Shown piece by piece: positions 1-64,000 of a stretch of 64,000 bases of DNA. The stretch lies in NCBI GenBank assembly GCA_963796455.1, contig CAWCLO010000005.1, positions 64,001-128,000 on the forward strand, read 5' to 3'. Source of the DNA: Candidatus Sulfomarinibacteraceae bacterium. Its GTDB lineage: Bacteria > Acidobacteriota > Thermoanaerobaculia > Thermoanaerobaculales > Sulfomarinibacteraceae. Below the pieces are notes generated by a model, which saw nothing but the letters and a program-made list of their open reading frames with translations, made no database searches and had not been told where the DNA came from. The translations under genes and the position numbers were made by a program. Positions within the stretch are counted from its first letter, which is position 1; each line of letters opens with the position of its first letter.

Positions 1-351
1 GCGGTTGCCCTTGTCCGCGTCCGTGTCCTTGCCCGAATTGCAGCGGCAGCGACAGTGTCCAGGGGCAGCGACAGGGATCAGCGATCAGAGGCAGAAATCA
101 GGGGCAGCGACGGCGTGATCACCTCCGGGTCGTTCAATAAAAGGAACAGCCGTTGTGGTGTCGGCGTCTCGCCTGCCCACCGTGCGGCCGAGACGGCCGC
201 ACCACCAAGGGCGGAGTCCCGAAGAAACGAGTGCTGTTCACTGTCCCGGCCGCTGATCGCTGACGCTGATGACTGAACACTGCCGCTGGCGACTGTTTGC
301 TGCCGCTGTCCCTGTGCGCTATCCGAGACTCTGTCTTGGACAAGAGTGATC
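1..351 (+). mobile_element. Gene-less derivative of the four-helix-bundle (4HB) repeat element; left end cut off by the window edge
   Basis: Shares CCCGAATTGCAGCGGCAGCGACAG with 21757-21780, the arm CACCTCCGGGTCGTTCAA (120-137) and the right end CTGTCTTGGACAAGAGTGATC (331-351) with the full copies. No 4HB ORF. Confidence 0.75.
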
Positions 352-416
352 GAGCATCGAGCATCGAGCATCCAGCACCGGGTGCGCTAAACTCCCCGCT
401 ACCCGCAGGAGGAGAT

Positions 417-1292
417 ATGAAAACACTTCAATTCACCATCGAATGTCTTCTGGTTCTGATCGTGGCGGCCGTGCCGGCGATGGCAGGAGAACCGATCCAC
501 GTCATGTTGGCCAACGACGACGGATTCGAGTCCGAAGGCCTGGCGGCCATCGCCGAGGTGCTGGCCGCGGATCCCGGGTATCGGGTGACGGTGGTCGCAC
601 CCAAACACCAGCAGAGCGTTTCCGGCCATGGGCTCGTCACCCGGCGCGAAATCGAGGTGCGGGAGATCGAGAAGATCGCCGGGTCTCCTTCGTGGTCGGT
701 GGATGGGACCCCGGCAACGGTGGCCCGGGTCGGTCTGACAGCGCTCCTTCTCGAGGATCCGCCGGATCTCATCGTCTCCGGCATCAATCGCGGTGAGAAC
801 GATGGCCTCGGAGCCTGGACCTCCGGTACCGTCGCGGTCGCCCGTGAAGGCGCCCTGGCCGGGATTCCAGCGGTGGCGCTCTCGCTGCAGCTCGATTGGG
901 AGAATCCCGATCCCGATTGGCGGGCGGCGGCCCTGTGGGCGAAACCGGTGATCGATGCGGTTCGGGTCGAGGGATTGCCCACCGGGGTGTACCTCAACGT
1001 CAACGTGCCGGTGGACACGAGGTCGATCAAAGGCTATCGGGTGGCGAGAATGGCGCTGGATCCTTCGGAGGAGGGCCGCTACGTGCTGGCTCGGGCGGAT
1101 TCGGATGGGACGCGCTGGTACACCAGTCGATGGAAACCGCCGCTCGTGACCGAAGCAGGCGGCGACAGTCATTTGATGACTCTGGGTTGGGTGACGATCG
1201 TTCCACTCGGGCTCGATCAGACCGCCGAGGGAGCCTTCCCCCAGCTTCTTCAACTCGAGATCCCGCTGCCGGCTCAAGTGATGGCGCCATAG
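417..1292 (+). CDS. surE: SurE-family 5'/3'-nucleotidase with predicted N-terminal signal peptide
   Basis: NDDG, VDGTPA, SGINRGEN and SGTVAVA motifs; GGAGGAG RBS before ATG 417. Confidence 0.85.
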   Translation: MKTLQFTIECLLVLIVAAVPAMAGEPIHVMLANDDGFESEGLAAIAEVLAADPGYRVTVVAPKHQQSVSGHGLVTRREIEVREIEKIAGSPSWSVDGTPATVARVGLTALLLEDPPDLIVSGINRGENDGLGAWTSGTVAVAREGALAGIPAVALSLQLDWENPDPDWRAAALWAKPVIDAVRVEGLPTGVYLNVNVPVDTRSIKGYRVARMALDPSEEGRYVLARADSDGTRWYTSRWKPPLVTEAGGDSHLMTLGWVTIVPLGLDQTAEGAFPQLLQLEIPLPAQVMAP

Positions 1293-1441
1293 GTCGGGCG
1301 ATTCTCAGCCTTGCGGAGGCGGGTGTTTGGTGATCCACGTTGACACCAACGGCCCGTCCGCCTAGAGTTGGGGGCCCCGTGCGCCGGGAGAGTTGAGTTG
1401 CGCTCGAGGGACACGGCAGAAAATGCTGTGGGAGGATGTGA

Positions 1442-2134
1442 ATGGGACGTCGGATTACCCGCAAGCAATTGAAAAAAGACGACGAGTTCGTCTCGGCAGC
1501 TGAAATGATTTTTGGTTGGGTAGCGGAGAACTGGCGGGCGTTGGCCGCCGGCTTCGCTGCTGTGTGCCTGGTCGCCGTCCTGTGGTGGGGCGTGAGCCAG
1601 TGGACCGGGGCGCAGGCGGACGATGCCTCGCTCGCTCTCCACCGAGCGTCGCAGACCTTCGAGGGAGAAATCCCCTCGCCAAACGGAGTTCCCGGCGGAG
1701 ACATGGATGCCGCCGAACAGGAGTTCCGTGCGGTGATCGAAGACCATGGGGGTTCCGATCAGGCGGACATGGCTCGCCTTTACCTCGCGAGGATTGCTCT
1801 GAGCCGGGGGCAGACCGACGAAGCGAAGGCGGAGTTGGTCGAAGTGAGCGAGCGCCAGGGCGACAGTCTGATCGGCCGGCTCGCCAATCTCGATCTGATC
1901 GACATGAGGATAGCCGCCGGTCAGAAATTGGAAGTCGTGGCTGAACTCGAAACAATGATCACAAATGGATCGACGGAACTGCCCCGCGACCTCGTTCTGT
2001 ACAAGCTCGGCGAGCTGTATCACGCCGACGGCCAGCCGGATCTGGCTCGTGGTTACTTTGATCAGTTGCAGGAGGAGTTTCCGGACTCGCCTTATCTGGT
2101 CAACGTGCAACAACGATTCGCCGAGCTCGGTTAG
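1442..2134 (+). CDS. YfgM-like membrane-anchored TPR protein
   Basis: N-terminal RITRKQLKKDDEF, one TM helix, helical TPR-like repeats ending in FPDSPY. Confidence 0.7.
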   Translation: MGRRITRKQLKKDDEFVSAAEMIFGWVAENWRALAAGFAAVCLVAVLWWGVSQWTGAQADDASLALHRASQTFEGEIPSPNGVPGGDMDAAEQEFRAVIEDHGGSDQADMARLYLARIALSRGQTDEAKAELVEVSERQGDSLIGRLANLDLIDMRIAAGQKLEVVAELETMITNGSTELPRDLVLYKLGELYHADGQPDLARGYFDQLQEEFPDSPYLVNVQQRFAELG

Positions 2135-2158
2135 GCGAGTCGTAGCGAGGCGGGCGAG

Positions 2159-3463
2159 GTGGGTTTCGTCGAAGCGATCGCCGCAAAGCGGGACGGCGGC
2201 ACACTCACCCAGGACCAGATCGCCACCTTTGTTCGCGGCGCAAGCGATGGATCGCTGCCGCCGGAACAGTTGGCCGCGATGCTCATGGCAATCTGCTGCC
2301 GGGGTATGGAAACAACCGAGACTCGTTGGCTGACCGAGGAGATGTTGCAGTCGGGCCAGACCTGGGACATCGCCAAGGATGTGCCGGAGGCCGTCGACAA
2401 GCACTCCACGGGTGGCGTCGGCGACACGGTTTCTCTCATCCTGGCTCCGCTGCTGGCGGCGCTTGGCGTGCCGGTCGCAATGATGGCGGGGCGCGGGCTC
2501 GGGCATTCACAGGGGACACTCGACAAGCTCGACGCGGTGCCCGGCTGGAACTCGAAGCGGAACCGGCGCGAGACTCTGCAATTGATCGAAGACTGCGGTG
2601 CGGCGATCATCGCCCAGACCGACGAAGTCGCGCCGGCCGACCGTACCCTCTACGCCCTCCGGGATGTGACCGGTACGGTTCCATCTCTGCCCTTGATCGT
2701 AGGCTCCATCATGTCGAAGAAACTGGCCCTGGGAGCCGGAACCTTGATCCTCGATGTGAAGTGGGGGAGCGGTGCATTTCGAAAAACGCTCCCCGACGCC
2801 CGCGAACTCGCGGAGGCCCTCAAAACCGTTGCAGTCGAAACTGGCGTTCGTTGCGAAGCGCTTATCACCGACATGAATCAGCCGCTCGGCCCCGCGCTGG
2901 GAAACGCCTGCGAGGTTCGGGAGGCGATTTCGATTCTTTCCGGCGGCGGTGACGCGAGGTTGCGTGAGGCGACTCTTCGACTCTGTCGCGAAGCAATGGT
3001 CCTGCGGGGATGGGTAGCCGAAGAGGCGGATCGGGCCCTTGTTCGTGCGATCGACGATGGGTCAGGCATGGCTGCGTGGGAGCGCATGGTGGTCGCCCAC
3101 GGAGGAGATCCGAATCCGGATCTCCTCGCCGAACCCGACAGAATTGTCGAGGTGGCGGCCGATCGTGGAGGATTCGTCAACAGTTGTGATGGTGAAGATC
3201 TCGGTCGGATCGCCGCCGAGGTCGGTGCCGGGCGCCGGACGGTGGATGAAGAATTGGCGCTTGGCGCCGGTCTCATGATCCATGCCCGCCTCGGTGACCG
3301 GGTCGAAGAGAAGCAACCCATCGCCAGCCTGCTCATCGGAGAACGCGTGGTGGACGAAGCGCGATGCGTGGAGCGGGTCCGCAATGCATTTGCGATCGGT
3401 GACGACCCGATCGATGTTCCTCCATTGATCGTCGGCACCGTCGACAACGTCGATATCGGTTGA
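2159..3463 (+). CDS. pdp: Thymidine/pyrimidine-nucleoside phosphorylase (DeoA/Pdp family)
   Basis: DKHSTGGVGD, GRGLGHSQGTLDKL, SIMSKKLA, LDVKWGSGAF motifs; GTG start. Confidence 0.9.
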   Translation: MGFVEAIAAKRDGGTLTQDQIATFVRGASDGSLPPEQLAAMLMAICCRGMETTETRWLTEEMLQSGQTWDIAKDVPEAVDKHSTGGVGDTVSLILAPLLAALGVPVAMMAGRGLGHSQGTLDKLDAVPGWNSKRNRRETLQLIEDCGAAIIAQTDEVAPADRTLYALRDVTGTVPSLPLIVGSIMSKKLALGAGTLILDVKWGSGAFRKTLPDARELAEALKTVAVETGVRCEALITDMNQPLGPALGNACEVREAISILSGGGDARLREATLRLCREAMVLRGWVAEEADRALVRAIDDGSGMAAWERMVVAHGGDPNPDLLAEPDRIVEVAADRGGFVNSCDGEDLGRIAAEVGAGRRTVDEELALGAGLMIHARLGDRVEEKQPIASLLIGERVVDEARCVERVRNAFAIGDDPIDVPPLIVGTVDNVDIG

Positions 3464-3513
3464 ACTCTCGAGTGAGCGAGTTCCGGAATTCATCGGGCTG
3501 TTCTCCATCTCAA

Positions 3514-3582
3514 AACCGCAGATAGCGCAGATGGGCGCAGATACGCGGCCAACATCTGGGTTCATCCGTGGAATCTGCAGTT
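3514..3582. repeat. REP-like imperfect palindrome of CGCAGAT 9-mer repeats and opposing ATCTG/ATCCG repeats
   Basis: AACCGCAGATAGCGCAGATGGGCGCAGAT ... ATCTGGGTTCATCCGTGGAATCTGCAGTT; related half-copy at ~38729-38757. Confidence 0.55.
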
Positions 3583-3690
3583 TCTCCACGGTCGAGTGAG
3601 GGCTCTGCCGTTCACCCATTCTCCCCTTCCCTCGCCCTTCTATTCGAAAACGGGGGAGGGTCTATACTTGAGTTTCCTATTGGAGGTCTG

Positions 3691-4626
3691 ATGTCTGCAC
3701 GAAAACGCGCTCTGGTAACTGGTGGTGCGGGATTTCTCGGTTCGCATCTGTGTGGCAGGATTCTCGATGAAGGTCTCGAGGTCATCTGCATGGACAACCT
3801 CATCACCGGTTCGCTGGAAAACATCGAACAGTTTATCGGCCGCGACGGTTTTACCTTCGTCCACCACGATGTCACCAATTTCATCCATGTGCCGGGAGAA
3901 CTCGACTACATTCTCCACTTTGCTTCGCCGGCATCTCCGATCGACTATCTCAAGCTGCCGATCCAGACCTTGAAGGTCGGTTCGCTGGGCACTCACAAGG
4001 CACTCGGTCTCGCTAAGTCGAAGGGGGCTCGTTTCCTGCTCGCCTCGACCTCCGAGACCTATGGTGATCCTTTGGTCCATCCCCAACCCGAGTCCTATTG
4101 GGGAAATGTGAATCCGGTGGGACCACGGGGAGTTTATGACGAGGCGAAACGCTTCGCGGAAGCCATGACCATGGGGTACCACCGCCACCACGGGCTCGAG
4201 ACGCGGATCGTTCGTATCTTCAACACCTACGGCCCGAGGATGCGTGCGGGAGACGGGCGGGTCGTGCCGACCTTTATCTGTCAGGCTTTGGCCGGAAAAC
4301 CGCTCACCGCCTTCGGTGACGGCCTCCAGACGCGTTCGTTCTGTTTTGTCGACGACCTCATCGAGGGGATCTGGCGGCTTCTGATGTCGGACTATGTCGA
4401 GCCGATGAATATCGGCAATCCGGCTGAGATGACGGTGCTCCAGTTTGCCCAGGAAATCATCAGGATCACCGGGTCATCTTCCGAGGTCGTATTCGAGCCC
4501 CTGCCTGAGGATGATCCAAAGGTGCGGCAGCCGGACATCACGCTGGCCCGGAAGACCCTGGGTTGGGAGCCGAAGGTATTGCTGGCCGACGGGCTCGCGA
4601 CGACCATCAAGTTCTTTTCGAAGTAG
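3691..4626 (+). CDS. UDP-glucuronate decarboxylase-like NAD-dependent epimerase/dehydratase (SDR)
   Basis: [23 protein letters not shown] (YxxxK), [28 protein letters not shown]. Confidence 0.9.
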
Positions 4627-4675
4627 TCGCGTCCAGGTCCCCCCGGGTCTGCAATTATTACCGCCCCATCGTCTC

Positions 4676-7039
4676 CTACCGAAGCGCCTGAGCCAGAATG
4701 TCGTCAACGGTCTTCGCAAACACCACGTTGAGTTTCTTGAGCGCGTGAGCCGGAAGATCAACCAGGTCGCGCTCGTTGTCGGCCGGCATCAGAATATCGG
4801 TGATGCCGGCGCGAAGAGCTGCGAGCAGCTTCTCCTTGATGCCGCCCACCGGAAGGACATCCCCGCGAAGCGTGATTTCTCCCGTCATCGCGAGATCGTG
4901 TCGGATCGGGCGAGCCGAGGCGGCCGACACGATGGCCGCCAGGATCGTCGCGCCGGCCGAGGGCCCGTCCTTTGGCACGCCACCGGCGGGCACGTGCACG
5001 TGGAGTTGGTTTTCCGAGAACCAGTTCTCTGCGATTCCCATCTCAGCCGATCGTGACCTGGCGAGCGAAAGGGCCGCGGCCGCGGATTCTTTCATGACCT
5101 CGCCGAGCGAACCGGTGAGTTCGAGCTTTGCTTTGCCGGCCAGCGAAATCGCTTCCACCAAAAGGACATCTCCGCCGACCGGGGTGTAGGCGAGGCCGGT
5201 GGCAACCCCGATTCGATCCGAATCGAGGGCCCGGTCGGCGACGAACTTCGGCGGGCCCAGAAGTCGTTCCGTCGTAACCGGTGTGATCCGGTGCGGAGCC
5301 TTCTTTTTTTCGGCAACCTGCACCGCCACCTTGCGGCACACCGAACCGATCTCGCGTTCCAGGTTTCGAAGACCGGCTTCCCGCGTGTAGCCCGCGATCA
5401 AAAGGCCGAGAGCGGCGGTGGTGAACTCGAGGCCATGCTCGGCGAGGCCGTTCTCACCGACCTGCCGCGGGATGAGGTGGCGGCGGGCGATTTCGAGCTT
5501 CTCCTCCTCGGTGTATCCCGGCAGGCGGATGACCTCCATGCGATCGAGAAAGGCCGGTTGGATACTGTGGGTAATATTGCCGGTCGCGATGAAAAGGACC
5601 TTTGACAGGTCATATACGACGCCGAGATAGTGGTCTCTGAAACTGTCGTTCTGCTCCGGGTCGAGGACCTCGAGGAGGGCGGAGGATGGGTCGCCACGGA
5701 CATCCGCCCCCAACTTGTCGACCTCGTCGAGCATGAACACAGGGTTTGATGTGCCGGCCTGGGAGAGTCCCTGGATGATCCGACCGGGGAGGGCGCCGAC
5801 GTAGGTCCTGCGGTGTCCGCGTATCTCTGCCTCGTCGCGCACGCCACCGAGAGATGATCGCACGAACTCGCGCCCGAGGGCGCGGGCGATGGAACGTCCC
5901 AGCGAGGTTTTACCGACACCTGGAGGGCCGACAAAACACAGGATGGGGCCCTTGCTGTCAGGTTGCAGCTGGCGCACCGCCAAAAACTCCAGAATCCGCT
6001 GTTTGACCTTTTCCAGGTTGAAGTGATCCTCGTCGAGGATCGTCCGCGCTGCGCCGATATCGAGATTGTCGGTGCTCAGCGTGTTCCACGGAAGGGTGGT
6101 CATCCAGTCGAGCCAGGTCCGGACGACTGAAGATTCGGCACTTTCGGGGTGCATTGTCGAGAGTCGGCGCAGCTGCCGGTCGACCGCATCCGATGCCTCG
6201 TCGCTGAGCCCGAGCTCTGCCGCTTTCTCGCGGTATTCGACCAGCTCCTTCTCGAGGTCGTCGCTCTCTCCGAGTTCACTCTGAATCGCCCGCAGCTGCT
6301 GGCGCAGGAAATACTCGCGCTGGTTGCGGTCGATCTCTCCGCGAACCTGAGATGAGAGCTTTTGCTGCATCTCGGCCATCGCGAGCTCCCTTTCGAGGAG
6401 CTCGTGAACGCGAACGAGTCGTGCCATCGGATCGATGGTTTCGAGCATTTCCTGGGCATCAGCCACATCGAGCCCGAGGTTCGAAGCCGCGAGATCGGCC
6501 AGACGCAGGGGGTCCTCCAGGCTCGATGTGATCAGGATGACCTCGGGCGAAATCTGTTTGCCGATGGTGCTGACCCTCTCCAGACCCTGTCGAATCGATC
6601 GCACAAAGACTTCCACCTCGGTCTTCGAGGGTCCGGGCGACGGTTCTTCGAGACGGGTGAAACGGGCCTCGAAGAATCCCTCGGTGCGGGTGAAGTAATC
6701 GACCCGTGCACGCGACAGCCCCTGGACGAGAACTCGCACGGTCCCGTCGGGAAGCTTGAGCATTCGCATCACCACGGCGACGCAACCGGTTTGAAAAAGT
6801 TCCTCAGGCGCAGGCGTTTCACTGGTCTGGTCGCGCTGGGTGAGCACCAGGATCAGACGGTCGGCAGCCAACGCTTCGTCGACGGCCTTGACCGAAATGT
6901 CGCGACCGACAGTGAGGGGAATGATGGCGTAGGGAAAGAGCACCGTATCGCGTAAGGCCATCACCGGCAACACATCGGGAATATTGATTGTCTCCAGCGG
7001 AGTTTCCGCCTGATCGAGGAAATCAGGAGCATCTACCAT
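4676..7039 (-). CDS. lon: ATP-dependent Lon protease
   Basis: LON N-domain, Walker [22 protein letters not shown], catalytic PKDGPSAG. Confidence 0.97.
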
Positions 7040-7107
7040 CTTTGGTCCTACCCCTTCAGCCTGAATGCTTCATGCGTGTTTGGCGCGGGCCACAGCCGAC
7101 ATCATGG

Positions 7108-7569
7108 CTATTCGTCATGCTTGATCAGCAGGGTCTTGAGTTCATCCATGAACTGGTTGACGTCTTCAAAGCGCCGGTAGACGCTGGCAAACCTCACGTA
7201 GGCCACCTGGTCGAGTCGCCGGAGCTCCTCGATCACCGCACTGCCGATTTCTTCCGTCGACATCTCCCGGACGTCTCGCGCCGCCAGCAGGCTCTCGACC
7301 GAGTCCACGATGGCCACAAGATCCCTGCGCGGGACCGGCCTTTTCTCGCACGCCCGGAGCAGCCCGTTGAGCAGCTTTTCCCGATCGAAGGACTCTCGCC
7401 GGCCATCTCTCTTGACGACCGTAGTGGGCACCTCGTCGACCCGCTCGTAGGTCGTGAATCTTCGGGTGCAGTCGGCGCACTCCCGGCGGCGACGGATTTC
7501 TGATCCATCGCGGACATCGCGGGAATCCACGACTCGATTGTCGGCATCGCCGCAGAAGGGACAGTTCAT
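7108..7569 (-). CDS. nrdR: Transcriptional repressor NrdR
   Basis: CPFC...RRRREC..C..RFTTYE zinc ribbon, ATP-cone, VAYVRFASVYR. Confidence 0.97.
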   Translation of the reverse strand: MNCPFCGDADNRVVDSRDVRDGSEIRRRRECADCTRRFTTYERVDEVPTTVVKRDGRRESFDREKLLNGLLRACEKRPVPRRDLVAIVDSVESLLAARDVREMSTEEIGSAVIEELRRLDQVAYVRFASVYRRFEDVNQFMDELKTLLIKHDE

Positions 7570-8594
7570 TCCTTTGTGTCCTCGGTCGAAATGGCTTCGA
7601 CCTCACGCAAATTGACCCCCAACAGGGGCAGACACAGGAGACCGATGATCGTGATGGGCACGAAGCAGATCGCGTGGTAGGCGATGGCGATACCGGTGGC
7701 CTTGTTGAGGCCGATGCCGAAGAACATCGTCATTCCGACCTGTGTGGCCTTGTGAAAGCCCCCGACGCCGCCCGGCGTCGGCACCGCGAGACCCAGGACC
7801 GCCAGCGTGACGAGGAGATAAGACGCCCGCAATGGGAGATGCACGTCAAAGGCGAGGAGGGTCATCTGCACCTGCCAGCAGATGACATACCACATGGCGA
7901 TGGAGGCTATTGTCGTGATCAAGAGGTCCCGGGGCCGCTGCAGTACCCGAAGCCCATCGAGAAAATGGACGAAGAAGTTTTCGGCCGGTTGCTGCCAGTC
8001 CTTTTTGATCCAGGCGATGGGTCGGGTGATCACGCTGATAAAGCGCTCCTGGTATTTGAAAAGACCGAGCAGAATGAGCGTGCCGATGACCAGGCCCACA
8101 CCAACCACGTAACCGCTGATCGAGAGCACCTCGAGGCTGCGTTTTGCCTGGTCGTCGAGGTTTGGCATTGCGGGCGGCCAGACGATAAAGACCAGAAAGA
8201 AAAAAACCACCGTCCACATGTCGAAGACCCGTTCGGTGAGAATCGAGGCCAGACTGGCGGAAGTCGGTATCTTTTCTCGCCGTGCCAACAGGATCGGACG
8301 AATGAGGTCGCCCATTCGCGCCGGCAGCAAAGAGAGGGCGGCGTAGCCGACGGCGGTCGTCAATAGGACGCTCGTGTGCCGGACCTTGGCCACCGGAAGG
8401 AGGATGAACTGCCAGCGGAGAGCCCGCAGCCAATAGGCGATGAGGGCGATCACGGCCGCGGCTGCGAGGCGGGCCGGGTCGGCGTTGGCCATCGCACGAC
8501 CTACCTCCGCAAAATCGACGTTCCATAGAAAGATCGCCAGGAGGGCGATCATCAATACCAGGGACACGGTCACTCGAACAGCCTTATTTGCCAT
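7566..8594 (-). CDS. Lysylphosphatidylglycerol-synthase TM-domain (UPF0104/flippase-like) membrane protein
   Basis: Multiple TM helices; LRALRW, LPARMGD, ERVFD, PTPGGVGGFH motifs. Confidence 0.8.
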   Translation of the reverse strand: MANKAVRVTVSLVLMIALLAIFLWNVDFAEVGRAMANADPARLAAAAVIALIAYWLRALRWQFILLPVAKVRHTSVLLTTAVGYAALSLLPARMGDLIRPILLARREKIPTSASLASILTERVFDMWTVVFFFLVFIVWPPAMPNLDDQAKRSLEVLSISGYVVGVGLVIGTLILLGLFKYQERFISVITRPIAWIKKDWQQPAENFFVHFLDGLRVLQRPRDLLITTIASIAMWYVICWQVQMTLLAFDVHLPLRASYLLVTLAVLGLAVPTPGGVGGFHKATQVGMTMFFGIGLNKATGIAIAYHAICFVPITIIGLLCLPLLGVNLREVEAISTEDTKE

Positions 8595-8651
8595 GCGACA
8601 TAGGGTAGCCGCTTGGCTCATGATGCACAACACGCACCTGGCGGCTCGCGA

Positions 8652-9082
8652 ATCACTCTTCTCCAAGACAGAATCTCGGACGGCGTTCAGGGACAGCGCC
8701 AGCGACAAGGAACAGCAGACAGCGTTGGCGAACGGTAGTCAGCGGCAGCGGCAGTGTCCAGGACAGCGGCAGGTAGCAGGGACGGCGAACAGCGATCAGT
8801 GTTCAGCGGCAGCGGTCAGGATTTCAGACGGCGACGTGGCCACCTCCGGGTCGTTCAACGGAAGGGGTAGCCGGTAGGCGGCCGCCCGTGACGCGATGAA
8901 CACCTTCGATCAAGTCGGTGCCATGACCCGGCGGCTGTTGAATCCAATGAAGTGAGTGTTATTCGCGGTGCGCTGGCGCTGATCACTGCCGCTGCCGCTG
9001 ATTCCTGTTCCCTGACGCTGTCTACCGTTCTCTGTCCCTGTCCCTGCACGCTTTCCGAGATTCTGTTTTGGACAAGGGTGAT
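8652..9082 (+). mobile_element. MITE-like internal-deletion derivative of the 4HB element
   Basis: 29-bp terminal inverted repeats (8652-8680 vs 9054-9082, 26/29 match). Retains the leader arm GTGGCCACCTCCGGGTCGTTCAA and only the last ~20 codons of the 4HB gene (MNTFDQVGAMTRRLLNPMK*). Confidence 0.8.
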
Positions 9083-9164
9083 CCGATTGGGACGATTCGA
9101 TGATTATCCCAGTTCCTCGTTCCATATTCCTGATTCAAATCAGGTATTCGCTATCATCGAGGAT

Positions 9165-10160
9165 GTGAATGCACAAATCCTCGAGCCGCTATTGAGTGTC
9201 CGTTCCCATCCCTGGTGTCTCGAACACCAACCGGGCCTCGGCCATCCGGAAGCGCCGGATCGGATCCAGGTGATCCTGGATGCCGTCAGTGCCAGGGTCG
9301 ACGGCCGTTGGGTTGTCGATCGCGAAAGTCCCCTGCCCAGGGAAGAAGACATTGTCGGCGTTCTCAAGTGGATTCACGATGAGGACTATATCGACCGGGT
9401 GCGCGAGGCGGCGGAGAAAGGGTCAGGTTGGCTCGATTCGGAAGACTGCCGCGTCTCAGCCGGAACCTTTCGCTCGGCACTCGCGGCGGCGGGTCTGGCC
9501 CTGCAGGCGGCGATCGATCTACTCAACGAACGCATTGTCCGTTCCTTTGTCGTTGCGCGGCCGCCCTCTCACCACGCGCAACACGACCGTGCGTCCGGTT
9601 ATTGTTTCTTCAATACGGCCGCCATCGCCGCTGAGGTCGTGGCCCGGGGTTGGGGCCAGGGGGTCGTGGTTGCCGATCTCGGCGCCCTCCACGGTGACGG
9701 GTTGCAGCAACATTTCTACGATCGGGAGGATGTGGGGTTTGTCTCGGTCCATCGTTATCCGGCCTTTCCGGGATCCGGTGGGGCTGACGAGACCGGCGAC
9801 GGTCCCGGTGTCGGTTTGACCCGCAACGTGCCTCTCGCAGCCGGTTCGGATGACGAGATCGTGTGCGGCGCCTTTGAACATGCATTGTTTGACATTTGCG
9901 GTGCGATCAAGCCCGCGGCGATCATTCTGGCTACCGGTTTAGACGCCCATCGAGACGACCCTCTTGGCGGTATGCAAATGACTGAAATGGGACTTGGAAG
10001 ACTCACAACAATTGCAGTTCGAGCGGCAGAATACTGGACTGGCGGGAGATTGTTGTCCATTCTCGAAGGCGGTTTCGAACTCGAAGCGTTGGCAAAATCC
10101 GCGCGCATTCACGTTGAGGAATTGGCGAAAACAGAAAGCGAAATTCCGGAACAGGAATAG
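9165..10160 (+). CDS. Histone-deacetylase-family protein with substituted metal/catalytic residues
   Basis: HPEAPDR, RPPSHHA, GYCFFN, SVHRYPAFPGSG, NVPL, GLDAHRDDPLG, LEGGF; start (GTG) approximate. Confidence 0.85.
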   Translation: MNAQILEPLLSVRSHPWCLEHQPGLGHPEAPDRIQVILDAVSARVDGRWVVDRESPLPREEDIVGVLKWIHDEDYIDRVREAAEKGSGWLDSEDCRVSAGTFRSALAAAGLALQAAIDLLNERIVRSFVVARPPSHHAQHDRASGYCFFNTAAIAAEVVARGWGQGVVVADLGALHGDGLQQHFYDREDVGFVSVHRYPAFPGSGGADETGDGPGVGLTRNVPLAAGSDDEIVCGAFEHALFDICGAIKPAAIILATGLDAHRDDPLGGMQMTEMGLGRLTTIAVRAAEYWTGGRLLSILEGGFELEALAKSARIHVEELAKTESEIPEQE

Positions 10161-10337
10161 CGCGTGGAAACGTGATCTGCGTCACGTGGAAGTCATTGTA
10201 GGTTCAAGAACCTACCGAGTTTCTTTTCAAAAAACGTGTCGTTTTTTATGTCTTTTCTTGACCCCTGAATGGCCCTGGTATATCATAATTACGTTCGTAA
10301 ATTGTTCGTTGGACTTCGGTTCAGAGGAGGAAACGCA

Positions 10338-11996
10338 ATGCGTTACAAGGGATTCGCTGCTGCGCTGATTCTGCTGTCTCTCCTGCTGCCGACCAGCGCC
10401 TATGCGGACACCATTTTCTGGCTTGATACGCCGGCTGATGGTGCCACGGTATTTGGCCTCGTCGAAGTCAACGGTTTTGTCGTTGATGACGGCCAGCAGT
10501 GCGGTCCGCAGTGGACATGGTTCTCATGTGAATGGGACTCCGCATTGGTGAGCGAGATCGACCTCTATGTCGACGACGTCTATGTTGCGTCGGCAGATCT
10601 CAACCAACCGCGCTATGACATTCTTCAGGCCTATCCGTGGTATGCGGGCACACCGTATTCCCGGCCGGGGTTTGTGACCTCCTTTGACTCGGAAGACTAC
10701 ACGGATGGTTGGCACACTGTCTTCCTCCGGGTGACATTCAGTGATGCAAGCATCGAAGACTTCGGTATTCGGTCGGTGTTCGTGAACAATGATCTCAATC
10801 AAGCGCCGATCGGCGAACTCGAGCTTCCTGGATTCAACCAACCGATGAACGGCGTTTTCCCGGTCACCGGGTGGGCGCTCGACGATGGCTCGATCGCCTA
10901 TGTGGAAGTGATGGTTGACGGCCTGGCCATGGGCAATGCCGTGACCGGCGTCCGCCGTCCAGACATCGCGAATCGTTTTCCCGGGAATCCGGATGCTGAA
11001 TTCGCGGGCTTTACCAGGATGTTGAACACCACGGTGCTCAACAACGGTATCCACGTGCTCGCCGTGCGGGTGGTTGACAACGAAGGCGCCTCGCGGGTGG
11101 TCGGCCGGCGATTCGTCCAGGTCTTCAATACCGGTGGTAATCTGCCGCCCTTTGGCAAAATCGATTGGCCGATTGCGGATCATGTGATGTTTGCCGACGG
11201 CTGTCAGGATGTCGGCGGCGTTATTCCGCCGTGGTCGGGTGACATTTTCGGCGATCCGAGCAATGTCGAGATGGTGATCGGTTGGGCCCTTGACGTGGGT
11301 TCGCGCACGGATTTCGGTGGTGTTTCATACGTTCAGCTGCTGATCGATGGCAATATCCTGGCCGACACCAACCAGGGCAGTTTCTACTACGATCCCGCCG
11401 AAATGGACTTCAACTATTACGGTCATGAGCGACTCGATGTGCACGAGCTCTATGCGGACGTACCGAACTCGAAACACTCCGGCTTCGCCTTCCTGTTGGA
11501 TATCTCATGGCTGATTCAGGGTCGCGGCTATAGCGAAGGCCTGCACTATCTCAAGATTCGTGCCGGTGACATCGAGAACAATGTGATCGATATCGCCCAG
11601 TTGCCCGTCATCTTTGATTGCAACGACGATGCGGATGATCCGGCGATCGGCGACATTCTGTCTCCGAAGCATATGGAGAGAATCGCCGGGACCTTCGAGG
11701 TCACCGGATTCGCCTACGATCGCAACAGGGTCGATTTTGTCGAGATCTGGGTCGATGGCGTCTTCATCGGCTATGCCGAATACGGTCTCGATTCAACCGA
11801 TATCGATTTCGAGGAACGTTATCCCTGGCTGCCGTCCACCGTGACTCGCAACAGGGGATACAGCTACGACCTCGATACCGTCGCCGCCAACCTGGCTGAC
11901 GGCCAACACGTCCTGGTGGTGCGAACCCAGGATCGTTTCGACAACTTCAGCATCATCGGCGAACGGACCTTCGTGACCGACAATCAAAGCCGATAG
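10338..11996 (+). CDS. Secreted protein with four tandem Ig-like beta modules
   Basis: Signal peptide (..TSAYA); four repeats centred on GFVVD/GWALD/GWALD/GFAYD, each ending in G.H.L.(V/I)R; GAGGAGG RBS. Confidence 0.7.
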   Translation: MRYKGFAAALILLSLLLPTSAYADTIFWLDTPADGATVFGLVEVNGFVVDDGQQCGPQWTWFSCEWDSALVSEIDLYVDDVYVASADLNQPRYDILQAYPWYAGTPYSRPGFVTSFDSEDYTDGWHTVFLRVTFSDASIEDFGIRSVFVNNDLNQAPIGELELPGFNQPMNGVFPVTGWALDDGSIAYVEVMVDGLAMGNAVTGVRRPDIANRFPGNPDAEFAGFTRMLNTTVLNNGIHVLAVRVVDNEGASRVVGRRFVQVFNTGGNLPPFGKIDWPIADHVMFADGCQDVGGVIPPWSGDIFGDPSNVEMVIGWALDVGSRTDFGGVSYVQLLIDGNILADTNQGSFYYDPAEMDFNYYGHERLDVHELYADVPNSKHSGFAFLLDISWLIQGRGYSEGLHYLKIRAGDIENNVIDIAQLPVIFDCNDDADDPAIGDILSPKHMERIAGTFEVTGFAYDRNRVDFVEIWVDGVFIGYAEYGLDSTDIDFEERYPWLPSTVTRNRGYSYDLDTVAANLADGQHVLVVRTQDRFDNFSIIGERTFVTDNQSR

Positions 11997-12027
11997 TTCC
12001 CTTCGAGGGATCGATCACCCGTGGAAC

Positions 12028-12062
12028 CGCGATTCCCCGCTTCGGCGGGGTTTCGCGTTTTT
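12028..12062 (+). terminator. Rho-independent terminator
   Basis: CCCCGC-TTCG-GCGGGG stem with extension, followed by a T-run. Confidence 0.7.
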
Positions 12063-12133
12063 GCAGTTCACCACGTTCGTCGACGGGCGATCGTCGTGCT
12101 TTGCAGCGTTACAATGTTCTTCGCGGAGGACAG

Positions 12134-13165
12134 ATGAAGGCCCTATTTTTTGCAGAGCACGGCGGGATTGACAAGATTCAATTCGGCGAACAACCGGTTC
12201 CCGAGCCCGGACCGGGAGAGGTGAGGGTCAAGCTCGCAACCGCGGCTCTCAATCATCTCGATCTCTTTGTTCTCGAAGGGATGCCCGGGATCCCCATCGG
12301 TCTGCCTCACATCGGTGGTGCGGATGGTGCGGGTCGGGTCGATGCGGTCGGACCCGGTGTTGCAGGAGTTGAAATCGGTTCCGAGGTCGTCTTTGATCCC
12401 GGGCTCTCGTGTGGAACCTGTGGTTATTGCCTCGCCGGCGAGCAGAGCCTGTGTGTTCGTTTTGGTGTTCTCGGAGAGCACAACAACGGGACCTTTGCCG
12501 AGTGCGTGGTGGTTGCAGCGGCCTCGTTGGCCCCGAGGCCGCCCCATCTGTCGTGGGAGGAATCGGCAGCCTTTGGCCTGACCTATTTGACCGCGTGGCG
12601 AATGCTGATCAACCGTGGACGATTGCAGGCGGGAGAAACCGTGCTCATCCACGGGATTGGCGGAGGAGTCTCTCTTGCCTGCCTGCAGTTGGCGAAGGTG
12701 GTTGGTGCGAGAGTCATTGCCACCTCGCGCGATCAGATAAAACTCGACCGGGCGACCGAGATGGGGGCGGATCACGTCCTCCAGTCTGATTCAACGGTGG
12801 CCAAGAGTGTTCGGGGTCTGACCGAAAAGCGTGGCGCCGATGTGGTCGTGGACTCGGTTGGTGAAGCGACGTGGATGCAGAGCCTCAAAGCTGCTGCCAA
12901 GGGCGGGCGCATCGTGACCTGTGGTGCCACATCCGGCCCCAATCCGGCCGAAGAGATTCGAATAATTTTCTGGAATCAACTGAGCATCATTGGATCCACC
13001 ATGGGCTCCCGTGAGGATTGGCGACAATTGCTTGCCGCGGTCAACGCCCATCAGTTGCGGCCGGTGGTGGATCGGGTATTTGATCTCGAACAGGGGCGGG
13101 AGGCGTTCCAACGACTGGACCGGGCCGAGCAATTTGGTAAGATCGTGCTGTCCATGAATGGCTGA
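12134..13165 (+). CDS. Zinc-binding alcohol dehydrogenase / MDR-family oxidoreductase
   Basis: ALNHLD, CGTCGYC..C zinc motif, GIGGGVS, CGATSG, GSTMG, GKIVL. Confidence 0.9.
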   Translation: MKALFFAEHGGIDKIQFGEQPVPEPGPGEVRVKLATAALNHLDLFVLEGMPGIPIGLPHIGGADGAGRVDAVGPGVAGVEIGSEVVFDPGLSCGTCGYCLAGEQSLCVRFGVLGEHNNGTFAECVVVAAASLAPRPPHLSWEESAAFGLTYLTAWRMLINRGRLQAGETVLIHGIGGGVSLACLQLAKVVGARVIATSRDQIKLDRATEMGADHVLQSDSTVAKSVRGLTEKRGADVVVDSVGEATWMQSLKAAAKGGRIVTCGATSGPNPAEEIRIIFWNQLSIIGSTMGSREDWRQLLAAVNAHQLRPVVDRVFDLEQGREAFQRLDRAEQFGKIVLSMNG

Positions 13166-13247
13166 GTCTGCTCCGTGCGCCCGGTTCGCTTCGGCTGCGG
13201 GCCGGCCTGCTCGGCGAGCGGCCAATCTCTGACCAAATCGGAAATTG

Positions 13248-14636
13248 ATGGACAGTGAGAAATCAACGCAGTTCAATTTGTTTTTGAAAGGTATCAACGA
13301 CGCCATGGGTTTGCCGGCGGAAGACAGCTTGGGGCCCCGAGTCCTGACGCGGCCCGATCACCGTGTATCGCGACAGGATCTTTCGGCAGAGGCGCTCAAG
13401 GTCCTCTACCGCCTGCATCGCTCGGGATACTCGGCCTATCTGGTCGGTGGCAGCGTTCGCGATCTGCTCCTGGGAGGACGTCCCAAGGACTTTGATGTGG
13501 CCACCAACGCCAGACCGCAGGAAATCCGGCGCCTCTTCAAAAACTCACGCATCATCGGCCGGAGATTTCGATTGGTCCACGTGTTTTTTCGCGCCGGCAC
13601 GATCGAAGTCGCCACCTTCCGGGCCAGCCCGGAGCCGCCGGAAAGCCCCGAAGACTGGGCTGAAGCCGAGGTCGAGGCCACCGAAGAGGAAACCAGCACC
13701 GATCGCTCCCTTCCCCAATCCGATGACCATATCTATGGAACGCCCGCAGAGGATGCGTGGCGCCGCGACTTTACGGTCAACGCACTGTTCTACAACATCG
13801 CCGATTATTCGGTGGTCGATCATGTGGGTGGGATTGAGGATCTCGAAAAGGGCCTGATCCGCACCATCGGCGATCCGGTGGCGCGTTTCGAGGAGGATCC
13901 GGTGCGCATGATGCGGGCTCTGGAGTATTCGGAGCGCCTCGGTTTCACCATCGATCCACGAACCGTGGAGGCCATCGACCGGCAGCAGGGGTTGATCTCG
14001 GGGGCCTCTTCCCCTCGGCTCACCTACGAACTGCTGGAGTGTATGCGTTCGGGCAAGGCAGCGGGCATCCATGCCGCCTGGCGCAGGGCGGGCGTATTCA
14101 CCCGCGCATACCCGGATCTTCCGATCGACACCGACGAGACCGTTCGGGTGCTCGAGATGTTGGATGCGCATATCAACAACGGCAAGGAATACCCCGACTC
14201 GAGCCTCTTTGGTTCGCTCTTTCTTCCCCGCTTCCTGGCGATCGCGGAAGAAGAGACCGATGCCAAGAACCGGGTCGACAATGCCCAGGTGCTGGGCCGT
14301 TTGCGGGAGGTCCTGGATCCCGCGGCGGCGAGCATGCATCTGTCCAATCTGAATATCCACAAAGTGCACCAGGGATTGTTCGTATTGACCAAAATGCGGA
14401 AACCCCCGGAGCGAGGCCGACAGGTCCTCAAACTGGCCCGGCAGGACTATTTCAAGGTGGCTTGGGATCTTTACGAATTTGCCAATGCCCTGGGCTACAT
14501 CACGCCGGAGGCATATCAGGGTTGGACGCGAGCGCTGCGGCGGGTGGGCAAGAAAGACAGTCCCGAGCAGATCCTCGAGCATCCGAGGCGGTCGCGGCGA
14601 CCACGGCGCCGCAGACCCCGTAATCGACCGCGGTGA
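13248..14636 (+). CDS. pcnB: Poly(A) polymerase I
   Basis: VGGSVRDLLLG..PKDFD, PAP-I signature IGRRFRLVHV, RRDFTVNALFY, EDPVRMMRA, Arg-rich tail; start may be 13305. Confidence 0.85.
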   Translation: MDSEKSTQFNLFLKGINDAMGLPAEDSLGPRVLTRPDHRVSRQDLSAEALKVLYRLHRSGYSAYLVGGSVRDLLLGGRPKDFDVATNARPQEIRRLFKNSRIIGRRFRLVHVFFRAGTIEVATFRASPEPPESPEDWAEAEVEATEEETSTDRSLPQSDDHIYGTPAEDAWRRDFTVNALFYNIADYSVVDHVGGIEDLEKGLIRTIGDPVARFEEDPVRMMRALEYSERLGFTIDPRTVEAIDRQQGLISGASSPRLTYELLECMRSGKAAGIHAAWRRAGVFTRAYPDLPIDTDETVRVLEMLDAHINNGKEYPDSSLFGSLFLPRFLAIAEEETDAKNRVDNAQVLGRLREVLDPAAASMHLSNLNIHKVHQGLFVLTKMRKPPERGRQVLKLARQDYFKVAWDLYEFANALGYITPEAYQGWTRALRRVGKKDSPEQILEHPRRSRRPRRRRPRNRPR

Positions 14637-14644
14637 AGTGGTGA

Positions 14645-16657
<2,013 letters not shown>

Positions 16658-16715
16658 ACCGGTTTTTTACGGAACAAAAAGACTCCCGGCGACGATACCG
16701 GGCGAGGAGTTGGAA

Positions 16716-18098
16716 ATGTCGGCGGTCATATTTCTGGTGGACGATGACGACGGGTCGCGGGACGCCATGAAGCGCACCCTCGAAAGGGTTGGCTACACCC
16801 TGAGGGCCTTTCCATCTGCGGAGGAAGCGTTGGAACAGCTTGCGGCCGGTGCTCCAGTCGACGCAATCGTTTCGGATGTCAGAATGCCTGAAATGGACGG
16901 CTACGAATTCTTGCGAGCGGTGCGGGTCGAGCACCCGAATCTCCCGTTTCTTCTGGTGACCGCCTACGCGGAAGTCGAAGATGCGGTGGCCGCTCTTCAG
17001 GAAGGGGCCGACGACTATCTGACCAAACCGGTCAAGATGCAGGAACTCCGTCAACGGGTACAGCTTCAGCTCGAACGCCGAGTGCTTTCAGAAGAGAACC
17101 GGAGGCTGCACCAGCGGCTCGAGAAGACCTTTGGCTTCGAAGGCATCGTTGGACACTCGCCGGCAATGGAACAGTTGCTCGAGAGGCTCCGGGTCGCGGC
17201 GCCGACCCGGTCCACCGTGCTGATCGTCGGTGAATCCGGTACCGGCAAGGAGTTGGTCGCCAACGCGCTCCACCAGAATTCTCCACGATCCAAAGGCCCC
17301 TTTGTCGCCATCAACTGCGGCGCCATACCTGGTGAGATCCTCGAGTCCGAGCTCTTTGGTCACGAAAAAGGGGCCTTTACAGGCGCCCACCAAAAACGCA
17401 TCGGGCTCATCGAGCGAGCTTCTGGGGGCACCCTCTTCCTCGACGAGATCTCCGAACTGTCACCGGATCTCCAGGTGAAACTGTTGCGGGTTCTGGAAGA
17501 GCGCCACATCATGAGGGTTGGTGGTGCGGTCCAGATTCCGGTGGATTTCCGTCTTGTCGCTGCGACCAATCGCGACCTCGCAAAGTGGGTGGATACGGGC
17601 CGTTTTCGCCAGGACCTCTTTTATCGCCTGAAGGTCGTGACCCTGGCGATCCCTCCACTGCGCGAGCGCAGGGAGGACATTGCGCTCTTTGTGCAGCACT
17701 TTCTCGAGTACTTCAATACCGAATTGGATCGGAGTGTCCACGGTGTCCACCCGGCGGTTTTATCGGCGCTCAAACGGCAACAGTGGCCCGGTAATGTCCG
17801 AGAGCTTCGGAATCTGATCGAGTCGATGGTGCTTTTCGCTGGCAGTGACGAAATCTCTATCGAAGACCTCCCGGCCGACTATCGGATGGCATCCGAAACG
17901 GGCCCGCAGATCGAAACGATTCAGTGGAGCCCACGGCCGATGGCCGAAATTGAACGGGAGGCAATCCTGAAGGCCATCGATTACACCGATGGACACCGGG
18001 CGCGAGCCGCCGATCTGCTCGAGATAGGTCTACGGACCCTGCAACGGAAGCTCAAGGAATACGGGGAGATCTCTCCGAAGGGGGATGGTGGAGAGTAG
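16716..18098 (+). CDS. Sigma54-dependent response regulator (NtrC/AtoC family)
   Basis: REC domain, GESGTGKE, GAFTGA, WPGNVREL, Fis HTH. Confidence 0.93.
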   Translation: MSAVIFLVDDDDGSRDAMKRTLERVGYTLRAFPSAEEALEQLAAGAPVDAIVSDVRMPEMDGYEFLRAVRVEHPNLPFLLVTAYAEVEDAVAALQEGADDYLTKPVKMQELRQRVQLQLERRVLSEENRRLHQRLEKTFGFEGIVGHSPAMEQLLERLRVAAPTRSTVLIVGESGTGKELVANALHQNSPRSKGPFVAINCGAIPGEILESELFGHEKGAFTGAHQKRIGLIERASGGTLFLDEISELSPDLQVKLLRVLEERHIMRVGGAVQIPVDFRLVAATNRDLAKWVDTGRFRQDLFYRLKVVTLAIPPLRERREDIALFVQHFLEYFNTELDRSVHGVHPAVLSALKRQQWPGNVRELRNLIESMVLFAGSDEISIEDLPADYRMASETGPQIETIQWSPRPMAEIEREAILKAIDYTDGHRARAADLLEIGLRTLQRKLKEYGEISPKGDGGE

Positions 18099-18102
18099 AT
18101 TC

Positions 18103-18158
18103 GAGTTCGGAGTTCGGAGTTCGGAGTTCGGAGTTCGGAATTCGGAGTTCGGATTTCG
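18103..18158 (+). repeat. Tandem heptamer (GAGTTCG)x8
   Basis: Six perfect and two single-mismatch copies directly after the stop codon. Confidence 0.9.
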
Positions 18159-18231
18159 GAATGAGGTTCGTTGTCCCCAAGCCCTCGATTCCCGCCGGTG
18201 ATACCATAAATAGACGGGAAAGGAGCCCCCT

Positions 18232-18447
18232 ATGGAAATCCCCGGTAAGGTCTCAATTTACTGTCCTCTGATCGACGCCAAGGGAACCGCCGCGACTCTG
18301 GTCTCCATTTCCCCTCAGGGTTATTATCACGTCGAGGTGCCCATCAAGGGCAGGACCCATGTGATGCTTCTCCCAGTGGCTCACACCGCCGTGTATTTCG
18401 CGGAGCCCGAACCGGAAGCGGAAGAAGGATTCGTGGTCGAGCGCTGA
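18232..18447 (+). CDS. Small hypothetical protein (71 aa)
   Basis: AAGGAG RBS, plausible codon usage, fills the intergenic space. Confidence 0.6.
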   Translation: MEIPGKVSIYCPLIDAKGTAATLVSISPQGYYHVEVPIKGRTHVMLLPVAHTAVYFAEPEPEAEEGFVVER

Positions 18448-18542
18448 GTCCTCCGACAATCTGAGCCGAGGGCGGCGCCGGAAAATTTCTGAAATACACC
18501 AAAAACGCGAATAAAACCGGTTCACCCGACTGTTAGAAAGGT

Positions 18543-19661
18543 GTGGTAAGACATTCGCGAGAACCTCTGGACGGGTCGTGGAACGAAGTTCTCGACCAGC
18601 TTGGCGAGGCCGTCATTGTCCTGGACCATCAGCGCGTCCTTCAGCATGTCAATGACGCCGCGCGGCGTCTGCTCGGATATGAGAAGGGCCAGGCGATTGG
18701 CGGGCGGTGTCGGCTCACAACCCGTGGTGTCGATTGTGAGAATGCGTGCCCCCTGACCTTTGCTCTCGATTCCGGGCTCGACCGGGTCGAGGATTTCGCG
18801 ACGGTCTACAAGACCCGGGACGGCAGGTCGATTCGTCTCCGAATCACCGTCATTCCGTTTACCGATGACGAGGGCTCTTTTCAAGGTGCGGTGGAGATCC
18901 TGAGACCCTCCGACCCTGAACCGGGGTTTTTTATGGCTGGCTGTTCCGAAGCGGCGGAAGCCATGAGAAATCGAGCATTCGAGTTGGCTCGCAGTCGTGC
19001 TCACGTGCTTGTGGTGGGAGAGATGCCGGCGTGCCGAGACGTTGCCCACACCCTTCATCGTTTTTCCGGTGCCCCTCCAGAGCTCTTTCAAAACTGGTCG
19101 GGATCCTGGGATGCGGTCCAGGTGTGGCCGCCGGGGACCGTTTACGCGGATGGTGATGATGCGCGGTCTCTCCTCGATTCTGACCTGCCTGAGGATTGGC
19201 GGGTCATCGTCGGTGCGCAGAGCCCGGAATTCAGCGGCAACGGCTTCGAGGTCTTCGAGTTGAGTTCGTTGTCCGATCTCGGTCCGGATCTCGGGCGGAT
19301 GATCAGATCGTGGGCCGAGGAATTGGCGCCATCCACCCGTCTGACCGGGGAGGCCCTGGAACAACTGACTCGCCTGGCCTGCGATCGTGGCCTGGAAGAG
19401 GTCGAACAGGTCATCCGGGAGGCGGCGCGTACGGCGGGTGACTGTATCGATCGTGCCGATCTGCCGCTCGATGGGTATCAAACGGCGTTTATCGACGAGC
19501 TCCTCCAAACTGCGAATCCGCTGGCGGCCCTGGAGGAGCTTCTATTGCGCGAAGTCCTCGACCGCTGCGGTTGGCGGATGCAGGAGGCTGCTGAACGGGT
19601 CGGCGTCTCGCGTGTCACCCTGTGGCGCAAAATGAAGGATCTCGGCATCGAACGCCCCTGA
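18543..19661 (+). CDS. PAS (C-X8-C-X3-C) + degenerate AAA + Fis-HTH regulator
   Basis: PAS with CRLTTRGVDCENAC; C-terminal AAERVGVSRVTLWRKMK HTH; no Walker A or GAFTGA in the centre. Confidence 0.75.
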   Translation: MVRHSREPLDGSWNEVLDQLGEAVIVLDHQRVLQHVNDAARRLLGYEKGQAIGGRCRLTTRGVDCENACPLTFALDSGLDRVEDFATVYKTRDGRSIRLRITVIPFTDDEGSFQGAVEILRPSDPEPGFFMAGCSEAAEAMRNRAFELARSRAHVLVVGEMPACRDVAHTLHRFSGAPPELFQNWSGSWDAVQVWPPGTVYADGDDARSLLDSDLPEDWRVIVGAQSPEFSGNGFEVFELSSLSDLGPDLGRMIRSWAEELAPSTRLTGEALEQLTRLACDRGLEEVEQVIREAARTAGDCIDRADLPLDGYQTAFIDELLQTANPLAALEELLLREVLDRCGWRMQEAAERVGVSRVTLWRKMKDLGIERP

Positions 19662-19744
19662 GGCGAGCGAGGAGCTCGCCTCGGGTGCTTTGGATGCTGG
19701 ACGCTGGATCCGTCCACTCCGCGATCCGCTCCCGCACCCTTTTC

Positions 19745-19784
19745 GAAAGGGAGAAAGGGAGAAAGGGAGAAAGGGGAGAAGGGA
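19745..19784 (+). repeat. Tandem GAAAGGGA repeat, about 5 copies
   Basis: Direct reading; adjacent to the element end. Confidence 0.8.
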
Positions 19785-19807
19785 GACCGCTCAGTCGCTC
19801 GACGCTG

Positions 19808-20661
19808 GATCACTCTTGTCCAAGACAGTGTCTCAGACAGCGTCCAGCTGCAGCGGCAGAGTCCAGTGGCAGCGACAGCCGACAGGGTCAGCTAACAGAA
19901 GTCAGCGACAGCGAACAGCGCTCAACTCTTCGGATTCAATAGCCGCCAGGTCATGGCACGGACCTGATCGAAGGCTGTCATCGCTTTGCTGGCTCCATTT
20001 TGACTGATCGCCCCGGCGTGGGCGAGGAGCTCCAAGTGGCTGTCGACCTCTTTCGCCGAAGCGTAGGCGATTCTCCAGTGGTTCGATCGGTCTCTACCGA
20101 AACGGCCGTGGCCTTCTGCCAGGTTCGCAGGGACTGAACTCGCCGATCGGACTACCTGATCGGCTATGGATTTCAGCGGAGCGGGAACTCTCATCACGAG
20201 TTTGATCGTGATGCCTGCTGCTTCGAGTGCTTTCGAGTGGGCAATGAGGTTGGTGTTCGTGGCGGCTGAGGACATGGTCACCTCCGGGTCGTTCATGCCC
20301 ACACCCACAAGCCGGTGTGGTGGCCGATGTCAAGGATGCCCTGCACCCTGCCTGTCCTTGACATCGGCCGCCCACCGGCTACCCCTTCCTTGGAACGACC
20401 CGGTGGTGGCCACGCCGTCACTGCACCTGATCGCTGGCCCTGAACACTGCCCGCTGCCCGCTGCCCGCTGCCCGCTGTCCCTGTTCGCTGTTGCCTGTCG
20501 CTGCCGCTGGAAACTGTCGCTGCCGCTGCAATTCGGGCACCCGCACGGGCACGGACTCGGGCGCGGGGCAACCGCGAACGGGAAACGCCAAAAACCAACC
20601 CGTAACCCTCGTGTTCTCAGGTGCGCAACCTCATGCCTATTTGTTTTGGACAGCAGTGATC
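19808..20661 (-). mobile_element. 4HB repeat element, full copy A
   Basis: Ends GATCACTCTTGTCCAAGACAG / TTGTTTTGGACAGCAGTGATC (imperfect IR); hairpin leader; 4HB gene; collinear with 21644-22508 and 38841-39736. Confidence 0.8.
19922..20275 (-). CDS. Four-helix-bundle protein (TIGR02436 / 23S-rRNA-IVP-like), copy A
   Basis: DQVVRSASSVPANLAEGHGR and IAYASAKEV match the family pattern Q..R(A/S)A.S(I/V)..N(I/L)AEG..R; GGAGGTG RBS; 117 aa. Confidence 0.85.
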   Translation of the reverse strand: MSSAATNTNLIAHSKALEAAGITIKLVMRVPAPLKSIADQVVRSASSVPANLAEGHGRFGRDRSNHWRIAYASAKEVDSHLELLAHAGAISQNGASKAMTAFDQVRAMTWRLLNPKS

Positions 20662-20720
20662 CAGCATCCAGCGTCCTCGTAGCTTGTTGCTTGCAGCGAG
20701 CAAGGAATTGAGCGAGCTCT

Positions 20721-21455
20721 CTACTCCTCCGGTTCGGAGGTGAACCGGTAGCCGACTCCGCGGACCGTGTGGAAGTGGACGGGGTGGCGGGGGTCGTTCT
20801 CGAAGGTCTTTCTGAGACGGTGGACAAAGGTATCGAGGGTTCTCGTGGAGGTGTCGAAGGTGTAGCCCCACACTCTCTCCAGGAGCTCTCCGCGGGTCAG
20901 CACCCGCCCGTCGTTTTCCGAAAAGAACCGCACCAGCATGACCTCACGTTCGGTGAGCGCCACCGACCCGTCGCTGGTGGTGGCACGCATGGTGTTCAGA
21001 TCGACTTCACAGCTGCCTATTTGAACCAGAGGACCGCTTCGGGCGGGAGTTTGAGCCCACTCGGCGCGGCGCAGAATGCCGCGCACCCTGAGGACCAGTT
21101 CTTCCACCAGAAAGGGTTTGGTCAGATAATCATCGGCGCCGAGCTGCAGACCGAGGATCCGGTCGGCGTCGCTCCCCCTGGCGGTGAGAAACAAAATCGG
21201 GATCAGATTGCCGGCGGTTCGTAGTTGTCGACAGACTTCGAAACCGTCAATTCCCGGCAACATGATGTCGAGGATGAGGAGCTCGTAGTCTGCCTCGGGG
21301 TTTGCCAGTGCCTCGAGGCCGGCCTCTCCGGTGGCAGTCCATTTGAAGGAAAAACCCTCGAGTTCGAGATTGCGGCACAGACCCTCGGCGAGCGGTCCGT
21401 CGTCTTCGACGACCAACAGACGGGTCGGTTGGTCCGCAAGTTGTGGATCGTTCAC
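20721..21455 (-). CDS. OmpR/PhoB-family response regulator (orphan)
   Basis: VVEDD, LDIMLPG, GADDYLTKPF, winged helix TVRGVGYRF. Confidence 0.93.
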   Translation of the reverse strand: MNDPQLADQPTRLLVVEDDGPLAEGLCRNLELEGFSFKWTATGEAGLEALANPEADYELLILDIMLPGIDGFEVCRQLRTAGNLIPILFLTARGSDADRILGLQLGADDYLTKPFLVEELVLRVRGILRRAEWAQTPARSGPLVQIGSCEVDLNTMRATTSDGSVALTEREVMLVRFFSENDGRVLTRGELLERVWGYTFDTSTRTLDTFVHRLRKTFENDPRHPVHFHTVRGVGYRFTSEPEE

Positions 21456-21908
21456 TACTTAATTGTAGCGTGAAACTGTTTTTACAAGGGGTGCTGGGCG
21501 CTAGATACTCGATTCCCGATGCTCGATACGACAAGATCATCTGTCGATTCTCACCCCTGTCGAGAGTTTCATTGGGTTCTTTTCTGGATTTGTCGATGGC
21601 AGCGGTTGGGGAGACAGGCTGAATCGAGGATCCAGTACCTGGCATCACTGCTGTCCAAAACAGGTCGTCACCTGAAGTTTCCCACCTGACAACACGTGGT
21701 TTACGGGTTGGATTTTGGCATATCCGGTTCGCGGTTGGCCCCTACCCGATCCCGATCCCGAATTGCAGCGGCAGCGACAGCGTCCAGCGTCAGCGACGGC
21801 AACAGCGAACAGGGACAGGGGGCAGTGTTCAGGAACAGCGAACAGGGACAGAGATCAGTGTTCAGCGACAGAGAGCTGCGGCAGCAGTCTGGAGTTCATG
21901 TGGCGAAG

Positions 21909-22046
21909 TGGCCACCACCGGGTCGTTCAACAGAAGGGGTAGCCGGTGGGCGGCCGATGTCAAGGACAGGCAGGGTGCAGGGCATCCTTGACATCGGCCG
22001 CCACACCGGCTTGTGGGTACGGGCATGAACGACCCGGAGGTGACCA
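21909..22046 (+). promoter_or_regulatory. Nested double stem-loop leader sequestering the 4HB RBS (also at 20275-20412 and 39333-39470)
   Basis: Outer stem 21909-21929 / 22026-22046 (19/21) covers GGAGGTG and the A of ATG; inner stem 21949-21966 / 21985-22002 is a perfect 18 bp plus an 8 bp extension. Confidence 0.75.
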
Positions 22047-22399
22047 TGTCCAACGCCGCCACGAACTCAATCCTCGTTGCCCACTCAAAAGCCCTCGAAG
22101 CAGCAGGAATCGCGATCAAACTCGTGATGAGGGTTCCAGCTCCGCTGAAGTCCATAGCCGATCAGGTCATCCGGTCGGCAAGTTCGGTCCCCGCGAACCT
22201 GGCAGAAGGTCACGGCCGATTCGGTAGAGACCGATCGAACCACTGGAGAATCGCCTACGCCTCAGCCAAAGAGGTCGACAGCCACTTGAAGCTCCTCGTC
22301 CACGCTGGGGCGGTCAACCGGAATCGAGCCAGTGAAGCGATGAAGGCCTTCGATCAGGTCCGTGCCATGACCTGGAGGCTGTTGAACCCGACAGAGTGA
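22046..22399 (+). CDS. Four-helix-bundle protein, copy B
   Basis: Same motifs; 16 substitutions vs copy A and 7 vs copy C over 117 aa (manual count). Confidence 0.85.
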   Translation: MSNAATNSILVAHSKALEAAGIAIKLVMRVPAPLKSIADQVIRSASSVPANLAEGHGRFGRDRSNHWRIAYASAKEVDSHLKLLVHAGAVNRNRASEAMKAFDQVRAMTWRLLNPTE

Positions 22400-22571
22400 G
22401 TGCTGTTGCCTGTCGCTGACGCTGTCTGCCGTTCCCTGTCTCTGTCTGTCTCTGTCTCTGTCGCTGTCCCTGATCGCTGTCGGAAACTCTGTCTTGGACA
22501 CGAGTGATCCTGCATCCAGCATCCTGCATCCAGGAGCCAGCATCCAGAAAGCGGGCGGTTTGGAATGCCGG

Positions 22572-23576
22572 CTACGGAGAGGTCGAGTTGAGTCCGACGA
22601 ATGTTCCGTCGTTACGCCGACAGAGGATCCGCATCAGGGTGGCAAAACGCACACCGGTATGTTCTCCGGCACCGGCCACCATGAAAACCGTCGGAAATCC
22701 GATGGCGTGAATCCGCACCTTCCGTTTGCCGTCGCGACCGGTGGTGTTGAGGTCGTCAACCGTTCGCACGACGCTGTCGATCGATGGGCCGGTGAACTCG
22801 TCGCCCAGGACGTAAATTGAAATACGGTGATTGGGATTGGCAAAGGTCCGGATGGCGCGGGTGATGCCTTCGACCGGACTGGAGTTGGAAAAGACGCTCC
22901 AAGAACGTAAGCGCGAGATCACCGCCTTGCGCCGGCCGGGGGTGTCTGGGATCCATTTTCCGGCATATTGCGAGTACATGTACTGCCCCATGTCGTTCAT
23001 GATCTGCATGCCTTTGACCTTGGGGTACGTGTCCAGCACCTGCGTCATCTTCTCCACCACCGCAGGCCACGCATGGTGATACATCGAACCGGATGTGTCG
23101 ATCACGAAAATGATGTACTCGCTGTCGACCGGGATACCCCCCACCGCAGCGTCCCGTTGTCGCCGCATCTGGCTCTGGTCGAGCAAGCGCCGCATCTCTT
23201 CGGTCAGATCCTGTTGTGCCGCCAGCATCCGGCCCTCGAGGATGTCCTGAACCTCGGAGAGCTGTGAGCTGGCGGCGTACTCACCACGAATTTCAGAGAG
23301 ATCACCGCGGAGGCGGGCGATCCCCTCCTGTTCGATCGAAACCTGTTGCTGGCGGGTGCGGAGCCTGCGATCGAGAATTGCTGTTTCGCCACGAATCTCG
23401 AAAATTTCCTCTTCGAGCCGGGCGATCAAACTGTCGAGATCGATCCGAGCATCCTCGATCTTTTGCGGCTCACCGAGTTTGGTCAACACCAGCAGGAGCA
23501 CGATGGCGCCGAAGCCGCAACACACGACATCCAGAAAGGACAGCGAGAAAACCTCGAATTCGCGGCGTCTTCTCAT
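22572..23576 (-). CDS. ExbD-like N-terminal TM (SFLDVV..GFG) + coiled coil + vWA domain protein
   Basis: TM containing conserved Asp; MIDAS motif DTSGS; LGDEF. Confidence 0.75.
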   Translation of the reverse strand: MRRRREFEVFSLSFLDVVCCGFGAIVLLLVLTKLGEPQKIEDARIDLDSLIARLEEEIFEIRGETAILDRRLRTRQQQVSIEQEGIARLRGDLSEIRGEYAASSQLSEVQDILEGRMLAAQQDLTEEMRRLLDQSQMRRQRDAAVGGIPVDSEYIIFVIDTSGSMYHHAWPAVVEKMTQVLDTYPKVKGMQIMNDMGQYMYSQYAGKWIPDTPGRRKAVISRLRSWSVFSNSSPVEGITRAIRTFANPNHRISIYVLGDEFTGPSIDSVVRTVDDLNTTGRDGKRKVRIHAIGFPTVFMVAGAGEHTGVRFATLMRILCRRNDGTFVGLNSTSP

Positions 23577-24664
23577 GGCCAGTCCCTGGCGATGCTCATG
23601 AAGGAACCCCGGCTGCGCATCGCGACCTTCCAGAACTCGCTGGCGGCCAGGGGATCTCCTTCCATCGGGAAGAGGATCACGTTGACCGGGACGCCGCTCG
23701 GTAGTTGTTCCAATGCGCGGCTGAAAAGCCGCAGACGTTGTTGAGGAGAAATGGTCGTCGAGCGGGCCGCTTTGTTGCCGACCGTCGGAAGACCATCGGT
23801 CAATACGATCACATTGTCGGGACGCGGGTTCATCTGAGAGGCGACGCCAAAGGCGTGGAAAAGGCTGGTTCCCTTCCCGGGAACGATCGCGCGAAGGTTG
23901 CGGACGGCGCCGTCCAGCACCTTGCGATCGCTGCCATCGAGCCAGGTGCCACCGGTGTCGGGGAGCACCGGGGCCGCCTCGGTATTGAAGCTGTAGATCT
24001 GGAACCGGCTGTCGCGCGGAATCTGGGTCGTCAGCCAGTCAACGGTCGCCAGATTCTGCTGCCACTTGGCCGCCCGTACCTTTTCGTTGTCGGGCAGGTT
24101 CCGGCGCCGGATCACGTTGACCAGGGTACTGCCGAGCATGGAAGCCGAGGCGTCCACCAGAAAGAGGATCCGTTTTCCGCCGACCTTGAGACCGGTCAGA
24201 TATTGCCGGTCGCCATCGCCGACAAAGGTCCGCACCCTGTCTCCCGGAGTCTCTTGCGATGGCAGGGAAGCGGAGAGGCGGCGGGCCTCCTCCTCCAGGG
24301 AGCGGAGATCGGTTTGGAGCCGGTTGATGTGCTCCCGACGGGCCAGCGTTGAGGCATCGAATGTCGCGAGCTCGACCCGGATCTCCTCGAGAGCCTCGAT
24401 CAAACGGCGGGCGAGACCCTGGGCCAGAGCCCGCTCCTCGTCGGTCTCTCGGACCGAGTTGCGCAGCTCCACCAGATTTCGATGACCCTCCAGAACCTCG
24501 CGCTCGAGGCGGTTGACCTCTCCCTGAAGATCAGAAGTGACCGTGGCCTCGTGGTCGCGAACCGCCCCGTTGATGATCATGAAGAGCAGAATGACCGCCC
24601 CCAGGCCGCAGGTCATCGCGTCCAGGAAGGAGAGCCCGATCGGGTTGACGCTTCGGGTCACCAT
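23573..24664 (-). CDS. ExbD-like N-terminal TM (SFLDAM..GLG) + coiled coil + vWA domain protein
   Basis: TM with Asp; MIDAS DASAS; LTDGLP. Confidence 0.75.
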   Translation of the reverse strand: MVTRSVNPIGLSFLDAMTCGLGAVILLFMIINGAVRDHEATVTSDLQGEVNRLEREVLEGHRNLVELRNSVRETDEERALAQGLARRLIEALEEIRVELATFDASTLARREHINRLQTDLRSLEEEARRLSASLPSQETPGDRVRTFVGDGDRQYLTGLKVGGKRILFLVDASASMLGSTLVNVIRRRNLPDNEKVRAAKWQQNLATVDWLTTQIPRDSRFQIYSFNTEAAPVLPDTGGTWLDGSDRKVLDGAVRNLRAIVPGKGTSLFHAFGVASQMNPRPDNVIVLTDGLPTVGNKAARSTTISPQQRLRLFSRALEQLPSGVPVNVILFPMEGDPLAASEFWKVAMRSRGSFMSIARDWP

Positions 24665-24665
24665 C

Positions 24666-26021
24666 TCACTTCGCCAGCGTGACGAGCAGGATTTCGTTGG
24701 AACCGACTCGGAGGCGGTCCCCCGTCACCACCTCGGTGGGACCTCTGATCGCTTCGCCGTTGATGAAAACCTGGGCGTTGGGCGGAGCCTCGATGATGGC
24801 CCTGCCGCGATCGATGCGGACCCGGGGCAGGTGGCCGATTTCAGGGTCGGAACCGTCAGTCGGAGCAGTCTCGTTGCTCGCGGTGAGACCCAGCGCCTGG
24901 CTCGACAGTTGATGGGCGACACCGTTGATGACGACGTGGGTCGGCACATTTTCGTGCGCGGCATTCCCGCTCTGCCGATCCACAGCGACCGTCATAGGGG
25001 CCGGTTTCTTTGCATCGTATCCGGGAAGCCGGGTGATCAGCCGCAGCTTTGGACCTTCCGAGCAGATGATCTCGGCCCAGTTGAGCGCCGTGCTGCCGGC
25101 GGCAGCCGGATGGAGGGCGACGATTTCCATATCTTCGGATTCAGAAAGGTGGGCCGCCAGCCCCGGCAAAGCCGCCGCGCGATCACCGAGGAGCAGGGTG
25201 ATGGGCCCTTCCTCGCGGTTTCGGCTGATCAGGTTGCGCACGATGTCGTACGGGTGGGATGCGGCTTCGACCAATTCGCGGCGCTCGATCTCGATGGAGT
25301 GGCGCCGGCCTCCCGATGAGATCGCCACTTCGGCCGACTGCCGGTCGGCGAGAGTCGCCAGGTGCGTATGGAGCTGGATATAGAGGATCTGTTCGGTGGC
25401 GGCCTGGTGGAGCGGGTCGAAACGGGTCGTGCGGACAAAATGCCGAGAAATGGCGCGGGCCCACAGGTCGTAAAGATTGACCAGGCCGACTTGGGACTCT
25501 TCGACAACGGACCGGCGCACGACCTCGTCGCCATGTTCGAGAACCGTCAGGACAGCACGGTGGAGATGAAAATCGAGGTGGAGGCAATGGCGCCGGGTTT
25601 CACGGTCGGCGCATGAAGCGACGGCCACATCCACGAGGCCCCGAGCGGGCATCGTGCAGGCCTGGGCGATTCCGAGAAGAAGACCGAGTTGTTCGCCGGA
25701 GAAGGTCCCGGGCACCGCCATGATGACCTCGTCCGCCGTGCGCCCGGTCGCGTCCCAGATCTGCGACAAATGAGCGTGAGCCAGGTCCGCGGTCCTGAGG
25801 TGACCAGGGTAGGGACGTCCGAGTTCCCGGGTGCTGAGTTGCTGCCAGAAGCGGCTGTGCAGACGGCGGGGTTTGAGCCGCGCGTTGCTTGCTGCATCGA
25901 GCCCGATCTCGAGCTGATCGCCATCGGAGATGGCGAGACCTGGGTTCGCCAGCGAGACCTTGCCGCGGCTGCTCACCGTGACGATCCCGGAATCCACCAA
26001 CTCGAGGGCCAGCCGTTCCAT
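24666..26021 (-). CDS. Degenerate Hsp70/actin-like domain + C-terminal FHA-like domain protein
   Basis: VIMAVPGTFSGEQL..L..A..C....GLVD.AVA resembles the Hsp70 NBD; C-terminal VFING...VTGDRLRVG resembles FHA. Confidence 0.55.
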   Translation of the reverse strand: MERLALELVDSGIVTVSSRGKVSLANPGLAISDGDQLEIGLDAASNARLKPRRLHSRFWQQLSTRELGRPYPGHLRTADLAHAHLSQIWDATGRTADEVIMAVPGTFSGEQLGLLLGIAQACTMPARGLVDVAVASCADRETRRHCLHLDFHLHRAVLTVLEHGDEVVRRSVVEESQVGLVNLYDLWARAISRHFVRTTRFDPLHQAATEQILYIQLHTHLATLADRQSAEVAISSGGRRHSIEIERRELVEAASHPYDIVRNLISRNREEGPITLLLGDRAAALPGLAAHLSESEDMEIVALHPAAAGSTALNWAEIICSEGPKLRLITRLPGYDAKKPAPMTVAVDRQSGNAAHENVPTHVVINGVAHQLSSQALGLTASNETAPTDGSDPEIGHLPRVRIDRGRAIIEAPPNAQVFINGEAIRGPTEVVTGDRLRVGSNEILLVTLAK

Positions 26022-26025
26022 TTGC

Positions 26026-26853
26026 TTAGATGCCCCCACGCAGATCTGCTGATGCGGCGCCGGCCTGGAGATGGCGAATCAGGTGGGTGTCGACATAGCT
26101 TTCGGTATCGAGCACCAGCCGCTCCTGCCGCAGCTGGAGCTGGTGGAGCAGAAACATCAGGACGATGGAGATCAGGAGGGCGATGAAGGTCGAGTTGAAG
26201 GCGATGCCGAGGTTGCGGGTGACACCGGTGATGTCTCCCTCGACGGCGCGGTGGGCCTGGCCGAGAGCGGTCCCGATGCCCCGCACCGTTCCGATGAACC
26301 CGATCGAAGGAATCGCCCACGCGATGTAGCGCACCATGGCGAGTTCTGAGTCGAGGCGTTCCGACTCGGTGTCGGCGGCGGCGCGAGCAGTGTCGGATGC
26401 GTCCTGGATGCTGCCGGTGGCACCGAAGCGGTGGAGGGCGGCGAGCAGCGCGCGCGGCAGCAGCAGGCGTTTTTTGCCCGTCGGCAGCGCCTCGATCTGG
26501 CGTGCGTATTCCCGAGAGTCTTCGGGCAGGATGCGCACTCCATCGGCGACCGGGACCAGTTCGTCTTCGAGGAGCTGGCTCTCCCGCGCGGTGGTGATGC
26601 CCTTTGAGGCCATGATCGCGATGGCCCACAGCATGAGGACAAAACAGGCCTCTTGTTCGAAATCGCGAACGATGACCCACACCGATCGTTCCTGGATGTA
26701 CTCGGGATCGGCTGCCATCCGGGCCGATTGTTCGGCCATGAAGGTGTCCGCTTTGGGTCTCACAATCGTCACGTAGACCGCATGAACGATGATCAGGGCG
26801 ACCACCAGCGAAGCGAGCTGAAAGACAAAATCGACGGAATCATTTCGACGCAT
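26026..26853 (-). CDS. MotA/TolQ/ExbB proton-channel family protein
   Basis: AIPSIGFIGTVRGI and LGIAFNSTFIAL signature helices. Confidence 0.9.
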   Translation of the reverse strand: MRRNDSVDFVFQLASLVVALIIVHAVYVTIVRPKADTFMAEQSARMAADPEYIQERSVWVIVRDFEQEACFVLMLWAIAIMASKGITTARESQLLEDELVPVADGVRILPEDSREYARQIEALPTGKKRLLLPRALLAALHRFGATGSIQDASDTARAAADTESERLDSELAMVRYIAWAIPSIGFIGTVRGIGTALGQAHRAVEGDITGVTRNLGIAFNSTFIALLISIVLMFLLHQLQLRQERLVLDTESYVDTHLIRHLQAGAASADLRGGI

Positions 26854-26860
26854 GTTGGCC

Positions 26861-27064
26861 TCAGATATCAGTCGGAAACGCGACCGCGCTGTCCGCAGGT
26901 AGCTTTTCGGTTGGTTGAAAATCTGGCAGTGGGGTCGCTCCGGTTTCCGTGCCCTGGGGCTCGGCTGCCGGTGAAGCACCGGCGGCCACCAGCCAGCCCG
27001 AAGCCAGTATGAGGGCCGCGGCCAAAACTGTGAGAAGGACCCGGTATTTCGTGATGGCTCTCAT
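26861..27064 (-). CDS. Small exported protein ending AVAFPTDI
   Basis: Signal-peptide-like N-terminus; tightly packed in the operon. Confidence 0.6.
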   Translation of the reverse strand: MRAITKYRVLLTVLAAALILASGWLVAAGASPAAEPQGTETGATPLPDFQPTEKLPADSAVAFPTDI

Positions 27065-27077
27065 TTTTCTCTCTCTT

Positions 27078-29504
27078 TCATTGCGCATTGCGTGCGATCC
27101 GAAAACCGACGTCCGGGCGCGCCGTGTCTCCGTAATCGCGATAGCTGAGCCGGAGTTCGGTCACCGCGGTGTCCATCCAGCTCGCGCCGCGGATCACGTG
27201 GTAGGCACCGGTGGTCGGACCTGATGGGTCCTTTTCGACGGTACCTGGAGCTGTCGGTGTGAGTGCGTAGAGATCCTGGACCCATTCGGAGACGTTGCCT
27301 CCTAGATTGAATACTCCGATGGCGTTGGCGCGAAAGCTGCCGACCGGGGCCGTGGCGGGATAACCGTCACGATAATCGGGGAGCGATCCACCGAGGGTGC
27401 CGGCCGCCGAGAGATCACCATAGTTTCCGCCTTCGAGCGGAATCGGCAGCGTGTTGCCCCAGCCGTATTTCTGGCCATCAGCGGTGGACGCCGAACGGGC
27501 GGCGAGGGCCCATTCCGCCTCAGTGGGCAGGCGATAGCCGTTCGGCATCGGCGTCCGCGCCACGAGGGTTCCCCCGCGTTCGATATAGACCGGCGGCAGA
27601 CCCGCCTTCTGGCTCAACCAGTTGCAGTAGCGGGCGGCGTCCTGCCACGTTACGTTGACCACCGGGTGGTGATCGATCTCCAGATTGTTGCCGCCATAGG
27701 CCCCGGAGAGATGGGAGCTCTTCCATTCGCGAAATTGTCGATTCGAAACCTCGCTGACCGCCAGATAAAAGGCCCTGGTGATCTCGATCTCACGCAAGAC
27801 CTCGTTGGCACGACGACCGGGCTCTCGACGAGAAGCACCCATCGTCATCCGACCCGGCCCGACCATGACCATCTCCACACCCTGGGGAGATTTCACTGTC
27901 TTGGGGAGACCGGCCGGTCCCTCGAGGCGAAGCTCGGCGCGCACGGACTGGGTGATCCCGACCTTTGGCGTGACCACGGTGCGAAACGGAACGAACCCGT
28001 CGAGCCGGATCACGATCTCGTGGGGCCGCGTGGCGAGCTCAAGTCTCTGCTCGGTCGTGCCCGAGGGCACACCATCGATCAATACTTCGGCCTGGGGTGG
28101 TTGGGAACTGATGACCACTTCGCCGGTCAAAACTTCGAGTGAGGCGCGAAGGTCGCTCAGCTGTCCGGGACCAACGCTGACCGTTTTTTGGAATGTTGAA
28201 TGGCCCGCCAGCGAAACCTTGACCTCGTGTGGAGTGTCCGGTGTCACCGCGATCTGGAGCGGGGTCGTGCCGCGAAATTCACGATCGATGGTGACTGTGG
28301 CGCCTTCGGGTTCGGATCGGACGGCCAGCCGGCCATCCACCGGTACGAGCCGCAGTGTGCCGAGATCGACGGGTTCGCCGGTCGTGATCTGCACCCGCCG
28401 GCTGGTTGATTTGAAACCGTTCCGCCGGACTTCGATGACCCGAGGCCCGGATTCCACCTCGAAGGAACCAGGTGTCGTGCCGATCGATTGACCGTCCACC
28501 AGAACGTTGGCTCCGGGTGGGTTCGAGGCGATGATGACCGGCGCCCAGTTCGGTTCGAGATCGACCTCGAGCAAAATCGGGGCGGCGCCGGGTTCGACTG
28601 AGAGGTCGGTCGCGTGGGGGAGGTGTCGCAGGGCACGAAGCTCGATGCTGTGCGACCCGGCGCTGAGCGGATGGCTCTCGATGGGGGCCGTGCCGACTTC
28701 AATTCCGTCGATGATGACGACCGCGTCGGCCACCGGGCGAGACCGAATGCTCAGCATGCCTCCGAGCGGTTGCATCTCGAACTGCACGAGAGCCGGTGTT
28801 TCGGGGCCAACGACGAGCGCGGCCCTCAGATCGAGATGACCGGGGTGTTCGGCCCGCACCGTGTACGTACCGGGTCGGAGCAGGTATCTGCCGCCGATTT
28901 TGAGCGCCGGGCCACCTTCGATGCTGATGTTCTCGGCATTCGGGTTCGTTTCGATCCGGACCGCGTGGGCTGTCAGGACAAACCAGGCGCCGGCCGCCAG
29001 AACCGTGATCACGGCGAGTGCGGCGATCAAGCGTGGCCGGAGACGCAGACCTCGGCGCGGCGGTGGGAGCTGCCACCGGGGCTCGAAGGGGGTCGGCGTG
29101 ATTTCCATCTCCCCGTGTTCGTTTGCCACCTGGGTTGATGATTTCAGCCGCGGTTCTTCAGTCGGTTTGGAAACGACGGTCAGCAAACAGTCGCCTTCGT
29201 TCAGGCGGAATTGGATCCGGGTCGATTCGACGGCCAGTTCATCACCATCGGTTATCCATCTCGACGTGGTGAGAGGGATCCCGTTGATCGATACGAGGGG
29301 GGCGGAACGGGAGGAGTCAGCGGCTTGCAGAAAGAGGTCGCCGTTCTCCTGGCCGACAAAGGCTACGGCCGAAGCCGACTGGATACTCGAGAGGACGACA
29401 TTCGATCCCTCACCTCCGATGGACAGCGGGAGATCGTCGGCAACATAGGTTTTGCGCTGACCGTCGTGGACGACGGTGACAGTGTTCACAGGGCCTCCCG
29501 ACAC
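27078..29504 (-). CDS. FHA-like + TM + multiple PEGA + SUMF1/FGE-sulfatase (C-type lectin fold) protein
   Basis: Repeated S.P.GA.V.IDG PEGA units; HPVVNVTWQDA..YCNWLS, YRLPTEAEW, GNVSEW, GFRIAR. Confidence 0.85.
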   Translation of the reverse strand: MSGGPVNTVTVVHDGQRKTYVADDLPLSIGGEGSNVVLSSIQSASAVAFVGQENGDLFLQAADSSRSAPLVSINGIPLTTSRWITDGDELAVESTRIQFRLNEGDCLLTVVSKPTEEPRLKSSTQVANEHGEMEITPTPFEPRWQLPPPRRGLRLRPRLIAALAVITVLAAGAWFVLTAHAVRIETNPNAENISIEGGPALKIGGRYLLRPGTYTVRAEHPGHLDLRAALVVGPETPALVQFEMQPLGGMLSIRSRPVADAVVIIDGIEVGTAPIESHPLSAGSHSIELRALRHLPHATDLSVEPGAAPILLEVDLEPNWAPVIIASNPPGANVLVDGQSIGTTPGSFEVESGPRVIEVRRNGFKSTSRRVQITTGEPVDLGTLRLVPVDGRLAVRSEPEGATVTIDREFRGTTPLQIAVTPDTPHEVKVSLAGHSTFQKTVSVGPGQLSDLRASLEVLTGEVVISSQPPQAEVLIDGVPSGTTEQRLELATRPHEIVIRLDGFVPFRTVVTPKVGITQSVRAELRLEGPAGLPKTVKSPQGVEMVMVGPGRMTMGASRREPGRRANEVLREIEITRAFYLAVSEVSNRQFREWKSSHLSGAYGGNNLEIDHHPVVNVTWQDAARYCNWLSQKAGLPPVYIERGGTLVARTPMPNGYRLPTEAEWALAARSASTADGQKYGWGNTLPIPLEGGNYGDLSAAGTLGGSLPDYRDGYPATAPVGSFRANAIGVFNLGGNVSEWVQDLYALTPTAPGTVEKDPSGPTTGAYHVIRGASWMDTAVTELRLSYRDYGDTARPDVGFRIARNAQ

Positions 29505-30565
29505 TGGACCACCACCGGTTTCTGGGACGAATTCGGGGTCACCTGAAGCTGAACGCGCACGTCCCGAAAGCCATCTCGGCTCCCGACAACGGTATAGGTT
29601 CCGGGTCTCAGATCCAACTCCCGGCGAACGAATGTGCCCTGCCGACCGACCTTGTAAATCACCACATCGGTCAGATTGTCACTTTCGATCACGACTCGAA
29701 TCGGTCGTGAAGCGACATCAACGACTTCCTGCAGCCTTTTGATCTGAGCCTCGAGCCGGGGACCGGGCGGATTGACCGCACGGGCTTCATCGAGCAGATC
29801 GTTCACCTCTTCAAAAACCTTGGCCGAGGAGAGTCGAACGGGATTTCGCAGGTGGTATTCGAGTTTTTCGTCGAGTTTGGATCGGGTGCTCGAACGGTCG
29901 AAACCGGTGAGGGCCGAGGCGGCCGCGGGATCGATTGCCAGTATTTCGGTGTAGGTCTTTTCCGCTTCCTGCCACCGTTCTGCCTTTTCGAGATCCGCGG
30001 CCAATCGAATTCCTGCGGCGATTGCATCGCGCCGTTCTCCGGCGGCGACTCTTGCGAGGCCGTCCGCGACCTCAGGTGCATTCGGCCGCAGTCGGGAGGC
30101 GGTTTCAAACGCGGTGCCGGCCTCCTGCCACTGTCTCCGTTCGAGGGCCTCCAGGCCCTCGGACATTGCGCGGGCGTATGCCCGTTCGTCTTCAGACGGA
30201 CCGCGTGTCGGCGCTGCGGGGCGATAAGAGGGGGGCGGGGTGTCGCGGACAACCGGTTGCTGCGGCGGTGTGGTGGGAATCGGTGGAACGTGCGCTGGAC
30301 CGGCCGTAGGCTCCATCGGTGTCGGTGCCTGGAGTTCGATGTTGTCGGCTGCGCTGGATGTTGTCCGACCCTGCCATTTCGGAAGGAGAAGAAAGACGGC
30401 CGCGAGAACGGCAAAGAGAACGCCAAAAAGGGCGAAAGCGGCGGATCTTGAATAGAACCACGAACCTTGGCCTCCAGGGGATGGCCCATCCGGCGATCTT
30501 GGTTCACGGGCAGCAGGTATTCGCGGCGGAGGCTGCAGCCGCGGCGGCCGCTCACGGTCTCCCAT
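29486..30565 (-). CDS. Single-pass membrane protein with Pro-rich linker and TPR-like helices
   Basis: TM near the N-terminus; TPR-like segments; C-terminal LRPGTYTVVGSRDGFRDVR beta domain. Confidence 0.65.
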   Translation of the reverse strand: MGDRERPPRLQPPPRIPAAREPRSPDGPSPGGQGSWFYSRSAAFALFGVLFAVLAAVFLLLPKWQGRTTSSAADNIELQAPTPMEPTAGPAHVPPIPTTPPQQPVVRDTPPPSYRPAAPTRGPSEDERAYARAMSEGLEALERRQWQEAGTAFETASRLRPNAPEVADGLARVAAGERRDAIAAGIRLAADLEKAERWQEAEKTYTEILAIDPAAASALTGFDRSSTRSKLDEKLEYHLRNPVRLSSAKVFEEVNDLLDEARAVNPPGPRLEAQIKRLQEVVDVASRPIRVVIESDNLTDVVIYKVGRQGTFVRRELDLRPGTYTVVGSRDGFRDVRVQLQVTPNSSQKPVVVQCREAL

Positions 30566-30568
30566 GGC

Positions 30569-31847
30569 TTAGCGGGAATCCTGTTGCAGCCGGCCTGAGG
30601 TGGAGCCTTCGCTTTCAGATTCCACTGCAGCCGGTTGGTTGGGATCCTGCGGAAAACCGGTTTCGGTGGTCCAGATCTCCTGCAGGAGGCGCCGCCATTC
30701 CTGATACTGGGTTTCCGCCGTACCGGTCAGTCGCAGGGTCTGTCCCTCGACCTGGATCACAATCGGCTGCAGTTCGGTCTCCACCGAGCCGCCGAGTTCG
30801 CGCAGCGCTTCGGCGTGGATCTTTGCCTCTTTGGAAGTTCCGATGCCGGCGTGGATCGCCGCCATTCCGCCGACCACCGCGGCGTCGCGGACCACCGCAG
30901 CAGCCTGTGATCCGGGATCGGCCAGAATTGCTCCGAGGATGGCCAGACCGCCAAGGATCTTCTGTGTCATGGCCTTGCGTTTGAGTGCTCGATAGGCCTT
31001 TTCCTCCTCGAAGGTGTACTTGCGCCAACTGTCGTAGGGCCCAGCCATCTGCTCGAAATAGTTGGCGTAGTACTGATCGAGGGTGTCGACGAAGAGGTTT
31101 TCGCTGCCGCGAATGCCGTCGATGCGTCGCATCATCGGATCCTCGCGCGCCGGAAGCCGGGTTGTCGTGACGCGTCCCTTTTTGTTGGTCGTCAGATATT
31201 CCTGGAACGGAACCGGGGCGACATCGGCCGCGAACTGCATCCGGGACACCTGTCGTATGGCCGTCACGTGGTGGGTTTTGAGTTTCTGCCGCGCCTTGAG
31301 AAGGTCGTTGGAAATTTCGTTGTAAATCGACTGGAAGGGGTCGATCTTGCCTCCCTCAGAGCTCAAATAGACGAGTTCATCCGCTTCCGCCCGGTAGCGC
31401 TCCGTCGAGCCACTCGCGACCGGTGGCGTCGACGGCCCGGACGTCGAGAGCGAGCCGCATGCCGGTCGACAGGAGGATCGTCGCGGAGACCTTGAGATCC
31501 GTGAACCCCTGGTCTCCGGGCAGGACTCTCACCGCGCCCCACTGGCCGGTGGCCTGCATGGTGTTTTTGAGTTGGATGGCGAGAAACCGGGACTCCGCCT
31601 CGCGAAGCTCCGGAAAGACATCGTCGGGCACCGGTTGACCTGCCGGTGGCAATCCGGGATCGAAGACCTTGATCCCGACGTCGAGCAACTGGTCCTGCGG
31701 GATTTCACCGGTGGCCTGAATCGCCTGGATGGTCTGGGAGCCGGAGGTTGACGATCCTTGGGACGCACAGCCGGCGCCGATCAAAAGGATCGTGAATACT
31801 CCGAGAGCCCTTGAATATCGACCTGCCTTGATCGGAAACCCCGTCAT
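30569..31847 (-). CDS. Lipoprotein, split by a +1 frameshift near 31403
   Basis: Lipobox GAGC; removing one base joins ...EWLD to ERYRAEADELVYLSSE... of the downstream ORF. Confidence 0.65.
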
Positions 31848-31848
31848 T

Positions 31849-32652
31849 TCAGTTGCTCCCGGATGAGGAAACCGACGCCTTGTAGCGTCGGTATTCGTCC
31901 CAGAGTTTTTCGCGCAACTCGGGGTCCTGCTCCGTCATGGCGGCCTCGCGGAGTTGTCGGGCCACGATGTCATCGTCAGATCCATCGCCGACATCGGTCG
32001 GGACTTCAGAGGATCCGGTGCCTCCGGGGCCCGATCCGCCACCTACCGAACCGGCAGAATCGCCGCCCTGTTCTCCGCTGGTCCCCGATCCGCCTTCCGC
32101 GGCACTGTCGCTTTGGTCGGATGATGACCCGGGTCCCGATGCGGACGAAGATGAGCCACCGGGTGGGGGTCCTCCGACCCCTCCGCGGGCCGCTGCCTCG
32201 GCGGCGAGGCGCTGCAGCTCTTCACGCATTTTCTGGTCGAATTCAGCGGTCGAGGAACCGAGCTGGTCTTCGAGGGCCGAGGTTGCTTCGTCGCTGGAAT
32301 CTGCGCCGCCGGGAGGTCTCTCGCCGCCGCTTTGACCACCCTGCATACCCGCCCCGCCCCCGGGCGAAGCCTCTTGACCCGATTCGCCGTCTCCGGCACC
32401 TTCAGATCCGCCGCCGGTCGATGCGGCTCCCTCGGCACCGGTTTCACCGCCGCCGCCCTCTCCGCCGCCGGTCTGACCGCCTCCGGCGGCGGAAGATCCC
32501 TGGCCGGCTGATTCAGCGCTTGCCCCGGGCATTTCTTCGGGTGTTTCGGGAGGTGCTTGCTGGTTGTTGGAACCACTCGAAGCGCACCCGAAAAGCAGGA
32601 CTGCGATGAGGGTCATTCCGGCACCGAGCAGTATTTGTTCTATTGTCTTCAT
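31849..32652 (-). CDS. Gly/Ser-rich lipoprotein with C-terminal DDDIVARQLREAA...LWDEYRRYK helix
   Basis: Lipobox LFGC; low-complexity body. Confidence 0.7.
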   Translation of the reverse strand: MKTIEQILLGAGMTLIAVLLFGCASSGSNNQQAPPETPEEMPGASAESAGQGSSAAGGGQTGGGEGGGGETGAEGAASTGGGSEGAGDGESGQEASPGGGAGMQGGQSGGERPPGGADSSDEATSALEDQLGSSTAEFDQKMREELQRLAAEAAARGGVGGPPPGGSSSSASGPGSSSDQSDSAAEGGSGTSGEQGGDSAGSVGGGSGPGGTGSSEVPTDVGDGSDDDIVARQLREAAMTEQDPELREKLWDEYRRYKASVSSSGSN

Positions 32653-32855
32653 TGTTCGTACTCTCTCAATCACATCAACGTTCCCGGAAGGGAAAACGGA
32701 GTTGACACAGGAACGCATTCCGAACTCTAACATGCACATCCTGTGCCGAAGCCGGGTGGACATATTTTCGGAGTTGTGACTGATCAACGCGTGTTACAAT
32801 TTGCAGCCGCTTTCCCCGCCGTCCGAGCGGGGCGAGATCGTGCCCGGAGGTTTGT

Positions 32856-33374
32856 ATGAGGGGCTTTTCGCGGTTGTCTGCGTTTGTGGTCATGGTGCTG
32901 CTGGTAGCGCCGGCCGTGGCCGGCCAGGTGGGTTTTCTGGACGCCGAGCGGGCGGTCTTTTCGGTCGACGAAGGCAAACGGCAGCAGGCGGCGCTCGAAG
33001 AATGGGCAAAGACCCGGACGGAAGAGTTGCAGCGGATGCAGTCCGAAGTCGCGGAGCTCACGAATCAGCTCAACCGACAGCGTGCGGTGGCCGCACCCGA
33101 CGCGCTTTCAGAACTCGAGAACCGGGCCCGGCAGGCCAACAGGGCTCTCGAGGATGCCGATCGGAATTTCAAACGCGAAGTCGAGAGCAAACAAAGAGAA
33201 TTGCTCGCAGAGGTGGCCGCGAGAGTGCGCAGCGTGGCCGGCGAGTATGCCCTTGAAAACGACTTCGATGCGGTCTTCCTGATCGACGCCCAACCTCTCG
33301 TCTATATGAAGGAAACAGCCGACCTGACCGAAACGGTGATCCGGATCTATAACGAAAAATACCCGGTGAACTGA
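32856..33374 (+). CDS. skp: OmpH/Skp outer-membrane chaperone
   Basis: Signal peptide, VGFLD, long coiled coil, DLTETVI. Confidence 0.8.
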   Translation: MRGFSRLSAFVVMVLLVAPAVAGQVGFLDAERAVFSVDEGKRQQAALEEWAKTRTEELQRMQSEVAELTNQLNRQRAVAAPDALSELENRARQANRALEDADRNFKREVESKQRELLAEVAARVRSVAGEYALENDFDAVFLIDAQPLVYMKETADLTETVIRIYNEKYPVN

Positions 33375-33414
33375 CGCTATTGCTGCGTTTTCACGGGATA
33401 TACTCACCCGACCC

Positions 33415-36222
33415 ATGGTGAGATCATTTTCGGTCGTTGCAGCAGTTCTCGTGCTCGTCGCCGGTATTTCCATCGTCGACGCGGGCGAGAATGACCCGCA
33501 CCATGACCTGACGGTGGTCGTCGAGAGCCCGCCTACCCGGCTCGATGCCGGTGACGTGGTCTCGGTGGTCCTCGAGATCACGAACGACGGCTCGTTGTCC
33601 TGGTCGACCGACGACGGGTTCGCCCTGGCCTATCATTGGCTCGATCTTCACGGCGAGCCGGTCGTGTGGGACGGTCGCCGGACAGCCTTGCCGAGAGTGA
33701 TGGCCGCCGGTGATTCGGTCGAAATGGAGGCGATCCTCGAAGCGCCTCCCCAAGCCGGTGAGTATTTTCTGGTCTGGGACCTTGTACACGAGCGGGTGTT
33801 GTGGGTTTCAGAGGTCGATCCGACTCCGGTCACACCAATTCCAATCTCGGTCTCGGTCCAGACGAGCCACCGCTTTTCCCTCCAGAGCGCCGACCCGCCA
33901 AGGGTGATGGTGGCCGGGTCCCAGACCGCCATGGATATCCGGCTCCGCAACGACGGCACCCGGGTGTGGCCGGAGGATGGTACCGTCAACGCCTCGTATC
34001 AGTGGTTGTCGCTCGGTGGTGACCGAGTCCCCGGGGAAGGACACGGCGTCCTCCTGGAGGGACGGCGGACCAGGTTTCAAGACACCGTCAGCCAGGGCGA
34101 ATCCGCCAGCATGAGGATCGTCATCGATTCCCCACCGAGAGGGGGGCTTTACCGCCTGCAGATCGACATGGTCGAGGAGGGGGTGTGCTGGTTTTCGGAT
34201 CGCCAGCCCGACCCGCCACCGGCGCGAACGGTCCTGGTCATCGCCAATCCGCTGACATCGCCCGGCTGGTGGGCGTTTTTGAGCCTTCTTGGTGCTGCTG
34301 CCGCAGCGGCAACCTTGCATCGCGGCGGACCTCCCGCCCTGGTCGGGATCTTTGCCGCAGGGGATGTCATCTGGTTGGTGGGCTCGTTGGTGCTCAAACA
34401 GTCCTTTGTCCTGGCCGGTGCCGTGAATAGACCAGGCGTCGAAGGGTGGCTGCTCATGGTGGCCGGTGCGGCGGCGATCGCGCTGTTGACCCGTATCTTG
34501 CCCGTCCGATTTCGCGCCTGGGGCTGTTGGCTGGCCGCAGCGGCGGCGACCCTGGTTCTCTGGGGCGATGCGGTCTATCTTCGTTTTTTTGGAGATCTTC
34601 CGGGCCCCGCCGCCCTGTCCGCCGTCGGTCAGGTGGGCCAGATCGAAGCAAGTGTCCGGAGTCTCCTGATGGCTTCCGATCTGTGGCTGTGGCTGGATCT
34701 GCTGCCGGGCATCGTTGTGGTCTTGGTTGCGAGACGGCTGCAGCTTCGATCGGGCCGGTGGTTGCATCGCGGTGTGGTGCTGGTCCTGATTGTTTTGGTC
34801 TTGCCCGGAGTCGTGACGGCGAAACGGCTCGAGGTCGAACAGGGGAGGCGCCTGCGACAGGTCTTTCGAAGGGTTCGTGTGGCCAAGAATGTGGGCATCC
34901 TGAATCTCCACGGGATTGAAATCGGGCGACAGCTCGCTGGTGTGTTTTCGCGCGCGAAGCTGAGTCCCGAGGAAGAACGGGAAATCGTCGACTGGTTCCG
35001 TGAGCGCGCACCGTTGCGTGCGGGTGTCGGACCGTGGTTCGGTGCTGCGGATGGCTTCAATCTCATCATGCTGCAGGTAGAGAGCCTGCAGGGCTTTGTC
35101 GTGGGTCTGGAGATCGAAGGCCGGGAAGTCACCCCATTCCTCAATGAATTGCGGGACCGTGCTCTGTATTTTTCTAATTTCGGTGATCAGACCCTCGATG
35201 GCCGGTCGTCGGATTCCGAGTTCAGCACCCAGGTTTCGCTGCTGCCCTCGACCGGAGGCGCGGCCGCCTTCCTCCACGACGACAATGATTTCACCGGTTT
35301 GGCGGAGGTGCTCGCTGCCGAGGGCTACGAGACCCTTTCGGCGGTGCCCTTCGATGGGAGCTTTTGGAATCGGCGAACCACCCATCGCGCCTATGGTTAT
35401 GGGAAGAGTCTGTTCACGGAGGATTTTCCTACCGGCGAAAAAGTGGGATGGGGTCTCAACGATCGCGATTTTCTGCGCTTGATGGCGAATCGTGTGGGCC
35501 GTGTCGAACAGCCGTTTGCCGCCTATCTGTTGACCCTCTCCCTGCATCATCCCTTTGATGGATTTCCGGTTCGTTTTCAGACCTTCGACGTCGGTCCGTG
35601 GGCGGGCACGCCCTTCGGGAATTTCCTTCATACGATGCATTTCTTCGATCAGGCCCTGGCCGGGTTTTTTGCCGAATTGGAGAGAGAAGGCCTTGCGGAT
35701 AAGACCGTGGTTGCCCTCTGGGGAGATCATGATGCCGGTTTCAAGTGGCGCTCGGAGATCGCCGAAGTGACGGGATTCAGCCATGACAACATCGGCTGGT
35801 ATCTGAGCCAGGAGGTTCCACTCTTCATCGTCGTTCCGGGTCGGGAAGGGGCCGGTGGCGAGCTCTTGCTTTCGACCGGCCACGTGGATGTCGCTCCGAC
35901 GCTGATCGCACTGTTGGGTATTGATCCAGCCCCCTACGCTTTTGTCGGTCGAAACCTGCTCGGAGAACCCGGTGATCAACCGATTGTCGGGGAGTTCGAT
36001 TGTTGGAGAGACTCCAGACACCTCTTCATCCGGGGCAGTGGAAATCTTGCAGACGGCAGCTGTATCGACGCCACGAATCTGAAGGTCCTTCCGGTCTCAG
36101 AGTGTGCTGCAGGCTTTGCCGTCGCCGAAAAAACGGTGGCGGTTTCAGCTGCGGTCCTGGAACACGATCTGCAACGCGAGATTCACCTCCGCTTGATTGG
36201 CGAAACGAGCCACTCAGAGTGA
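33415..36222 (+). CDS. LTA-synthase-family sulfatase with two N-terminal Ig-like domains
   Basis: QVESLQ, TPFLN, GRSSDSEF, FWNR, LSLHHPF, WGDH, HVDVAPT; 5 TM segments; N-terminal NDG..W / YHW / DLV.E...W repeats. Confidence 0.85.
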   Translation: MVRSFSVVAAVLVLVAGISIVDAGENDPHHDLTVVVESPPTRLDAGDVVSVVLEITNDGSLSWSTDDGFALAYHWLDLHGEPVVWDGRRTALPRVMAAGDSVEMEAILEAPPQAGEYFLVWDLVHERVLWVSEVDPTPVTPIPISVSVQTSHRFSLQSADPPRVMVAGSQTAMDIRLRNDGTRVWPEDGTVNASYQWLSLGGDRVPGEGHGVLLEGRRTRFQDTVSQGESASMRIVIDSPPRGGLYRLQIDMVEEGVCWFSDRQPDPPPARTVLVIANPLTSPGWWAFLSLLGAAAAAATLHRGGPPALVGIFAAGDVIWLVGSLVLKQSFVLAGAVNRPGVEGWLLMVAGAAAIALLTRILPVRFRAWGCWLAAAAATLVLWGDAVYLRFFGDLPGPAALSAVGQVGQIEASVRSLLMASDLWLWLDLLPGIVVVLVARRLQLRSGRWLHRGVVLVLIVLVLPGVVTAKRLEVEQGRRLRQVFRRVRVAKNVGILNLHGIEIGRQLAGVFSRAKLSPEEEREIVDWFRERAPLRAGVGPWFGAADGFNLIMLQVESLQGFVVGLEIEGREVTPFLNELRDRALYFSNFGDQTLDGRSSDSEFSTQVSLLPSTGGAAAFLHDDNDFTGLAEVLAAEGYETLSAVPFDGSFWNRRTTHRAYGYGKSLFTEDFPTGEKVGWGLNDRDFLRLMANRVGRVEQPFAAYLLTLSLHHPFDGFPVRFQTFDVGPWAGTPFGNFLHTMHFFDQALAGFFAELEREGLADKTVVALWGDHDAGFKWRSEIAEVTGFSHDNIGWYLSQEVPLFIVVPGREGAGGELLLSTGHVDVAPTLIALLGIDPAPYAFVGRNLLGEPGDQPIVGEFDCWRDSRHLFIRGSGNLADGSCIDATNLKVLPVSECAAGFAVAEKTVAVSAAVLEHDLQREIHLRLIGETSHSE

Positions 36223-36420
36223 GTCCTGAGAGTGAGCCCTTCGCTCTCGATGCGCGAGCTCGGCCCCAACGGGGCGATCAGCGATCGGCAGGAACAATTA
36301 TCAAAGTATCGTCTCGAGTGGCCGACCGGCCGGAGCGAATAATCGGTGAGAAAACCGGGTTACAGTGCATGTTAGGATGGGTCCGTCCCACCACGCTGCA
36401 ACCGCAGTAAGGAGCATCAT

Positions 36421-37476
36421 ATGAATCAGAAGGCTGACAAAGTCAAAGCGCTGGAGACGGCAATCGGGCAGATCGAACGCCAGTTCGGCAAGGGCTCGGT
36501 GATGCGTCTCGGTGACAGTCCCAGAGTGCGTATCAACACCATCCCGACCGGCTCACTGACCCTCGATGCCGCCCTCGGGATCGGCGGCGTGCCGCGTGGC
36601 CGCGTGATCGAAATCTATGGGCCCGAATCATCGGGAAAAACCACTCTCGCTCTCCACATCATCGCCAATGCTCAGAAGACCGGTGGATTGGTGGCGTTCA
36701 TCGATGCGGAACACGCTCTCGATCCGGAGTACGCGGAAAACCTCGGTGTCAATCTCGACGAGTTGCTGATCTCGCAGCCGGATTTCGGTGAGCAGGCGCT
36801 GGAGATCGCGGAAACCTTGATTCGTTCCGGGTCGGTGGATGCGATCGTCATCGATTCGGTGGCCGCCCTGGTGCCGCGGTCGGAGCTCGAAGGCGATATG
36901 GGTGACGCCCAGATGGGTTTGCAGGCCCGGTTGATGTCGCAGGCTCTTCGCAAACTTGCAGGCATCGTCTCCAAGTCGAACACGAGCCTGATCTTTATCA
37001 ACCAGGTGCGCGAGAAGATCGGTGTCATGTTCGGCAACCCGGAGACCACGACCGGCGGGCGGGCCCTCAAATTCTACTCGTCGGTGCGGATCGATATCCG
37101 CCGGACCAGCGCCATCAAACAGGGCGACAAGGTGGTCGGAAATCGCACCAAGGCGAAGGTCGCGAAGAACAAGGTTGCCGCACCCTTCAAGGTGGCCGAA
37201 TTCGATATTCTCTACGGTGAGGGCATCTCTCTGACCGGCGAACTGCTCGATCTCGGGGTCGAGTACCGGATGGTCCAGAAATCTGGTTCCTGGTACTCCT
37301 ATGGCGAAACCCGGATCGGTCAGGGAAGGGAAGCGGCGCGCACCTTCCTCAAAGAAAATCCGGAAATCGCCGACGGAATCGAAATCAAGCTTCGCCAGGA
37401 ACTGGGTCTTTTGCCCGGAGCCGAGGTTGAAGAGGTTGCCGAGGAATCGGCGGACGCCGCGGAGAAATCGGAATAG
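36421..37476 (+). CDS. recA: Recombinase A
   Basis: [40 protein letters not shown]. Confidence 0.99.
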
Positions 37477-37538
37477 GCACCGGTCTTTTTCGGGTCGTTG
37501 CCTCTGACCGGCTGATACAATCTCAAGAGGAGAAATGA

Positions 37539-38675
37539 ATGAGGATGAGACTCCGTCAAAAAACCGCCTGTGTTTTTGCACTGACGATGCTGCTGACCGT
37601 CGGCATTGGCGCCCAGGGTCAGACGCAAGTCGAGCCCGATGACACGACCTTGCGATGGGTGCAGCGCGCCGTTGCGTGGTATCCCGACTCGACCTTCGAA
37701 TTGATCGAGAACAAACGTTTTCAGACCACCGCAGGCTCCTATCGCCTGGTGCGCATCGATCGAAAATGTGCCAGCCAAATGCTCAGCGGTCAGCCGTCGG
37801 CATTGGTGGACGAGGTCACCAACTCGGTGTGGCTGGGGTCGGTCGGCGAATTGCCCGTGGTGCGGGCGGGTGCGAGCACTGATGAGATCAAAACCTTTGT
37901 CGCGGGCTTTCTTCCGGAAGCTCTCAGCGCATCGATGGGTCTCAAGGCGAAGGTGGTCTGGGATGTCGGTCCGCGTCGTCCGGGAGCGTTGATTCCCATG
38001 GATTTGATGGTCCAGACCGGGTATGGAGAATACCGTCGCCCGGCCGCTGTGACCGCCGATGGAAAATACCTGGTGATGGCGACCGAGATGTCTCGCGACG
38101 AAGACCCGGTTGCGGCTCGCAAGCGCCGCTTCGCCAACAGCAAATACGTCATCTGGGATACCGAAAAGAAAGGCGATTCCAAGGTCGAAATCGTCGAGTT
38201 CTCGGACCTCGAGTGCCCGGCCTGCAAGAGCAAGTGGCCGCTGGTCGAGGAGGTTCTGGCCAAGAACTCCGCGACTGTTCGCCACGGCATGGTCAGTTTT
38301 CCGTTGACGATGATCCATCCGTGGGCGTTTCGCGCCGCCAGCGCCTCGTGGTGTGTCGCGCAGCAAAACCCCCAGTCGCTGATTCCATTCAAGGAGACCT
38401 TCTACTCGCTGCAGCGCGAGATGGAGGTTTCGCTGGTAACGGAAACCTCGGTCGATTTTGTGGCCGGTCAGGGTCTCGACGAAAGCGCTTTTCGCGGATG
38501 TTATCTGCGTGAAAGTTCCCTGGAGGCGGTTCACAAACAAATGGGTCTGGGTCAATTGATGGGTGTTCGCGCCACGCCGACATACTTTGTCAACGGCTGG
38601 CAGATCCAGGTCCCCGATGCGAGCTGGTTTCCGGCGTTTGTTGCCGACCTCGCAGCGGGCAAGGAGCCCAAGTAG
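37539..38675 (+). CDS. Exported DsbA/thioredoxin-fold protein
   Basis: Signal peptide; EFSDLECPAC; GVRATPTYFVNG. Confidence 0.85.
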   Translation: MRMRLRQKTACVFALTMLLTVGIGAQGQTQVEPDDTTLRWVQRAVAWYPDSTFELIENKRFQTTAGSYRLVRIDRKCASQMLSGQPSALVDEVTNSVWLGSVGELPVVRAGASTDEIKTFVAGFLPEALSASMGLKAKVVWDVGPRRPGALIPMDLMVQTGYGEYRRPAAVTADGKYLVMATEMSRDEDPVAARKRRFANSKYVIWDTEKKGDSKVEIVEFSDLECPACKSKWPLVEEVLAKNSATVRHGMVSFPLTMIHPWAFRAASASWCVAQQNPQSLIPFKETFYSLQREMEVSLVTETSVDFVAGQGLDESAFRGCYLRESSLEAVHKQMGLGQLMGVRATPTYFVNGWQIQVPDASWFPAFVADLAAGKEPK

Positions 38676-38979
38676 GCAGGGTTTGGAATAAGGAATTAGG
38701 AAGTTCATCGCACTCGAAGCCATCACAAACCGCAGAACGCGCAGATGAGCGCGGATAGAAGACCGCTTTCGCTTTCTACCTAGCCTGCTGCAAGAACCGG
38801 ATTTGCAGAGGGGTTGCCGGTCGCAAAATCCATGAGGCGGGATCACTCGTGCCCAAGTGCGAGTTTCGGACAGCGATCAGGGACGGCGGCAGCGATCAGC
38901 GTCAGAGACAGGGAACAGCGATTAGTGTTCAGCGTCAGCGTCAGCGAACAGCGGCCGGGACAGCGACAGCGAACAGCGC

Positions 38980-39333
38980 TCACTTCGTCGGGTTCAACAA
39001 CCGCCAGGTCATGGCACGGACCTGATCGAAGGCCTTCATCGCTTCACCGGCTCCATTCCGGTTGACCGCCCCAGCGTGGGCGAGGAGCTTCAAGTGGCTG
39101 TCGACCTCTTTCGCCGAGGCGTAGGCGATTCTCCAGTGATTCGACCGGTCTCTACCGACTCGGCCGTGCCCTTCTGCCAGATTCGCAGGGACCGAACTTG
39201 CCGACCGGATCACCTGGTCGGCTATGGATTTCAGCGGAGCTGGAACCCTCATCACGAGTTTGATCGCGATTCCTGCTGCTTCGAGGGCTTTCGAGTGGGC
39301 AACGAGGTTGGTGTTCGTGGCGGCGTTGGACAT
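38980..39333 (-). CDS. Four-helix-bundle protein, copy C
   Basis: Same motifs as copies A and B. Confidence 0.85.
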   Translation of the reverse strand: MSNAATNTNLVAHSKALEAAGIAIKLVMRVPAPLKSIADQVIRSASSVPANLAEGHGRVGRDRSNHWRIAYASAKEVDSHLKLLAHAGAVNRNGAGEAMKAFDQVRAMTWRLLNPTK

Positions 39334-39512
39334 GGTCACCTCCGGGTCGTTCATGCCCATTCCCACAAGCCGGTGTGGCGGCCGATGTCAAGGATGCCCT
39401 GCACCCTGCCTGTCCTTGACATCGGTCGCCCACCGGCTACCCCTTCTTTGGAACGACCCGGAGGTGGCCACTTCGCCACATGAACTCCAGACTGCTGCCG
39501 CTGCCGCTGCCG

Positions 39513-39554
39513 CTGATCACTGATCACTGATCACTGATCACTGATCACTGATCA
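39513..39554 (+). repeat. Tandem heptamer (CTGATCA)x6
   Basis: Perfect copies inside the arm of element C. Confidence 0.9.
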
Positions 39555-39857
39555 CTGACCGCTGTCCTCTGTCGCTGTTGCCTGTCGCTGACGCTGGACA
39601 CTGTCGCTGCCGCTGCAATTCGGGATCGGGATCGGGCACGGGCAACCGCTAACCAGATATGCCGAAACCAACCCGTAACCAACGTGTTTTCACGTTGGAA
39701 TCTTCACGTACCGATCTGTTTTGAACAGCAGTGATCCTGCATCCTGCGCCAGTATTCGCTCGAAACTGCAATCTACGTTACCTTTTCTGAAGCTCCGGCC
39801 AATGACTGGGCACTGGAGCTGGCCATGTCGAAGACCGATATTGCAGTGATGAAGCAC

Positions 39858-40568
39858 ATGAATACTGAACACGAGCACGCGACCTGGAAGAAGTGGCGCA
39901 AGCTGGCTCTCGGGCTGGTTGCGGTTGCGGTTGGGTTGTTTGCGGCGTGGCGTTTTGGTGTCTTCGATCTCCTGACGGTCGAGAACATCGATCGCCTCGA
40001 CGGGTGGTTCGAGAGTCTCGGGTGGTGGGCGCCGCTCGCGTTCATCCTTCTCTGGATCGTGGCGGCGGTGTTCTTTCTGCCGGGATTGGTGATCACCATT
40101 GCGGGCGGCCTGATTTTCGGCGCGGTCTGGGGCACGGTGTGGACGACGATCGGCGCGAATCTCGGGGCCATCGCGGCCTTCCTGATCGGCCGCTACGCCG
40201 CGCGCGAGATGGTCGAGGCAATGGTGGAGAAAAACGCGACGCTCAAGAAGATCGATGAAGGCGTCGCGACCCATGGATGGCGGATGTTGTTGATCACCCG
40301 GTTGGTGCCGATCTTTCCTTTCAATATTCAGAATTATGTCTACGGTCTGACCGACATACCTTTGAAGACCTTTGTCCTTGTCACATTGCCTGCAATGCTG
40401 CCGGCCACCATTGCCTTCAATTTCGCGGCCGGTTCCGTTCGGACCGGCGATTTCGGAAAATCCCTGTGGTACCTCGGGATTGCGGCGGTGTCTTTTGTCC
40501 TGCTCTCGCTGATCCCGGGATGGGTGCGGCGGCGTTTCGGAAGCGGCGACCTTCCGGGCGAAGGTTGA
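39858..40568 (+). CDS. TVP38/TMEM64 (DedA superfamily) membrane protein
   Basis: LPGLVITIAGGLIFG, AFLIGRY, RLVPIFPFNIQNY; start uncertain (39825-39858). Confidence 0.88.
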   Translation: MNTEHEHATWKKWRKLALGLVAVAVGLFAAWRFGVFDLLTVENIDRLDGWFESLGWWAPLAFILLWIVAAVFFLPGLVITIAGGLIFGAVWGTVWTTIGANLGAIAAFLIGRYAAREMVEAMVEKNATLKKIDEGVATHGWRMLLITRLVPIFPFNIQNYVYGLTDIPLKTFVLVTLPAMLPATIAFNFAAGSVRTGDFGKSLWYLGIAAVSFVLLSLIPGWVRRRFGSGDLPGEG

Positions 40569-40967
40569 GATCCTCTTTTGTTACCGATTCGTAACTGTGC
40601 TGTCGTGCTCAGAAGACGGTAGCGCGATCTCGTGGAACGATTGCGACCGGCAGGGGTGATCACCTTCGGTCGGATCTCCTGTGCTTTGGTGACTTCGCTC
40701 GGATCCCCACGGTGCAAACCAGGATTGGCAGTGGTTGATATCCGAGCAGTTCACTAGGGAATAAATATTGCGAATTTCGTGCCCGAATGGAGAGCGCTGA
40801 AGGCTTCCAGCGAATTCGATCGGGATGCGTTTTTGTGCGGTTCCCGCGAGCTCGGTGTGTTGATCGGCGCGGAATTTCGAAGCTTTCAAACATGTCCATT
40901 TGCGAGATTGTGCAACCATCACAATATGCAAAAATGGTTATATAATTCATTTTGAGGAGTGATATTG

Positions 40968-41912
40968 ATGACTACTCTTATTTACGTCATCGCGTACCTC
41001 GGCATTGTTTTCTTTCTCATCGCTGTCGTCGCCCGATTCGTGATGTGGTCGAAGATGCCGATGCATCTCAGATGGGAGCTCTACCCCGTCGCTCATGAGG
41101 GTGGAGGGCGCGCGGCCTATGGCGGTTCCTATCTCGAGGAGAGCGATTGGTGGACCAAAAAGCGCGAGGTCTCCATGCTCGGAGAGCTCAAGGTCATGGT
41201 GCCGGAGATTCTCTTCCTGGTCGCCCTCCGAGAGCACAATTCCAAGCTCTGGAAATGGTCCTTCCCGTTCCATTTTGGGCTCTATCTGGTCGCCGCTGCC
41301 ACGATCATGATGATCGTCGGAGGGATCGCGGGTGCGCTCCTTCCGGCTGCGGTCGCCGGCCCGACGAATACCATCTTTTCGGCAGTCGTTCCCTTCTTGG
41401 GCGGTGCCGGCCTGATCCTCGGCATCATCGGTGCAGTCGGTCTCTTTGCCCGTCGCCGCGGTCGTTCATTGAAGGACTATACGGCGCCTGCGGATCTCTT
41501 CAACCTGTTGTTTTTCATCGTGGCCTTTGGCATCGCGCTCATCCTCTTCATTGGATTTGATCGCGATTTTTCGATGGTCTCGGCCTTTGTCGCCAACCTG
41601 GTGGCATTCAAGTTCGCGCCCCTGGCCATCGGCGGCACCGGAGCGCTGTTGCTCCTGTTGTCGGTCGTGCTGCTATCGCTCCTGGTGGCGTATATCCCGA
41701 CCACCCACATGTCGCACTTTGTAGGCAAGTACTTTGCCTATCACTCGATTCGTTGGAAGGATGACCCGAATCTCGCCGGTGGCGATGAAGAGGTCGTCAT
41801 CGAAGAACTGCTCAATCGACCGATTTCGTGGTCTGCCCACCACATCGGCGGTGACGGAAAGAAGACCTGGCTCGAGGCAGCGACCGAAGAGCCGGAGGTG
41901 AAAACCAAATGA
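40968..41912 (+). CDS. dsrM: DsrM-like cytochrome b (NarI family)
   Basis: LRWELYPVAHE, FPFHFGLY, YIPTTHMSHFVGKYF; 6 TM; coupled to a dsrK-like gene. Confidence 0.75.
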   Translation: MTTLIYVIAYLGIVFFLIAVVARFVMWSKMPMHLRWELYPVAHEGGGRAAYGGSYLEESDWWTKKREVSMLGELKVMVPEILFLVALREHNSKLWKWSFPFHFGLYLVAAATIMMIVGGIAGALLPAAVAGPTNTIFSAVVPFLGGAGLILGIIGAVGLFARRRGRSLKDYTAPADLFNLLFFIVAFGIALILFIGFDRDFSMVSAFVANLVAFKFAPLAIGGTGALLLLLSVVLLSLLVAYIPTTHMSHFVGKYFAYHSIRWKDDPNLAGGDEEVVIEELLNRPISWSAHHIGGDGKKTWLEAATEEPEVKTK

Positions 41913-43513
41913 AACAGCCCGATAGCGTCAAGGACATTTCCAGAAACCCCGGTCAGCCGCTGGCTCATATCGATGCGCTCGAGCAGATCCCGCTGCCTCC
42001 TCCGTTTGACAAGATCGACGACGAGCCGGAATTTGCCCAGATTTCGGACGCGGCACGCGAAAAATTCGTGGTGCTCGACGACACCATCGCGGTCAATATC
42101 CCCAAACCGGAGACCAAAGAGGACGAGGCTCGCCTCGTTGACGGTTTCTTGAGGGGTCTCGAGCGGTGCATGAGCACTGAGGACAACTGGGCCTTTCTGC
42201 AGCCCTTCGAGATGTCGATGGAACACTGCGCACACTGTCAGACCTGTTCCGACGCGTGTCCTATCTATGAGGAGAGCGGCGAGAACGAGCTCTACCGGCC
42301 GATGTATCGCTCCGAAATTCTCCGCCGGATCTATTTCAAGTACGTCAAAAAGCAGTCGCCGAAGGTCCATGGCGACATCGATCTCAACTGGGAGACCGTC
42401 GCCAGGTTGATCGAGCTTTCTTATCGTTGCAACCTCTGCCGCCGTTGTGCGCAGACCTGTCCGATCGGCGTCGACAATGCCCTCCTGTCCCGCGAGATCC
42501 GCAAGATCGCGTCGATGGAGATGGGGATCGTGCCGAAAGAGCTTCACAAAGACGGTTCGGTGCTGCAGCTCGAAGTGGGTTCCTCCACCGGCATGACGCC
42601 CATGATCGTCAAAGACAATATCGAGTTCATCGACGAAGACACCGCCGAGCGCACGGGAATCGAAATCGAAACCCCCTGGGATGTTGAAGGCGCCGATATC
42701 CTCCTCATTCACAATGCGGGCGAGATCATGGCATGGCCCGAAAACCCGGGCGCCTTCGCTACCGTTTTCGAAGCTGCCGGGTTGTCGTGGACCATGTCAT
42801 CGGAGGCCGTGGCCTACGACGGCATCAACTACGGCGTCTGGTACGACGACGTCCAGTTCGCCCGGGTCGCGGTCAAGCATGCGGCAGCCGCCAAAAAGCT
42901 CGGTGTGAAGAAGATCGTCCTTGGCGAGTGCGGCCACGCGCACAAGGCCCTGACCGTTATCGCGGACAAGATTCTCACCGGCGACCTGAACATCCCCCGT
43001 GAGAGCTCCATGGTGACCCTGCGCGATATCGTGCGCTCGGGCAAGCTCAAACTCGATCCGAGCCGCAATGATTTTCCGGTGACCCTGCACGATCCCTGCA
43101 ACCTCGTCCGGTTGATGGGCGTGGTCTCGCCGCAACGCGAGATCCTCGAGGCCGTGCTGCCGCCGGGACGCTTCCGCGAAATGACGCCCCACGGTGTGGA
43201 GAATTATTGTTGTGGCGGCGGCTCCGGCTTCGCCATCATGTCGGGCCACAACTTCCAGGATTGGCGCCACCGCCTGACCGGACGCAAGAAGTTCCGCCAG
43301 ATCCTCGACGCCTTCCAGGACGAGCCGATGGACAAGGAACACCCCAAGTACCTGTGTGCGCCGTGTTCCAACTGCAAAGGTCAGATCCGCGACATCATCA
43401 ATTATTACGACGCCTGGGAAAAGGCCGGCATCTACTACGGTGGTCTGGTCGAACTCATCGTCAACGCCATGGTCGATGCGGAGCCTGGGTTCATCGATTG
43501 GGAGTGGCACTAA
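41909..43513 (+). CDS. dsrK: DsrK-like (HdrD-family) Fe-S oxidoreductase
   Basis: CAHCQTCSDAC, CNLCRRCAQTCP, GECGHAHKA, HDPCN, CCGGGSG, APCSNCK. Confidence 0.8.
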   Translation: MKQPDSVKDISRNPGQPLAHIDALEQIPLPPPFDKIDDEPEFAQISDAAREKFVVLDDTIAVNIPKPETKEDEARLVDGFLRGLERCMSTEDNWAFLQPFEMSMEHCAHCQTCSDACPIYEESGENELYRPMYRSEILRRIYFKYVKKQSPKVHGDIDLNWETVARLIELSYRCNLCRRCAQTCPIGVDNALLSREIRKIASMEMGIVPKELHKDGSVLQLEVGSSTGMTPMIVKDNIEFIDEDTAERTGIEIETPWDVEGADILLIHNAGEIMAWPENPGAFATVFEAAGLSWTMSSEAVAYDGINYGVWYDDVQFARVAVKHAAAAKKLGVKKIVLGECGHAHKALTVIADKILTGDLNIPRESSMVTLRDIVRSGKLKLDPSRNDFPVTLHDPCNLVRLMGVVSPQREILEAVLPPGRFREMTPHGVENYCCGGGSGFAIMSGHNFQDWRHRLTGRKKFRQILDAFQDEPMDKEHPKYLCAPCSNCKGQIRDIINYYDAWEKAGIYYGGLVELIVNAMVDAEPGFIDWEWH

Positions 43514-43568
43514 TCTGGAATTAGGACTTAGGAATCAGGAATTTCCGTCCATGTAACGACGACAATTC

Positions 43569-43604
43569 AGAGAGCCGCCCGTGTTTGCGGGCGGCTCTCT
43601 TTTT
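43569..43604 (+). terminator. Rho-independent terminator between convergent genes
   Basis: 13-bp perfect stem AGAGAGCCGCCCG/CGGGCGGCTCTCT plus a T-run. Confidence 0.85.
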
Positions 43605-43627
43605 CTTAGCGATGGTTGTCGGGATTC

Positions 43628-44342
43628 TTACTCGTTCGGCTTCCATTCCTTCCAGACGTTGCCGACGAGAGCTGGTCCGGGCTTGAGCACCGGGTCACCG
43701 GGCATCCATCCTGCGGGGGTCGCTTCGGCTCCGCCGCTGGCGCGGACCAACTGGTAGGCCTGTACCTGCCGGATGGATTCGGCGATGCGCCGGCCCACCG
43801 GAGGCGTCAACACCTCCATGGCCTGGATCACACCGTCCGGATCGATGATGAATCGGCCGCGCAACTCGATTCCCTGCGTTTCGTCATAAACACCGTAGGC
43901 TCTGCCGATGTTGCCGGCCTGGTCCGAGAGCATGTGGAAAGGAATTCCGCCCTCCACCATTTTCGAAAGTTCGTGGTCGTTCCACATTTTGTGGACGAAA
44001 TGGCTGTCAACGCTGACCGAGAAATACTTCAACGCCGAGATCCTGCAGTTCCTGATACTTGTCGGCGACCGCCGACACTTCGGTGGCTCAAACGAAGGTG
44101 AAATCACCGGGGTAGAAGCAAAGAAGAATCCACTTGCCAAAATGGTCGGAGAGCTGAACGTTGGTGAAGCTGCCTTTGAAATAGGCAGGTGCGTTGAAGT
44201 CCGGTGCCTTCTGTCCGACTCGTGCCGTCATGAAATTCTCCTTGGTGGTTTCGTCGATTGTTGGGGTGTCCGGAACCTCGGGCGAGGGCTCGCCCATGAC
44301 CGCTCCGGTGACTCGTGCGCATCCTTTGGGTTCTTCTGCCAT
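43628..44342 (-). CDS. prxU: Selenocysteine-containing peroxiredoxin (PrxU/AhpC family); also a +1 frameshift at ~44023
   Basis: [19 protein letters not shown] places UGA (44088-44090) at the peroxidatic Cys; downstream [11 protein letters not shown] and TPAGWMPG. Confidence 0.85.
44060..44077 (-). promoter_or_regulatory. Putative bacterial SECIS hairpin
   Basis: UGUCGGC-GGUC-GCCGACA, 10 nt downstream of the in-frame UGA. Confidence 0.7.
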
Positions 44343-44469
44343 TGGACCTCCTTGTGGTTCCCGATCTAACACCGTGATTCACGGATAGTCAAGCAAATAG
44401 GTTATGAATCAATCAGTTGCGCGTATGTTCACTTGAGAAAAAGCTTGGTCCGCCTCGGAAGCTGCGTCG

Positions 44470-44908
44470 TCAGTCGTAGCTTCTGCGCATTGCCTTCGTC
44501 GGTGAGGCTCGGCTGGAGCTTGCTCTGCCACTCCGGCCCGGTCCACGTCCCAAGGACTGCATGGGTGTCGAAGTATTTCTGTGGAATCGGGTGGGTCCCG
44601 AGCACGACCTCCATGCCGTATTTGGCTTCAATGAATGTGCTGAATTCATCGATGTAGGGGCACGGTGGATAACCGACCAGAAAGCCGGTGGCCAGGTGCA
44701 CCACTTCGGCACCGTTTTTCTTCATTTCCTCCGGCGCGTATTCGATGTTGCCGCCAGGGCAGCCGTCGCATGTGGTGTATCCCACCAGTTCGACTTCCTC
44801 GTCTCGATAGCGACTGAAAGCTCCCTCGCGCTGCCTGAGGGCCCGTAGGCATTTGCCACCCGCACACGTGTGGTATCGATCACAGATGATGATTCCGATC
44901 TTTTTCAT
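44470..44908 (-). CDS. CGGC-domain protein (probable +1 frameshift near the 3' end)
   Basis: IIICDRYHTCAGGKC, TTCDGCPGG, PPCP, VLGTH; corrected end DEAMRRSYD*. Confidence 0.8.
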
Positions 44909-45906
44909 TTCGATATCTCCTTCATTTGCCATGCTGCCGGAGCCAGCGAATCGTTGGTCATCCCTCCACCCACCCCTGGAGGTTCGTCCCACACGCTGCG
45001 GATGTCGTCCGCGGCGTCGCCACCCAACTCGACCACGGCTCGACCCGCGACCTGGGCCTTCGTGACCGTGGTGTCGTAGCGAATGCGGCCGGCGATCACG
45101 GCGCCGTGGCGGAGCGCGTGGGATTCGATCTGCTCCGCGCCCTCCGGATTGAGGTCCCAACGGTTGACACACACGGCGACCGGTATGTGGAAGTGGGCGG
45201 CCAGTTCGAGGACCCGCTTCATGTCGTGTGCTCCGGACACAGTAGGCTCGGTCACGATGAGGACGCCGGTCGCTCCGGTGATGGCGGCGATGACCGGACA
45301 GCCAATACCGGGTGGGCCGTCGACCAGGATCAAAGCAGAATCGTTGCTCGCTGCGAGCTTCTTCGCTTCGCTGCGCACGGTGGAGACCAGCTTTCCCGAG
45401 TTCTCGGCCGCGATCCCCAGGCGCGCGTGGACCATGGGACCGGTCGGCGTCGTCGACACGAACCACTCGCCGCACCTGCGTTCGGGGAAGGCGATGGCCC
45501 GGTTGGGACAGACTTCGACGCACACCCCGCAACCCTCGCAGGCGAGGGGATCGATGACGGATACGGTTGAGTTGTTTTCGGCGATCACCGCACCGAACCG
45601 GCAGACCTCACGACAGGTGCCGGATCCGTTGCAGAGATCCTGGCGGATCACCGCATCGTGGCCGCTGGAAAATATGTGGCTTTCGAGAGTCTGTGGCCTT
45701 AAAACGAGGTGGAGATCGGCCGCGTCAACATCGCAATCGGCAATGACGGCATTCCGAGCGAGTACTGCGAAGGATGCCGCAACGCTGGTTTTGCCGGTTC
45801 CCCCCTTGCCGCTGATGATCACGAGTTCCGGGATAGGTGTGCGCGCCGCCCGGGAATCCCTTACCGGTAGTTTGGTCGGCAGGTGTTCAACGGCAGGCAT
45901 GAGCAT
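44905..45906 (-). CDS. MinD-like P-loop ATPase with inserted ferredoxin (COG1149), copy 2
   Basis: SGKGGTGKT, DCDVDAADL, CEGCGVCVEVCP, DGPPGIGCP, VTEPT. Confidence 0.9.
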   Translation of the reverse strand: MLMPAVEHLPTKLPVRDSRAARTPIPELVIISGKGGTGKTSVAASFAVLARNAVIADCDVDAADLHLVLRPQTLESHIFSSGHDAVIRQDLCNGSGTCREVCRFGAVIAENNSTVSVIDPLACEGCGVCVEVCPNRAIAFPERRCGEWFVSTTPTGPMVHARLGIAAENSGKLVSTVRSEAKKLAASNDSALILVDGPPGIGCPVIAAITGATGVLIVTEPTVSGAHDMKRVLELAAHFHIPVAVCVNRWDLNPEGAEQIESHALRHGAVIAGRIRYDTTVTKAQVAGRAVVELGGDAADDIRSVWDEPPGVGGGMTNDSLAPAAWQMKEISK

Positions 45907-46771
45907 GACCCTCCTCGGCCCTTGAGTCGGATCCGCCGGCCGCGATGGTCTCGATGTGCTCGGCAAATAATCCGAAGAGTCGACGGACTTCGGGAAAACT
46001 GCCGACGAGTGTCCGGCCGCCGGCATACGCCTCTGCGATGCGGCGGTCGTCCGGAATCTCGAGCAGGATCGGCAGGCCTTCGGCGGCACAGTAGTCGTGA
46101 ACCCGATTGTCGCCCGAACCTGCGCGGTTGATCACGACGCCGCATGGAATTTCGAGGGCTCGCACCGTCTCTACGGCGAGAGCGAGATCGTTGAGACCGA
46201 AAGGAGTCGGCTCGGTGACCAGGACCACGAAATCACTGCCGCGCACTGCGGCGATCATCGAGCACGAGGTGCCGGGCGGAGCATCGATGAGGACCACCCC
46301 GTCCTCATGGCACCGTGCCCTGACCTCGCGGATCAGGGGCGGAACCAGAGCCTCGCCCACGTTGAGGCGACCCTGCACGAGGTCGATACTGCCGGCCCTG
46401 CACTCTTCAACCACCCCGATGGGTCGCAAGACTTCGGTGATGGCCTCTTCCGGACAGAGCAGTGCGCATCCGCCACAGCCGTGGCACAGTTCGGGGAAGA
46501 CCATGACGCCGGTCCCGAGGACCGCGATGGCGTTGTACTGACAGATCCGGCTGCACTCGCCGCATTGGTTGCAGCGGTCGGGATCGATCTCGGGAGCCGG
46601 GATGCCGACCACCTCCCGCCCCACCGGTTCGGCGTCCAGGAAGAGATGGACATTGGGCGCCTCGACGTCACAGTCGAGGATCTGGACTGCGCCGGAGAGG
46701 CTCAGACCGAGGTTCACAGCCACCGTCGTTTTTCCGGTGCCGCCCTTGCCTGAAGCGATCGCGACGATCAC
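45887..46771 (-). CDS. MinD-like P-loop ATPase with inserted ferredoxin (COG1149), copy 1
   Basis: ASGKGGTGKTT, DCDVEAPN, two CxxCxxCxxxC motifs, DAPPGTSC, VTEPTPFG; GTG start overlapping the upstream stop. Confidence 0.9.
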   Translation of the reverse strand: MIVAIASGKGGTGKTTVAVNLGLSLSGAVQILDCDVEAPNVHLFLDAEPVGREVVGIPAPEIDPDRCNQCGECSRICQYNAIAVLGTGVMVFPELCHGCGGCALLCPEEAITEVLRPIGVVEECRAGSIDLVQGRLNVGEALVPPLIREVRARCHEDGVVLIDAPPGTSCSMIAAVRGSDFVVLVTEPTPFGLNDLALAVETVRALEIPCGVVINRAGSGDNRVHDYCAAEGLPILLEIPDDRRIAEAYAGGRTLVGSFPEVRRLFGLFAEHIETIAAGGSDSRAEEGHAHACR

Positions 46772-47130
46772 CCCCAGTGTCCTCCGACGTCGGGCTCTTC
46801 CGAGAGGTGGAGGGTGCCCGCCTTGAAGCCTTCGATCGCGTCGGCGATTGTGCCCGAAGCGCCGGTGTAGACCTTGATGCCGGCCGCCGTCAGGGTTCGG
46901 AAGGCCTTGGGCCCGCAGTGGCCGGTGAGCAAACACTCGGCGCCGAGTCGGGAGACGGTTTCCGCCGCTTGGATGCCGGCCCCCTGGGCGGCACTCGCGG
47001 CGCCGGAGTTATCGATACTCTTCGTCTCACCGGTCTCTGTGTCGACCAGCACGAACATGGCAGCGCGGCCGAATCGGGGGTCAACCTGCGAGTCCAGACT
47101 CCCACCTATCGACGATACGACGACTTTCAT
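46768..47130 (-). CDS. NifB/NifX-family protein (orange protein ORP-like)
   Basis: DPRFGRA, GAGIQAA, TGHCGPKAF. Confidence 0.88.
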   Translation of the reverse strand: MKVVVSSIGGSLDSQVDPRFGRAAMFVLVDTETGETKSIDNSGAASAAQGAGIQAAETVSRLGAECLLTGHCGPKAFRTLTAAGIKVYTGASGTIADAIEGFKAGTLHLSEEPDVGGHWG

Positions 47131-47166
47131 TTTCTACCTCCGGAACGCGTACTTTTTCGCGTCAAA

Positions 47167-47514
47167 TCACCGCTCGGCCTTGAGTTCGCCGAGACGCGTC
47201 TTGATATTTTGTTGTTCGACCTCGAGCGCAGCAGCGCGCTTCTCGAGGATCTCCAGCTGGGTTTCAACCGTCGGTTCGGAGCCCGCGAAGGCCGGCGGGA
47301 CCGCCGCCCCTCGCATCCTTCCGGGTGTTCCGGTCGCCCAGAATCGGTTGCGCCGGCCCCGGCCTCCTCCACCAACGCCGCGGCCGAAACCTCGGCCCTG
47401 TCCGCCGTTCCTGCCGCGCGCGAAAGGCGGTCCGCCCTGCTCGCCACACGGGCCACGGCCCCAACCGGTCATCGCCCCACGACCCATCGGTCCACTACCG
47501 TCTCCACCGGGCAT
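47167..47514 (-). CDS. DUF5320-like Gly/Arg-rich protein
   Basis: MPGGDGSGPMGRGAMTGWGRGPC N-terminus; C-terminal coiled coil. Confidence 0.8.
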   Translation of the reverse strand: MPGGDGSGPMGRGAMTGWGRGPCGEQGGPPFARGRNGGQGRGFGRGVGGGGRGRRNRFWATGTPGRMRGAAVPPAFAGSEPTVETQLEILEKRAAALEVEQQNIKTRLGELKAER

Positions 47515-47810
47515 TTCAACCCTCCGTTTCTTTTTGAGCCGCGTTGACTGCGGCGTTGGGTGATTTCTTGGTGATGGGCGGAACCCTCACGAATGAGGGC
47601 CACACCACAGTCCTCGCAGCGCTCTTTGAGGCATGGAACGCCTTGTTGGTGGGGGAAGCGGCGCCCGCACTTGGGGCAGAGGCATGATCCGCCGGCGCCC
47701 ATGGCGCCGCCACCCTGACCACGACCGCCGCCACCACGCCCTCCTTGACCGCCCTGGCCGCCGGCCCCCTGGCCCCGTCCCTGTCCGCTCCCTCGTCCCT
47801 GGTTCTTCAT
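47469..47810 (-). CDS. Gly-rich Cys-motif (CxCxxC..H..G.PC...CxxC) small protein
   Basis: CLCPKCG..PHQQGVPC...CEDCG; GGAGG RBS; 3' end uncertain. Confidence 0.65.
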   Translation of the reverse strand: MKNQGRGSGQGRGQGAGGQGGQGGRGGGGRGQGGGAMGAGGSCLCPKCGRRFPHQQGVPCLKERCEDCGVALIREGSAHHQEITQRRSQRGSKRNGGLKCPVETVVDRWVVGR

Positions 47811-47845
47811 CTCGACCTCCCAGCCGGGCGCCTCCGCCCGATCTC

Positions 47846-48247
47846 TCATTGGCCGTGGCCGTGACCGCCACATCCGCTTGATTCCTTGTGGTTTCCACAG
47901 TCGTGGAAGCCATGCTCGTGGCACAATTCACCGCTGAAGGTGAGCGTGCCGTCGAGGTAGGCGTGCACCATCGCCTCGGGATCCTCGCCGTCTGCTCCCA
48001 GCACCACATCGATGCCGTGCCCGGTGAAAATGTCCGACGCCCTCGGGCCCATGCCGCCGGCGAGGACCGTGGTCACTCCTTGCTTCCTGAGCCACATCGG
48101 GAACACGCCGCGGCCGTGCTCGGGTGGGGCGGCCTGACGTTGTTCGGTGATGTTTTTGGTCTCATCCACTGTGTAGAGCGCAAAGGCCTCGGCACCGCCG
48201 AAGTGGCTGGTGAATCTCCCCTCACGAATCGGAACTGCGATCATCAT
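47846..48247 (-). CDS. NifB/NifX-family protein with His/Cys-rich tail
   Basis: SHFGGA, GGMGPRA; tail CHEHGFHDCGNH..GCGGHGH. Confidence 0.85.
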   Translation of the reverse strand: MMIAVPIREGRFTSHFGGAEAFALYTVDETKNITEQRQAAPPEHGRGVFPMWLRKQGVTTVLAGGMGPRASDIFTGHGIDVVLGADGEDPEAMVHAYLDGTLTFSGELCHEHGFHDCGNHKESSGCGGHGHGQ

Positions 48248-48639
48248 TTTCCCTGTCTCCTTCCTGTTCTCGGAGCATCGTCGCACCGGCAACCGCGGGT
48301 GCGTTTCCTGCCGGCACCGTGCACCGGGCACGGCAGCGGCTTACTTGGTCCCTCAACAACCGGGCCCTCGCCAATCAGCAGAAGTCGCTCTTCGACAAGG
48401 GCTCGGGCCACTACTGATCTCGCACGATCGAGGATTCGAGCGAAGGTGGGTCTCGAAACTCCCATCCGTTCGGCAGCGGCTTCCTGGTACAGGCCCTCGA
48501 GGTCGGCGAGGCGGAGAGCCTCGAGTTCGTCGGTGCGCAGGGTTTCAACTTCGAGCTCGGTTGCGGGGCGGCCGATGGGCTTGAAAGCACGCCCATGAGC
48601 CCCGCAGCTGACGTTCCTGAGCTTTTCCGGTCGTCCCAT
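48244..48639 (-). CDS. DUF134 (UPF0251) HTH protein
   Basis: MGRP, FKP.G, DELEALRLADLEGLYQEAAAERMGVSRPTFARIL. Confidence 0.9.
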   Translation of the reverse strand: MGRPEKLRNVSCGAHGRAFKPIGRPATELEVETLRTDELEALRLADLEGLYQEAAAERMGVSRPTFARILDRARSVVARALVEERLLLIGEGPVVEGPSKPLPCPVHGAGRKRTRGCRCDDAPRTGRRQGK

Positions 48640-48915
48640 CGAACCTCCTAGTTACGAACATATGCTCAAAATGCTCATCGGTCAAGCCCTCGGGAAAAAT
48701 ATTCTGCTCACCAGGATAATTCCGTCGAGATGGAGGCGTGATTGAATGAGGAATGGAGGAAGCTGAGGAATGAATTTGTCGCTGCCGCTGGCGCGGCATC
48801 TCCGCCCCTGACACGGAAATGGCGATATTGAGCGCCGGCGAATTTATCATTATTTCGTATTGTATTTCGATACAGTTAATTAAGCTCGTACGAGCTCTAC
48901 CCGGGAGGAAGAGAT

Positions 48916-49397
48916 ATGAACGTACCCATCGCCCTGATCATCGGTTTCGTTGCAGGCATTTTGATTACAGTCGTAGCCACGGTCATGACTATGCGATCGA
49001 AAATGGTGGTGCCGGAGCGAAGTTCCAAGTCCTTCGAGACAACCTGCGAAGCCATCGAAGAGGTCGTTCCTTCGAGCGAAGGTTGGAGCTTCCCGATGGA
49101 GAGCTTCGACATGTCGGCTAAAGCTCGCGGCCAAGAATGGGCTGCCGGAAAACGTCAAACGCATCCGCCTTTACTTCATGTGCAACCCAAAGGTCGCCAA
49201 AGTGGTTCTCGGCGCCGAGCCCAAGTTGTCGGCGATCATGCCGTGCTCGTGGTCGGTCTACGAACTCACCGACGATACGGTGTGGGTGTCGCACATGAAC
49301 ATGGATCTGATGGCAAAGATGATGGGCGGCGTTGTCGGCCGGGCCATGGGTGGAGTCGCGAGAGGCCGACAAGGGCATCCTGAAACACGTGCTTTAG
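48916..49397 (+). CDS. DUF302-family protein, two apparent frameshifts (~49121, ~49360)
   Basis: SKSFETTCEAIE; CNPKVA..VL...LSAIMPC..SVYE..D..V.VS in the next frame. Confidence 0.7.
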
Positions 49398-49944
49398 GCC
49401 CTCGATTCGAGCCGTCACCTCGGGCGGCCGGAAATTCGGCCGGATCAGACGCCTGCCGACATCGCTTCCGGCTCGGCTGGGCGGGCTCCAGCGGCAGATT
49501 CATGACGATGGACTGCAGCTTGTTCATGGTCCCGATGTAGCGCTGAAAATAGTTGCGTGAAATCTGGGTCTGGATGCTATAACCCAGAACCAGATCTTGA
49601 TCCATCAATTCCTTGAGAGTGGTTGATGAGATTTTCAGAAGACGCGATTCACGCGTGCACTGGGCATCGAGACTGTAGTCGATCAATTGGAAGCAAACGC
49701 ACGAACCGAAAATGGCTCCCCCTGTCAGTTCGTCGATCTGGATGCTGACCCCGCGATGTCCCGGGAGCCGGAGCGAAACCTGGCCTTCGAGCACAATGTA
49801 GAAATGGTCTGCCGCGGCGCCTTTCTTGTAGATCGTTTCGCCCGCGTTATACGCAATGACCTCCGCCACATCGCTGATGGTCTTGACCTGGTCGGGCCGT
49901 AGAAATTGAAACACCTCATGCTTGTCGAGCCGATCGATGGCCAT
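49258..49944 (-). CDS. Cyclic-nucleotide-binding domain protein (no HTH); true 3' end probably shorter
   Basis: AGETIYKKG..ADHFYIVLEGQV, GAIFG; AAGGAGG RBS. Confidence 0.75.
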   Translation of the reverse strand: MAIDRLDKHEVFQFLRPDQVKTISDVAEVIAYNAGETIYKKGAAADHFYIVLEGQVSLRLPGHRGVSIQIDELTGGAIFGSCVCFQLIDYSLDAQCTRESRLLKISSTTLKELMDQDLVLGYSIQTQISRNYFQRYIGTMNKLQSIVMNLPLEPAQPSRKRCRQASDPAEFPAARGDGSNRGPKARVSGCPCRPLATPPMARPTTPPIIFAIRSMFMCDTHTVSSVSS

Positions 49945-49987
49945 CGGAGCCTCCTTTCTGGGTTGTTGGTCTTCAGTGGAGGTTCTT

Positions 49988-50003
49988 TGCACGAGGTGTG
50001 CCA
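49988..50003 (-). promoter_or_regulatory. Putative sigma54 -24/-12 promoter of the cNMP gene
   Basis: TGGCACACCTCGTGCA (GG-N10-GC). Confidence 0.5.
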
Positions 50004-50261
50004 GATGAGGGGGAGGAGCGTGGTTTCGACCTGGGAGCGCTCGAGTGATCGGGCCGGCGATTTTCGAGCTGCATCCGAAAACTGCGATTAATCAGCAGTT
50101 TCAAAATGCGATCTCGTCGAGATTCCAGTCCGATATTTCGAGAATCAAAATGAGTCGAGGCCGGCGGGACCAATGTGGCCGGTTGCCCGTATGTCCGAGA
50201 CGGAATCCGGGTGAACGGCGGCAGGCATTGGAATCGTGCAGATTCATGCATTTTGCAATTA

Positions 50262-50274
50262 TATCAATGATTTG
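50262..50274 (+). promoter_or_regulatory. IHF consensus site
   Basis: TATCAATGATTTG = WATCAANNNNTTR in an AT-rich intergenic region. Confidence 0.5.
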
Positions 50275-50366
50275 AAACTGGCAGAACGCAACGTTCCTTC
50301 GGGCCTGCCAATCATAAATTGAAGAAATCAAGCACCTTGTGCGAAGTTCCCTGTGTTCTCGGAGGC

Positions 50367-50382
50367 GGGCATGGGCGTTGCA
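50367..50382 (+). promoter_or_regulatory. Putative sigma54 promoter of the tmc/hmc cluster
   Basis: GGGCATGGGCGTTGCA (GG-N10-GC), ~60 bp before the ATG. Confidence 0.55.
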
Positions 50383-50443
50383 CCGGGAGCCGACCAACGC
50401 GAGGGAACTGGTCGCGCGTGGGCCTGGACGAAGGGAGCGCGCA

Positions 50444-51707
50444 ATGATCGATCGCGGCAGATGGGACTGGGAAGTCGGGAAAAAGTCCGTCTGTGATCTT
50501 CGAGCGTTGCGAAGCGGTTCACCGAGGTTCACGAGTTCGTGGTGAGTCCGGACGGCGAGTGCATCGCCGCGCCGGTTCTGACGGCTCCAGAGATGTTTCG
50601 GCGTGTGCGTCAACGGTTCGTTGTGGGACGGCGAGTTCGAAAAGGCGTGGCACCCGATCTTCGCGCCCGACGGACGGTTGGATCCCTGGTCCGCATCGAC
50701 GATGAGTGGACCCTTGCCGTCGATGGTGAGCCCTGGGAACAGCGTTGGGAGTTTGCCTGGAACCCGGTCTTCAGCCGCGACGGTTCGATTGTCGCGGTAC
50801 AGATCAAGGACAACATGCAGTACACCGTGGCGGTCAACGGGGAGCGGTGGGAGAAGACCTTTCACTCCTCTCGAGGGCTCGCCATCAGTGACGACGGCAG
50901 CAAAGTCGGTTGCGGTGGTCCAGGTGGAGCCGTTGGCCGAGGCCGACACCGTCGGATTCATGGAGGGAACCTGGAGTCTCGCCGTCAATGGCGAAGCCTG
51001 GCAGCGCAAGTTCATCAATGTCTACGGGCCGGCGATCAGCGCGGACGGTGGCGGTGTGGCCGCCGAAGTGCGGCTGGACATCTGCGAATACACTCTGGCT
51101 GAAAACGCCGAGCCATGGGCGGGGCGTTTTGGGTGTGTCTGGGAGCCCAGCTATCGCAATGGAAGCCGGAACCTGCTGGCGCCCGTCCGGGTCAACGGTT
51201 CGTGGACGATCGCCGAAAACGGCAGCCCGATCTGGGACAGCCGATTCATGCAGTTGTGGAACCAGCGTCTGAGCCCTGATGGCGACACGTCGCGGCGGTG
51301 GCGGCACCCGGCTTCGGCAGTTGGACGGTTGTAGTAGACGATCGAGGCTGGGGAGTGTCATTCGATGATCTGGTGCTGCCGCCGGTGTTTTCACCGGATG
51401 GTCGGCGAGTCGCGGCTGGAGTGAGGGGCAACGGCTCGTGGGCCATGGCGGTGGACGGCAACCACTGGCCGGAGACCTTCGACATGGTGTGGGACCCGGT
51501 TTTCTCCTCTGGGCGATCGGGTAGTGGCCAAGGTGGAGAAAGACGGACGGTTTGCGATTGCGGTTGACGGCAGGTCTGGAGCCCGTGGTACGAAGCGCTG
51601 TGGGATCCGATTTTCAGTCCAGACGGCAGAGGCTGCTGATCCGCGCCGTGGAGAACGGAGTCTACCTCCGCTAGGTGGTGCCATTCGACGCCATTTTCCA
51701 AGGTTGA
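50444..51707 (+). CDS. tmcD: TmcD-like Trp-rich beta-repeat protein, broken by several frameshifts
   Basis: WDWEVGKK start; repeated (A/V)V(D/N)G..W...F...W.P.FS.DG units spread over all three frames; directly upstream of tmcC/tmcB-like genes. Confidence 0.7.
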
Positions 51708-51720
51708 GGAGGGAGGGAGC

Positions 51721-52368
51721 ATGTACGAATTCGTTCGCGGCCCCCTGGTCTGGATCGCCTTCATCGGTTTCTTCGGCGGGCTGGCCTACCAATTCATCAC
51801 GATGGCGCTGTTGGCGCGTAAAGACAAGGTTATCTACCCGACCTTCGACGCCAAGTACGGGGCCCGTTCACTCCTCCATTGGGTCCTGCCGTTCGGCGGA
51901 CGGAATATGCGTCTGCATCCGCTCTACACCCTGCTGTCCTACGCTTTCCACATCTGCGTTCTCGTGACTCCCCTGTTCCTCATGGGGCACGCGGTGCTGT
52001 GGCAGGAATCGTGGGGCATTCGCTGGTGGAGCCTGCCGGAAGGCGTTGCAGATGTCATGACCCTGGTGGTCATTGTTGCCTGCTTCTTCTTCATTGTCCG
52101 GCGGTTGGTTCGTCCCGAGGTTCGCAATGTCAGCTACCCGTCGGACTTCCTGCTCGCGCTCTTGGTGATGGCGCCGTTCGTGACGGGCTTCGTGGCCCAC
52201 CAGCAGTGGCTGCCCTACGAGCCGATGATCGTGATCCACGGCCTCTCAGGGGCGTTGGCGCTGCTGGCGATTCCGTGGACACGGTTGGTCCACATGCTGT
52301 GGTTTGTTTTTACCCGGGCCTACATGGGCGCTGAATTCGGCGCCGTGCGCCACTCGAGGGACTGGTAA
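51721..52368 (+). CDS. tmcC: TmcC/HmcE-like membrane cytochrome b
   Basis: MYEFVRGPLVW, AFHIC..TPLFL.GH, IPWTRLVH. Confidence 0.8.
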   Translation: MYEFVRGPLVWIAFIGFFGGLAYQFITMALLARKDKVIYPTFDAKYGARSLLHWVLPFGGRNMRLHPLYTLLSYAFHICVLVTPLFLMGHAVLWQESWGIRWWSLPEGVADVMTLVVIVACFFFIVRRLVRPEVRNVSYPSDFLLALLVMAPFVTGFVAHQQWLPYEPMIVIHGLSGALALLAIPWTRLVHMLWFVFTRAYMGAEFGAVRHSRDW

Positions 52369-52411
52369 ATGTTTGTAAATGAGAGGGTTGGCGCTATGAG
52401 GATGAGGCGAC

Positions 52412-53731
52412 ATGGCTGATCTTCAAGACATCCAGATCATCGACCCCGGTGTGGACGACAACATCGCGAAGCTCACACCGGAACAGATCGAGAAGACCAT
52501 CAACAAGGTGCTGACCCAGGAGTGTGCGGCGCGTCTCGAGGTCTACCTCCAGACCTGCGTCCATTGCGGGCTGTGTGCCGAATCCTGCCAGAGCTATATC
52601 TCGCGCAACGGCGACCCGGACTATGCGCCTGTGGCCAAGGTCGAGAACACGCTGTGGGAGATGGTCAAGCAAAAGGGAAAGGTGGATCACGAATTCCTCC
52701 ACAACGCAGCGCGCATCGCGTTCATTGACTGTGGAGCGTGCCGGCGCTGCAGCATGTACTGCCCATTCGGCATCGACATCTCCTATCTGATCATGACCGT
52801 GCGACGGATCTTGAACCTCCTCGGCGTCGTGCCCCAGTACCTCCAGGACACGACCAACAGCCACGCGGCGACCATGAACCAGATGTGGGTCCAGCAGGAT
52901 GACTGGATCGACACCCTGATGTGGCAGGAGGAGGACGCCCAGGCCGAACTGGCCGGGACCCGCATTCCGCTCGACAAGATCGGCGCCGAGGTCATGTACT
53001 CGATCATCGGCCCCGAACCGAAGATCCTCGCCCAGCTGATCGCCAACATGGCGATCATCTTCAAGGTTGCGGGGACGGACTGGACCATGCCCTCGACCGA
53101 CGGTTGGGACAACTCCAACATGGCGATGTATTCGGGCGATTTCGAGACCATGGGCCGGGTCGAGCGTTTGCATTGGGAACGGGCCATGCAACTCAAGGTC
53201 AAAAGGATCGTGATGGGTGAGTGCGGCCACGCCTACCGCGGCGCGGTCTACGACGGCCCGCGGTGGTTGGGTTGGACCAAGCCCCCGATCCCGATGGTGC
53301 ACGCCGTCGAGTTCTACTACGAACTTCTGAAGAGCGGCCGGATCAAGATCGCGCGCAAGATCGAAGAGCCGGTCACTGTCCAGGATCCCTGCAACATCGT
53401 CCGCGGCCGCGGTCTGCACGAAAAACTGCGCTACGTGGTCAACGAAATCTGCGAGGACTTCCGCGACATGGACCCCCGCTACGAACACAACTACTGCTGC
53501 CAGGCCGGCGGTGGGCTCATCAATTGCGGTCCACCCTGGAAGCTCTCCCGGATGAAGAGCAACAAGGTCAAAGCGGAGCAGATCGGGGATACCGGTGCGC
53601 ACACGGTGATCACCCCGTGCCACAACTGCCACTCGGGCATCGAGGACATCATCGGCCACTACAAACTCGGCTGCCACGTCTCGTTCATCAGCGAGATGCT
53701 GGTCAAGACGATGGAAATGCCGGAAGCGTGA
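52412..53731 (+). CDS. tmcB: TmcB/HmcF-like Fe-S (HdrD/DsrK family) subunit
   Basis: CVHCGLCAESC, CGACRRCSMYCP, GECGHA, QDPCN, CCQAGGG, PCHNC. Confidence 0.8.
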   Translation: MADLQDIQIIDPGVDDNIAKLTPEQIEKTINKVLTQECAARLEVYLQTCVHCGLCAESCQSYISRNGDPDYAPVAKVENTLWEMVKQKGKVDHEFLHNAARIAFIDCGACRRCSMYCPFGIDISYLIMTVRRILNLLGVVPQYLQDTTNSHAATMNQMWVQQDDWIDTLMWQEEDAQAELAGTRIPLDKIGAEVMYSIIGPEPKILAQLIANMAIIFKVAGTDWTMPSTDGWDNSNMAMYSGDFETMGRVERLHWERAMQLKVKRIVMGECGHAYRGAVYDGPRWLGWTKPPIPMVHAVEFYYELLKSGRIKIARKIEEPVTVQDPCNIVRGRGLHEKLRYVVNEICEDFRDMDPRYEHNYCCQAGGGLINCGPPWKLSRMKSNKVKAEQIGDTGAHTVITPCHNCHSGIEDIIGHYKLGCHVSFISEMLVKTMEMPEA

Positions 53732-53744
53732 GGGGAGGGACACA

Positions 53745-55253
53745 ATGCATAAAAGAACACTGCCTTTCCTGACCTTCAGCCTGATCATGATGATTGCTGT
53801 TTTCGTGGGGACTTCAGGCGCCGATGACGAGGGGCCGAGAACGATCGCGCCGACGACTCTCACCATGGATTTCCCGGCCGCCTTTGGCGAAATGCAGCGG
53901 CCGGCCGTCGAATTCGATCATGGGGCCCACACCAAGGCCCTCGAAGAAAAGGGTTGTGAGACCTGCCATCGAATCGACGACAAGCTCGTACTGATTCCCA
54001 CCATGAAGTCGGTTCTCGCCGCCGACAATCGCGACCAGGCGATCGACGGCTACCACGACGCCTGTGTGAATTGTCACCGCGATCGCGCCGCGGATTCTCT
54101 GACCGCGGGGCCGGTGACCTGCGGCGAGTGCCACGTTCGACGTCTTCCGGGAATCTCGTCTCGTGTGTCGATGGAATTCGATTACTCGCTGCACGCACGC
54201 CACGTGAAGGCGTCGGAGGACAAGTGCGAGAACTGCCACCACGTCTACGACGAGGTGGCTGAAGAACTGAAGTACGAAAAGGGCAAGGAAGAGGGATGCC
54301 GTGCCTGCCACGGAGCCGAAGACGAAGACCGCAAGCTGTCTCTGGCCAACGCTTCCCACCGTCAATGCGTCTCCTGTCACCTCGAGCGTACCGAAGCCGG
54401 GCTCGAAGCAGGCCCGGTTTTCTGCGTCGGCTGTCACGATCAGGAGCAACGCAACGCCATCCAGGTCCTGGCCGAAGTTCCGCGACTCCTGCGCGGCCAG
54501 GCGGACACCATCTGGGTCACCAGCGAGGAATCGAAGTCGCCGTCGGTGGCTTTCAACCACCTTGCGCACGAAGGGCAGACGACTTTTTGCTCCGACTGCC
54601 ATCACCGCACTCTCCAGGCCTGCGACGACTGCCACACACTCACAGGGACGGTCGAGGGAGCGGGTGTGACTGTGGCTCAGTCATACCACCTCAAGACCTC
54701 GCAACACAGCTGTGTCGGATGCCATACGACGGTTGCGGCCGAGCATCCACAGTGTTCGGGTTGCCACAGCGTTCCGAATGCGGTTCCGGCCGATCGGGCG
54801 TGCGCCATCTGCCATAGCGGGCCCCTGGCCGGGAGCGCGGCGATCGAGAGGCCGCCGTTGGCGGAGGACCGTCTCCTCGGGCCGCTGCCCTCGTTCTCCG
54901 ACGACTATCCGGAAACCGTGGTCATCGATTTCTTGGTCGATCGCTACGAGGCATCGACCCTTCCGCACGCCAAGATCGTCAGTGCGCTCGAAACCGGGAC
55001 GAGGGAAAGCACGCTCGCTGCGGCGTTCCACGAAGAAACGACAACGCTGTGTTCGGGCTGCCACCACCACACGCCCATCGGGGTACGACCGCCCCCGTGC
55101 CGGTCCTGTCACGGCGAGAAAGCCGACGCAACCAGGGACCGGCCCGGCCTCAAGGTCGCCTATCACCGGCAGTGTGTCGGCTGCCACGTCCAGATGGGGG
55201 TCGCGAAACAGGGTTGCACCGACTGCCACGCCGCGAAGGAGGATCAATCATGA
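53745..55253 (+). CDS. hmcA: 16-heme high-molecular-mass cytochrome c
   Basis: Signal peptide; 16 CxxCH motifs counted; class-III cytochrome FxH motifs. Confidence 0.9.
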   Translation: MHKRTLPFLTFSLIMMIAVFVGTSGADDEGPRTIAPTTLTMDFPAAFGEMQRPAVEFDHGAHTKALEEKGCETCHRIDDKLVLIPTMKSVLAADNRDQAIDGYHDACVNCHRDRAADSLTAGPVTCGECHVRRLPGISSRVSMEFDYSLHARHVKASEDKCENCHHVYDEVAEELKYEKGKEEGCRACHGAEDEDRKLSLANASHRQCVSCHLERTEAGLEAGPVFCVGCHDQEQRNAIQVLAEVPRLLRGQADTIWVTSEESKSPSVAFNHLAHEGQTTFCSDCHHRTLQACDDCHTLTGTVEGAGVTVAQSYHLKTSQHSCVGCHTTVAAEHPQCSGCHSVPNAVPADRACAICHSGPLAGSAAIERPPLAEDRLLGPLPSFSDDYPETVVIDFLVDRYEASTLPHAKIVSALETGTRESTLAAAFHEETTTLCSGCHHHTPIGVRPPPCRSCHGEKADATRDRPGLKVAYHRQCVGCHVQMGVAKQGCTDCHAAKEDQS

Positions 55254-56287
55254 CCGTTTCACGTCGGGGTTTCGTTGGAGGGGCGGTCGGAGCCATGCTC
55301 GGTGCGGGCGCGGCGGACGCCGGAACCGTCAAGCATTTCGACGGCTACCCGGGACGCTACGGCCTGCTTCATGACACGACACTCTGCGTCGGATGCAGAT
55401 CGTGCGAGGTCGCCTGTGCGGAGGTCAATGAGCTTCCGAAACCGGCGATCCCGGTCGACGACCCGGTGGCTTTCGAGACCACCAGGAGGACATCGGATAC
55501 CGCCCTCACGGTCGTCAACCGCTATGTCGATGGGACCGGCGACGAGCCGGACGTCTACCGCAAACTGCAGTGCATGCACTGCAACGAGCCGTGCTGCGCG
55601 ACGGTGTGCCTGGTCCACGCCTTCGAGAAGACACCCGAGGGCCCGGTCCTCTACCATCCCGAACTCTGCATGGGTTGCCGCTACTGCATCACGGCGTGCC
55701 CTTACAACGCCCTGGCGTACGAGTACGACAACCCGCTGACACCAGAGGTCATGCGCTGCACCATGTGCTACCCGCGCATCAAGGAGGGGCTGGTGCCCGG
55801 CTGCGCAGAGGCCTGCCCAATGGGTGCGATCACCTTTGGAGAGCGGGAAGAACTGCTCGAGGTGGCGCGGGAGCGGATTCGAAAGTACCCCGACCGCTAC
55901 ATCAACCACATCTTCGGCGAACACGAATTCGGCGGCACCAGCTGGCTCGTGCTCGCAGGAGAGGCGTTCGGAAAGCTCGGTCTCGAAGAAGGCCTCACTT
56001 CGGAACCGCTGCCGGCGATTGCCACGAGCTACCTGGGGGTCGTTCCGCTGGTGCTGACGATCTATCCCGGGCTCCTGATGGGAATCCACGCCTTCACCAA
56101 GCGCCAGGAAGCGGTGGCGAAGCGAGAGAAAAACGAGGCGGTTGCCCAGACGCTGGAGGCCGCCGGTGAAGAGACGAAGAAGAAGCTCGCCGCAGCGGCG
56201 GAACGAGCCGCCAAGGACAAGGAACGAGCGGTCGCTGCCGCAGTCAAGAAGGCGCTCGCCGAGGCCGAGAAAGGGGCTGACTCATGA
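55250..56287 (+). CDS. hmcB: HmcB/HybA-like Tat-exported 4Fe-4S protein
   Basis: SRRGF twin-Arg; four Fe-S Cys motifs; C-terminal TM and Ala/Lys helix. Confidence 0.85.
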   Translation: MTVSRRGFVGGAVGAMLGAGAADAGTVKHFDGYPGRYGLLHDTTLCVGCRSCEVACAEVNELPKPAIPVDDPVAFETTRRTSDTALTVVNRYVDGTGDEPDVYRKLQCMHCNEPCCATVCLVHAFEKTPEGPVLYHPELCMGCRYCITACPYNALAYEYDNPLTPEVMRCTMCYPRIKEGLVPGCAEACPMGAITFGEREELLEVARERIRKYPDRYINHIFGEHEFGGTSWLVLAGEAFGKLGLEEGLTSEPLPAIATSYLGVVPLVLTIYPGLLMGIHAFTKRQEAVAKREKNEAVAQTLEAAGEETKKKLAAAAERAAKDKERAVAAAVKKALAEAEKGADS

Positions 56288-57472
56288 TTGACGCAACCGT
56301 TGATGTCAGCCCGTCGCCTGCCGGGAAAGCGGGATACCTGACGCCGTTCAACATCATCACGAGCATCATCCTCGCCGGGGGTGCGGTGATTCTCGGCATC
56401 CGCTTCATCTACGGGCTGTCGGCCACGACAAACCTCGACCACAACTACCCGTGGGGCATTTGGATCGGGTTCGATGTGATGAGCGGAGTTGCCCTTGCCG
56501 CGGGCGGCTTTGTGACCTCGACGGCGGTCTACGTCTTCGGGATGAAGGAGTACAAGCCGGTTGTTCGCGCGGCAATCCTGACCGGCTTTCCTGGGGTACT
56601 TCCTGGTCGTCCTCGGTTTGCTCGCCGATCTCGGTCGGCCGTGGCGGTTGCCGTACGCGTTCATCAAATCGGCCGGGCCGACCTCCCCGCTCTTCGAGGT
56701 GTCCCTGTGCGTGGCGCTCTATCTGACCGTGTTGTTCATCGAGTCGACGCCGGCGGTGCTCGAGTGGCTCGGCCTCAAACGGTGGCGGAAAGTGGTGGGC
56801 AGCCTGACTCTCGGCCTCACCATCTTCGGGCTGATCCTCTCGACGATGCACCAGTCGACCCTGGGAGCGATGTTCATGTCGGTCCCGACGAAGCTCCACC
56901 CCCTGTGGTATTCAGCGCACATCCCGGTGCACTTCTTCGTCTCCGCGGTCGCGGCGGGGTTGTCGATGGTCATTGTCGAAGGGATGTTTTCCCATCGCGC
57001 GTACCACGACAAGGTCGACATCACCACTCAGCATTTCGAGAACATCAATTTCGGTCTGGCCAAGGCGGCGTCGGTCACCCTTGGAATCTACCTGGCAATC
57101 AAGATCGTTGCCCTGGCCCTCGAAGACGAGTGGCACCTCCTGGCAACCGGATGGGGCGCGTGGTATCTGGTCGAGGTGGTGGGTTTTGTTCTCCTGCCGT
57201 GTGTGCTCTTCGCTGTGGGCTATCGAGAGCGAAAGCTGGTGCTGGTGAGGACAGCGGCGGTCATAACCGTGTTGGGAATCGTCCTCAACAGGTTCAACAC
57301 GACCTTCATCGTATTCAACTACAACTTGCCGGCCAGTCAGCGCTACGTCCCGTCGTGGATGGAAATCTGGGTGACGGTGGCATTCATCACCTTTGCGGTG
57401 GTGGTCTTCCGATGGATCGCGAACCGCATGCCGATCATGTACGAGCACCCCGACTGGCGTGGGCAGCACTAA
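56284..57472 (+). CDS. hmcC: HmcC (NrfD/HybB family) membrane subunit, +1 frameshift at ~56588
   Basis: PWGIWIGFDV..GVALAAGG in one frame; DLGRPW, SPLFEV, STMHQSTLG, KLHPLW in the next. Confidence 0.85.
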
Positions 57473-57479
57473 GGAGCCG

Positions 57480-57605
57480 ATGATGCACACACTTTTTGAT
57501 TTCCTCACCCACACCAAAGCCATCGGCTACATCGTGGCCTTCGGCCTGTTGCTGGGGTTCATCCCGTTTTGGAAATTCTTGACAGAGCGCGAGCGAGAGG
57601 AATAA
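57480..57605 (+). CDS. hmcD: HmcD-like small membrane protein
   Basis: HTLFDFLTHTK..Y plus one TM; position after hmcC; AAGGAG RBS. Confidence 0.7.
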   Translation: MMHTLFDFLTHTKAIGYIVAFGLLLGFIPFWKFLTEREREE

Positions 57606-57642
57606 TTCAATGAATGTTGTTTTCTCAGAAACGGAGGTCGCG

Positions 57643-58008
57643 ATGAGTCACACTGTCCTGGTCGTGGACGACGAGGCCGATATCCGGAAGTTCATCACGG
57701 CGGTTCTCCAGAAGAGGGGTTACGAGACCCTGACGGCCGAGAACGGGCGCGAGGCTTTCGACGTGGTGGAAAGCGAACGGCCGGATCTCATCATTCTCGA
57801 TCTGCAGATGCCCAACCAAACCGGGACCGATTTTTTCCGCCGTCTTTCCAAGGACAAGGACCTGTCGGCCATCCCGGTGATCGTCGTCAGCGGTCTCGCC
57901 GGCCGCCACCTGGCTGTGCGGGAGCCGTTTGCTGTTTTCGACAAGCCGATCGATCCGGATGAGTTCGGTGAGACCGTAGACCGCGCGTTGGGTCTGCATG
58001 AAGAATGA
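57643..58008 (+). CDS. Single-domain response regulator
   Basis: VVDDE, LDLQMP, KP. Confidence 0.9.
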   Translation: MSHTVLVVDDEADIRKFITAVLQKRGYETLTAENGREAFDVVESERPDLIILDLQMPNQTGTDFFRRLSKDKDLSAIPVIVVSGLAGRHLAVREPFAVFDKPIDPDEFGETVDRALGLHEE

Positions 58009-58095
58009 CGAGATTGTCGTGGAGATTCCTTTGATTTCCAGTGGCAACGAGAAGAGGCAGGGGCCAGGCCCCATTCTCACTCCCGAGAAAGGAGT

Positions 58096-58929
58096 ATGAC
58101 CATGAACGTTCTAGAGAGAAACAAGAAGACCGGCGGGGTGGTGCAGAAAAAGGACCACTCGAATCCTCGAACGCGACTGACGGCGGTAGAGAAAATGGAC
58201 GATCCGGAAGCTCTGATCGAAGTGGCGTGCACCGACGATTCACCACGGGTCCGCCTGACGGCGGTCTCCCGAATTCACGATGACATCAACTTGGAAAAGG
58301 TCGCGAAAGGGGCAGAGTTCCTCGATGTTCGCCTGGTGGCCGTTGAACGGATTTTTTCCCAGGGTGTCGTGGCTGGGCTTCTGAAGGCCCCGGAGAACCT
58401 CGAACTCATCGGGATGTGTTTCTCGAAGATCTCGGACCGCCGGATCATCGAGTCCATTGCTGAAGACCCGGACTACTCGGCAGCGGTGCGGCGGATGGCC
58501 GTCGAGTTCTTTGCCGACGAGTCGTATCTGTCCGAAATCACTGACAAGCAGGAGGAGCCCGAGCGCAAGAGCGACGAGGCTGTGCAGGCCTTTGTCGAGG
58601 TCTATGGCGGTGGTCTCCGCGGAGTCCGGGCCATCGGGCGCTTCCGACGCAGCGAAAAGGCCCTGCGCGCACTGGGCACGATCGCCCGCCAGGGCGGGGA
58701 AACCGGTGGGCTCGCGGTCGAGTATCTGTGCTCGGCGCTTGGCAGCGCGAATGTGAAACTCGTCGAGTGTGCTGCGTCGGAACTCCAGCAACTCAAGGAG
58801 CCCGAGTTGGTCGATTGTGTGATCTGTGCCCTCGACAATCCTGGTTTGAGGGAACCGATCCGCGAAGTTTTGCGGCGAATCGACACCCCCGAGGCGCGTG
58901 CCGCCCTCGGTGACTCGGCAACCCAGTAA
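58096..58929 (+). CDS. HEAT-like repeat protein
   Basis: Repeated VR..AV..I.D...L...A helices; AAGGAG RBS. Confidence 0.65.
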   Translation: MTMNVLERNKKTGGVVQKKDHSNPRTRLTAVEKMDDPEALIEVACTDDSPRVRLTAVSRIHDDINLEKVAKGAEFLDVRLVAVERIFSQGVVAGLLKAPENLELIGMCFSKISDRRIIESIAEDPDYSAAVRRMAVEFFADESYLSEITDKQEEPERKSDEAVQAFVEVYGGGLRGVRAIGRFRRSEKALRALGTIARQGGETGGLAVEYLCSALGSANVKLVECAASELQQLKEPELVDCVICALDNPGLREPIREVLRRIDTPEARAALGDSATQ

Positions 58930-58955
58930 TATTACCGAGATCGGAGGAGCGCACC

Positions 58956-59333
58956 ATGGCGAAGAAAGTTCTCATCATCGATGACGAAAAAGACATGCGA
59001 GTCTACCTCGAGGCGGTGTTCCGCAAAGCCGGTTACGAGACCGAAACCGCATCCAACGGTGAGGAGGGAGCGTGGCTGGCCGAGGCGCACCAGCCCGACC
59101 TGATCACTCTTGACGTTTTGATGCCGAAGAAGTCGGGTATCAAGGCCTACCGCGGTCTCCGCACCTCGGAGAAGACGAAGCATATCCCGATCGTGGTACT
59201 GACGGGTTTGACCCGGCTCGACGACTTCTTCGGCGATCTCGAGGAACTCCCTCAACCGGACGCTCTGGTTGAGAAACCGATTGAGCGGGACCTCTTCTTG
59301 GAAAAAGTGGAGGGAATTATCGGAGCTGCTTGA
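58956..59333 (+). CDS. Single-domain response regulator
   Basis: IIDDE, LDVLMP, IPIVVLTG, EKP. Confidence 0.9.
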   Translation: MAKKVLIIDDEKDMRVYLEAVFRKAGYETETASNGEEGAWLAEAHQPDLITLDVLMPKKSGIKAYRGLRTSEKTKHIPIVVLTGLTRLDDFFGDLEELPQPDALVEKPIERDLFLEKVEGIIGAA

Positions 59334-59354
59334 CAGCTCCGGCGGCCGGGTGTT

Positions 59355-60715
59355 TCAGGCCTCGACGGCTTGCGATGGGTGAACCACCGGATCTGCAGGA
59401 TGTTCGAGGTCGGCATTCGGGATTACGACGATGAATTTCGTCCCTTCTCCGGGGACGGATTCGAAAGTGACCTTTCCGCCGTGCTCTTCGGCCACCTTCT
59501 GGACCACGAGCAGGCCGATGCCCGTTCCCTCGGTTCCCTTGGACGAAAAGAAGTCCTGGAACACCTTGCTGTTGAGTTCCTCGGGAATGCCCGGTCCGTC
59601 GTCCTCGACCTCGAGGATTTGCGAGCCCTCTCCGTTCTGTCTGCAGCGGAGTGTCACGGTGTGGCGGCTCTTTGTCCGGGGAGGGATCGAAACGGCAGGC
59701 GTCGATCGCGTTGGCGACCAGATTGCAGAGCAGGCTGTGCAGGCCGTCCCTGTCGAAGGTCCCTCGACGCGGCGGGTTTCCGAACTCGGTGCGGATCTCG
59801 ATGTTCTCGCCCTTCATCCGAGCGGCATAGAGATCGCACACTTCGGTCACGATCTCCTGCGGGTCGACATCCGGCTGGAAGTTGGGCTCGCGGTCCTTGG
59901 AGCAGTAGAGCAGGTCCTTGACGATGCCGGTGACCAGTCCGACATTTCGCTCCACCATCTCCCAACCCATGCCGATGGCCTCGCGATCGTCCTCCTCGAG
60001 ACCGTCATTGACGATGAAGATGCCGCCCTCGAGCCCCATGAGGATGTTCTTGACCCGGTGTGCCATCCCGGCGACCGCGCGGCCGGTCAGGGCGAGTTGT
60101 CGCTGCAGGCGTTTGACCTCGGTGACATCGGTGAAGACTTCCATGACGGCTGAAATCTCGCCGTTGTCGTCATACACGGGTTGGGTGTGGACCACGACGT
60201 TGATCCGGCGCCCGTCGCGTGCGCACGAGCGTCTCCTCGCTGGAGTAGATCCCGCCGTCCGCAAAGGTCCGGTCGACCTGGCAGTCGAGGCACGGTTTGC
60301 TTCTCTTCTTGCAGATTTCGTAGCATAGAGAACGGTCTGTGACATCGAACTCCTTACGGTAGAGCGAGTTGGCCTCGATGACGTGGTGGTCCCGGTCGAG
60401 GACACAGATGAAGCACGGAACAGCGGCGAAGAGCTGGGCGCGGTCCCGTCTGGTCTGGAACAGTTCTCGGCGCAGATCGTCGATGGGCTCGACTGGCTCC
60501 TTGCTCCGACCCCGATTCCGGGCAACGATGCCTCCGACTGTGAGGATGGAGACCAGAGCCGCGCCGCCCACCGCCAGGGGCGGCAAGAACTGGGCTGCAA
60601 GGCCTACGGCCGCTGCCGTGGCGATGCTGCAAAAAAGAAAGATGAACGTCCGAGTCACGCCCGCGGCATTTGTTGCCGGCTGAGTGTTTTTGCTGGGTTG
60701 TGGCGGAACGGGCAC
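59355..60715 (-). CDS. Membrane PAS sensor histidine kinase, two +1 frameshifts (~60222, ~59667); start uncertain
   Basis: 2 TM, PAS with CYEIC..PCLDC, AHRVKN H-box, NLVANAIDA, EDDGPG, FFSSK..GTGIGL. Confidence 0.8.
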
Positions 60716-60883
60716 CGCCTCGTGATCGCGGGTCTCGAGGCCGTTTGTTGATTCGGTGCGGATTTGAATTCCATTTGGTCAAAACGATGGTGCCTCGGCG
60801 GTAGTATGCCACAAATGTGGTTCTGCCGGAGTGTCCCGGTCGAACCGGAAGTGGGGTAAACTCCTTGATCCGAAGGGCATGTT

Positions 60884-62296
60884 ATGAATTCGGACGAACC
60901 TGGAGTCGGTCAGATTATTCTCGACAATGTGGCCGACGGCGTGTTCACGGTCGATCACGAGTGGCGCATCAGCTACTTCAACCGGGCCGCCGAACGGATC
61001 ACCGGTGTGAGTCGCGATTCGGCCGTCGGGCGCCGCTGCTGCGATGTCTTCCGGGCCAGCATCTGTGTCGACGGCTGTGCGCTCCGCCACACACTGGAGA
61101 CGGGTGAACCGGTGGTCAACAGGGCTGCATTCATCATCGACGCCAGGGAGCGCAAGGTCCCAATTAGTATTTCGACCTCGGTCCTGCGGAACGATCGCGG
61201 ACAGTTGGTTGGCGGTGTCGAGACCTTTCGCGACCTGAGCCAGGTGGAGGAGCTGCGGAAGGAGCTCGAGGGCCGGTTTTCTCTCGGTGACATCATCGGC
61301 CGAAGCCGAGCCATGCGCGATCTCTTCGGAGTCCTGCCGGCCATCGCCGCCAGCGAGAGCACGGTCGTTATCCACGGTGCGAGCGGAACCGGGAAGGAGC
61401 TCTTCGCTCGTGCCATTCACGATCTGTCGCCACGGAGCAAGAAGCGTTTCGTGGCCATCAATTGCGGCGCTCTCCCGGACACGCTTCTCGAGTCCGAGCT
61501 CTTTGGACACAAAGCGGGAGCCTTCACTGATGCCCGCAAAGACAAGCGGGGGAGGTTCGAGGTCGCAGAGGGGGGCACGATCTTTCTCGACGAGATCGGT
61601 GACATCTCGCCCGCAATGCAGGTCCGCCTGCTCAGGGTCCTGCAGGAACACGAGTTCGAGCCCCTAGGGAGTGTGGATCCGGTGGCCGCGGACGTTCGCG
61701 TTGTCGCGGCCACCCACCGGGACCTGGCCGACCTTGTCAGCAGGGGAGATTTTCGGGAAGATCTCTACTATCGCATCAACGTCATGCGACTCGAACTGCC
61801 ATCGCTGGCTGGGCGTCGCGAGGACATCCCACTGTTGATTGACCATTTTGTCGATCGCTTCAATCGACTCCAGGAGAAGAGCATCGCCGGCGTCTCCGAC
61901 GAGGTGCTCGGCCTGTTGATGAATTACGATTTCCCGGGCAACGCCCGTGAGCTCGAGAACATCATCGAACACGCATTTGTTTTGTGCAGCAGCAGCATGA
62001 TTGAACTCCAGCACCTGCCGCCGGAATTGGCTCGGGGACGGGGAGAGGCCGAACTGGCCTCGGCTCCCGGAATGACGCTCCGCTCACTGGAACGACTCCA
62101 CGTAGAAGATGCTTTGCGACGCCATCTCGGCAATCGGAAGGCTGCAGCCGAGGAGCTCGGCATCCACCCGAGCACGCTGTACCGAAAGATGCGGGACCTG
62201 GGCATCGAAGCCCCGGAAACGGATGGTCGAAGCCGACTTCCTGTGATTCACGAGAGCCGCTCGGCTGATCGACTGGCGACCACTGTCAGGGAATAA
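60884..62296 (+). CDS. OrpR-like PAS sigma54-dependent activator
   Basis: PAS with CCDVFRASICVDGC (C-X8-C-X3-C), GASGTGKE, GAFTDA, FPGNAREL, Fis HTH. Confidence 0.9.
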   Translation: MNSDEPGVGQIILDNVADGVFTVDHEWRISYFNRAAERITGVSRDSAVGRRCCDVFRASICVDGCALRHTLETGEPVVNRAAFIIDARERKVPISISTSVLRNDRGQLVGGVETFRDLSQVEELRKELEGRFSLGDIIGRSRAMRDLFGVLPAIAASESTVVIHGASGTGKELFARAIHDLSPRSKKRFVAINCGALPDTLLESELFGHKAGAFTDARKDKRGRFEVAEGGTIFLDEIGDISPAMQVRLLRVLQEHEFEPLGSVDPVAADVRVVAATHRDLADLVSRGDFREDLYYRINVMRLELPSLAGRREDIPLLIDHFVDRFNRLQEKSIAGVSDEVLGLLMNYDFPGNARELENIIEHAFVLCSSSMIELQHLPPELARGRGEAELASAPGMTLRSLERLHVEDALRRHLGNRKAAAEELGIHPSTLYRKMRDLGIEAPETDGRSRLPVIHESRSADRLATTVRE

Positions 62297-62429
62297 GCGC
62301 GAACCCTGTCACACGCTTCCGTTACGCATATGTAACACCGAGGGTGGTGACGCTGTTTCTCATCCCGCGGGATCCCACCGAAGTAACATCTCGTCAACGA
62401 CTTGTGAAAAGCTGCACGAGATAGGTCAC

Positions 62430-62445
62430 TGGCACATAGGTTGCA
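62430..62445 (+). promoter_or_regulatory. Sigma54 -24/-12 promoter upstream of dsrA
   Basis: TGGCAC-ATAGG-TTGCA, exact consensus. Confidence 0.7.
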
Positions 62446-62790
62446 CCGTTGACCAATGGTTCGGTGTCGATTGCGTGAAGAAAGGTACACGGTGCACAAC
62501 GGCTTGAAAAAACTCCTGCAAATCGAGGGCTCCAGGGCGGTGTGCTTCGTTCAGTGTTTTTCGTGCATCGGGTCGTCGGCCCGCTGCGCTGATCGTTTGA
62601 TCTTCGGTCTCAAGCCGATCAGGGCTTTCACCATCGGTGTGTCGGTGAATGTACCGTTCGGCTATTTCCTATCAACCGTGGTGTTCTCCAAGTTCTGGTC
62701 GAACATCAGTTCGCTGATGTGAGGTCGGTTCGTGGATTCACGACTCGCTTTGCCCCAGCAAGCAACAACAAATTAAGGAAAGGAGTGGCC

Positions 62791-63990
62791 ATGACAGAAG
62801 AGAAGAAGTCATCGACGCCGCTAATTGACGAGCTCGAATCAGGCCCCTGGCCGAGCTTTGTCAAGGAGTTCAAGAAGGAGGCCCACAAACCGATGGTCCA
62901 GGACGCCATGAGCCAGCTTGAGCGCTCCTATGAGGAGCACCTCAGTCACTGGAAGCATGGCGGGTTGGTCGGTGTGATGGGTTATGGCGGAGGCGTGATC
63001 GGGCGCTACTCGGATCTGGCCGACGAGTTCCCGAACGTTGCCGAGTTCCACACCCACCGCGTCAACCAGCCGTCAGGGTGGTTCTACACCACCGATGCCC
63101 TGCGCACCCTGTGCGACATCTGGGACAAACACGGTTCGGGTCTGACCAACATGCACGGCTCCACCGGCGACATCGTTTTCCTGGGCTCGACAACCGAGGC
63201 CATCGAACCCCTCTTCAAAGACCTCACCGAAAAGGGTTGGGATCTCGGCGGATCGGGCTCCAACATGCGGACGCCGAGCTGCTGTGTGGGTCCGGCGCGT
63301 TGTGAGTGGGCCTGCTACGACACCCTGGATGCTTGCTACAACATCACCCAGGAATGGCAGGACGAGCTCCACCGCCCGTTCTTCCCCTACAAGTACAAGT
63401 TCAAGTTTGCAGGCTGCCCGAACGACTGCGTGGCCTCGATCGCACGTTCGGATTGCTCGGTCATCGGCACCTGGAAGGACGACATTCAGGTCAACCAGGC
63501 CAAGGTCGTCGAGTATGCCACCAATGGCGTCGACATCCAGAGCGAAATCTGTGATCTCTGCCCGACCAAGTGCGTCGACTGGGATGGCAAGGCGCTGGAT
63601 ATCGACAATGAGAACTGCGTCCGCTGCATGCATTGCATCAACGTGATGCCGAAGGCCCTGAAACCCGGCAAGGAGCGCGGTGCGACGATCCTGATCGGCG
63701 GCAAGGCCCCGATCGTCGGTGGCGCCCTCTTGTGCTCGGTCTTCGTGCCCTTCCTCGAGATGGATCCGGAATCGGATTATGAAGATCTCAAGGAACTCAC
63801 CGAGGCCATCTGGGATCTCTGGGGTGAGCACGGCAAGGCCCGCGAACGCACCGGTGAGTTCATCCAGCGAGTCGGTATGTCGAACTTCCTCGAGGAGATC
63901 GGGCTCGACCCGATTCCCGAGATGGTCATGGCACCGCGCTCGAATCCTTATATTTTCTTCGATGACGAAATCTTCGAAGACGCGGAATAG
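62791..63990 (+). CDS. dsrA: Dissimilatory sulfite reductase alpha subunit
   Basis: [43 protein letters not shown] / GCPNDC siroheme-FeS motif, [18 protein letters not shown]. Confidence 0.98.
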
Positions 63991-64000
63991 GAAGGGAGGA

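Follow-up and report, generated by a model that had tools for sequence, protein, structure and literature searches.

The repeated units found in the window, the stretch of 64,000 nt analysed here (Candidatus Sulfomarinibacteraceae bacterium, assembly GCA_963796455.1, contig CAWCLO010000005.1, positions 64,001 to 128,000 of the forward strand; coordinates below are those of the window), are very probably transposase-less mobile insertion cassettes with IS4-family inverted ends, whose movement most likely depended on an IS4-family transposase supplied in trans. This assignment follows from the combination of IS4-type ends, 9-bp target duplications, empty sites in related genomes and deletion derivatives. 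The passenger is a four-helix-bundle (4HB) gene preceded by a conserved hairpin.

Copy number and anatomy of the cassettes

The assembly consists of 5,024,069 bases in 10 contigs and is 90.5% complete. Matching of the unit across the assembly revealed a cassette family of 226 loci, far more than chance would give, which occupies 95,915 bp (~96 kb, 1.9% of 5.02 Mb). The five loci in 40 kb that an earlier, sequence-only reading of the window had reported are all members of this family. A tblastn search of the assembly with the 4HB protein gave 59 full-length matches, and 58 of the 59 extracted ORFs had a length of 117 aa (58 intact PF05635/TIGR02436 genes). There are 92 adjacent end pairs in the assembly, 74 of them spaced 250-1000 bp. 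The spacing has peaks at 400-500 bp (21 pairs) and at 800-900 bp (27 pairs), and none of the 92 pairs is spaced 1200-3000 bp.

The three collinear units described before proved to be real, with 20-base end motifs within one base of the earlier coordinates, and every part of the proposed anatomy (end motifs, ~100-bp block, CAG-rich arm, nested hairpin, gene, complementary arm) was found. The two further derivatives (1-351 and 8652-9082) are also genuine, both being gene-less copies. The features in the window are as follows.

19809..20660, minus strand: cassette copy U1, 852 bp between 20-base end motifs
19922..20275, minus strand: U1 four-helix-bundle gene, 117 aa and stop
21644..22508, plus strand: cassette copy U2, 865 bp, the reference copy
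21644..21663, plus strand: U2 left inverted end, target AT then CACTGCTGTCCAAAACAG; 19/20 identical to the right end of the G017 IS4-family IS
21664..21763, plus strand: U2 conserved subterminal block adjoining the left end, with homology to the corresponding part of the IS4-family IS
21764..21907, plus strand: U2 left arm with 7-base CAG-type repeats, whose number differs among copies
21908..22050, plus strand: U2 leader hairpin with outer stem, long middle stem and variable tip; GGAGG and the ATG start lie in the 3' strand
22046..22399, plus strand: U2 four-helix-bundle gene, 117 aa and stop
22400..22488, plus strand: U2 right repeat arm, complementary to the left arm
22489..22508, plus strand: U2 right inverted end, CTGTCTTGGACACGAGTG then target AT
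38842..39735, minus strand: cassette copy U3, 894 bp
38980..39333, minus strand: U3 four-helix-bundle gene, 117 aa and stop
1..350, plus strand: gene-less derivative, 437 bp in total, beginning 87 bases before the window
8652..9082, minus strand: gene-less derivative, 431 bp, with an internal deletion (reference ~314-684) common to copies at other loci

U1, U2 and U3 all lie between protein genes and none is located in a 23S rRNA helix. Neither a sigma-70-type promoter nor an intrinsic terminator was found in U2. The 4HB gene is the only Pfam-matching ORF of the unit; no transposase, recombinase or reverse transcriptase (RT) gene was found inside, in agreement with the earlier statement that the unit lacks a DDE, HUH, recombinase or RT gene. 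Folded as a whole, the unit (-403 kcal/mol, z -8.7) is predicted to pair its ends and its arms, so that a long stem of complementary ends carries the ORF in its loop, a trait resembling 23S rRNA intervening sequences (IVSs).

IS4-family relatives, target duplications and insertion sites

Autonomous IS4-family elements sharing ends with the cassettes were found in two other genomes, G017 and G043. The G017 IS is 1415 bp long and encodes a 403-aa transposase with DUF4372 and DDE_Tnp_1, which matches NF033592 'IS4 family transposase' with an E-value of 1.2e-74. One end of this IS is identical to the cassette left end in 19 of 20 positions, and past the first 20 bases the homology continues subterminally (z 4.3). 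The ends of the 1353-bp G043 IS, CACTGCTGTCC and CACTCTTGTCC, are the two end variants of the cassette, and the element has a perfect 9-bp duplication, GCGATCAGG. The ends of the cassettes are thus those of a known IS family, an outcome that the earlier reading had named as speaking against its interpretation: IS4, with autonomous copies in G017 and G043 and with 9-bp duplications.

The G017 transposase protein had 0 matches in the assembly of the window, which, with 90.5% completeness and 10 contigs, does not prove absence. The G017-type transposase is present in 1 of 25 genus genomes and in 16 of 201 class genomes. It was not found in G006 despite nearly identical cassette copies there, whose short end branches (0-0.023) point to a recent burst. 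Two candidate partners were rejected: the single PF01609 transposase of the assembly had no matching ends within 6 mismatches, and a 1731-bp IS with a 498-aa frame (G006, G004) had its own ends, the cassette-like motif being internal.

Target duplications were scored in 74 copies with CAC...GTG as ends, shuffled pairing serving as control. The end motifs are present as described before, except that the terminal AT/AT is part of the duplicated target, which leaves CAC...GTG, lying within 18-20-base inverted repeats, as the ends of the element itself. Only the 9-base register matched as target duplication: it was perfect in 21/74 copies and had at most one mismatch in 39/74 (3.1 and 10.3 in the shuffled control). 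Among the 27 copies away from heptamer arrays the corresponding numbers were 2 and 11 (shuffled, 0.09 and 0.91). This assignment superseded one in which the ends were ATCAC...GTGAT and 5 or 7 bp were duplicated. A clean 9-bp duplication was absent at U1 and U3 (4 mismatches in 9 positions each) and at the derivative 8652-9082 (7 mismatches in 9).

The preferred targets are GGATGCT-type heptamer arrays; a period-7 array adjoins 45/74 copies vs 0.75% of random positions. The idea that the flanking arrays are footprints, with a period equal to the duplication length, is contradicted by the ISL3-ended cassettes, which have 8-bp duplications (at most two mismatches in 18/20) and arrays of period 7 and 8. 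The hundreds of tandem arrays of period 6, 7, 8 and 9 in the genome also speak against it.

Comparison with congeners revealed empty sites. The U2 site is empty in nine of them (G022, G016, G018, G006, G004, G007, G005, G001 and G020), whereas the U1 site is empty in G004, G007, G001, G018 and G020 and occupied in G006. The copies are therefore not fixed at the same positions; fixation was an outcome that the earlier reading had named as speaking against a spreading element. The occupied U1 site of G006 may or may not descend from the same insertion as ours. In the public reads, which gave short contigs only, no contig joined across an empty U2 site. Deletion derivatives with common breakpoints occur at separate loci (314/570 in 4 paired copies, 305-313/684-689 in 5), which shows that gene-less derivatives have multiplied; the 4HB gene is therefore not needed in cis.

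The four-helix-bundle gene and its leader hairpin

In each of U1, U2 and U3 the ORF can be read as 128 aa from a GTG, or as 117 aa from an ATG that follows GGAGG. All three proteins match PF05635 (E 2e-15 to 5e-14, 52.8-57.2 bits, cut-off 33.8) and TIGR02436 (E 4e-16 to 8e-15, 55-59 bits, cut-off 24), so that the earlier assignment to TIGR02436 is confirmed. The reported protein identity of about 86-94% also holds, the values being 86% and 94% relative to the U2 copy at 22046. The AlphaFold2 model (pLDDT 94.9) has four helices, 2-27, 35-56, 60-86 and 92-113, and among solved structures sequence matches were obtained to 2gsc (E 1.9e-6) and 2rld (E 5.4e-4). As modelled, its 117 aa make up a plain four-helix bundle. 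Members of the 23S-IVS/S23p four-helix-bundle family occur widely and often in multiple copies, and we know of no function for the family outside DGR Avd. The protein had no match among the PADLOC defence families and the PHROGs phage families. Our literature search, which covered papers outside subscription-only access, found no paper on the 4HB gene as transposon cargo.

The dN/dS ratio, a check that the sequence-only reading had proposed, was 0.16 across 1540 pairs of 56 ORFs of the assembly. In 28 independent nearest-neighbour pairs it was 0.155, with 27 of the 28 pairs below 0.5. These values indicate that purifying selection keeps the gene intact in ~58 copies. One RNA-library run gave short contigs on the 4HB gene with 6-18 differences; the public reads, as short contigs only, provided no usable transcription evidence.

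The leader hairpin is ~140 nt long and spans the ribosome-binding site and the start codon. Judged by majority-base frequency (98-99% in the hairpin vs 86-98% across 25-base windows of the gene), it is better conserved than the coding sequence. Its folding energy is -100.9 kcal/mol (z -8.1). Among 133 distinct sequences, 16 of the 57 hairpin pairs have at least two Watson-Crick types (compensatory changes), with G-U and A-C cells about equally frequent (240 vs 196), a balance that fits a hairpin in RNA as well as in DNA and on either strand. No known RNA family reached the gathering score for the hairpin in the window; mir-138 (E 0.43) was dismissed as a chance-level match.

In the mechanism that we propose an IS4-family transposase would recognise the cassette ends, and would cut and paste the cassette. 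At the RNA level, the hairpin would keep read-through transcripts from being translated, and pairing of the arms would give an RNase III-type stem like that of rRNA intervening sequences. We suggest, tentatively, that the 4HB protein might act on the folded RNA or DNA of its own cassette.

Alternative explanations and known systems

Trans-mobilisation alone leaves the selection on the passenger gene in ~58 copies unaccounted for. The hairpin, the 4HB gene and the repeat arms might together be a selfish unit, which colonises IS4- and ISL3-type shells and rRNA helices and whose protein favours the movement or retention of its own cassette, for example through binding to the folded ends or arms and competition for the transposase. 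In most congeners the shells around the module of hairpin and 4HB gene are ISL3-ended, while here and in G006 they are IS4-ended, and GACAG-type repeat arms flank the module in both kinds of shell. In the 23S IVS of Coxiella, heptamer GACAGAT repeats are described upstream of the S23p ORF (PMC4990558). The selection on the gene in each copy and the conservation of the hairpin above that of the gene point the same way. Stated as parasitism on transposons, the module would replace the transposase in unrelated IS shells (IS4, ISL3) and sit in rRNA helices, the protein working on the folded nucleic acid of the module for movement, processing or retention; if true, this would be the first function for the 23S-IVS protein family and would account for the patchy spread of the family in multiple copies. 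We consider the selfish unit, and equally its parasitic version, unlikely. When 91 coding sequences were placed in a tree, the 36 from IS4 shells grouped in a single clade (support 100/99); one shell change suffices for this sample, which gives no sign of frequent shell-hopping. The multiplication of gene-less derivatives argues that the gene is dispensable in cis. In 26 related loci with neither end type there were almost no exact inverted repeats; some of these loci have, by eye, diverged ISL3-like ends.

Slightly less doubtful, on our estimate, is that the cassettes are immobile fossils and the 4HB genes a domesticated multi-copy family, each useful to the host, transposition being history only. 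This would agree with the lack of a cognate transposase among the matches in the assembly and with the age of most copies, whose nearest-neighbour CDS identity is mostly 90-95% and whose end branches in the tree are star-like (0.003-0.086). The low dN/dS between nearest neighbours fits as well, as does the U1 site, where comparison with G006 gave a dN/dS of 0.135 for the 4HB gene and 0.10 for the neighbouring response-regulator gene. However, the single-insertion descent of that site is unsure, since dS is 0.73 for the 4HB gene vs 1.37 for the neighbour and the flanks differ. One pair of copies at different loci of the assembly is 99% identical, and G006 has had a recent burst. Moreover, host benefit hardly accounts for ~58 near-redundant copies, and the protein has no PADLOC match. 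Far less credible is that the 4HB protein is a mobility enzyme or an Avd-like cofactor of reverse transcription and that the element spreads by a non-DDE mechanism. Database classification makes the family a relative of Avd (PMC10053308) and there is no enzyme gene within the unit, but a search of the assembly for RVT_1 (PF00078) gave 0 hits. The ends and the 9-bp duplication are of IS4-family type, the protein is a plain bundle, and copies devoid of the gene multiply. The earlier description of a spreading element with defined ends is supported. Of the two mechanisms offered with it, mobilisation in trans fits, whereas the IS4 ends and 9-bp duplications leave the other, an undescribed one in which the 4HB protein is the driver, without support.

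As a trans-mobilised cassette, the element has its nearest counterpart in MIC231 of Bacillus cereus (IS231, IS4 family), which is reportedly a mobile insertion cassette with IS4-family inverted ends around a passenger gene. MIC231 and passenger MITEs share with our cassettes the IS4-family ends around a passenger gene, the lack of an internal transposase, a target duplication of the family's length and the expected movement in trans. Unlike in MIC231, the cargo here is a 23S-IVS 4HB gene, accompanied by a conserved leader hairpin and by repeat arms complementary to each other. It is under selection in each copy, reaches a very high copy number (226 loci and 58 intact genes in a 5-Mb assembly) and occurs also within ISL3-type shells in congeners, whereas searches of the 90.5% complete assembly did not reveal its cognate transposase. 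With IS4-family elements (DUF4372 and DDE_Tnp_1, NF033592) the cassettes share end sequences, subterminal homology and the 9-bp duplication, but they have no transposase gene, their interior being the hairpin-4HB module. Duplications of 8-13 bp are given for most IS4 subgroups, and 9 bp for IS10, in PMC2266710. The 4HB protein resembles DGR Avd in the PF05635 relation made by database classification (PMC10053308); unlike for Avd, no reverse transcriptase was found in the assembly and the context is a multi-copy transposon. No template/variable repeat context of the DGR type was seen.

23S rRNA intervening sequences encoding S23p/IVP occur in Leptospira, Coxiella, Xanthomonas and others. They share with the cassettes the protein family and the placement of the ORF, which lies in a loop closed by a long stem of complementary ends; in Coxiella the likeness includes the GACAG-type heptamer repeats upstream of the ORF (PMC4990558). 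Unlike IVSs, the copies described here are intergenic and have IS4-type ends and 9-bp duplications. The same paper, PMC4990558, describes the Coxiella ORF as decaying and probably untranslated, whereas the gene here is under purifying selection and has a strong GGAGG; it also cites Lin et al. 2006 for the homopentameric ring of the Xanthomonas family protein. The paper recounts older ideas in which IVSs are remnants of transposons or mobile elements, and the origin of IVSs as mobile DNA appears there only as untested proposals (PMC4990558). For this idea the genome analysed here offers a concrete vehicle: its ends are of IS4 type, its insertion duplicates 9 bp, sites without it exist, and congeners have a shell of ISL3 type. 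The genome also supplies ~58 gene copies under selection and, over the start site, a hairpin with covariation. Movement by an IS4 transposase, the effect of the protein, binding to the hairpin or arms and processing by RNase III thereby become questions for ordinary assays.

Structure and abundance of the cassette

The window contains three collinear gene-bearing copies of the transposase-less cassette (U1 to U3; U2 served as reference) and two gene-less derivatives.

Cassette loci in the window
1-350, gene-less derivative
8652-9082, gene-less derivative
19809-20660, minus strand, full unit (U1)
21644-22508, plus strand, full unit (U2)
38842-39735, minus strand, full unit (U3)

In the left half of the full units an inverted end is followed by a roughly 100-bp conserved block, then by 7-base CAG-type repeats that make up one arm, and by a nested hairpin. 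The right half consists of one gene, encoding a 117-aa four-helix-bundle (4HB) protein, an arm complementary to the first and the opposite inverted end. Conservation of the arms ranges from 4 to 92% majority frequency among 31 full copies. In the predicted fold of the entire unit (-403 kcal/mol, z -8.7) the ends and arms are paired.

In the whole assembly (G000; 5,024,069 bases in 10 contigs, of which C5 contains the window; about 60% G+C) U2 matches 226 loci with a total length of 95,915 bp. Most of the 4HB gene is retained at 67 of them, the remainder being gene-less pieces or derivatives. A tblastn search yielded 59 full-length 4HB copies 83-100% identical to U2; in 58 of these the 117-codon frame is open, and 57 begin with ATG. 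Among 92 adjacent end pairs 74 are spaced 250-1000 bp, with peaks at 400-500 bp (21 pairs) and 800-900 bp (27 pairs). None of the 92 falls between 1200 and 3000 bp, so the G000 assembly has no larger version with cassette ends. Gene-less derivatives share internal breakpoints at separate loci (four with 314/570, five with 305-313/684-689), so these derivatives multiplied after gene loss. The G000 copies group by themselves in a star-like clade (end branches 0.003-0.086), and most are 90-95% identical to their nearest neighbour, one pair reaching 99%. A clade also unites the cassette genes of the congener G006, where end branches measure 0-0.023; many of these genes are nearly identical and IS4-ended, a pattern that indicates a recent burst in G006.

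Ends, duplications and insertion sites

The genome G017 carries a 1415-bp IS, whose 403-aa transposase matches DUF4372 and DDE_Tnp_1 as well as NF033592 'IS4 family transposase' (E 1.2e-74). One end of this IS is identical to the cassette left end in 19 of 20 positions, and similarity extends about 120 bases past the repeat (z 4.3 versus shuffles). G043, which belongs to a different family of the class, carries a 1353-bp IS whose transposase is 55% identical to that of G017. The ends of this IS, CACTGCTGTCC... and CACTCTTGTCC..., are exactly both cassette end variants, and the perfect 9-bp duplication GCGATCAGG flanks it. When the cassette flanks were re-read with CAC...GTG taken as ends, only the 9-base register yielded direct repeats: 21 of 74 copies had a perfect repeat and 39 had at most one mismatch (3.1 and 10.3 in shuffled pairing). 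For the 27 copies away from heptamer arrays the numbers were 2 and 11, versus 0.09 and 0.91. Models of 5- and 7-base duplications were rejected as an artefact of the usual AT at both duplication edges. By a table in PMC2266710, a 9-bp duplication fits the IS4 family. Given these IS ends and the 9-bp duplication, the shell, i.e. the ends enclosing the hairpin and gene, is IS4-derived, and the cassette belongs to the mobile-insertion-cassette kind. Its spread mechanism is ordinary: of the two alternatives in the sequence-only reading, the undescribed mechanism involving the 4HB protein is not supported, given ends that match IS4-family ISs and a 9-bp duplication.

The same reading had proposed to compare filled and empty sites, and this check bore out insertion. 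Among 24 congeners compared, the U2 site, flanked by genes for a response regulator and a vWA-domain protein, is empty in nine (G022, G016, G018, G006, G004, G007, G005, G001 and G020), and in G008 it holds a 471-bp gene-less derivative with a different shell type. The U1 site is empty in five (G004, G007, G001, G018 and G020) and filled in G006. Site occupancy and the gene-less derivatives show that the cassette is, or once was, mobile DNA. A single shared insertion at the U1 site of G000 and G006 is uncertain, because the 4HB gene has a dS of 0.73 versus 1.37 for the neighbour gene and the flanks differ.

A period-7 tandem array, nearly always of the GGATGCT type, adjoins 45 of the 74 copies, versus 0.75% of random positions, and of the 177 such arrays 90 have a cassette locus within 40 bp. 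Empty sites in relatives hold such arrays, often as inverted pairs (L008, L009, L015, L016). The idea that the arrays arose as stacked duplications, whose period would then match the duplication length, was tested and rejected. Short tandem arrays abound in G000: at a low TRF threshold it has 713 of period 6, 845 of period 7, 645 of period 8 and 556 of period 9. The cassettes' own arms account for part of the first two counts. Unit families are numerous (e.g. AGCATCC, AACTCCG, AATTCCG, AAAGGGAG), and intergenic regions of relatives contain short tandem arrays as inverted pairs.

The transposase and a second shell

For the trans-mobilisation reading the main gap is the missing transposase. G000 has one PF01609 transposase, with ends unrelated to the cassette, and one rve match; searches of G000 for RVT_1 and for an ISL3 transposase found none. 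The incomplete assembly of G000 yielded no G017-type transposase, nor, despite its cassette burst, did that of G006, likewise incomplete; the protein was detected in 1 of 25 genus genomes and 16 of 201 class genomes. No further multi-copy mobile genes were seen in G000 apart from two sets of ORFs, which by their motifs would be a putative IS91-like transposase (three copies, C6:37096-38933, C7:279899-281563 and C7:285081-286913) and a putative Y1/RAYT-like protein of 342 aa (two tandem copies, C4:1143372-1147449). G006 and G004 contain a 1731-bp IS (L028:892-2622, L024, L020) with a 498-aa open frame matching PF01609 (DDE_Tnp_1); it has its own ends (TAGCCCGCATATCTCAC) and, about 56 bases in from the left one, a motif resembling a cassette end.

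In most congeners the hairpin-gene module lies between other ends, which are those of an ISL3-family IS in G017 (PF01610, E 2.6e-69).

IS with the ends of the second shell
L146:948-2250 (G017), also L143 and L144, ISL3-family IS, 1303 bp, ends beginning GGCTCATCCGG

This IS itself sits within AACGTT-type 8-mer repeats. The ISL3-ended cassettes have 8-bp duplications, mostly at AACGTT-type sequence, with at most two mismatches in 18 of 20.

A tree was built from 91 coding sequences: 14 of 56 G000 copies, drawn at random, and every related locus whose frame was open, full-length and not a duplicate. All 36 IS4-shell rows fall into a single clade (support 100/99), and midpoint rooting places this clade among ISL3-shell rows that come from one MAG. 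A single shell change is enough for this tree, with no direction implied. The related loci (80 kept of 459 confirmed) come from records titled Acidobacteriota MAGs, including Thermoanaerobaculia, 'Ca. Sulfomarinibacteraceae' and Holophagae. Six loci (L077, L108, L122, L129, L133, L135) are in MAG records titled Alphaproteobacteria, Chondromyces or Methylomirabilota; their cassette genes nest among acidobacterial ones, reflecting either mis-binning or transfer. In more distant Acidobacteriota MAGs (L117, L142) the module lies between ends beginning about GGGGTTGGATTCAGGGGCAGAGACAG, which may be a third shell type.

The hairpin and the 4HB gene

The hairpin and the 4HB gene are the portion conserved between species. 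The hairpin, about 140 nt immediately 5' of the gene, is the most conserved part of the unit (98-99% majority frequency in 31 full copies, versus 86-98% per 25-base window for the gene), and has a folding energy of -100.9 kcal/mol (z -8.1). In the predicted outer stem the upstream strand is paired with a stretch containing GGAGG and ATG, and we infer that the hairpin would block translation of read-through RNA. At least two Watson-Crick types occur in 16 of 57 pairs (133 distinct sequences); G-U cells (240) and A-C cells (196) are about equal, a balance that favours neither RNA nor DNA and neither strand. No Rfam family matched the hairpin.

The 4HB gene matches PF05635 (E ~1e-15) and TIGR02436, both beyond the cut-offs, and a 16-copy profile matched two proteins of solved structure, 2gsc (E 1.9e-6) and 2rld (E 5.4e-4). 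The AlphaFold2 prediction is a four-helix bundle of high confidence (pLDDT 94.9). Among the 1540 pairs of 56 intact ORFs, dN/dS is 0.16 (mean dN 0.056, mean dS 0.357); over 28 independent nearest-neighbour pairs it is 0.155, and below 0.5 in 27. At the U1 site, G000 versus G006, it is 0.135, with 0.10 for the adjoining response-regulator gene. By these ratios the cargo is under selection. A distant paralogue outside the cassette family (C10:733028-733321 of G000) is 32% identical (tblastn E 2e-8).

The literature searched yielded no description of this cassette family. The cassette is real, very abundant and, judged by its ends, IS4-derived; its cargo is unusual and, by its substitution pattern, selected, and the role of this cargo is amenable to test. 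The paired ends and arms of the predicted fold resemble those of 23S rRNA intervening sequences (IVSs), for which the account in PMC4990558 mentions old, untested proposals that they are transposon remnants or mobile elements. According to the same account, the Coxiella IVS is cut out by RNase III at such a stem and carries GACAGAT heptamers in tandem upstream of the S23p ORF; these heptamers are close to the GACAG-type arm repeats of the cassettes.

Follow-up and report, generated by a model that had tools for sequence, protein, structure and literature searches.

The analysed window, a 64,000-nt stretch of the genome of a Candidatus Sulfomarinibacteraceae bacterium, contains a gene for a 117-aa four-helix-bundle protein that is preceded by a nested hairpin leader. 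The leader and this single PF05635 (23S-IVS/Avd-like) gene form one transposase-less cassette (Table 1). In the fold of the whole element, 76 nt of the 5' low-complexity arm pair with the 3' arm. A BLAST search of the genome with the leader returned 68 full copies, all of them distinct, and 90 partial loci; the original prediction had known three copies, those in the window.

Table 1. Features of the cassette and further full leader copies in the window
Feature	Position	Strand	Remarks
Second full leader copy	20275..20412	-	within the window
Left terminal inverted repeat	21646..21662	+	match to the downstream end in autonomous elements of the IS4 family (DUF4372+DDE)
5' low-complexity purine-rich arm	21760..21900	+	complement of the 3' arm; little conservation from copy to copy
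P1 5' arm	21909..21929	+	anti-SD; mimic of the 16S rRNA 3' end
J1	21930..21939	+	5' side of open internal loop; purine-rich, variable (0.149 per site from consensus)
P2 5' arm	21940..21966	+	TAG conserved at base; middle covaries freely; TCAAGG core near-invariant; reads TTGACA-N16-TA on the - strand
Apex ("18-nt loop")	21967..21984	+	contains P4 triloop mini-hairpin at 21976-21984
P2 3' arm	21985..22011	+	CCTTGAC core, one bulge
J2	22012..22027	+	open loop side; includes upstream in-frame ATG 22025-22027
P1 3' arm	22026..22046	+	extended Shine-Dalgarno GGAGGTGA (22036-22043) and first start-codon base
117-aa four-helix-bundle gene	22046..22399	+	PF05635, TIGR02436; purifying selection among copies
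3' low-complexity pyrimidine-rich arm	22400..22489	+	
Right terminal inverted repeat	22490..22506	+	window copy without clean target duplication
Third full leader copy	39333..39470	-	within the window

Copies, relatives and insertion-sequence shells

The 17-bp terminal inverted repeats were present at both ends of 36 of the 68 full copies, at one end of 25 and at neither end of 7. Target duplications of 9 bp were seen at several copies, mostly inside heptamer arrays, and at two non-repeat sites the duplication covers 8 of 9 bases. When metagenomes were scanned with the left end, 103 stretches were retrieved, including elements of 1.36-1.41 kb that have both ends and contain an ORF of about 390 aa. 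One of these ORFs was tested and matched DUF4372 and DDE_Tnp_1, which identifies it as an IS4-family transposase. The terminal repeats are therefore common to the cassette and to an autonomous IS4-family element, as expected of a non-autonomous cassette. The cognate transposase is absent from this 90.5%-complete genome; DUF4372 was found in 1 of 25 genus genomes, and the one DDE_Tnp_1 match in this genome is bounded by other ends. Elements of 150-250 bp that share these IS4-type ends and likewise have target duplications were noticed on unrelated low-GC metagenome contigs (many of L079-L159). The genome has six Y1/HUH transposase genes.

In relatives, the leader and gene lie between different, ISL3-type ends. 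Exact 8-bp duplications flank 5 of the 12 such elements listed, two of which look like one site, and an ISL3 transposase in genome G008 is flanked by similar ends. This analysis showed that leader and gene travel as a unit inside IS4-type or ISL3-type ends. The leader is a fixed partner of the gene in two IS shells, a point absent from the original prediction, as is its dispensability for transposition. Both shells tend to lie in heptamer arrays, with duplications 1-2 bases longer than the period; in the window, such tandem arrays occur between genes at 18103-18158, 20650-20680 and 22507-22545. An operon whose genes were named by eye from their translations as vWA-like, MotA/TolQ-like and coiled-coil reads towards the cassette from 22572-27000 on the minus strand.

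An ORF-less derivative with IS4-type ends was found in 76 copies and keeps only the P1 5' arm of the leader. Since this leaderless derivative has the same ends, the leader is dispensable for transposition, and its role as a transposition signal was rejected on the basis of the derivative and of other deletions that carry the same terminal repeats. The derivative outnumbers the full cassette (76 vs 68 copies); one copy lies at window positions 1-348 on the plus strand and 75 lie elsewhere, and a nested hairpin other than that of the leader takes the place of leader and gene. At 8694-9085 the window also has an internally deleted cassette copy, in which the P1 5' arm is joined to the end of the ORF and right-end-type sequence stands on both sides. 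The cassette resembles IS4/ISL3 mobile insertion cassettes and MITEs in having no transposase, the terminal repeats of autonomous IS elements and duplications of 8-9 bp. It differs from them in its cargo: leader and gene form a strongly conserved unit, present in both shells, with recombination among copies.

Fourteen of 18 genus relatives had a match, and in relatives most full-length matches run from the P1 5' arm to somewhere near the stop codon. The exact P1 pattern was found in 29 of 76 family genomes, from six genera including this one, and in none of 42 genomes of another family. Most titled records in which the pattern occurs carry the label Sulfomarinibacteraceae or Thermoanaerobaculales. 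A covariance-model search of 150 further genomes of the phylum, with 20 candidates scored per genome, found no leader. Related contigs in RNA run X1 (share 0.14) extend over leader and ORF, in data that consist of unstranded contigs, give no expression level and may include DNA carry-over. A more distant four-helix-bundle gene from another family (L016:1180-1400) has a different, shorter hairpin over its Shine-Dalgarno (SD) sequence and TTGACA upstream.

The closest solved relative of the 117-aa protein is the five-chain XCC0516 (2GSC; E 0.003). To our knowledge, PF05635 proteins are common and have solved structures, and no function is known for them outside diversity-generating retroelements (DGRs). 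The 117-aa protein and Avd presumably belong to related four-helix-bundle families. Intact 117-codon ORFs were found in 57 copies, with a mean divergence of 11%, dS of 0.36 and dN/dS of 0.16. When changes were split by class, dN/dS was 0.49 for singletons and 0.13-0.18 for shared changes; selection thus falls mostly on the lineages that spread, and leader and protein therefore probably aid the propagation of their own copy. Only 2 of the 57 copies have a neighbour within 2%, the median nearest-neighbour distance is 6.8%, and four gametes occur at 912 of 1081 pairs of common sites, which together with the divergence indicates an old and mosaic copy family. The result is a puzzle: purifying selection maintains a passenger gene and its leader across dozens of mosaic copies, although neither is needed for transposition.

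A search for reverse transcriptase gave 0 matches in this 90.5%-complete genome and none in G060 and G064, two other high-copy genomes; it is present in the genomes G006, G008 and G014. Retro-mobility via a resident reverse transcriptase was accordingly rejected for this genome, G060 and G064. Adenine-specific, DGR-like mutagenesis was rejected as well, as segregating sites were 43 of 83 for A, 71 of 113 for C and 53 of 104 for G. According to 10.1101/2023.10.23.563531, Avd pentamers contact an RNA stem-loop in the Bordetella phage DGR, and the cassette likewise places a structured RNA next to a four-helix-bundle gene. Unlike that system, this genome has no reverse transcriptase and no adenine-biased variation. 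Here the leader precedes its gene and carries triloops, in place of the 11-bp stem with a UNCG loop of the DGR RNA. With no reverse transcriptase found, and with A sites no more variable than C or G sites, we rejected the identification of the leader as a DGR RNA.

A literature search covering main texts and few subscription journals found no description of the leader or the cassette. Multicopy heptamer elements are listed, without S23 genes, in the portion of PMC2700814 available, and the available portion of PMC4679880 does not mention four-helix-bundle genes.

Architecture and conservation of the leader

Two nested helices, P1 and P2, make up the leader. The 21-bp outer stem of the original prediction, placed over the SD sequence and the A of the start codon, was found with 19 of 21 Watson-Crick pairs in this copy (21909-21929 / 22026-22046); the mismatches are one C·A and one A·A, and the helix spans GGAGGTGA and the A of the ATG (22046). 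The perfect 18-bp inner stem was likewise confirmed (21949-21966 / 21985-22002), with 8 bp more beyond a one-base bulge. P1 and P2 are thus helices of 21 and 26 bp. The folding z-score was -9.2 on the plus strand and -13.3 on the minus strand, and none of 200 shuffled sequences was equally stable. An Rfam search gave a best E of 1.6 and scores of 18-22 bits against cut-offs of 42-87; the leader is outside every Rfam family.

The original prediction had described the leader as more conserved than its flanking arms; it is also more conserved than the synonymous sites of the gene. Divergence from the consensus within the genome was 0.007-0.039 per site for the stems and the 18-nt loop, compared with 0.16 at four-fold sites of the gene, which are about 20 times more variable than the stem cores. 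Second codon positions diverge by 0.032 per site, and the stems and the loop are as low or lower. The unpaired apex loop is as conserved as the stems, and the strands of the internal loop are more variable (0.15 per site in J1 and 0.07 in J2). Whole leaders differ by 4.8% among copies.

Covariation, the check named in the original prediction, was present across relatives. In 33 leaders picked for diversity from 63 parsed, compensatory changes occurred at 19 of 42 pairs, counted without correction for phylogeny, and 96.9% of cells were paired compared with 26-46% in slid controls. Two-sided changes cluster in the middle of P2, and the near-invariant parts are the P1 core and the TCAAGG/CCTTGA core. 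The leader is therefore a conserved structured motif with compensatory changes across divergent copies, and this includes a small additional hairpin, P4. A hairpin of at least 4 bp stands just ahead of the P2 3' arm in 108 of 119 leaders (mean of 10.6 after shuffling). Its loop has three bases in 105 of the 108, the loop letters vary freely and the stems covary; in this species P4 is 3 bp long in 66 of 68 copies. What had been read as an 18-nt loop contains a conserved triloop mini-hairpin. The identity of that loop, claimed for all three copies of the window, holds for them (3/3), but genome-wide it extends to 60 of 68 copies, and in relatives the apex measures 21-35 nt, many of them inserting a further hairpin (P3) before P4.

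Template switching can generate both covariation and partner-dependent conservation, and its occurrence is shown by a fully symmetrised leader (L203) and a leader with an inverted apex (L021). It cannot account for the conserved unpaired or asymmetric features, namely the loop, P4, a TA in the P2 left arm and an upstream ATG; the latter three and the open asymmetric internal loop are kept across six genera.

Predicted burial of the Shine-Dalgarno sequence

Eight bases of the P1 3' arm are complementary to the 16S tail of the same genome (median duplex of -15.2 kcal/mol) and stand at a normal spacing to the ATG. By prediction, the anti-SD arm pairs with this true SD before the start codon, as in leaders that sequester a ribosome-binding site (RBS), and GGAGG is unpaired only 2-5% of the time. 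When the 5' arm was removed in silico, the accessibility of the SD rose from 0.25 to 0.40-0.56 with the transcript begun at four points inside the leader; with the transcript 5' end at 22024, it was 0.29. The ORF-less derivatives served as a natural control. Their P1 5' arm, scored in 72 of the 76 copies, has 29 alleles and a mismatch rate of 0.070 per site, compared with 7 alleles and 0.0165 per site in full copies. Loss of its partner and of the ORF speeds the decay of the arm about fourfold.

A transcription start downstream of the anti-SD arm was one of the points on which the original prediction could fail. At spacers of 15-19, each of 100 leaders lacks a TA after the forward TTGAC, and no sigma-70 start was accordingly found there; a consensus promoter scan of the leader also gave no forward sigma-70 site, and a forward promoter in P2 was rejected because TA is absent from all 100 leaders. 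At the level of sequence, the proposed SD lock is thus supported by the 16S-tail complement, the decay of the 5' arm and the lack of a forward sigma-70 site, and covariation is present.

A second in-frame ATG lies at the inner edge of P1, 21 nt ahead of the main start, in 67 of 68 leaders of this genome and in 53 of 58 leaders of relatives. It is preceded by a purine-rich open loop that is SD-like in relatives and weak here. In this species, the SD-like pairing of J2 is weak (-3.8) and that of J1 is equal or better, a point against the reading preferred below. A conserved upstream mini-ORF ending at the TAG was rejected, as by eye it is in frame in some leaders and out of frame in others.

We tentatively prefer, with a probability of about 45%, a translational lock on the sense strand that is off by default and carries a sequence-specific docking apex. 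Read-in transcription, begun at the cassette end or in host genes, would yield RNA that folds P1 and stays untranslated, as proposed for the transposase RBS of IS10. The invariant stem cores and the triloop apex would form a protein docking site, and binding or cleavage at the stem or apex may open the lock; ribosome entry at the open J2 loop and the upstream ATG would be an alternative opening. The lock is predicted from the complementarity described above; a read-in transcript, an unlocking event and a ligand are inferred. The hairpin likely also serves as a candidate docking site for protein, possibly for the product of its own gene; by analogy, the ligand would most plausibly be that product, an Avd-like pentamer, or RNase III.

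Several observations count against the lock. Host genes pointing in at the 68 copies, from rough gene calls, are antisense in 49 cases and sense in 40. Rare leader changes number 0.91 in copies with a broken ORF and 1.28 in intact copies, that is, leader and ORF decay are uncoupled. Intact leaders survive in ORF-deleted copies of relatives at 5 loci. Finally, four other divergent PF05635 genes of this genome (C4:1278094, C1:983149, C9:2726 and C10:733004) have their own arrays of inverted 6-8-base repeats and no leader.

Davis, Simons and Kleckner reportedly described in 1985 how RBS-sequestering stems of IS10 protect its transposase gene from outside promoters. Here too, an upstream arm would pair with the RBS in read-in transcripts of an element bounded by IS4-family ends. 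Unlike in IS10, the leader guards a passenger gene and not a transposase, it is far more elaborate (140 nt, three to four helices), no internal promoter was found, and it moves with its gene between IS4-type and ISL3-type ends. By analogy, it may be viewed as an unusual RBS-sequestering leader of an IS-bounded element. The present analysis adds a map of covariation, the hairpin in the apex, the second start, the half-promoter geometry described below, the derivative control and a weakened strand argument. As a candidate ligand and regulatory element for a PF05635 protein, the leader is a well-delimited structure of 140 nt backed by covariation, and the natural variants (with or without P3, leaderless, ORF-less) are ready controls.

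Strand of action and other explanations

The original prediction had noted that three mismatch types in the stems are A·C on the coding strand and G·T (G·U) on the other, and had considered that the species that folds could be antisense RNA or ssDNA. On the plus strand A·C is indeed in excess: A·C to G·T was 26:9 in 42 representatives, 49:18 as genome-site types and 26:13 as site types, and four-fold sites gave no mutational bias matching it. The excess is nevertheless weak, because 12 of the 26 A·C mismatches fall at one SD-adjacent spot where the SD fixes the 3' base, and 14:8 is left without this spot. In folding energy the strands are about 1 kcal/mol apart out of 106 (about 1%), and the minus strand is the more stable one in only 24 of 42 representatives. 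An antisense or ssDNA species is not established by these values.

It is rather doubtful, for these reasons among others, that the working form is DNA, i.e., an ssDNA hairpin or cruciform, perhaps of the bottom strand, bound by the four-helix-bundle protein or a host factor. Such a hairpin would drive the copying or conversion of leader plus gene between copies and IS shells, with the SD lock as a by-product. The direction of the A·C excess is consistent with it, as are the three-base P4 loops with freely varying letters, the DNA-level events at the palindrome in L021 and L203, the strong mosaicism of the copies, the occurrence of one core in two shells, and the lack of reverse transcriptase in this and two other high-copy genomes. 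Apart from the small residual strand excess and the near-equal energies, it is opposed by a small replication-strand bias (40:28 by local GC skew) and by the 76 copies reached by leaderless derivatives, and it leaves the ideal SD on one arm unexplained. We also regard it as unlikely, though worth stating, that an undescribed selfish module has the leader as its cis recognition element; in such a module, an Avd-like pentamer would bind its own RNA or ssDNA hairpin and promote leader-plus-gene copying. If true, copying would proceed by homing or gene conversion independently of the surrounding IS ends, and the module would be a free-standing, reverse-transcriptase-free relative of rRNA intervening sequences and of the DGR Avd-RNA module.

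Part of a promoter is visible on the minus strand. TTGACA occurs there in 79 of 100 leaders and TTGAC-N16/17-TA in 95 of 100, despite a variable spacer sequence; the TA as such was present in 96 of 100 leaders, and in the mirror arm it is never present. Native promoters of this genome have the form TTGAC-N17-TAnnnT (10.7% of intergenic vs 0.7% of ORF sites). The P2 left arm could thus be an outward sigma-70 promoter, similar in arrangement to pOUT of IS10, whose small RNA against the anti-SD arm would unlock or titrate the mRNA. We consider this improbable, as the full TAnnnT is lacking: the -35 and TA are in place, but the -7 T is mostly missing (11 of 96 leaders vs 73 of 106 native sites). 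In addition, the consensus scan finds nothing, and the fixed spacing may simply reflect stem length.

Cleavage by RNase III was considered on the precedent of Coxiella burnetii and its intervening sequence (IVS), where, according to the part of PMC4990558 available, RNase III cleavage inside a 28-bp stem of the IVS takes away the putative SD of the S23p ORF. The cassette shares with this 23S IVS a PF05635 protein, a long stem over or near the SD and complementary arms that enclose the ORF. It differs in its location away from rRNA (no PF05635 match was found in the single 23S gene), in its 68 dispersed copies, in an ORF under purifying selection rather than decay, and in a separate nested leader with an ideal SD upstream of the ORF. 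Its identity as an rRNA IVS was rejected since it is not within an rRNA gene; the origin of rRNA intervening sequences is itself still a matter of hypothesis in the same part of PMC4990558. P1 and P2 are long enough helices to suit an IVS-style processing stem cut at the SD, by which the gene would be silenced and degraded rather than switched. There is little likelihood of this, given that purifying selection on the ORF requires expression, that an IVS stem encloses its ORF, a role that the long arms fit here, and that sequence-invariant cores and P4 are unnecessary for plain cleavage.

A palindrome without function, which template switching keeps perfect and the cassette takes with it, would agree with the symmetrised and inverted leaders and with the efficient transposition of leaderless derivatives, but is very improbable in view of the loop as conserved as the stems, the far greater variability of four-fold sites and the persistence across six genera of TA, upstream ATG, P4 and the open loop. 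Among the leaders, a multi-copy variant (L197, L218, L233 and L237) has lost the CCTTGAC core of the right arm and keeps the left-arm core and the TAG.
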